This document shows positions 1 through 20,000 of a stretch of DNA of 20,000 nt, one piece after another. Numbering within the stretch: the first letter of the stretch is position 1; every line of letters begins with the position of its first letter. Location of the stretch: IMG/VR virus record IMGVR_UViG_3300028844_006632, one strand, 5' to 3'. The position numbers and the translations under genes were made by a program. The notes beneath the pieces are model-generated. The model did no database searches and was not told where the DNA came from. It saw only the letters and a program-made list of their open reading frames with translations. The DNA is from an uncultured virus (IMG/VR IMGVR_UViG_3300028844_006632). Its lineage: Duplodnaviria > Heunggongvirae > Uroviricota > Caudoviricetes.

Positions 1-3000
1 AATAAAATCTTTATCATGAATTAACCAGTCAACATCAATCTGAGGACGAAAGTAGTAATAAATTCTAGGTTTGTTTGTACCTTGTCGTGTGAACTCCTCT
101 GAAAATCTATCATCCACAACTTTCCAATTGTGAAGAGTTTCGTCTCCGTTTTCTATTCTGTAATATAATATACCCTGATTCCCCACCATGAATTTAGGAT
201 CATCTCGTTCTCGTGAATGTTGTATTTTATAGGTGGTTGATTTTATATCTGTATCAATTTCTATATATGGTAATCCGTCTACCGAAGTATCTGTTGAAGT
301 CATATCTGCGTTTCTAACATCAAGTTGGTTTAATACTTCCATATATTCACTCGTAGTATTGCTCTTTGTTATAGTCGCAAAAAACTTTGTAAATGTCGGT
401 GTGGGTGTTGCGGTAGGTTTGATTACTTCAAATAAAAGTGATGTCTGTGCATCTACTTTCTCGGAAGGATCAATTTTTGGACTTGTATTTACATTATCCT
501 TGTAATACCTAAGATATAATTTGTACAAATAATGGTCATCTTTAGTTTCAGATATTCTACTACTTGTATTATCATGGTGAGGATAAAATATATAAAATAT
601 ATAACTTCCACGTGATACAGGTCCGATTTTATTTCCATCTTTTACGGGTTTCCAATCCGGTTCAATTGTTGATAAATCCTTATTCGCACCGTCCTCAAGA
701 ATATAATACTCCCACATGGGATTCTCCTTTGCCTTCGTTCCATCATCAGGACGTGAAACTGAGATACCTGTCAATCCATTATCTGTCCGGTGGTCTATTT
801 CACAAGTTTCACTTTGTTGATCAAAATCTATAATACAATAACTTAAATTTTCAAGTGAAGTTGGTGATTGAACCTCGTCATATCGACTCGTTGTTGAAAA
901 TATACCGTTTAAAGCTACATTTTCGTCGGTATCCGTATATACTATTTTAATTTCTGAACTAAAATCTGTAAATGTAGGAGTAGGTGTGGGTGTTGATTGT
1001 AACACTAAAAAGTTTATAGTTTCCTCAGATGCTATATCTTTATCTCCCTCGATTTTCTTTCGTGTTTCATCTTTATTCAAGATTACTTTTAAACTATATA
1101 ATCTGTCTTCATACTCATCATCATCATATCTAGTAGATCGTGTTTCAAGTTTACCGTCAATGTCATATTGATGATATAATTCATAATATATTCTCGCACC
1201 TTTTCTTACTACAATTTCTTTGTCAGTAAGAGGTCTCCAAACAATTTCTGTTGTTGGTGTGGGTGTGGGTGTTTTGCTTTTTGTTGGTGTTTTAGTTGGA
1301 GTTGGAGATGGTAATAAAGTTGGTGTGGGTGTTGGTACATCATCTAATCGTTTCATTACGTTTACCGCAGGTTCCGAAATTGTAAAGTTTCCTTCATAAC
1401 AAACTCCTTTATCGGTAATGAATCTTATTGTATCATCTTGGTTAACTCGAATATTAAGATTTAAAGTCAACCCTCCCTTTGAAAAGTCTTCAGTTTCAAA
1501 TGGAAATAAATATTGATCTGAGTAGATTGTTCGGTCTTTAAATTCGTTCCAACAAAGTGTTCCATTGGTAGATGCAGTTCCACCAATTCCATTTAGTGTT
1601 CCGGCAAAATCACCTTCATATGCTCGTAGACTCAAAGAAAAATCATCACAACACTCTTTAATTATCGAAGGAGTTATTGTTGGGGTCGGTGTAGTTGATT
1701 TAGTGGGTGTTGGTGTATCACTCGGTGTAGGTGTGGGTGTTTTAGTTGGAGTGGGAGAAGGTGTTGGAGTTGGAGTAGCATCAGGATAAGCAACACTATA
1801 TTTAAACAAATAATTTCCATCTGTATTTGTGAAGTGGTTTGTTTCGTGTGTTAATATAGCAATTTCACTTTTCTCATCCATTTCTATTTCAATATAATGA
1901 AGTTCTTCCAACGACATAGATGCTTGTGTTATTGTTAACCGACTATATTCTGCAAATATTTTATATTCGTCTTCTTCAGAAATGATATTACCCAGAGTAT
2001 CTTTATGGTAAAGTTCACGAGAAAAAGAAGTAAAAGTTGGTGTTTTAGTTGGAGTTTTTGTTGGAGTTGGAGTTTTGGTTGGTGTTGGTGTTGGTGTCGG
2101 AGTTGGTGTTGCACACGTTTCGGTCATTATAGAACCAAATTTGCCAAAATTTTGTATATCAAATATTTTCCAACTTCTTGCTAAATGTGGGTATTCTGAA
2201 TTATCAAATGTAAAATAAGCATATTTGGATACTCCCCATTCAAGTTCTTCAGTTTCGGTATTTAGTTTATCTTTTTTACGATAACTTACTACCCAATAAT
2301 CACCTTGCCACCAAATTGTTGCTTGTAAGTTGGGGTTATATACTCCTGTATATGCGTCTTTCTCAACGTCCCACGCAGACCAATATAAACTTTTTCCGTT
2401 GTATAATCTTCCTTGACGATAATAAAAACCATTTATATCTAATCCACCTTCAAGTTTTATATGAGTTAAACATAAAGTGTCCGAATTAAAATAATCACAA
2501 TTTTTGCTTTTAATATTTGGTTCAAGTGGTTCGTCCTGTGTTCCTTCGAATACTTGTGCTAATTTCCAATCTTCAATTTCATGTGGACTTAATACATAAT
2601 CATCTGAATAATACATTTCAATCCACTCGGTTGTAATTTCATCATCTAGTTTTTGTGAATATTGAATTTGCCAACGATTATCTAACCAAATTATTCTCCA
2701 ACTTGTTTTTTCGTTATCACCCTCAAGTGAGTTGTATCGTACACGACCTCCAAAAAATGTAATGTTTTTAAAAAATGTTTTGTTTATGTTGTTTGTTTCG
2801 TTTCCTGCACTTACGCACAATTCCGCAGGATACGAATAATTCTTAAGCAATAAATCAAGTGTGTTTGTATCTTCATAGTTAATGAATGATCCGGATTGAG
2901 GATTTTCACTAAAGTTTTTAAATTTAAATAACTCTGATGATTTATCTTCATTGTCTTCTGCTACATTATGATTACTCAGCACCCAATGACCATTCAATGA

Positions 3001-3528
3001 TCTCTCGTAATGAATCCAAATCTTACCCACATACTCTGAATTCCATGAGGTTTCTTGACTTTCAAGACAATTTGTATTTTTTCTTGGATCGTGACGATCA
3101 CAAGTTTTCATATACACAGGACGATTGTTATGAAAAGATGTAGTCATTGTATAAATTCCATATACAATTTCACCTGCATAACGAGTTTGTGGGTATTTTA
3201 CAACAATTCTCTCAGGGTAATTTGGTATAATTCGTCCTGAGTCTTTATCTGCATCTGCTATAATAGCACTATCTATGTATAATTTTTCTTCGTTGAAACT
3301 TTCACGTACAATTTTGTTTCCAGTTCCACATCTTAATATATGAGGACTCTTTGTCCGAGATGTCTTAGTATCCAAGTATCGTTTCTGTCTATTTACAGGA
3401 ACTCCCCATTGATGTGCCAATTCTGCGGTTACATTATCTTCAGGTAAACCACTAAGTATTGTAGTTTTACACTCAAACGGATATGCTGAAATCCATACAA
3501 GTGCCTGATTACCTTCTAAATTAGCCAT
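1..3528 (-). CDS. Large multidomain protein (>1176 aa, 3' end outside window) with Pro/Thr-rich linkers and Trp-rich repeat modules; probable virion or surface protein
   Basis: Manual translation from ATG at 3528 (MANLEGNQALVWISAYPFECKTT...) shows no stop codon down to position 1. It is probably absent from the ORF track because it has no stop inside the window. Five PTPT tracts. A structural role is inference. Confidence 0.85.
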   Translation of the reverse strand, partial: MANLEGNQALVWISAYPFECKTTILSGLPEDNVTAELAHQWGVPVNRQKRYLDTKTSRTKSPHILRCGTGNKIVRESFNEEKLYIDSAIIADADKDSGRIIPNYPERIVVKYPQTRYAGEIVYGIYTMTTSFHNNRPVYMKTCDRHDPRKNTNCLESQETSWNSEYVGKIWIHYERSLNGHWVLSNHNVAEDNEDKSSELFKFKNFSENPQSGSFINYEDTNTLDLLLKNYSYPAELCVSAGNETNNINKTFFKNITFFGGRVRYNSLEGDNEKTSWRIIWLDNRWQIQYSQKLDDEITTEWIEMYYSDDYVLSPHEIEDWKLAQVFEGTQDEPLEPNIKSKNCDYFNSDTLCLTHIKLEGGLDINGFYYRQGRLYNGKSLYWSAWDVEKDAYTGVYNPNLQATIWWQGDYWVVSYRKKDKLNTETEELEWGVSKYAYFTFDNSEYPHLARSWKIFDIQNFGKFGSIMTETCATPTPTPTPTPTKTPTPTKTPTKTPTFTSFSRELYHKDTLGNIISEEDEYKIFAEYSRLTITQASMSLEELHYIEIEMDEKSEIAILTHETNHFTNTDGNYLFKYSVAYPDATPTPTPSPTPTKTPTPTPSDTPTPTKSTTPTPTITPSIIKECCDDFSLSLRAYEGDFAGTLNGIGGTASTNGTLCWNEFKDRTIYSDQYLFPFETEDFSKGGLTLNLNIRVNQDDTIRFITDKGVCYEGNFTISEPAVNVMKRLDDVPTPTPTLLPSPTPTKTPTKSKTPTPTPTTEIVWRPLTDKEIVVRKGARIYYELYHQYDIDGKLETRSTRYDDDEYEDRLYSLKVILNKDETRKKIEGDKDIASEETINFLVLQSTPTPTPTFTDFSSEIKIVYTDTDENVALNGIFSTTSRYDEVQSPTSLENLSYCIIDFDQQSETCEIDHRTDNGLTGISVSRPDDGTKAKENPMWEYYILEDGANKDLSTIEPDWKPVKDGNKIGPVSRGSYIFYIFYPHHDNTSSRISETKDDHYLYKLYLRYYKDNVNTSPKIDPSEKVDAQTSLLFEVIKPTATPTPTFTKFFATITKSNTTSEYMEVLNQLDVRNADMTSTDTSVDGLPYIEIDTDIKSTTYKIQHSRERDDPKFMVGNQGILYYRIENGDETLHNWKVVDDRFSEEFTRQGTNKPRIYYYFRPQIDVDWLIHDKDFI
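394..2109 (-). repeat. Five Pro/Thr-rich (PTPT/KTPT) low-complexity coding tracts at about 394-417, 973-996, 1249-1335, 1669-1776 and 2035-2109
   Basis: Plus strand shows runs of tgg/tgt/ggg/agt triplets that read TPTPTPTPTPTKTPTPTKTPTKTPT etc. on the minus strand, in frame with the 3528 ORF. Confidence 0.9.
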
Positions 3529-3572
3529 AATATATAAATATAAACGTTTTTAATACTTACCAACAAATTAAA

Positions 3573-3863
3573 TCAGTAAATATACTCAATAAATAGGTTT
3601 GGATTTTCGTAGTATTCAATCATTTTATTTATTGTGTTTCTATTTAGTTTATCTATAAAATAACTCGCAGAAAACTTGCTGGTTGAATGTGCATCTAAAA
3701 GTCTTGAATATGAACCCACTATTTTATTATTTGAATTAAATTCTGTTGCTTCCCTTAGTTTTATTAATTCATAATCATTCGAATAAAAATACAACAAATA
3801 ACGAGAATTATCCTCGTTTTTTTGTTCTAAAAATAGTGTAATTGGTTTGACGTTTTCCCACAT
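3573..3863 (-). CDS. Hypothetical protein (96 aa)
   Basis: ATG ORF fills the gap between the large ORF and the divergent helicase; plausible composition; no recognisable motif. Confidence 0.6.
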   Translation of the reverse strand: MWENVKPITLFLEQKNEDNSRYLLYFYSNDYELIKLREATEFNSNNKIVGSYSRLLDAHSTSKFSASYFIDKLNRNTINKMIEYYENPNLFIEYIY

Positions 3864-3876
3864 AATTTACTATAAT
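3847..3876 (+). promoter_or_regulatory. Putative sigma70-type promoter for the helicase
   Basis: TTGACG (3847-3852), 18-nt spacer, TATAAT (3871-3876), 33 nt upstream of ATG 3910. Confidence 0.6.
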
Positions 3877-3909
3877 GTATATATTTATATATATCTAAAT
3901 TGTATAAAA

Positions 3910-5553
3910 ATGGATTTAGCAGAAAAATTAGTTTGGTCAAAACCAGAAAAAGTATTAACCAAATACGGAAGTCGTTGGAAAAAACGATGCATACTTGATC
4001 CTGACTTTGCATCAGGATTCTGGGCATTTTGGAAAACTAACTCCGATTATATGAAAAAACAGGGTTACTCTGTTTCTAAAAATAAAGGTTCAAAGGATTG
4101 GTTTATTACACACTGGGCAACTAGTCGTGAAGATTTAATCGGTGAGGTTGCTGAAGAAGATGTTGTTCTTGAAAGCAACTTGCCTATGCGGAAAGTAAAA
4201 AAGAACAAAGGTCTTCATCCGTGGCAAGTTGATGCAGTATCAAGATTAGCAGCCAGTATTGAAAGACATGGTTCTGCTATGGATGGAAGTGACACAGGTG
4301 TGGGTAAAACATATTCTGCAATCGGAACTGCACGTGAACTTGGATTGAAAATTGGAATTGTATGTCCAAAGGCAGTTCAAGAAAGTTGGAAACGAGTAGC
4401 AGAAAATCATTTTGGAGTGGTACCTGAATTTGTTGTGAATTACGAAAGTCTTCGTACAGGTAATCGTAAAGCAATTGGTACTTGGAAAATGATTGCCAAT
4501 AAAAATGGTGGAAGACGAAAAAAGGTATTTGAATATTGCATTCCTAAAAACACTTTAATTATTTTTGATGAAAGTCATAAACTAAAAGGTAAAACATCTT
4601 TAAATAGTAAACTTGGTATCTTCGCAAAAGAACAAGGATACAAAATTCTTATGGCAAGTGCTACTTCCGCAATTAATCCAATGGATATGCGAGCAATGGG
4701 TTATATTCTTGGATTGCACAACAATACAAGTTTTTGGAGTTGGGTTCGCAAAAACGGATGCTATCAAGGTAGATTCGGTTATACTTTCAACGGAGACAAA
4801 GAAATTCTTCGCAATCTTCACAAAGATGTATTCTTGGATAGAGGCATACGTCTTCGTAGAGACGAAATACCAGGTTTTCCTGAGTGTGATGTTCATAGTA
4901 TCGCATACGACATGGACACTACCGATACCAAGCAAATAACGCAAGTATTCTTTGAAATGAAAGCAGAACTTGGGAAACTCAATAAAGTTGCGAAAACTGA
5001 AAAAGAAAAACAAGCAAATTCATTGGTGGTGCAATTACGAGCAAGACAAAAGTGTGAACTTATTAAAGTTCCTTTGTTCGTAGAACTTGCAGAAGAAGCA
5101 ATGGAAAATGGAATGAGTATCGTTTTGTTTATGAACTTTAAAGATAGCATAGATGCGTTAGCAGAACGATTAAAAACCAAATGTATCATTGACGGAAGAA
5201 ACAAACCAAAAGAACGTCAGGCAAACATTGATGCGTTTCAGAATGATAAAAAACGTGTCATCATCGTCAATGCTCAAGCAGGTGGTGCAGGTATCAGTTT
5301 ACATGACCTCAATGGAAAGTATCCAAGAATGGCATTGATTTCTCCAAGTTATAGTGCAATCATTTTAAAACAATGCCTTGGAAGAGTTCACCGAGATGGA
5401 TCAAAAACAAAAGCACTTCAAAGAATTGTATTCGTTGCAAATACCGTTGAAGAAGAAGTTTGTGAAAAAGTTAAAGACAAACTTCACAATCTTGATTTAA
5501 TCAACGATGGAGTTTTAAGTTTAGACAACGAAAAACTGTTTGAACGAAAATAA
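3910..5553 (+). CDS. Superfamily 2 (DExH, SNF2/ResIII-like) helicase with a Trp-rich N-terminal domain, 547 aa
   Basis: Walker A DTGVGKT, motif Ia VCPKAV, motif II DESH, motif III SAT, motif V AGGAGISL, motif VI QCLGRVHR. Start moved from the track's TTG 3847, which is the -35 box, to ATG 3910. Confidence 0.92.
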   Translation: MDLAEKLVWSKPEKVLTKYGSRWKKRCILDPDFASGFWAFWKTNSDYMKKQGYSVSKNKGSKDWFITHWATSREDLIGEVAEEDVVLESNLPMRKVKKNKGLHPWQVDAVSRLAASIERHGSAMDGSDTGVGKTYSAIGTARELGLKIGIVCPKAVQESWKRVAENHFGVVPEFVVNYESLRTGNRKAIGTWKMIANKNGGRRKKVFEYCIPKNTLIIFDESHKLKGKTSLNSKLGIFAKEQGYKILMASATSAINPMDMRAMGYILGLHNNTSFWSWVRKNGCYQGRFGYTFNGDKEILRNLHKDVFLDRGIRLRRDEIPGFPECDVHSIAYDMDTTDTKQITQVFFEMKAELGKLNKVAKTEKEKQANSLVVQLRARQKCELIKVPLFVELAEEAMENGMSIVLFMNFKDSIDALAERLKTKCIIDGRNKPKERQANIDAFQNDKKRVIIVNAQAGGAGISLHDLNGKYPRMALISPSYSAIILKQCLGRVHRDGSKTKALQRIVFVANTVEEEVCEKVKDKLHNLDLINDGVLSLDNEKLFERK

Positions 5554-6258
5554 TTAAGTTCTTAAAATTGTATTAAAGTGATGTGGGTATTTTGCTACTC
5601 CAGCACGACCAAACAAGTTAATTACATGATACATCAAAAGTCTTTCACTTTCAGCATTACTTCTTACACGATTATTAGTTATATTTCTTGCCAACCATGC
5701 TTCGGTTTGTTCTTTGAATACAGGTAATTCATGATACTCGTAATAGTGGTCTGCTAATCTTAAAACTTGTTTCATTCTTTCGGCAATTCCAACCACAACG
5801 CAATCACTTCTCCAAAAAATTTGCTCTGTACTGATTGCAGAGTCAATTATTTCTAGTAACATATTTTTATCTATTGAAATATCAGCACGAGCACGAATAA
5901 TTAAATCAAACTCGTAATTGTTTTCTATTTCATATTTTTCCGCAAGAAGTAAACCTTCTTTTATATTTGTCCATTGTGATATAATTCTATTTGAAAATCC
6001 TCCGCGATCATACTTCTCAAATGCATCTCCGGGAATATACTTTACATCTGTATAATAATTGTTCAAAAACTCATAATCAAGAGGTTCGTTTCCTGTATAC
6101 TCAATATTGTCACGACTTCGTTTTGCAGGACACAAAAAGTCAAAGCATTGGCCAAAAATTTTATATTCATGTTGACTTTCATCTTTGAATATCATTCCCA
6201 AATCATTTAAATGTTTATAGTTTTTAATTAAACCAGACATTATTACTGCAATTTTCAT
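5554..6258 (-). CDS. Uncharacterised glycosyltransferase-like protein (paralog 1)
   Basis: N-terminal MKIAVIMSG and internal FDLIIRARADI pattern shared with two neighbours; lies in the glycan cluster. Function is inference. Confidence 0.6.
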   Translation of the reverse strand: MKIAVIMSGLIKNYKHLNDLGMIFKDESQHEYKIFGQCFDFLCPAKRSRDNIEYTGNEPLDYEFLNNYYTDVKYIPGDAFEKYDRGGFSNRIISQWTNIKEGLLLAEKYEIENNYEFDLIIRARADISIDKNMLLEIIDSAISTEQIFWRSDCVVVGIAERMKQVLRLADHYYEYHELPVFKEQTEAWLARNITNNRVRSNAESERLLMYHVINLFGRAGVAKYPHHFNTILRT

Positions 6259-6259
6259 T

Positions 6260-6889
6260 TTATTTATTCCTGTTAATTACTAAGTGTTGATTATTTTTTC
6301 CGTCAGTATTTGAATCGTAATTTTCTTTCAGCATAAAATTTATATTTTTTTCTCCTATACTTTGACACAATTCAGGATACAAATGATGTCCTGTTCCACG
6401 AATTCCACCCGAGAATCTACTATCAATACACGCATTATTAAAGTTGTCTATGTATCTAGGGGGCATTGCAAACATTAAATCAGTAACTTTTCTGTATCCT
6501 AAAGATTTTCGGTAATGCTTTTTTTCTTCCCATGTAAAATTGAATTTAGAATCATCTATATCAAATTCTGTAATTGGAACTTGAAACAATAAATCAAATC
6601 TTAAATTCAAAATTAAATCATATTCATTTAAATTATCAACTTGATTATTTGATTCAATAAATGAATCACTTATAAATTCAGTTTTTTGAAATGAATATTT
6701 AATTGGTCTTAACAACTCAATTAAATTATTATCATTCTTGATACCAGTTGAATGTGAGTGAAAATATACATCACTGTTTGGTAAATGATTAAACAACATC
6801 TGCTGATGATTTTCATAGCATAGAAAAAAATTAGAACCCTTTGCTTTGGTTCTGTAATAATGACCACGATAACATAATGCAACTTTCAT
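6260..6889 (-). CDS. Uncharacterised glycosyltransferase-like protein (paralog 2)
   Basis: MKVALCYRGH, VYFHSH, YDLILNLRFDL, TDLMFA; same motif layout as 5554..6258. Confidence 0.6.
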   Translation of the reverse strand: MKVALCYRGHYYRTKAKGSNFFLCYENHQQMLFNHLPNSDVYFHSHSTGIKNDNNLIELLRPIKYSFQKTEFISDSFIESNNQVDNLNEYDLILNLRFDLLFQVPITEFDIDDSKFNFTWEEKKHYRKSLGYRKVTDLMFAMPPRYIDNFNNACIDSRFSGGIRGTGHHLYPELCQSIGEKNINFMLKENYDSNTDGKNNQHLVINRNK

Positions 6890-6891
6890 TG

Positions 6892-7530
6892 TTATTCATC
6901 TGCTCCAAGCATTTTAGTATTTTCTTTGTTATGCCCACAATATTTGTTGCAAATGTGTCTCCAACTAAATTTCATCAACGAACCAGTGCCTATATCTTTT
7001 TTACAATGCTCTCGTAAATGATAATTTAATTTAAATACAAAAAAGAAGTCTCTTACTCCATTGCTTGTAGTTTTCTCAACAACGATGTCGTGTTTATTTA
7101 GCAACTCCTTTGCTCTTTCGTGGTCATAACTGCGAATTCCCATGTCTGACCTAAACAAATATATTATTGTATCATCGTTATACTGCTCTGAATTTTCTTG
7201 GAACATTACCAATGATTCTTTTATGTGTTTAAAAAACGACATTATTCTTTGTGGTTGTTGATTGGACTTGTTGAATCTTAACGCATTTAATTTTTTTACT
7301 TCTTCATAGAAAAATTTAGCATCATAATCATAAGCATTGATGGTTGAATTTTCTTTAAATCTTTCCTTCAATTCATCATCAGTAACTAATACACCGTTGT
7401 CCTCGTACCGTCTCTTTGGTACATAAACAAACTTATTCACTTTTCCCATATCCACATTGTGGACACGCATATCTCTCAAAAATCCGTATATACAGAATAC
7501 AAAATTATCATCATCCATCTCGTCAATCAC
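6892..7530 (-). CDS. Uncharacterised glycosyltransferase-like protein (paralog 3); start may be ATG 7518
   Basis: FVFCIYGFLR, IIYLFRSDM, RDFFFV; same layout, more divergent. Confidence 0.55.
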   Translation of the reverse strand: MIDEMDDDNFVFCIYGFLRDMRVHNVDMGKVNKFVYVPKRRYEDNGVLVTDDELKERFKENSTINAYDYDAKFFYEEVKKLNALRFNKSNQQPQRIMSFFKHIKESLVMFQENSEQYNDDTIIYLFRSDMGIRSYDHERAKELLNKHDIVVEKTTSNGVRDFFFVFKLNYHLREHCKKDIGTGSLMKFSWRHICNKYCGHNKENTKMLGADE

Positions 7531-7533
7531 CCT

Positions 7534-8124
7534 TTAATACCCAAACATATCAACATCCCTTTCAAACTTTTTTCTAATCAATAAATCTACATTTGGACAG
7601 TCTGTGTAGTATTCACCAAAGTGTTTTGTTTTCTTTTTTGATACATTTGCCTTTGGAAGTTCTTCTCGTTCGATTCCAACTGTATCACAAAACTTATAAA
7701 AGTCATTTTGAATATTTTCGTAACTTATTGGACCAGTTAACATATTCTTTCCTTCATACGCATAATAATTCGTTTGAGGTGACAATTGTCGTGTTGATTC
7801 TTCAAACTTTTGACAACTCATAGTTCCATGCCCCAAGTAAAAGTAATAAGAAGTTGCACGATCCCACGGATTTCTAACGCATCCTGATATTGTGTAATCC
7901 TCAAGTTTCCCATATGAATCGTCCCAATTTTGCACATAATGTTTTATTGTTGCGTGTTTACCACCTGCAAAATTGTTTAAACCAAATTTGTCCATAACAC
8001 CATCTTTATTGAATGATGTATTTATTATTTCATCGTCTGAATATTTCTTCAATACATTTTGTATTGCATTTCCCGCAGTTTTTGGTGCGTGGATGAATAT
8101 AAATTTGTGTTCAAAACTAATCAT
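7534..8124 (-). CDS. Carbohydrate sulfotransferase (Sulfotransfer_2 family)
   Basis: 5'-PSB motif FIFIHAPKTAGNAI and 3'-PB motif VRNPWDRATSYY; C-terminal ending DVDMFGY typical of the family. Confidence 0.88.
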   Translation of the reverse strand: MISFEHKFIFIHAPKTAGNAIQNVLKKYSDDEIINTSFNKDGVMDKFGLNNFAGGKHATIKHYVQNWDDSYGKLEDYTISGCVRNPWDRATSYYFYLGHGTMSCQKFEESTRQLSPQTNYYAYEGKNMLTGPISYENIQNDFYKFCDTVGIEREELPKANVSKKKTKHFGEYYTDCPNVDLLIRKKFERDVDMFGY

Positions 8125-8166
8125 ACTTTCTATTATAATAAGTATGAAATAGATTTATTTTACATT

Positions 8167-8883
8167 CTATTTACGAAGAAAGATTGCATCACCACCCTCT
8201 TTCTGATTTGCGTGGTAAAAACCAGATTCGTCCAACATTTTCTTTATATTATTCATCTTACATTCGTCGGGTGCTTTATATTGATGAGTTCCACCTTCTA
8301 GTACAATTAGTTGGCAATTATTTAAATACTTTACATTGCCCTTTAAAGCATAATATTCTGCTCCTTGTAAATCAAGACACAAAATATATTTGTGATTTTC
8401 AAGATTTCTACTTTCAATAAAAGTATCAAGTGTAGTTGCAGGAACAGTTACTTTTTCGGATGTATGCACTTCCCCCCACTTATCATTAAATTCTAAAATT
8501 GATGATGTGCCTATATTTGCTTTTTTACCATCAACTTCAATTAAATTAGGAGCATTTTTTCCAAATGGTGGATTTGGAGTATCAACTGTACAATAAAAAT
8601 CTATTGTAGTATTTTCATGATAAACCGCAGACGGAACTAATTCTACTTGATCGGAACTGATATTATTTGATTTTAAATTTTTATTGCATATATCAACGCA
8701 AGTTGGATTACATTCAAACGCATAAACTTTTTTATTGGTATCCCAATTTAATTTTATGGCATCTACAATATCACGACTTCCACCTTCAATGATATAATCA
8801 AATTCTACTTTAGGATATTTTGATAACAAAAAATGATATGATGCAGGAGCACCGCAAATTGTATCTTCGTGTAATTTATTCAT
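8167..8883 (-). CDS. FkbM-family SAM-dependent methyltransferase
   Basis: IIEGGSRD motif I, VYAFECNP, GTSSIL, VPATTLDTF, LCLDLQGAEYYALKG. Confidence 0.88.
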   Translation of the reverse strand: MNKLHEDTICGAPASYHFLLSKYPKVEFDYIIEGGSRDIVDAIKLNWDTNKKVYAFECNPTCVDICNKNLKSNNISSDQVELVPSAVYHENTTIDFYCTVDTPNPPFGKNAPNLIEVDGKKANIGTSSILEFNDKWGEVHTSEKVTVPATTLDTFIESRNLENHKYILCLDLQGAEYYALKGNVKYLNNCQLIVLEGGTHQYKAPDECKMNNIKKMLDESGFYHANQKEGGDAIFLRK

Positions 8884-9671
8884 GATTTTACTATTACCTT
8901 TTTAATTTCACCATTTTCAGTTACATCTTTCCAATTCTTGAAAAAGTGTGAACGATGTTCATATGCAAATTTAAATTTAACTATATTCTCTTTATCACAA
9001 AACATTTTTACTGCATTTGCTTGAATTGTACTATCACCCCAACGATGTCGTTGTATTCCACCATCCTCATTGATATATGACATAAAGTTTTGATAATCGT
9101 CTGATGTCCAAAATGATAGTTTTGAGATATTAAAGTTGTTGTAAAAGTTCCAGCAATTTATATCACTCATTTCACATTTTATTGATATATTGTTTTGTCT
9201 TACATAATTTTTAATTGCTTTTGGTAACGTTTCACAAGTTTCACGATGACTATCACGTTTATCACGAACATATCCGTATAATCTTCCCGACTCAATAAAA
9301 TCATCTATTTCAAGTGGAGATTGTAAAATACTATCTGCATCTAATCTAATTCCATAATCGTATCCACTTAAATAATGAATAAACTCAGAAGAGTAAAACA
9401 AACACATTCCTTTGTAACCAATATTTGAACCTTGTTTGAATCTAGGAAGTTTTTTAATTTCTTCAGTTGGATTTTCACGTATATCAATCACTTCGGTTTC
9501 GTCACCAATAATATCTCGTACAGGTTTTGAAAGTGAACCGTCTTGATCCACAAACAATTTCATATCAACCTGATATTTTGTTTTTAGATGTGTCTTTATA
9601 CCTTCAAGACGATCTTTCCAATAGTTCCGAATATCTCGGTTTAAGCAAAGTCCATATACTACAATTTTCAT
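8880..9671 (-). CDS. GT15 (Kre2/Mnt1/Ktr-like) alpha-1,2-mannosyltransferase-like glycosyltransferase
   Basis: GYKGMCLFYS (cf. Kre2 SYRHMCRY), YDYGIRLDADS, FYNNFNISKLSFW, GGIQRHRWGDSTIQ (cf. GGFFYERWGDAP). Confidence 0.85.
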   Translation of the reverse strand: MKIVVYGLCLNRDIRNYWKDRLEGIKTHLKTKYQVDMKLFVDQDGSLSKPVRDIIGDETEVIDIRENPTEEIKKLPRFKQGSNIGYKGMCLFYSSEFIHYLSGYDYGIRLDADSILQSPLEIDDFIESGRLYGYVRDKRDSHRETCETLPKAIKNYVRQNNISIKCEMSDINCWNFYNNFNISKLSFWTSDDYQNFMSYINEDGGIQRHRWGDSTIQANAVKMFCDKENIVKFKFAYEHRSHFFKNWKDVTENGEIKKVIVKS

Positions 9672-10324
9672 ATTATCATTGCACCTGGTAATTCTTTCAT
9701 ATGATTATCCAAACCTTCATACATACAAGTCAAACGATGCTTATCAAAATCATTTAGATCATTCATTCTGTTTACTCTGTCACGTTTTCTCATAAAAGAT
9801 TTTTTATATGTAGGATCAATTCCCATATACCCAAACAACAAATCTATATTTTCCCACATACTATTAAAGTTAATAAGCAATCTTGGGTATCCTTGTCCTT
9901 TATTTGGGTTTGTCCAATTTTCAAATTGTTGTATCATTCCAAATGTATCTTTAGATTCATCCAAGAAATTAGATAATTGATTTTTGTGAGTTGCTCGTTT
10001 ACCAGTTACTGCAATTGCATGACCCATTGCTATATTTCTTCTGAATAAACTTAATACCATGCTATAAGGATTGTCGTATAAAAATACTGCTCGTTCAATT
10101 GGTCCTTCGTTTAAATCTGTTCTGTCAAATGAGTTTTCTTTTTTTAAATATGGATCACTTTGCCTGGGTGGGGTAATTCGATGTTTTAATCCTTTTGGAT
10201 TAGAACCCGGTCCTGCTTCACGAATCCCTTCGGAATTAAGTGGACAATTGCATTCTATCTTGCGTGATGCCCATCCTATGAAACTGGTTGAGGCACATCC
10301 TCCCATTGATGTAATTAATATCAT
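9668..10324 (-). CDS. Putative sulfotransferase-fold (P-loop) protein
   Basis: N-terminal ITSMGGCASTSF resembles a 5'-PSB loop; VFLYDNPYSMVLSLFRR resembles a 3'-PB helix; LLINFNSMW matches the later strand. Divergent. Confidence 0.55.
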   Translation of the reverse strand: MILITSMGGCASTSFIGWASRKIECNCPLNSEGIREAGPGSNPKGLKHRITPPRQSDPYLKKENSFDRTDLNEGPIERAVFLYDNPYSMVLSLFRRNIAMGHAIAVTGKRATHKNQLSNFLDESKDTFGMIQQFENWTNPNKGQGYPRLLINFNSMWENIDLLFGYMGIDPTYKKSFMRKRDRVNRMNDLNDFDKHRLTCMYEGLDNHMKELPGAMII

Positions 10325-10342
10325 ATAGATAAATATTATTCA

Positions 10343-12289
10343 TTAATGAATTTCTATTGAATCACAGTGACTTCCTTTCAAATTCATCCAGTGAGGTTCA
10401 TTTCCTTCTACAAATTCAAAGTTTAATTCGTCAGTTTCACCCATATATGTTTTACGATCAGTTAAAACTGGACTGTAAACTTTTGCAGTTGGACTTAAGA
10501 AACCAGCAACCCAACTGAAACTACTATTCGCACGAAATATAGTTCTTGCAAAATATAAACGCAAAAAGTCAGGTAACCAATCAAACATTACATCTGGAAT
10601 TACTTTAGAACCAACTGGATAGTTCCAACCACCACGAACTTGTGGTGTTCCAACTCCCCATTTTCCAGTCCAGTCATCGGTTGTCCACTCTACACAATTT
10701 GAACAAAATCCAAATTTTTGAAATGCTTTTGTATAACTTTGCTTGTTAATAACACTATATGCTTGTACATTTCGTTTATTGTAGTTTGCATTTGAAATAT
10801 CATCTCTACGTAAATGAGCAATATCATAAGTTCCTTGTTTATCTTCAAGTCGTTTGTATACATCAAGATTTTTTACTTCGTCTGAAAATTCTAACCATTG
10901 CAATTGTTGTGCTTTATCGTAATCACGGAAATTGGCATCTGAATGAATGCACAAACTGTCAAAAAATACGTTACGATGTTCATTTTTACCTTGTGTATCT
11001 GGATTAAAATAAACCAAGTTATCACCGGTTCTTTGATTGTAATTTTGAATCGCAGTTTTTCTGTATTCAATAGAATCCATTGGTTTCTTTGATTGATTTA
11101 CTTGCAATCTAAGTTTGTCACTTGTAATCGTTTTAACACCTGAATCTACAAACAAACGAGAACCTTCCCATGCACTTGGTAAGTAAAAGTCTAAATTATA
11201 TTTGTGAGCATAATGCTTACCAAACATATAACTAAAAACTCTGTTTCCGAATCTGCCATTCCAGTGAACCATTACAATTTTGTCACCGAGCATTTGCATT
11301 TCATTATCTTCAGTAGTTGAAACTACGACTTTTTTTGAACTTTGATTTTGTGTATCATTCATGGTTGATGTAACTTTCTTTTTAATATCATTTTTAATTG
11401 CAAATTGATAAGAAGCATGGACTCCCTTTACCGACATCCAGTGTGGATGATTTCCTTTTACAAAATTATAGTCATTTACTTCTCCAGGTGTATATTCGTG
11501 TAATAACGGAGAATAAATGTTATCAGTATCACTAATCCAAGATGCAAACAAACTAAACGAGCTATTTGATCTGAATATGTTTCTAGCAAATACTATTTTT
11601 AAAAAATCAGGTAACCAAGGAATTTTTCTACCACCTATACTTGGAATTGGTTTATTCCAGCTCCACCCTACATTTTGTTCATCGGAAATCCATGTTACTT
11701 TCGTTGGATCTTGACCGAACTTAGCAAATGCAGCTCCGTAACTTTTCCGACTAACCATACTATGCCCACCTTGGTAATTTTTTCCTGCGATGTCAGTTCT
11801 ACGGAAATGTGCAACATCATATGTACCTTTGGCATCTTCTAATTCACGATACATATCAGTTTGTTTTAATTCGTCCGAAAATTCAAAATATCTTCGTAAA
11901 TCCGACAAATCAATCTGCTCATAGAACCAATTACAATCAGTAACTAAACTAATAAATGCGGTGTTTGTTTTACCGTAATTTCTTTTTAAAACAGGATCAA
12001 TAAATTCTATATTATCATTGAAGTTTTCATTGTACCTATCAATTACCTTTTTATTTTTTTTAAAAGGTTCACCTTTCCAAGCACCTCCTGCATAAATAAA
12101 ATTATTGCGTGTAAAACTTTCGTCTGCAACTGGTGCGGGATTTTTAAACAGAACTGAACCATCCCACTCTGAACCCACATAAAACTTTTGATTAAACTTT
12201 TGTTCTATATGCTTACCGTACAAATACGAATGGCAACGATTTCCAAATCTACCAATCCAAGATGCACAGATTATTTTGTTTTGCTCCAA
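10343..12289 (-). CDS. Tandem two-domain GT11-like (fucosyltransferase-like, GT-B) glycosyltransferase, TTG start
   Basis: Each half carries GRFGN (WIGRFGNR / WNGRFGNR), HxRRxD (AHFRRTD / AHLRRDD) and NSSFS (SNSSFS / ANSSFSW), the conserved motifs of GT11 alpha-1,2-fucosyltransferases. Confidence 0.8.
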   Translation of the reverse strand: MEQNKIICASWIGRFGNRCHSYLYGKHIEQKFNQKFYVGSEWDGSVLFKNPAPVADESFTRNNFIYAGGAWKGEPFKKNKKVIDRYNENFNDNIEFIDPVLKRNYGKTNTAFISLVTDCNWFYEQIDLSDLRRYFEFSDELKQTDMYRELEDAKGTYDVAHFRRTDIAGKNYQGGHSMVSRKSYGAAFAKFGQDPTKVTWISDEQNVGWSWNKPIPSIGGRKIPWLPDFLKIVFARNIFRSNSSFSLFASWISDTDNIYSPLLHEYTPGEVNDYNFVKGNHPHWMSVKGVHASYQFAIKNDIKKKVTSTMNDTQNQSSKKVVVSTTEDNEMQMLGDKIVMVHWNGRFGNRVFSYMFGKHYAHKYNLDFYLPSAWEGSRLFVDSGVKTITSDKLRLQVNQSKKPMDSIEYRKTAIQNYNQRTGDNLVYFNPDTQGKNEHRNVFFDSLCIHSDANFRDYDKAQQLQWLEFSDEVKNLDVYKRLEDKQGTYDIAHLRRDDISNANYNKRNVQAYSVINKQSYTKAFQKFGFCSNCVEWTTDDWTGKWGVGTPQVRGGWNYPVGSKVIPDVMFDWLPDFLRLYFARTIFRANSSFSWVAGFLSPTAKVYSPVLTDRKTYMGETDELNFEFVEGNEPHWMNLKGSHCDSIEIH

Positions 12290-12299
12290 TGTTGTATCC

Positions 12300-12500
12300 T
12301 TATGGCAGAACTACAATAGTATCGTTTACATCACTTTGTGTATTTTTATTTAATACAAGTCGTTTATTTACTTTGTTTAAAGCAAACGCATAATTTTTTC
12401 GTTTTGCTTCGTTATGTGTTAATTTAACGAATTCTTGCACAGAATTGTCTGTTATCAAAACATAGTCATATAACTTTGGATTTATTTCTATATAGTCCAT
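12300..12500 (-). CDS. Hypothetical protein (66 aa)
   Basis: ATG ORF with A-rich leader, tightly packed in the operon. Confidence 0.65.
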   Translation of the reverse strand: MDYIEINPKLYDYVLITDNSVQEFVKLTHNEAKRKNYAFALNKVNKRLVLNKNTQSDVNDTIVVLP

Positions 12501-12503
12501 TTT

Positions 12504-12782
12504 TTATTGATCTTTTTCTTTTATTTCCGCACTAATAAATAACTTACCTTCAGTATCTTCAGTTGCTTCTGCAAGAACATGAGCAACTCCACAACGAAAT
12601 GAATATCTTGTGGAAAAATACATAAATGGTAAAATCAAATAACTCACCCACATTTCAAATGCGTTGGTGTACATCAAAATTCCCAATACACATAGATAAG
12701 GCATACAGGTATTCATTAAATAGTTAATGATGGCCGTTGCAGTTGATACTTCATCTACTATACTTTTGCTTGTATTTTTCAT
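12504..12782 (-). CDS. Hypothetical membrane protein (92 aa)
   Basis: Hydrophobic segments MPYLCVLGILMYTNAF and MWVSYLILPFMYF; ATGA overlap with the upstream gene. Confidence 0.7.
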   Translation of the reverse strand: MKNTSKSIVDEVSTATAIINYLMNTCMPYLCVLGILMYTNAFEMWVSYLILPFMYFSTRYSFRCGVAHVLAEATEDTEGKLFISAEIKEKDQ

Positions 12783-13375
12783 ATTATTTTTTTTAGTTTA
12801 TTTTCTATATGTATGAGTCCTTCCTGACAGAATATCAATGGGTATCTCAGATATATACATATATTTATAAGAGGATTTATTACCAATTTTCTAAATAATT
12901 TAAAGTGCCATGAATTAACTCGTATTGCTCGTTTGATAGCAATCTGTTTGATTTGTTCATTGTGCTTTAATCTTGCAGTATTGTCAATCAATAATACATT
13001 TGGTTCTGCTGATATAACATAACCATTTTCAACTTTAAATTTAATTTTTACATCAGCATCTGTTTGAGGTGCGATAATTTGAGTTTTAATTTCAAGTTCA
13101 CCTGTAAAATCAACTCGTTCCCAATCTCTGTTAGTAACTCGTGCGTATGTTGTTCCGTTCCATATTACACCAGGTTTACCGAACTCATCGGGTCCTACCT
13201 CTTTATACTCAACGATGTTGTGACACAACTCTCCGTTTCGTCTTACAAGAAAGTCACCATGCTTTTTATTAATTGGTTCACATAAATATGTAAGTTTTTC
13301 CCACTCAACATCTACTTTCTCTAGAACTTCTTCCGAGAAATTAACCTTATATTTACACTTTATATAGTTATTCAT
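12779..13375 (-). CDS. Hypothetical protein (198 aa)
   Basis: ORF immediately downstream of a consensus promoter; no assignable function. Confidence 0.75.
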   Translation of the reverse strand: MNNYIKCKYKVNFSEEVLEKVDVEWEKLTYLCEPINKKHGDFLVRRNGELCHNIVEYKEVGPDEFGKPGVIWNGTTYARVTNRDWERVDFTGELEIKTQIIAPQTDADVKIKFKVENGYVISAEPNVLLIDNTARLKHNEQIKQIAIKRAIRVNSWHFKLFRKLVINPLINICIYLRYPLIFCQEGLIHIENKLKKII

Positions 13376-13384
13376 TTTATACTT

Positions 13385-13413
13385 ATTATAATAATTAAAT
13401 TTGGAAATGTCAA
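13385..13413 (-). promoter_or_regulatory. Perfect-consensus sigma70 promoter
   Basis: Minus strand TTGACA (13413-13408), 17-nt spacer, TATAAT (13390-13385), 9 nt before ATG 13375. Confidence 0.85.
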
Positions 13414-13426
13414 CTTTTTGTTAAAG

Positions 13427-13669
13427 TTATTTTTCGTTTGTACCATTTTCAAGCATTTTATTAATTGAATCTTTTAGTTTACCTTCATAAACTTTATCTT
13501 CTAAATACTGATTACAATACTTAACTAATTTTTTCTCATCTTCTGCTAAAAGACTTGCTGATAATATAGTTAAAATGTTATACAAATCAGGATTATCATC
13601 TTTAATTTTGTCCGCAAGTGTTGTCAAAGTTGATACTTCAATTTTGTAATATGGATTTATTGAAACCAT
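13427..13669 (-). CDS. Hypothetical protein (80 aa)
   Basis: ATG ORF 3 nt downstream of the preceding stop. Confidence 0.7.
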   Translation of the reverse strand: MVSINPYYKIEVSTLTTLADKIKDDNPDLYNILTILSASLLAEDEKKLVKYCNQYLEDKVYEGKLKDSINKMLENGTNEK

Positions 13670-13672
13670 TTT

Positions 13673-14941
13673 TTATTGTTTCTCATAAACACACAATGTT
13701 TCGTAATTCCCCATTGCAAGTTTCTTAGGACTTCTTTTGGTTTTCATTTGAGATAATTTTATTTTGTACTGCTTTGTTTTTCCAAAAATATCTTCTGCTA
13801 TTTTTTTTAAATCATGAGATAGCATATAATTGTGACCAAAATAATCAGCATAATCTCGTGTAATGAATCCTAATTTTGCATTTGTTTTCATAACATCTGC
13901 ACATAATTGCAATGTGGGTTTCCAGTACCCATTTAACCAGTCGGTGTATGTTTCAAAGTTGTTTATACTTTGTTCTTTGCCTTCGTATATTTCAAACTTA
14001 AAACACGGAGGACCAAATAATACTGCATCAAATTTGTTTCGGTATTCATCTGTAAAGTTGTGCGTATCGTTTAATTTTTCACTTGGACAATTATACAATT
14101 TTACTGATTTATTTCCGTAATCTAAAAATGGATTTTTTAATGATTCGTAATAATCATGCAGTTTATTTCCGTTGTTAATTACATCACCAATAACATCCGT
14201 TGCAACAAACTCTTCAAAGTTGGTTTGATAATACGCTAATTGATAACTATTCCAACCCATTGTGGGTGCAAACAAACTTTTTCCATCAAATATAGTATTC
14301 AATATACTTGCGTATGTATTAGGATTAAAGATGCTTGGTTTGGAAATGGTTGACATTATGGAACTCCAAACTGATGTCATATTTTTATCTAAAAAGAAAT
14401 TAAATGTAGCAGGACCTACAAAACTATTACGAAGCAAGTGCCACTTAAAAAGACATTTTAAGATACTTTGACAATCTTGAAAATCATTTTTATGCAGTCT
14501 TTTTGTTGAGTACATTTTATCATAATTAATGTTTCTCAAAATACGACTTGTATCAGAGTTCATAGTTCCATCAAAATAGTTTTTAAACTTACACGGAACA
14601 ACTTGAAAGTTCATTCCACTTTTTAAACTATCAATTTCAATATAATGGGAATACCAATCGTATAATGTTTCTTCACGATTTTTAACAAACATTTCATAGC
14701 AACTTTCTATGAACTGAGGTAATACATAATAACGAAAATCTGCTTTACCGTATTTCAATATAAAGTTTTTTACATTATACCTCGAAACAGGTTTGGTAAT
14801 ATTATCCATATCCATTCTTGAATAATTGGTATATAAAACCCCAAGTTGTTCTGAATATGAATCAAAATCAATCTTCGGTTCAAGTTCCAGAGAATCCACA
14901 AAATCATCGAAGGAAACAATTAATTTTTTTTCTGCTGACAT
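13673..14941 (-). CDS. SAM-dependent DNA amino-methyltransferase-like protein (N4C/N6A type) with non-canonical motifs, about 422 aa
   Basis: C-terminal half has SIFNP, LFAPTMGWNS (motif I-like), FVATDV, CPSE, FDAVLFGPPCFKFEIY (motif IV-like) and WLNGYW. Start ATG 14941 preferred over 14971 to reduce overlap. Confidence 0.65.
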   Translation of the reverse strand: MSAEKKLIVSFDDFVDSLELEPKIDFDSYSEQLGVLYTNYSRMDMDNITKPVSRYNVKNFILKYGKADFRYYVLPQFIESCYEMFVKNREETLYDWYSHYIEIDSLKSGMNFQVVPCKFKNYFDGTMNSDTSRILRNINYDKMYSTKRLHKNDFQDCQSILKCLFKWHLLRNSFVGPATFNFFLDKNMTSVWSSIMSTISKPSIFNPNTYASILNTIFDGKSLFAPTMGWNSYQLAYYQTNFEEFVATDVIGDVINNGNKLHDYYESLKNPFLDYGNKSVKLYNCPSEKLNDTHNFTDEYRNKFDAVLFGPPCFKFEIYEGKEQSINNFETYTDWLNGYWKPTLQLCADVMKTNAKLGFITRDYADYFGHNYMLSHDLKKIAEDIFGKTKQYKIKLSQMKTKRSPKKLAMGNYETLCVYEKQ

Positions 14942-15147
14942 TCTTCTTCTTTGATTATCTGTTGGAAGCATTCATTATATAATTCTAACTGCTCAACTCG
15001 GTCTTGTAGATACCGTACATATAGCAAGCACTTTTGCATTTCGTTTGCGAGATGGTTTTCTTCACCAAAATCTTCTTTGTGCATTTTAACCCACTTCCGC
15101 AAAAAAGGGAGATTGGGTTTCAGTTGTTGATCCAAATCCGTTTTCAT
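14920..15147 (-). CDS. Hypothetical protein (75 aa, coiled-coil-like C-terminus)
   Basis: Fills the gap between the two methyltransferases and overlaps both. Confidence 0.55.
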   Translation of the reverse strand: MKTDLDQQLKPNLPFLRKWVKMHKEDFGEENHLANEMQKCLLYVRYLQDRVEQLELYNECFQQIIKEEECQQKKN

Positions 15148-15910
15148 ATTCTAACATTCTTTCTGCTATTGACTTCATAACAGGAGGACAAACTGCATTT
15201 CCTATTTGAAGCATTTTACTTGTTTTTGTTCCAAACAACTTATAGTCACTTGGAAATCCCATTAATTTTAAATGGTCTTCAATGCTTACATGAGTGAATC
15301 CTGTGAATCTAAATCTTTTGGGCATTTCACGTCCATCATACCACTTTAATGGAATTCTACGCACGGTAGGAGACACTTTGTTTAACGGATATACCTTTGA
15401 GTTGTATCCGTCTAAAAGACCCTCTCCTTCGGGTTTCAGCACATCTGCTATAACTCTATTTGGTTCACCGTTTTCCATTGGCAACTTAAAGTTTGATACA
15501 AAATGTCGTTTGCGTCTTTGTGGTAAACCAAAGTTTTGTGCATCTAAACAAACACCTGGCATTGCTCGTTTTGCTCCTACCACATTTTCCCATACCCAAT
15601 ACTTTGGTTTCACTTGCTCAACAATCTCCATAAATCGTTTTACCAACGAATCGTCATAATCACGGTTATAGTAATTTGCTTGGGAGAATTTCTGACATGG
15701 AGGAGACCCAATTATTATATCACATTCAGGTAAATCAGATGCTTCTATCAAATTAATATCTTTGCACCAAACAGGACAATCTATATTTAGTTCATGTGTT
15801 TTACAAGCATCTTCCCACAAATCAACTGCAAGAACCATTTGCAGACCCGATTGTTCTATTCCCAAAGAAGAACCACCACAACCACTGAAAAAATCTATTA
15901 CTCTCAACAT
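15086..15910 (-). CDS. C5-cytosine DNA methyltransferase (Dcm family), 274 aa
   Basis: Motif I DFFSGCGG, IV GSPPCQKFS, VI WENV, VIII QRRKRHF, IX LMGFPSDY, X QIGNAV. Start set at ATG 15910 (MLRVIDF), 1 nt after the upstream stop. Confidence 0.95.
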   Translation of the reverse strand: MLRVIDFFSGCGGSSLGIEQSGLQMVLAVDLWEDACKTHELNIDCPVWCKDINLIEASDLPECDIIIGSPPCQKFSQANYYNRDYDDSLVKRFMEIVEQVKPKYWVWENVVGAKRAMPGVCLDAQNFGLPQRRKRHFVSNFKLPMENGEPNRVIADVLKPEGEGLLDGYNSKVYPLNKVSPTVRRIPLKWYDGREMPKRFRFTGFTHVSIEDHLKLMGFPSDYKLFGTKTSKMLQIGNAVCPPVMKSIAERMLEYENGFGSTTETQSPFFAEVG

Positions 15911-15911
15911 T

Positions 15912-16085
15912 TTACTTAACCCATTCAAGCATTCCGTGAGTGATGGCATCAAGTGGTGTTGAGTCTGGATATCTTTTCATATAAAGCAAAGCACTAAATA
16001 CCACTTCGGTGTATAGTCCATACGCACGAGCAGTATCTAATGCTTCTGATATATTTCTTATTTCAATTGATGTTACTGCATTCAC
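15912..16085 (-). CDS. Small hypothetical protein (57 aa), not in ORF track
   Basis: GTG start overlapping the upstream TGA (GTGA); MNAVTSIEIRNISEALDTARAYGLYTEVVFSALLYMKRYPDSTPLDAITHGMLEWVK; stop 1 nt before the MTase ATG. Confidence 0.7.
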   Translation of the reverse strand: MNAVTSIEIRNISEALDTARAYGLYTEVVFSALLYMKRYPDSTPLDAITHGMLEWVK

Positions 16086-16333
16086 ATTATTTTGTAGTTA
16101 ACATCATTAAATACTATTTCATCGGTAGGTGCAAGTTTTTTCCAACGGGTATAAAGTCCGTTGAAAAATCTTATGTAAACTCCGTCTTCTTTATCTTCAA
16201 CACCAGAGATACTATGTAATTTATCTCCTTGTGCTAATTGAGGAAGTTTAGTATGTAATTTATTTAACATACCACCTTTCCAATGTTGATTAAATGTATC
16301 AATTGATTTTCTTAATTTAATATAGTTTTCCAT
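16082..16333 (-). CDS. Hypothetical protein (83 aa)
   Basis: ATG ORF within the packed minus-strand run. Confidence 0.7.
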   Translation of the reverse strand: MENYIKLRKSIDTFNQHWKGGMLNKLHTKLPQLAQGDKLHSISGVEDKEDGVYIRFFNGLYTRWKKLAPTDEIVFNDVNYKIM

Positions 16334-16451
16334 TCTTAATTGTATCTTTCTTTACAAATCTATTTTCACTACCATCACTTCTTACCATTAAATAGTAATC
16401 GTCCTGATTGTCAAGATCATTGTAGAAATGTCTGGCATCAAAATATTTCAC
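16317..16451 (-). CDS. Small hypothetical protein (44 aa)
   Basis: 3' part of track ORF 16317..16607; GTG at 16451 lies 4 nt after the stop of the 51-aa ORF. Confidence 0.45.
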   Translation of the reverse strand: MKYFDARHFYNDLDNQDDYYLMVRSDGSENRFVKKDTIKNGKLY

Positions 16452-16455
16452 AGAA

Positions 16456-16611
16456 TCACTTTGGCTTTGTAGGTTTTTGCTTTTCAAGTTCGGTTTGCCA
16501 CTTTGGTTTGAAAGCATTTGGAAAAACTTTACCTGTATCAGTTTTATCTGTGTAAATACTTTTACCAACATCACAGGACGGGTTTGCACCACAACATTGA
16601 TTCGCATTCAT
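16456..16611 (-). CDS. Small hypothetical protein (51 aa), not in ORF track
   Basis: ATG 1 nt after the upstream stop; MNANQCCGANPSCDVGKSIYTDKTDTGKVFPNAFKPKWQTELEKQKPTKPK. Confidence 0.55.
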   Translation of the reverse strand: MNANQCCGANPSCDVGKSIYTDKTDTGKVFPNAFKPKWQTELEKQKPTKPK

Positions 16612-16612
16612 A

Positions 16613-17074
16613 TTAACTTTGTGGAATTTGGTTATCAGTTCTTACAATCACCGTTGGTTCTTTTGTTTTAACTGAAATTTCTTCTTCAGTAAAATACTTT
16701 GCAGTAACTTGCTCAAGAACTTCAGAAACCTTATACACAGGATTCTTGCGAGAATTTTTCTTTTTGCCATTTAGCACATCATTGTTGTATGAATAAGCCG
16801 CACTATGAATTTTTTCCAACAAATCTGTGTGATTGTCTTCTTCGTTCATTTGAACTACCCAAACAGGACAATCTACTACTTGCACAAAACGATCTTCAGG
16901 ATCACTTGCAACAAGAACCATTTTCTTTTTCTTGCGACTAGCAGCCTGTAATTTTGCTCGTTGTGATTCTTCATCTTCAAGACGTTTAATTTCCGACATG
17001 ATGTCTTTAACCTTTGGTTGTTCAACACCTTTTTGCGTTAATACGTGCTCAATATCATCTTCGTTTAATCTCAT
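16613..17074 (-). CDS. Hypothetical protein (153 aa)
   Basis: Long ORF, charged composition, A-rich leader. Confidence 0.8.
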   Translation of the reverse strand: MRLNEDDIEHVLTQKGVEQPKVKDIMSEIKRLEDEESQRAKLQAASRKKKKMVLVASDPEDRFVQVVDCPVWVVQMNEEDNHTDLLEKIHSAAYSYNNDVLNGKKKNSRKNPVYKVSEVLEQVTAKYFTEEEISVKTKEPTVIVRTDNQIPQS

Positions 17075-17107
17075 AATTTTTATATTATTTTGTTAATTTT
17101 TGTTATA

Positions 17108-17512
17108 TTACTCTTGTATATTATTTACTGCATTGTAAATTGTTTTATCGGTAGGTAATTCTATATCATCCGTTATTCCATCTAAACTATTATGACAGAA
17201 GTCGCGAATAGTTTTTCCATTTTCAAATGAATCATTTAAAAGTTTTAATACTTTTTCACCAATTCCATCACTTACATTTTTAAAAGAATACGATTGAAGA
17301 TCACGATTGCTTCCATATCCAAATGTTATATTTATTCCACAATCATCAATCACACCTTTGTCGGTGAAATCACATTTGTGTGTTAACTCGTAATCATTAC
17401 TTGATTCTATTTTTTCAAGTTCACTTACAAGAGACTCAATTTTTTCTTCTTGAGATGCAACGATTGCCTTAAGAGTTGTTACCTCCTCTATTAAATTTTC
17501 TTCTGTTGACAT
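17108..17512 (-). CDS. Hypothetical protein (134 aa) with N-terminal coiled-coil
   Basis: TAATG coupling to the upstream gene; heptad-like N-terminus. Confidence 0.75.
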   Translation of the reverse strand: MSTEENLIEEVTTLKAIVASQEEKIESLVSELEKIESSNDYELTHKCDFTDKGVIDDCGINITFGYGSNRDLQSYSFKNVSDGIGEKVLKLLNDSFENGKTIRDFCHNSLDGITDDIELPTDKTIYNAVNNIQE

Positions 17513-17952
17513 TATCTAGTTCTTCTAACTGAAGATTGTCTTGGTGGTAGTTGAGTTCCCACAGGTAAATCTATATATTCAAGATTTCCTATAAAATCAT
17601 GTATGTTTACATCAGGATTATTTTCAATTCCGTTGTCATCTAGAAACTTTTTTACCATTTCTTTTGGAAGTCGAACAACTTCTCCATTGAAATAACATTG
17701 ATATGGAACACGACCATCTATATCAAGTGGAGGTGGAACTTCAACGATTTGCAATCCAGGTGCCATTATTCTGTCAACAAATGGATTGGGTTCTTCTACT
17801 CTAGTGACCGCAGTTGCAACAGGTGGAATGTCAACAGATTTTTTTCCAGCACTTGGTACATTAATTGCAAAATTTTGGGAAAGGTTAGTAATTACCATTC
17901 CAATTATAATTCCACAAATCATAGATATTGTTACACTTCTCATATTTCTCAT
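17512..17952 (-). CDS. Hypothetical exported or membrane-anchored protein (146 aa)
   Basis: Basic N-terminus then hydrophobic VTISMICGIIIGMVIT; Pro-rich remainder. Confidence 0.75.
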   Translation of the reverse strand: MRNMRSVTISMICGIIIGMVITNLSQNFAINVPSAGKKSVDIPPVATAVTRVEEPNPFVDRIMAPGLQIVEVPPPLDIDGRVPYQCYFNGEVVRLPKEMVKKFLDDNGIENNPDVNIHDFIGNLEYIDLPVGTQLPPRQSSVRRTR

Positions 17953-17988
17953 TTTTTTATTGGTTTCCGATTTAAGGTTATGTATATG

Positions 17989-18016
17989 ATAGTATAGATA
18001 AATTATAAAAAGTCAA
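17989..18016 (-). promoter_or_regulatory. Putative sigma70-type promoter
   Basis: TTGACT (18016-18011), 16-nt spacer, TACTAT (17994-17989), upstream of ATG 17952. Confidence 0.5.
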
Positions 18017-18192
18017 TCTTTTTTATTTGAAATTTTATCGTTTATGAATATCAACATAATCACGGACATCATCAAGTGTGTAGAATTTACAATTTGATCT
18101 TCTTTCAATGCAAATGCCAAATAAAGGTTTAGTGCAAATAATAAAAGTAAAAAGTAAATTTCTGTTTTTTTTAAAATTTCTAAAATTTTCAT
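18013..18192 (-). CDS. Small two-helix membrane protein (59 aa), not in ORF track
   Basis: ATGA overlap with the upstream stop; MKILEILKKTEIYFLLLLFALNLYLAFALKEDQIVNSTHLMMSVIMLIFINDKISNKKD. Confidence 0.65.
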   Translation of the reverse strand: MKILEILKKTEIYFLLLLFALNLYLAFALKEDQIVNSTHLMMSVIMLIFINDKISNKKD

Positions 18193-18434
18193 TCTTTTTC
18201 TATTAATTTTTCTAATTCTGTAATTGATTCTTTTACTTTGCGAATAGTGTCATTGTTATAGTCAATCGTTTCGGGTATATCATTACCAGACAATGCCATC
18301 GGGTCCTGTTCGTATAACCTATCCTTCGCAATGACTATTAAGTTTTTTATCGCAGTTTTTCGTTGATTGCTAAGATTTTTTTCTCCGAAAAAAGAATACC
18401 TAAAATCGTTTTTTATTTGTTTCCACAGATTCAT
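18189..18434 (-). CDS. Hypothetical protein (81 aa)
   Basis: ATG ORF downstream of a near-consensus promoter. Confidence 0.7.
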   Translation of the reverse strand: MNLWKQIKNDFRYSFFGEKNLSNQRKTAIKNLIVIAKDRLYEQDPMALSGNDIPETIDYNNDTIRKVKESITELEKLIEKE

Positions 18435-18455
18435 TGTAACTTATTATTTTATTTC

Positions 18456-18484
18456 AATATAACAACTAAGTTACAAAAAGTCAA
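18456..18484 (-). promoter_or_regulatory. Putative sigma70-type promoter with extended -10
   Basis: TTGACT (18484-18479), 17-nt spacer ending in TGT, TATATT (18461-18456). Confidence 0.65.
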
Positions 18485-18491
18485 ATAGTTT

Positions 18492-19835
18492 TTATATAAA
18501 ACCAACTACTCTCAATCTTTGTAATTTAATATCAACTTTCTGAGAGCATGAAAATTTAAAATATAAATGCCCCTCGTTTGAGACAGGAACAAATATTTGA
18601 CCAATGTGAGTTTTCAGACCATTGCTTTTTGCATCTCCACGAACCGGTCCAAATAATACTTTAGGAGCATTTATTTTTGAATCGGATGATGAAGTAAATT
18701 CAAGTTTCCATGCAGATTTACCTATATCGTCTTCTACACAATATTCTAATAAAAGTGACGATGCACCTTTCCATAAAGATTTTTTTGAATGTTTACTTAC
18801 AATCCATTTTCCATTTAATGTCATGTTTCCATCAATTTTTACGGAAGTCAAATTGACAGATTGTTCACTTAAAAAATTAATAGAAGGAAATGTTGGTCTT
18901 GATAATGTTTTTATTACATCTGCGGTACTTGCAGGATCACCTTTCTGACCTTTTTCTCCGTCAAGTCCACGTGGTCCAAATTTTCCTGCATCTCCTTTTA
19001 GTCCAACTGATCCAGTGTCACCTTTGTTTCCTTTCAAACCCATTACACCAGTTGAACCTTTTTCTCCGTCTTTTCCAGGTTCACCTTGCTTTCCACGATG
19101 GCCATATGCTCCCATTTGTCCTTTAGAACCAGTTAAACCACGTGGGCCACGAGAACCTTTCTCTCCACGATATCCAGAACTTCCTTTAGGACCAGCAGGG
19201 CCCGTATTTCCTTTTTGACCTCTAAATCCTTGGTGTCCAGATACACCTTGATCACCTTTTTGACCTTTTTCTCCGTTTGCTCCTTGGATACCTTGAGGTC
19301 CTCTTTTGCCATCACGACCGGAATGACCTACAGTTCCCTCCGATCCAGTTAATCCTCGTTCTCCCTTTTCACCTTGTTTTCCGGTATCACCTTTTGTTCC
19401 CGGTGCTCCTTGAAAACCCATAACTCCCTGAATTCCTTTTTCACCGGGTTTTCCACGATAACCACGCACTCCTTTTTCACCTCTATCACCTTTTTCACCT
19501 GTATGACCTCTAGGTCCCTCGTTTCCAAATCCACCACTTGCACCGGGTTCTCCTTTATTTCCAGGAGTACCTGTGAAACCACGGGCACCCATTAGTCCAG
19601 ATGCTCCTTTTTCACCTTTATCACCTCGTTTTCCTTTTTGTCCAGCAACTGGAGGTGGTGGATCTAGATAATCTCTAATTTTCTTTAAAGTGACTTTATA
19701 CGGAATTCCGTCTTTTGCTTCGTTTCCATTTTCATCTTGGGTGATTGATTTATCCACCAAGATAAATTCATCGGCATCATCTAACGATGACAATGATACA
19801 GGTAACGAAGAAATATCTGATGAATTTATAGACAT
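18492..19835 (-). CDS. Collagen-like protein (probable virion fibre), 447 aa
   Basis: 79 uninterrupted Gly-X-Y triplets (aa 65-301, nt about 18933-19643) between a 64-aa N-domain and a beta-rich C-domain ending LRVVGFI. Confidence 0.9.
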   Translation of the reverse strand: MSINSSDISSLPVSLSSLDDADEFILVDKSITQDENGNEAKDGIPYKVTLKKIRDYLDPPPPVAGQKGKRGDKGEKGASGLMGARGFTGTPGNKGEPGASGGFGNEGPRGHTGEKGDRGEKGVRGYRGKPGEKGIQGVMGFQGAPGTKGDTGKQGEKGERGLTGSEGTVGHSGRDGKRGPQGIQGANGEKGQKGDQGVSGHQGFRGQKGNTGPAGPKGSSGYRGEKGSRGPRGLTGSKGQMGAYGHRGKQGEPGKDGEKGSTGVMGLKGNKGDTGSVGLKGDAGKFGPRGLDGEKGQKGDPASTADVIKTLSRPTFPSINFLSEQSVNLTSVKIDGNMTLNGKWIVSKHSKKSLWKGASSLLLEYCVEDDIGKSAWKLEFTSSSDSKINAPKVLFGPVRGDAKSNGLKTHIGQIFVPVSNEGHLYFKFSCSQKVDIKLQRLRVVGFI

Positions 19836-19839
19836 TTGA

Positions 19840-20000
19840 TTATTTCATCAATTTAAAAACAATATCAACCATCTTGGGAAGAGGTTGCTTTATCATTTTT
19901 TCTTTGTTTCCATCGGACAATGCATCGTATACCTTGGTAATTGCACTTGCTGAAAACATATCAAGTGCCATGCGTTTACCACTGACAGGATCTTTTACTT
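19840..20000 (-). CDS. C-terminal fragment of a hypothetical protein (5' end outside window)
   Basis: Open frame VKDPVSGKRMALDMFSASAITKVYDALSDGNKEKMIKQPLPKMVDIVFKLMK*, stop 4 nt before the collagen-like ATG. Confidence 0.7.
   Translation of the reverse strand, partial: VKDPVSGKRMALDMFSASAITKVYDALSDGNKEKMIKQPLPKMVDIVFKLMK

Follow-up and report, generated by a model that had tools for sequence, protein, structure and literature searches.

We report that the DNA of an uncultured phage clade is purged of GC dinucleotides that have neither T before nor A after them (VGCB, a class of nine tetramers). The purge is real, clade-wide and strand-symmetric, it extends to non-coding DNA, and it points to a DNA-cutting enzyme, so far undescribed, with a very short and loosely defined target. 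By "the window" we mean the whole stretch of 20,000 nucleotides that was analyzed.

1..20000, unstranded: VGCB-purged DNA; 17 of 411 GC dinucleotides are left in VGCB context, and all 41 metagenome loci related to it are purged likewise

VGCB tetramers are depleted beyond base composition and codon usage

The window holds AGCT 4, AGCC 4, GGCC 5, CGCG 2, GGCT 1 and CGCT 1, whereas AGCG, GGCG and CGCC, as well as GCGC, are absent. A preliminary description of this DNA had reached the same tally by manual scanning, and our program count reproduced it exactly in all tetramer classes. Likewise, its estimate that base composition would place roughly 40% of GC dinucleotides in VGCB context agrees with a mononucleotide shuffle, which gives 230±16 of ~527 GC (44%). 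Higher-order nulls predict 144±12 sites (Markov-1) and 64±8 sites (Markov-2; 100 runs, minimum 48). Shuffling synonymous codons within each of the 23 ORFs (200 runs) yields 102±7 sites with a minimum of 85, hence an observed/expected ratio (O/E) of 0.17 and z ~ -11.6, far from the value near 1 that the preliminary description had named as speaking against it. Thus, VGCB is under-represented beyond what protein sequence and codon usage account for, a hallmark of restriction-site avoidance. A further hallmark, action on double-stranded DNA, is seen in the strand symmetry of the purge and in its presence outside genes. Other 4-base palindromes are low too (TCGA 0.27, ACGT 0.48, GTAC 0.52), a common feature of DNA under restriction pressure.

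That codon usage, codon-pair bias or mRNA-level selection (for example by an RNA-cleaving toxin) generates the pattern as a by-product, or that it is an assembly or sequencing artefact, strikes us as very improbable. The near-single-strand gene layout would let an RNA-level signal mimic a DNA one, and Ala is mostly encoded by GCA; however, the synonymous shuffle, which preserves codon usage, still yields 102±7 sites, and the non-coding DNA of the window (1,205 bases) has VGCB at 0 of 28 GC. Every gene of the window shows the depletion, and the helicase gene on the + strand is purged equally (1 of 55). Counted on the sense strand alone, each non-palindromic site is depleted in either orientation, with O/E of 0.04-0.18 (AGCC 52 and GGCT 100, CGCC 39 and GGCG 78, AGCG 33 and CGCT 32), which bears out the strand symmetry claimed earlier. 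An artefact would have to recur in the 41 clade loci, which are 69-100% identical in DNA and were assembled independently many times over.

The purge obeys a two-flank rule

Sites with a single permissive flank are spared. TGCB occurs at the level of undepleted relatives (TGCT 1.32 vs 1.33, TGCC 1.14 vs 1.34, TGCG 1.27 vs 0.94), and so does VGCA. The purge therefore needs a permissive base on both flanks; where either strand has T as the 5' neighbor, the site is left alone. The tetramers are unequal: in 38 clade sequences taken together, the O/E is 0.55 for GGCC and 0.05-0.18 for the other eight. The purge is strongest with A or C as at least one 5' flank and weakest at GGCC.

We examined how coding DNA escapes. 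Ala after a non-T base is encoded by GCA in 94 of 102 codons and by GCB in 8, whereas after T the figures are 70 of 142 and 72 (Fisher p = 1.7e-13). Of the codons that precede Ala-GCB, 82.7% end in T; before Ala-GCA the share is 42.9%, against 42.5% before other G-starting codons, and a graded per-strand cost, tested on this codon-end T usage before Ala codons, was not found. The pattern spans codon boundaries, as the preliminary description had noted: G|C at a codon boundary in V..B context occurs 0 of 74 times in the window, and 79 of 1,501 times in the pooled clade vs 1,091 of 2,614 in relatives. Even protein sequence is affected. Trp-Pro, the sole dipeptide that forces a VGCB site, occurs 7 times vs 54.4 expected, and 29 times in relatives vs 53.6 expected. 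Together the results show that avoidance runs via flank bases, synonymous codons and even the choice of dipeptides.

Among the loci compared, the purge marks one clade of probable T4-like phages

The VGCB fraction of GC is 0-0.147 in the 41 clade loci, all of which were retrieved via the C5 methyltransferase (MTase) described below, so that a clade member lacking it would be invisible. In contrast, loci with more distant homologues of these genes are undepleted: all 22 that carry a 49-66% identical MTase have a fraction of 0.31-0.59, all 16 that carry a 46-56% identical helicase have 0.32-0.58, and all 80 that carry an SPPY homologue of the gene next to the MTase have 0.20-0.53. The association of the purge with this gene pair is seen in a single clade and thus counts as one evolutionary event.

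The window probably belongs to a clade of large, uncultured T4-like phages from the ocean, with contigs of up to 374 kb, and does not come from a chlorovirus. A Gp23 capsid gene is present in 3 of 3 viral contigs carrying a 48-53% identical helicase (contigs of the relatives, not of the window), and an NCLDV capsid gene was found in none of them, a search in which the control was silent too. The chlorovirus framing of the preliminary description was therefore mistaken as to organism. The window's genes lie nearly all on one strand, the flanking genes include tail-fibre-type domains, and the window also carries eukaryote-like glycan genes (Glyco_transf_15, Sulfotransfer_2). The word AAAATTGA is the mimivirus early-promoter word; it is not enriched in the window (6 matches vs 6.8 expected). 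A giant eukaryotic virus was rejected as the source, given the unenriched AAAATTGA, Gp23 in all three helicase-relative contigs and the tail-fibre-type domains.

A DNA-level search of GenBank phages gave no close relative of the window, and the helicase and MTase match GenBank phages at only 22-32% identity. Searching the MTase against 185,579 prokaryote species genomes likewise gave no close relative; the best match is 42% identical, so that neither host nor cognate nuclease could be inferred. The Protein Atlas, queried with a conserved 153-aa neighbor, returned no informative result.

Young residual sites and active upkeep of the purge

The remaining VGCB sites, at a density of ~1 per 1.2 kb, are as follows (all unstranded; where no alignment is mentioned, the entry rests on the window count).

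913..916: residual AGCT
3523..3526: residual AGCC; on the - strand, where an Ala GCT codon comes directly after the ATG start
4251..4254: residual AGCC
6003..6006: residual CGCG; common to 0 of 6 aligned relatives
6150..6153: residual GGCC, in the context TGGCCA; window count and alignment of relatives
11560..11563: residual AGCT; AACT in 18 of 18 aligned relatives
11659..11662: residual AGCT; common to 0 of 18 aligned relatives
11732..11735: residual AGCT; VGCB at this position in 1 of 18 aligned relatives
12732..12735: residual GGCC; window count and alignment of relatives
14234..14237: residual CGCT; 0 of 27 aligned relatives, in which the GC core is retained but flanked by T or A
16463..16466: residual GGCT; window count and alignment of relatives
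16796..16799: residual AGCC; VGCB at this position in 5 of 29 aligned relatives
16943..16946: residual AGCC; VGCB at this position in 5 of 27 aligned relatives
17203..17206: residual CGCG, in the context TCGCGA; 0 of 26 aligned relatives, CACG in 19
19100..19103: residual GGCC, inside a collagen-like gene
19145..19148: residual GGCC, inside a collagen-like gene
19199..19202: residual GGCC, inside a collagen-like gene

Window VGCB sites are common to 8% of relatives, whereas allowed GC sites are common to 37-44%, and among aligned genomes 155 of 192 VGCB positions are singletons. The closest relative, L023, differs from the window at 1,257 positions; random placement of these differences would create 56±7 VGCB sites, and only 10 and 11 exist. 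Across the clade dS is at saturation. The youth of the residual sites, together with this saturation of synonymous positions, shows that the purge is actively maintained.

The clade encodes a small C5 methyltransferase

15086..15910, - strand: small C5 cytosine DNA methyltransferase (PF00145, E 8.7e-42), 274 aa from ATG

The Pfam match supports the earlier assignment of this gene as a C5 MTase. Its predicted product carries FSGCGG, SPPCQ, ENV, QRRKR and GNAV, which are the conserved C5 motifs I (FxGxG), IV (PC), VI (ENV), VIII (QRR) and X (GN). The gene is conserved, with a dN/dS of 0.05-0.15. The structural model (pLDDT 83) has M.HaeIII and M.HhaI as best fold matches; the target-recognition region is short and modeled at low confidence (pLDDT 50-64), so no specificity can be read from the fold match. 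This stretch is nearly invariant in the 21 full-length aligned MTases of the 49-66% identity kind. Tetramer frequencies in genomes with a homologous MTase (19 of the 22 loci; L002, L053 and L056 were dropped as repeats of L052, L003 and L005) gave no clear signal on specificity. No TET or other hypermodification gene was recognized among the window ORFs, and Tet_JBP was found in 0 of 5 contigs with a homologous MTase, where the control gave no match either.

Such a gene could cause methylation-driven decay, in which the MTase would methylate VGCB and 5mC would turn into T; sites would be lost directly or through selection, a hypermutable site being a small mutational load that is selectable in very large phage populations. 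We consider this unlikely. In its favor, the purged DNA does carry a conserved C5 MTase, and the transition products in the same flanks (VGTB/VACB) are in excess, with an O/E of 1.14 vs 0.94 in relatives, although synonymous transitions under selection would give the same. The extra sites roughly equal the missing VGCB sites in number. A high loss rate would also leave young residual sites, and by our estimate, made with dS, the survival deficit against L023 needs loss only ~5-10x neutral, which lies among the values commonly given for 5mC. However, the loci with a 49-66% identical MTase are undepleted in spite of the nearly invariant recognition stretch (the specificities of these MTases being putative). 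Deamination itself cannot make the third-position A of Ala codons or the T in the third position of the preceding codon, so these escapes need selection, and the deficit of Trp-Pro shows that avoidance reaches the protein. Moreover, the GpC methylases of phages characterized to date (PMC8256090) read the 3' base and have no strong preference at -1; they would load TGCB and VGCA too, and neither is depleted.

VGCB is the palindromic closure of a known methylase specificity

According to PMC8256090, phage C5-MTs 43 and 88 methylate GpC[C/T/G] and not GpCA, and clade I is assigned GpC[C/T/G]. VGCB is the palindromic closure of this GCB specificity. The C5 MTases of these TET-linked clusters are likewise phage-encoded; their targets are GC cores of 2-3 bases, and "not A" at +1 applies to the purged class too. 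Unlike them, our window has no recognized TET gene, and the passages of PMC8256090 consulted mention no purge of their genomes.

A comparable logic holds for CviJI of chlorovirus IL-3A, for which PMC3526282 gives R.CviJI as RGCY and M.CviJI as RGC(Y/G), that is RGCB. The nuclease site RGCY is the intersection of RGCB with its complement, and VGCB relates to GCB alike. The CviJI analogy of the preliminary description thus remains good for the logic (GC core, two degenerate flanks, a 3' "not A" for the methylase, nuclease site as palindromic intersection), though the organism differs. The 5' flank is V here, with A and C strongest, and R in CviJI; the tetramer depleted least here, GGCC, is one that CviJI cuts; and the carrier is probably a T4-like phage and not a chlorovirus, the likeness being drawn from specificities.

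A different use of the same specificity is that doubly modified GpC is itself costly: a putative GCB MTase would modify VGCB on both strands, exposing it to a methylation-dependent nuclease or hindering phage DNA transactions, and the genome would retain only sites modifiable on one strand or neither. GCB specificity is known in phage MTases (PMC8256090), the purged class is exactly the both-strand class of GCB while half-modifiable classes are kept, and the MTase is kept by purifying selection. Still, the GCB specificity of this MTase and the methylation-dependent nuclease are both hypothetical, loss of the MTase would be a simpler remedy, yet it is retained, and GGCC, also doubly modified, is least depleted; nor was a TET or hypermodification gene recognized in the window or in the five homologous-MTase contigs. 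We regard this account as a long shot.

A proposed cause: selection against a VGCB nuclease

In our best reading, to which we give about an even chance, the phages are under selection to escape a nuclease that cuts double-stranded DNA at VGCB-like sites. Of the two explanations in the preliminary description, selection by a defence that recognizes a short and degenerate site fits best, and 5mC deamination is disfavored. The purge would be maintained by selection against cleavage, the enzyme recognizing a GC core with a loosely defined base on each side, needing a permissive base at both, and being blocked by a 5' T on either strand. A restriction enzyme paired with a cytosine methylase of GCB specificity would be expected to have just this target: it can cut safely only at sites methylated on both strands, so its target is the intersection of GCB with its reverse complement, VGCB. 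The nuclease could be the host's, as in classical restriction, or the phage's own, degrading host DNA and sparing the site-poor genome, and the small C5 methylase plausibly protects the few sites left. Pfam, PHROGs and NCBIfam searches recognized no nuclease gene in the window, and we know of no characterized enzyme with a VGCB target. Against this reading, an efficient cutter would destroy a 370-kb genome unless remaining sites are methylated or per-site cleavage is weak, and the VGTB/VACB excess is predicted by deamination too.

The purge shares features with familiar kinds of depletion. As in phage restriction-site (palindrome) avoidance, short self-complementary words are scarcer, inside genes and outside them, than codon usage accounts for, and new sites are continually removed; unlike usual site avoidance, a degenerate class of nine tetramers, normally ~44% of GC steps, is purged ~tenfold together, and the dominant rescue rule is T before or A after. 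As in CpG depletion via 5mC deamination (in vertebrates and some CpG-methylating bacteria), the deficit is centered on a dinucleotide and transition products are in excess; unlike CpG depletion, it hinges on both flanks, is reached by flank and synonymous changes, and is absent from genomes with a homologous MTase. In the open-access full-text literature searched, we found no account of phages purged of VGCB or of GC in particular contexts.

The motifs that a virus avoids record, like fossils, which nucleases it meets, and here the record is unusually sharp: a ~tenfold depletion with a clean two-flank rule, upheld across synonymous-site saturation. Ordinary DNA has a VGCB site every 50-90 bp or so, and an enzyme that cuts there, should it exist, would be among the most frequent cutters known and useful, like CviJI, for near-random DNA fragmentation. 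If the reading is true, a jumbo phage could survive, or wield, a very-short-site nuclease by genome-wide motif erasure and not by base hypermodification. On a more speculative view, which we hold to be improbable, the ocean harbors a CviJI-like but broader system of VGCB nuclease and GCB methylase, maybe phage-borne to shred host DNA; self would mainly be the motif-erased 370-kb genome with its few leftover sites methylated, and the adjoining gene described below would be a repurposed part.

A homologue of a divergent methyltransferase family adjoins the C5 MTase gene

13673..14971, - strand: homologue of a divergent family of N6/N4-type amino-methyltransferases, directly adjoining the C5 MTase

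We found 273 relatives of this gene, whose dN/dS is 0.07-0.10. PF01555 is matched by 10 of 40 aligned family members, and the catalytic tetrapeptide [S/C]PPY is present in 38 of the 40; the window and P0248 have GPPC, and GPPCF is found in 29 of 29 clade sequences covering the tetrapeptide. The predicted product thus departs from the N6/N4 catalytic motif (D/N/S)PP(Y/F/W), whereas its C-terminal half has a Rossmann SAM-MTase fold, nearest to Trm11. GPPC contains Pro-Cys, the signature of C5 enzymes.

VGCB sites are depleted throughout the window

The preliminary description held that GC dinucleotides with no T before and no A after them (VGCB; V, not T; B, not A) are avoided across the window. 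Its tetramer counts were reproduced exactly: 17 of 411 GC dinucleotides are VGCB, and AGCG, GGCG, CGCC and GCGC do not occur. Mononucleotide shuffling of the window gave 230±16 VGCB, first-order Markov chains 144±12 and second-order chains 64±8. The codon-preserving shuffle that had been set beforehand as the test, in which synonymous codons were exchanged within each of 23 ORFs, left 102±7 VGCB (minimum 85 in 200 runs), indicating that the signal is clearly real. This control is conservative, because the codon usage it retains has already been shaped by the purge. All genes show the deficit, including the sole plus-strand gene (1 of 55 GC), and in the 1,205 bases of non-coding DNA none of 28 GC is VGCB.

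Features of the window (coordinates, strand, description)
about 3910..5553, plus: SF2 helicase (Pfam, PHROGs)
5554-12289, minus: run of glycan-modifying genes, sulfotransferase, FkbM-methyltransferase and glycosyltransferase-like (Pfam, PHROGs)
7534-8124, minus: sulfotransferase
8167-8883, minus: FkbM methyltransferase
8880-9671, minus: Glyco_transf_15-like gene
10343-12289, minus: 648-aa protein of two similar halves, with a W.GRFGNR motif at the start of each
15086..15910, minus: C5 DNA methyltransferase (MTase; Pfam, PHROGs)
18492-19835, minus: collagen-like fibre protein (Pfam Collagen, E 1.1e-40; tail-fibre PHROGs)

The collagen-repeat gene contains three of the five residual GGCC sites of the window, inside 100 bases, each formed by a Gly GGC codon and a following codon that starts with C. 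The glycan-gene block (5554-12289) looks like a variable island; at the same position relatives carry differing gene sets, including extra sulfotransferases, GT90 and pyruvyl transferase.

The purge is a property of a marine clade

An alignment of MTase relatives, used to scan metagenome contigs, yielded 55 loci. In 41 of them (L009-L049, the clade) the MTase is 76-100% identical to that of the window. These loci keep synteny with the window (69-100% identical DNA), derive from many separate marine assemblies with contigs of up to 374 kb (the one behind L019), and form 38 clusters at 97% identity. Their genes lie almost all on one strand, and their flanks encode plastocyanin, PutA-like proline/aldehyde dehydrogenase, bacterial TSP3 and Ig-like repeats and a tail-fibre chaperone domain.

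VGCB share of GC by group of loci
Clade loci, MTase 76-100% identical: 41 of 41, 0 to 0.147
Loci with MTase only 49-66% identical: 22 of 22 (three being the same contigs from two collections), 0.31 to 0.59
Loci with 46-56% identical helicase: 16 of 16, 0.32 to 0.58
Loci with SPPY homologues of the gene neighbouring the MTase: 80 of 80, 0.20 to 0.53

The purge is thus a property of the clade, and the observation confirmed in the window extends to the clade as a whole. It is weaker in the deepest members (MTase 76-80% identical, 39-41% G+C; VGCB 0.11-0.15). As one of two explanations, the preliminary description had proposed 5mC deamination caused by the encoded MTase. The presence of an MTase in the purged DNA would suit this proposal, whereas genomes with a homologous MTase are undepleted. 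The 21 aligned full-length MTases of the 49-66% identical group show almost no variation in the recognition stretch LDG[YF]NS..Y....V.PT.RRIPLKWYD.

Marine relatives of the helicase, at about 52% identity, number in the thousands. Three viral contigs with such relatives (130-297 kb) each carry a T4-type Gp23 capsid gene, nearest to Microcystis phage Mel-JY01 (59%) and Flavobacterium phage immuto (58%); on the same three, neither an NCLDV capsid match nor a C5 MTase was found. The window DNA had no match in the GenBank phage collection. Since the syntenic clade lies on large marine contigs and Gp23 is seen in the contigs of helicase relatives, though not in the window itself, we think it probable that the window derives from an uncultured T4-like jumbo phage of marine origin. 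Clade relatives have, upstream of the region shared with the window, genes for a plastocyanin-like copper protein and for a large PutA-like fusion of proline dehydrogenase and aldehyde dehydrogenase (L019 12-440, L022 2535-2981, L024 2601-6221, L035 2445-5798). These are auxiliary metabolic genes, unusual in phage.

A degenerate two-flank rule defines the purged sites

We pooled 38 sequences (390,752 bases), the window and 37 loci, omitting L049 (the window's own contig) and the near-duplicates L010, L020 and L048. Tetramers were compared with the undepleted relatives, i.e. the loci with a 46-56% identical helicase.

Observed/expected (O/E) tetramer counts, expected from base composition
AGCG/CGCT: clade 0.05, relatives 0.86
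AGCT: clade 0.08, relatives 0.52
CGCG: clade 0.10, relatives 0.59
AGCC/GGCT: clade 0.12, relatives 0.95
CGCC/GGCG: clade 0.18, relatives 1.46
GGCC: clade 0.55, relatives 0.53
TGCT: clade 1.32, relatives 1.33
TGCC: clade 1.14, relatives 1.34
TGCG: clade 1.27, relatives 0.94
TGCA: clade 1.69, relatives 0.82

It follows from these ratios that a site is completely rescued by a 5' T on either strand, that G is a weakly permissive flank and that A and C are fully permissive ones. MGCB on either strand describes the purged set, as does VGCB with GGCC mostly exempt. Every non-palindromic member is depleted in both orientations on the sense strand, indicating that the agent reads duplex DNA and not mRNA. 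Half-sites are unaffected, which speaks against deamination. The kind of phenomenon is already known; to our knowledge neither a degenerate rule of this two-flank kind nor its strength has a precedent in print, and the open-access library that was searched gave no description of such a purge.

The clade is likewise poor in further 4-base palindromes: TCGA (O/E 0.27 vs 0.69 in relatives), ACGT (0.48), GTAC (0.52), CATG (0.64), GATC (0.66) and CTAG (0.24). The relatives avoid TGCA (0.82); the clade does not (1.69). In the pooled clade, residual palindromic sites tend to fall within 6-base palindromes, possibly through shared ancestry. CAGCTG reaches 6.9x, CGGCCG 4.1x, TCGCGA 3.6x and TGGCCA 1.9x the share expected from flanks, kinship-uncorrected figures that a few conserved sites could yield.

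Avoidance acts through codon choice, codon context and protein sequence

In the window, alanine is encoded by GCA in 94 of 102 cases after non-T vs 70 of 142 after T (p = 1.7e-13); the pooled counts are 1,362 of 1,588 and 1,022 of 2,100. Likewise, Ser AGC, Gly GGC and Arg CGC are used more often before A, with odds ratios of 4 to 13, and the TGC control shows no next-base-A effect. G|C at codon boundaries stands in V..B context in 0 of 74 cases in the window and, in the pooled sequences, in 79 of 1,501 in the clade vs 1,091 of 2,614 in relatives. A T-ending codon precedes Ala-GCB in 82.7% of cases vs 42.5% for other G-starting codons. Before Ala-GCA the figure is 42.9%, no shift, and thus there is no sign that a single permissive flank carries a cost. 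Trp-Pro, the only dipeptide without a synonymous escape from VGCB, occurs 7 times in the clade vs 54.4 expected and 29 times vs 53.6 in relatives (pooled counts, phylogenetically non-independent). Escape routes that are not deamination products, and avoidance that extends to the protein level, both argue further against deamination.

The purge is maintained at present

Genomes aligned to the window hold VGCB in at least one genome at 192 positions, 155 of them in a single genome. At the 11 window VGCB sites where five or more relatives align, the class is shared by 8% of relatives, vs 37-44% at 229 allowed GC sites. Conserved GC cores have variable flanks that retain a T or an A; position 14235 reads TGCA, TGCT, TGCC or CGCA in relatives. 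When the 1,257 changes that separate the window from L023, its closest relative, were randomly re-placed with base and codon position matched, 56±7 new VGCB arose, whereas the actual numbers in the two genomes are 10 and 11. Three further genome pairs gave the same outcome. Synonymous divergence within the clade runs from 0.2 up to saturation. Together, the young sites, the re-placement deficit and this divergence indicate that the purge is maintained now and not passively inherited. For the two methyltransferase-like genes, dN/dS lies between 0.05 and 0.15. The dS of the MTase to L018, L022 and L023 is 0.23-0.40, and that of the adjacent gene for the same pairs 0.87-1.08; the low MTase values may reflect gene exchange among lineages or constraint on synonymous sites.

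Young residual sites would also be expected under deamination, as would the excess of VGTB/VACB (O/E 1.14 in the clade vs 0.94 in relatives). In a refined form that is compatible with these data, each hypermutable site would be a small load that is selected against in a huge population. Given the evidence on flanks, escape routes and undepleted MTase carriers, we consider deamination unlikely.

Avoidance of a nuclease as a candidate cause

The other explanation in the preliminary description, selection against a host defence, fares better than deamination: a single agent, a duplex-reading nuclease whose sites are selected against, would account for all features. With evenly balanced confidence, we infer that nuclease avoidance drives the purge. 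Against it, hundreds of VGCB sites would persist per genome, a search of the window for a nuclease gene found none, and no host was found either. For a GpC[C/T/G] methylase, the sites modified on both strands would be exactly VGCB, which would give a natural rationale for the nuclease target. Characterised phage C5 methylases are described, in PMC8256090, as targeting GpC[C/T/G] and sparing GpCA. CviJI offers a likeness: according to PMC3526282, its methylase recognizes RGC(Y/G) and its nuclease RGCY, the two-strand intersection, just as VGCB derives from GpC[C/T/G]. RGCY is the commonest methylated motif reported from marine viral genomes in PMC8919816, so that GC-core enzymes are clearly active in this habitat.

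The gene neighbouring the MTase

No Pfam family matches the adjacent ORF (13673..14971, minus strand), for which 273 relatives were found among 1.8 billion representatives. Among 40 aligned members, 10 weakly match the N6/N4 DNA methylase family and 38 carry [S/C]PPY[F/Y]; the window and a relative 82% identical to it have GPPCF there. All 29 clade sequences that reach the motif have GPPCF, the other 13 loci stopping short. In the confidently predicted structure (pLDDT 89) the C-terminal half adopts a Rossmann SAM-methyltransferase fold, and the structure nearest to the model is the amino-methyltransferase Trm11. The gene is a homologue of the amino-methyltransferase family and is under purifying selection (dN/dS 0.07-0.10). 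Among loci with retrieved flanks outside the clade, the two genes occur together in 0 of 80 SPPY loci and 0 of 38 MTase- or helicase-relative loci. We record GPPC as a change specific to the clade; its coincidence with the purge is a single evolutionary event.

The Pro-Cys of GPPC is reminiscent of the C5 methyltransferase catalytic signature, e.g. SPPC of the adjoining MTase. More remote SPPY members, of 26-32% identity, lie on contigs that carry giant-virus metagenome-bin labels (L180-L228, many named GVMAG), indicating that the family is common to phages and giant viruses.
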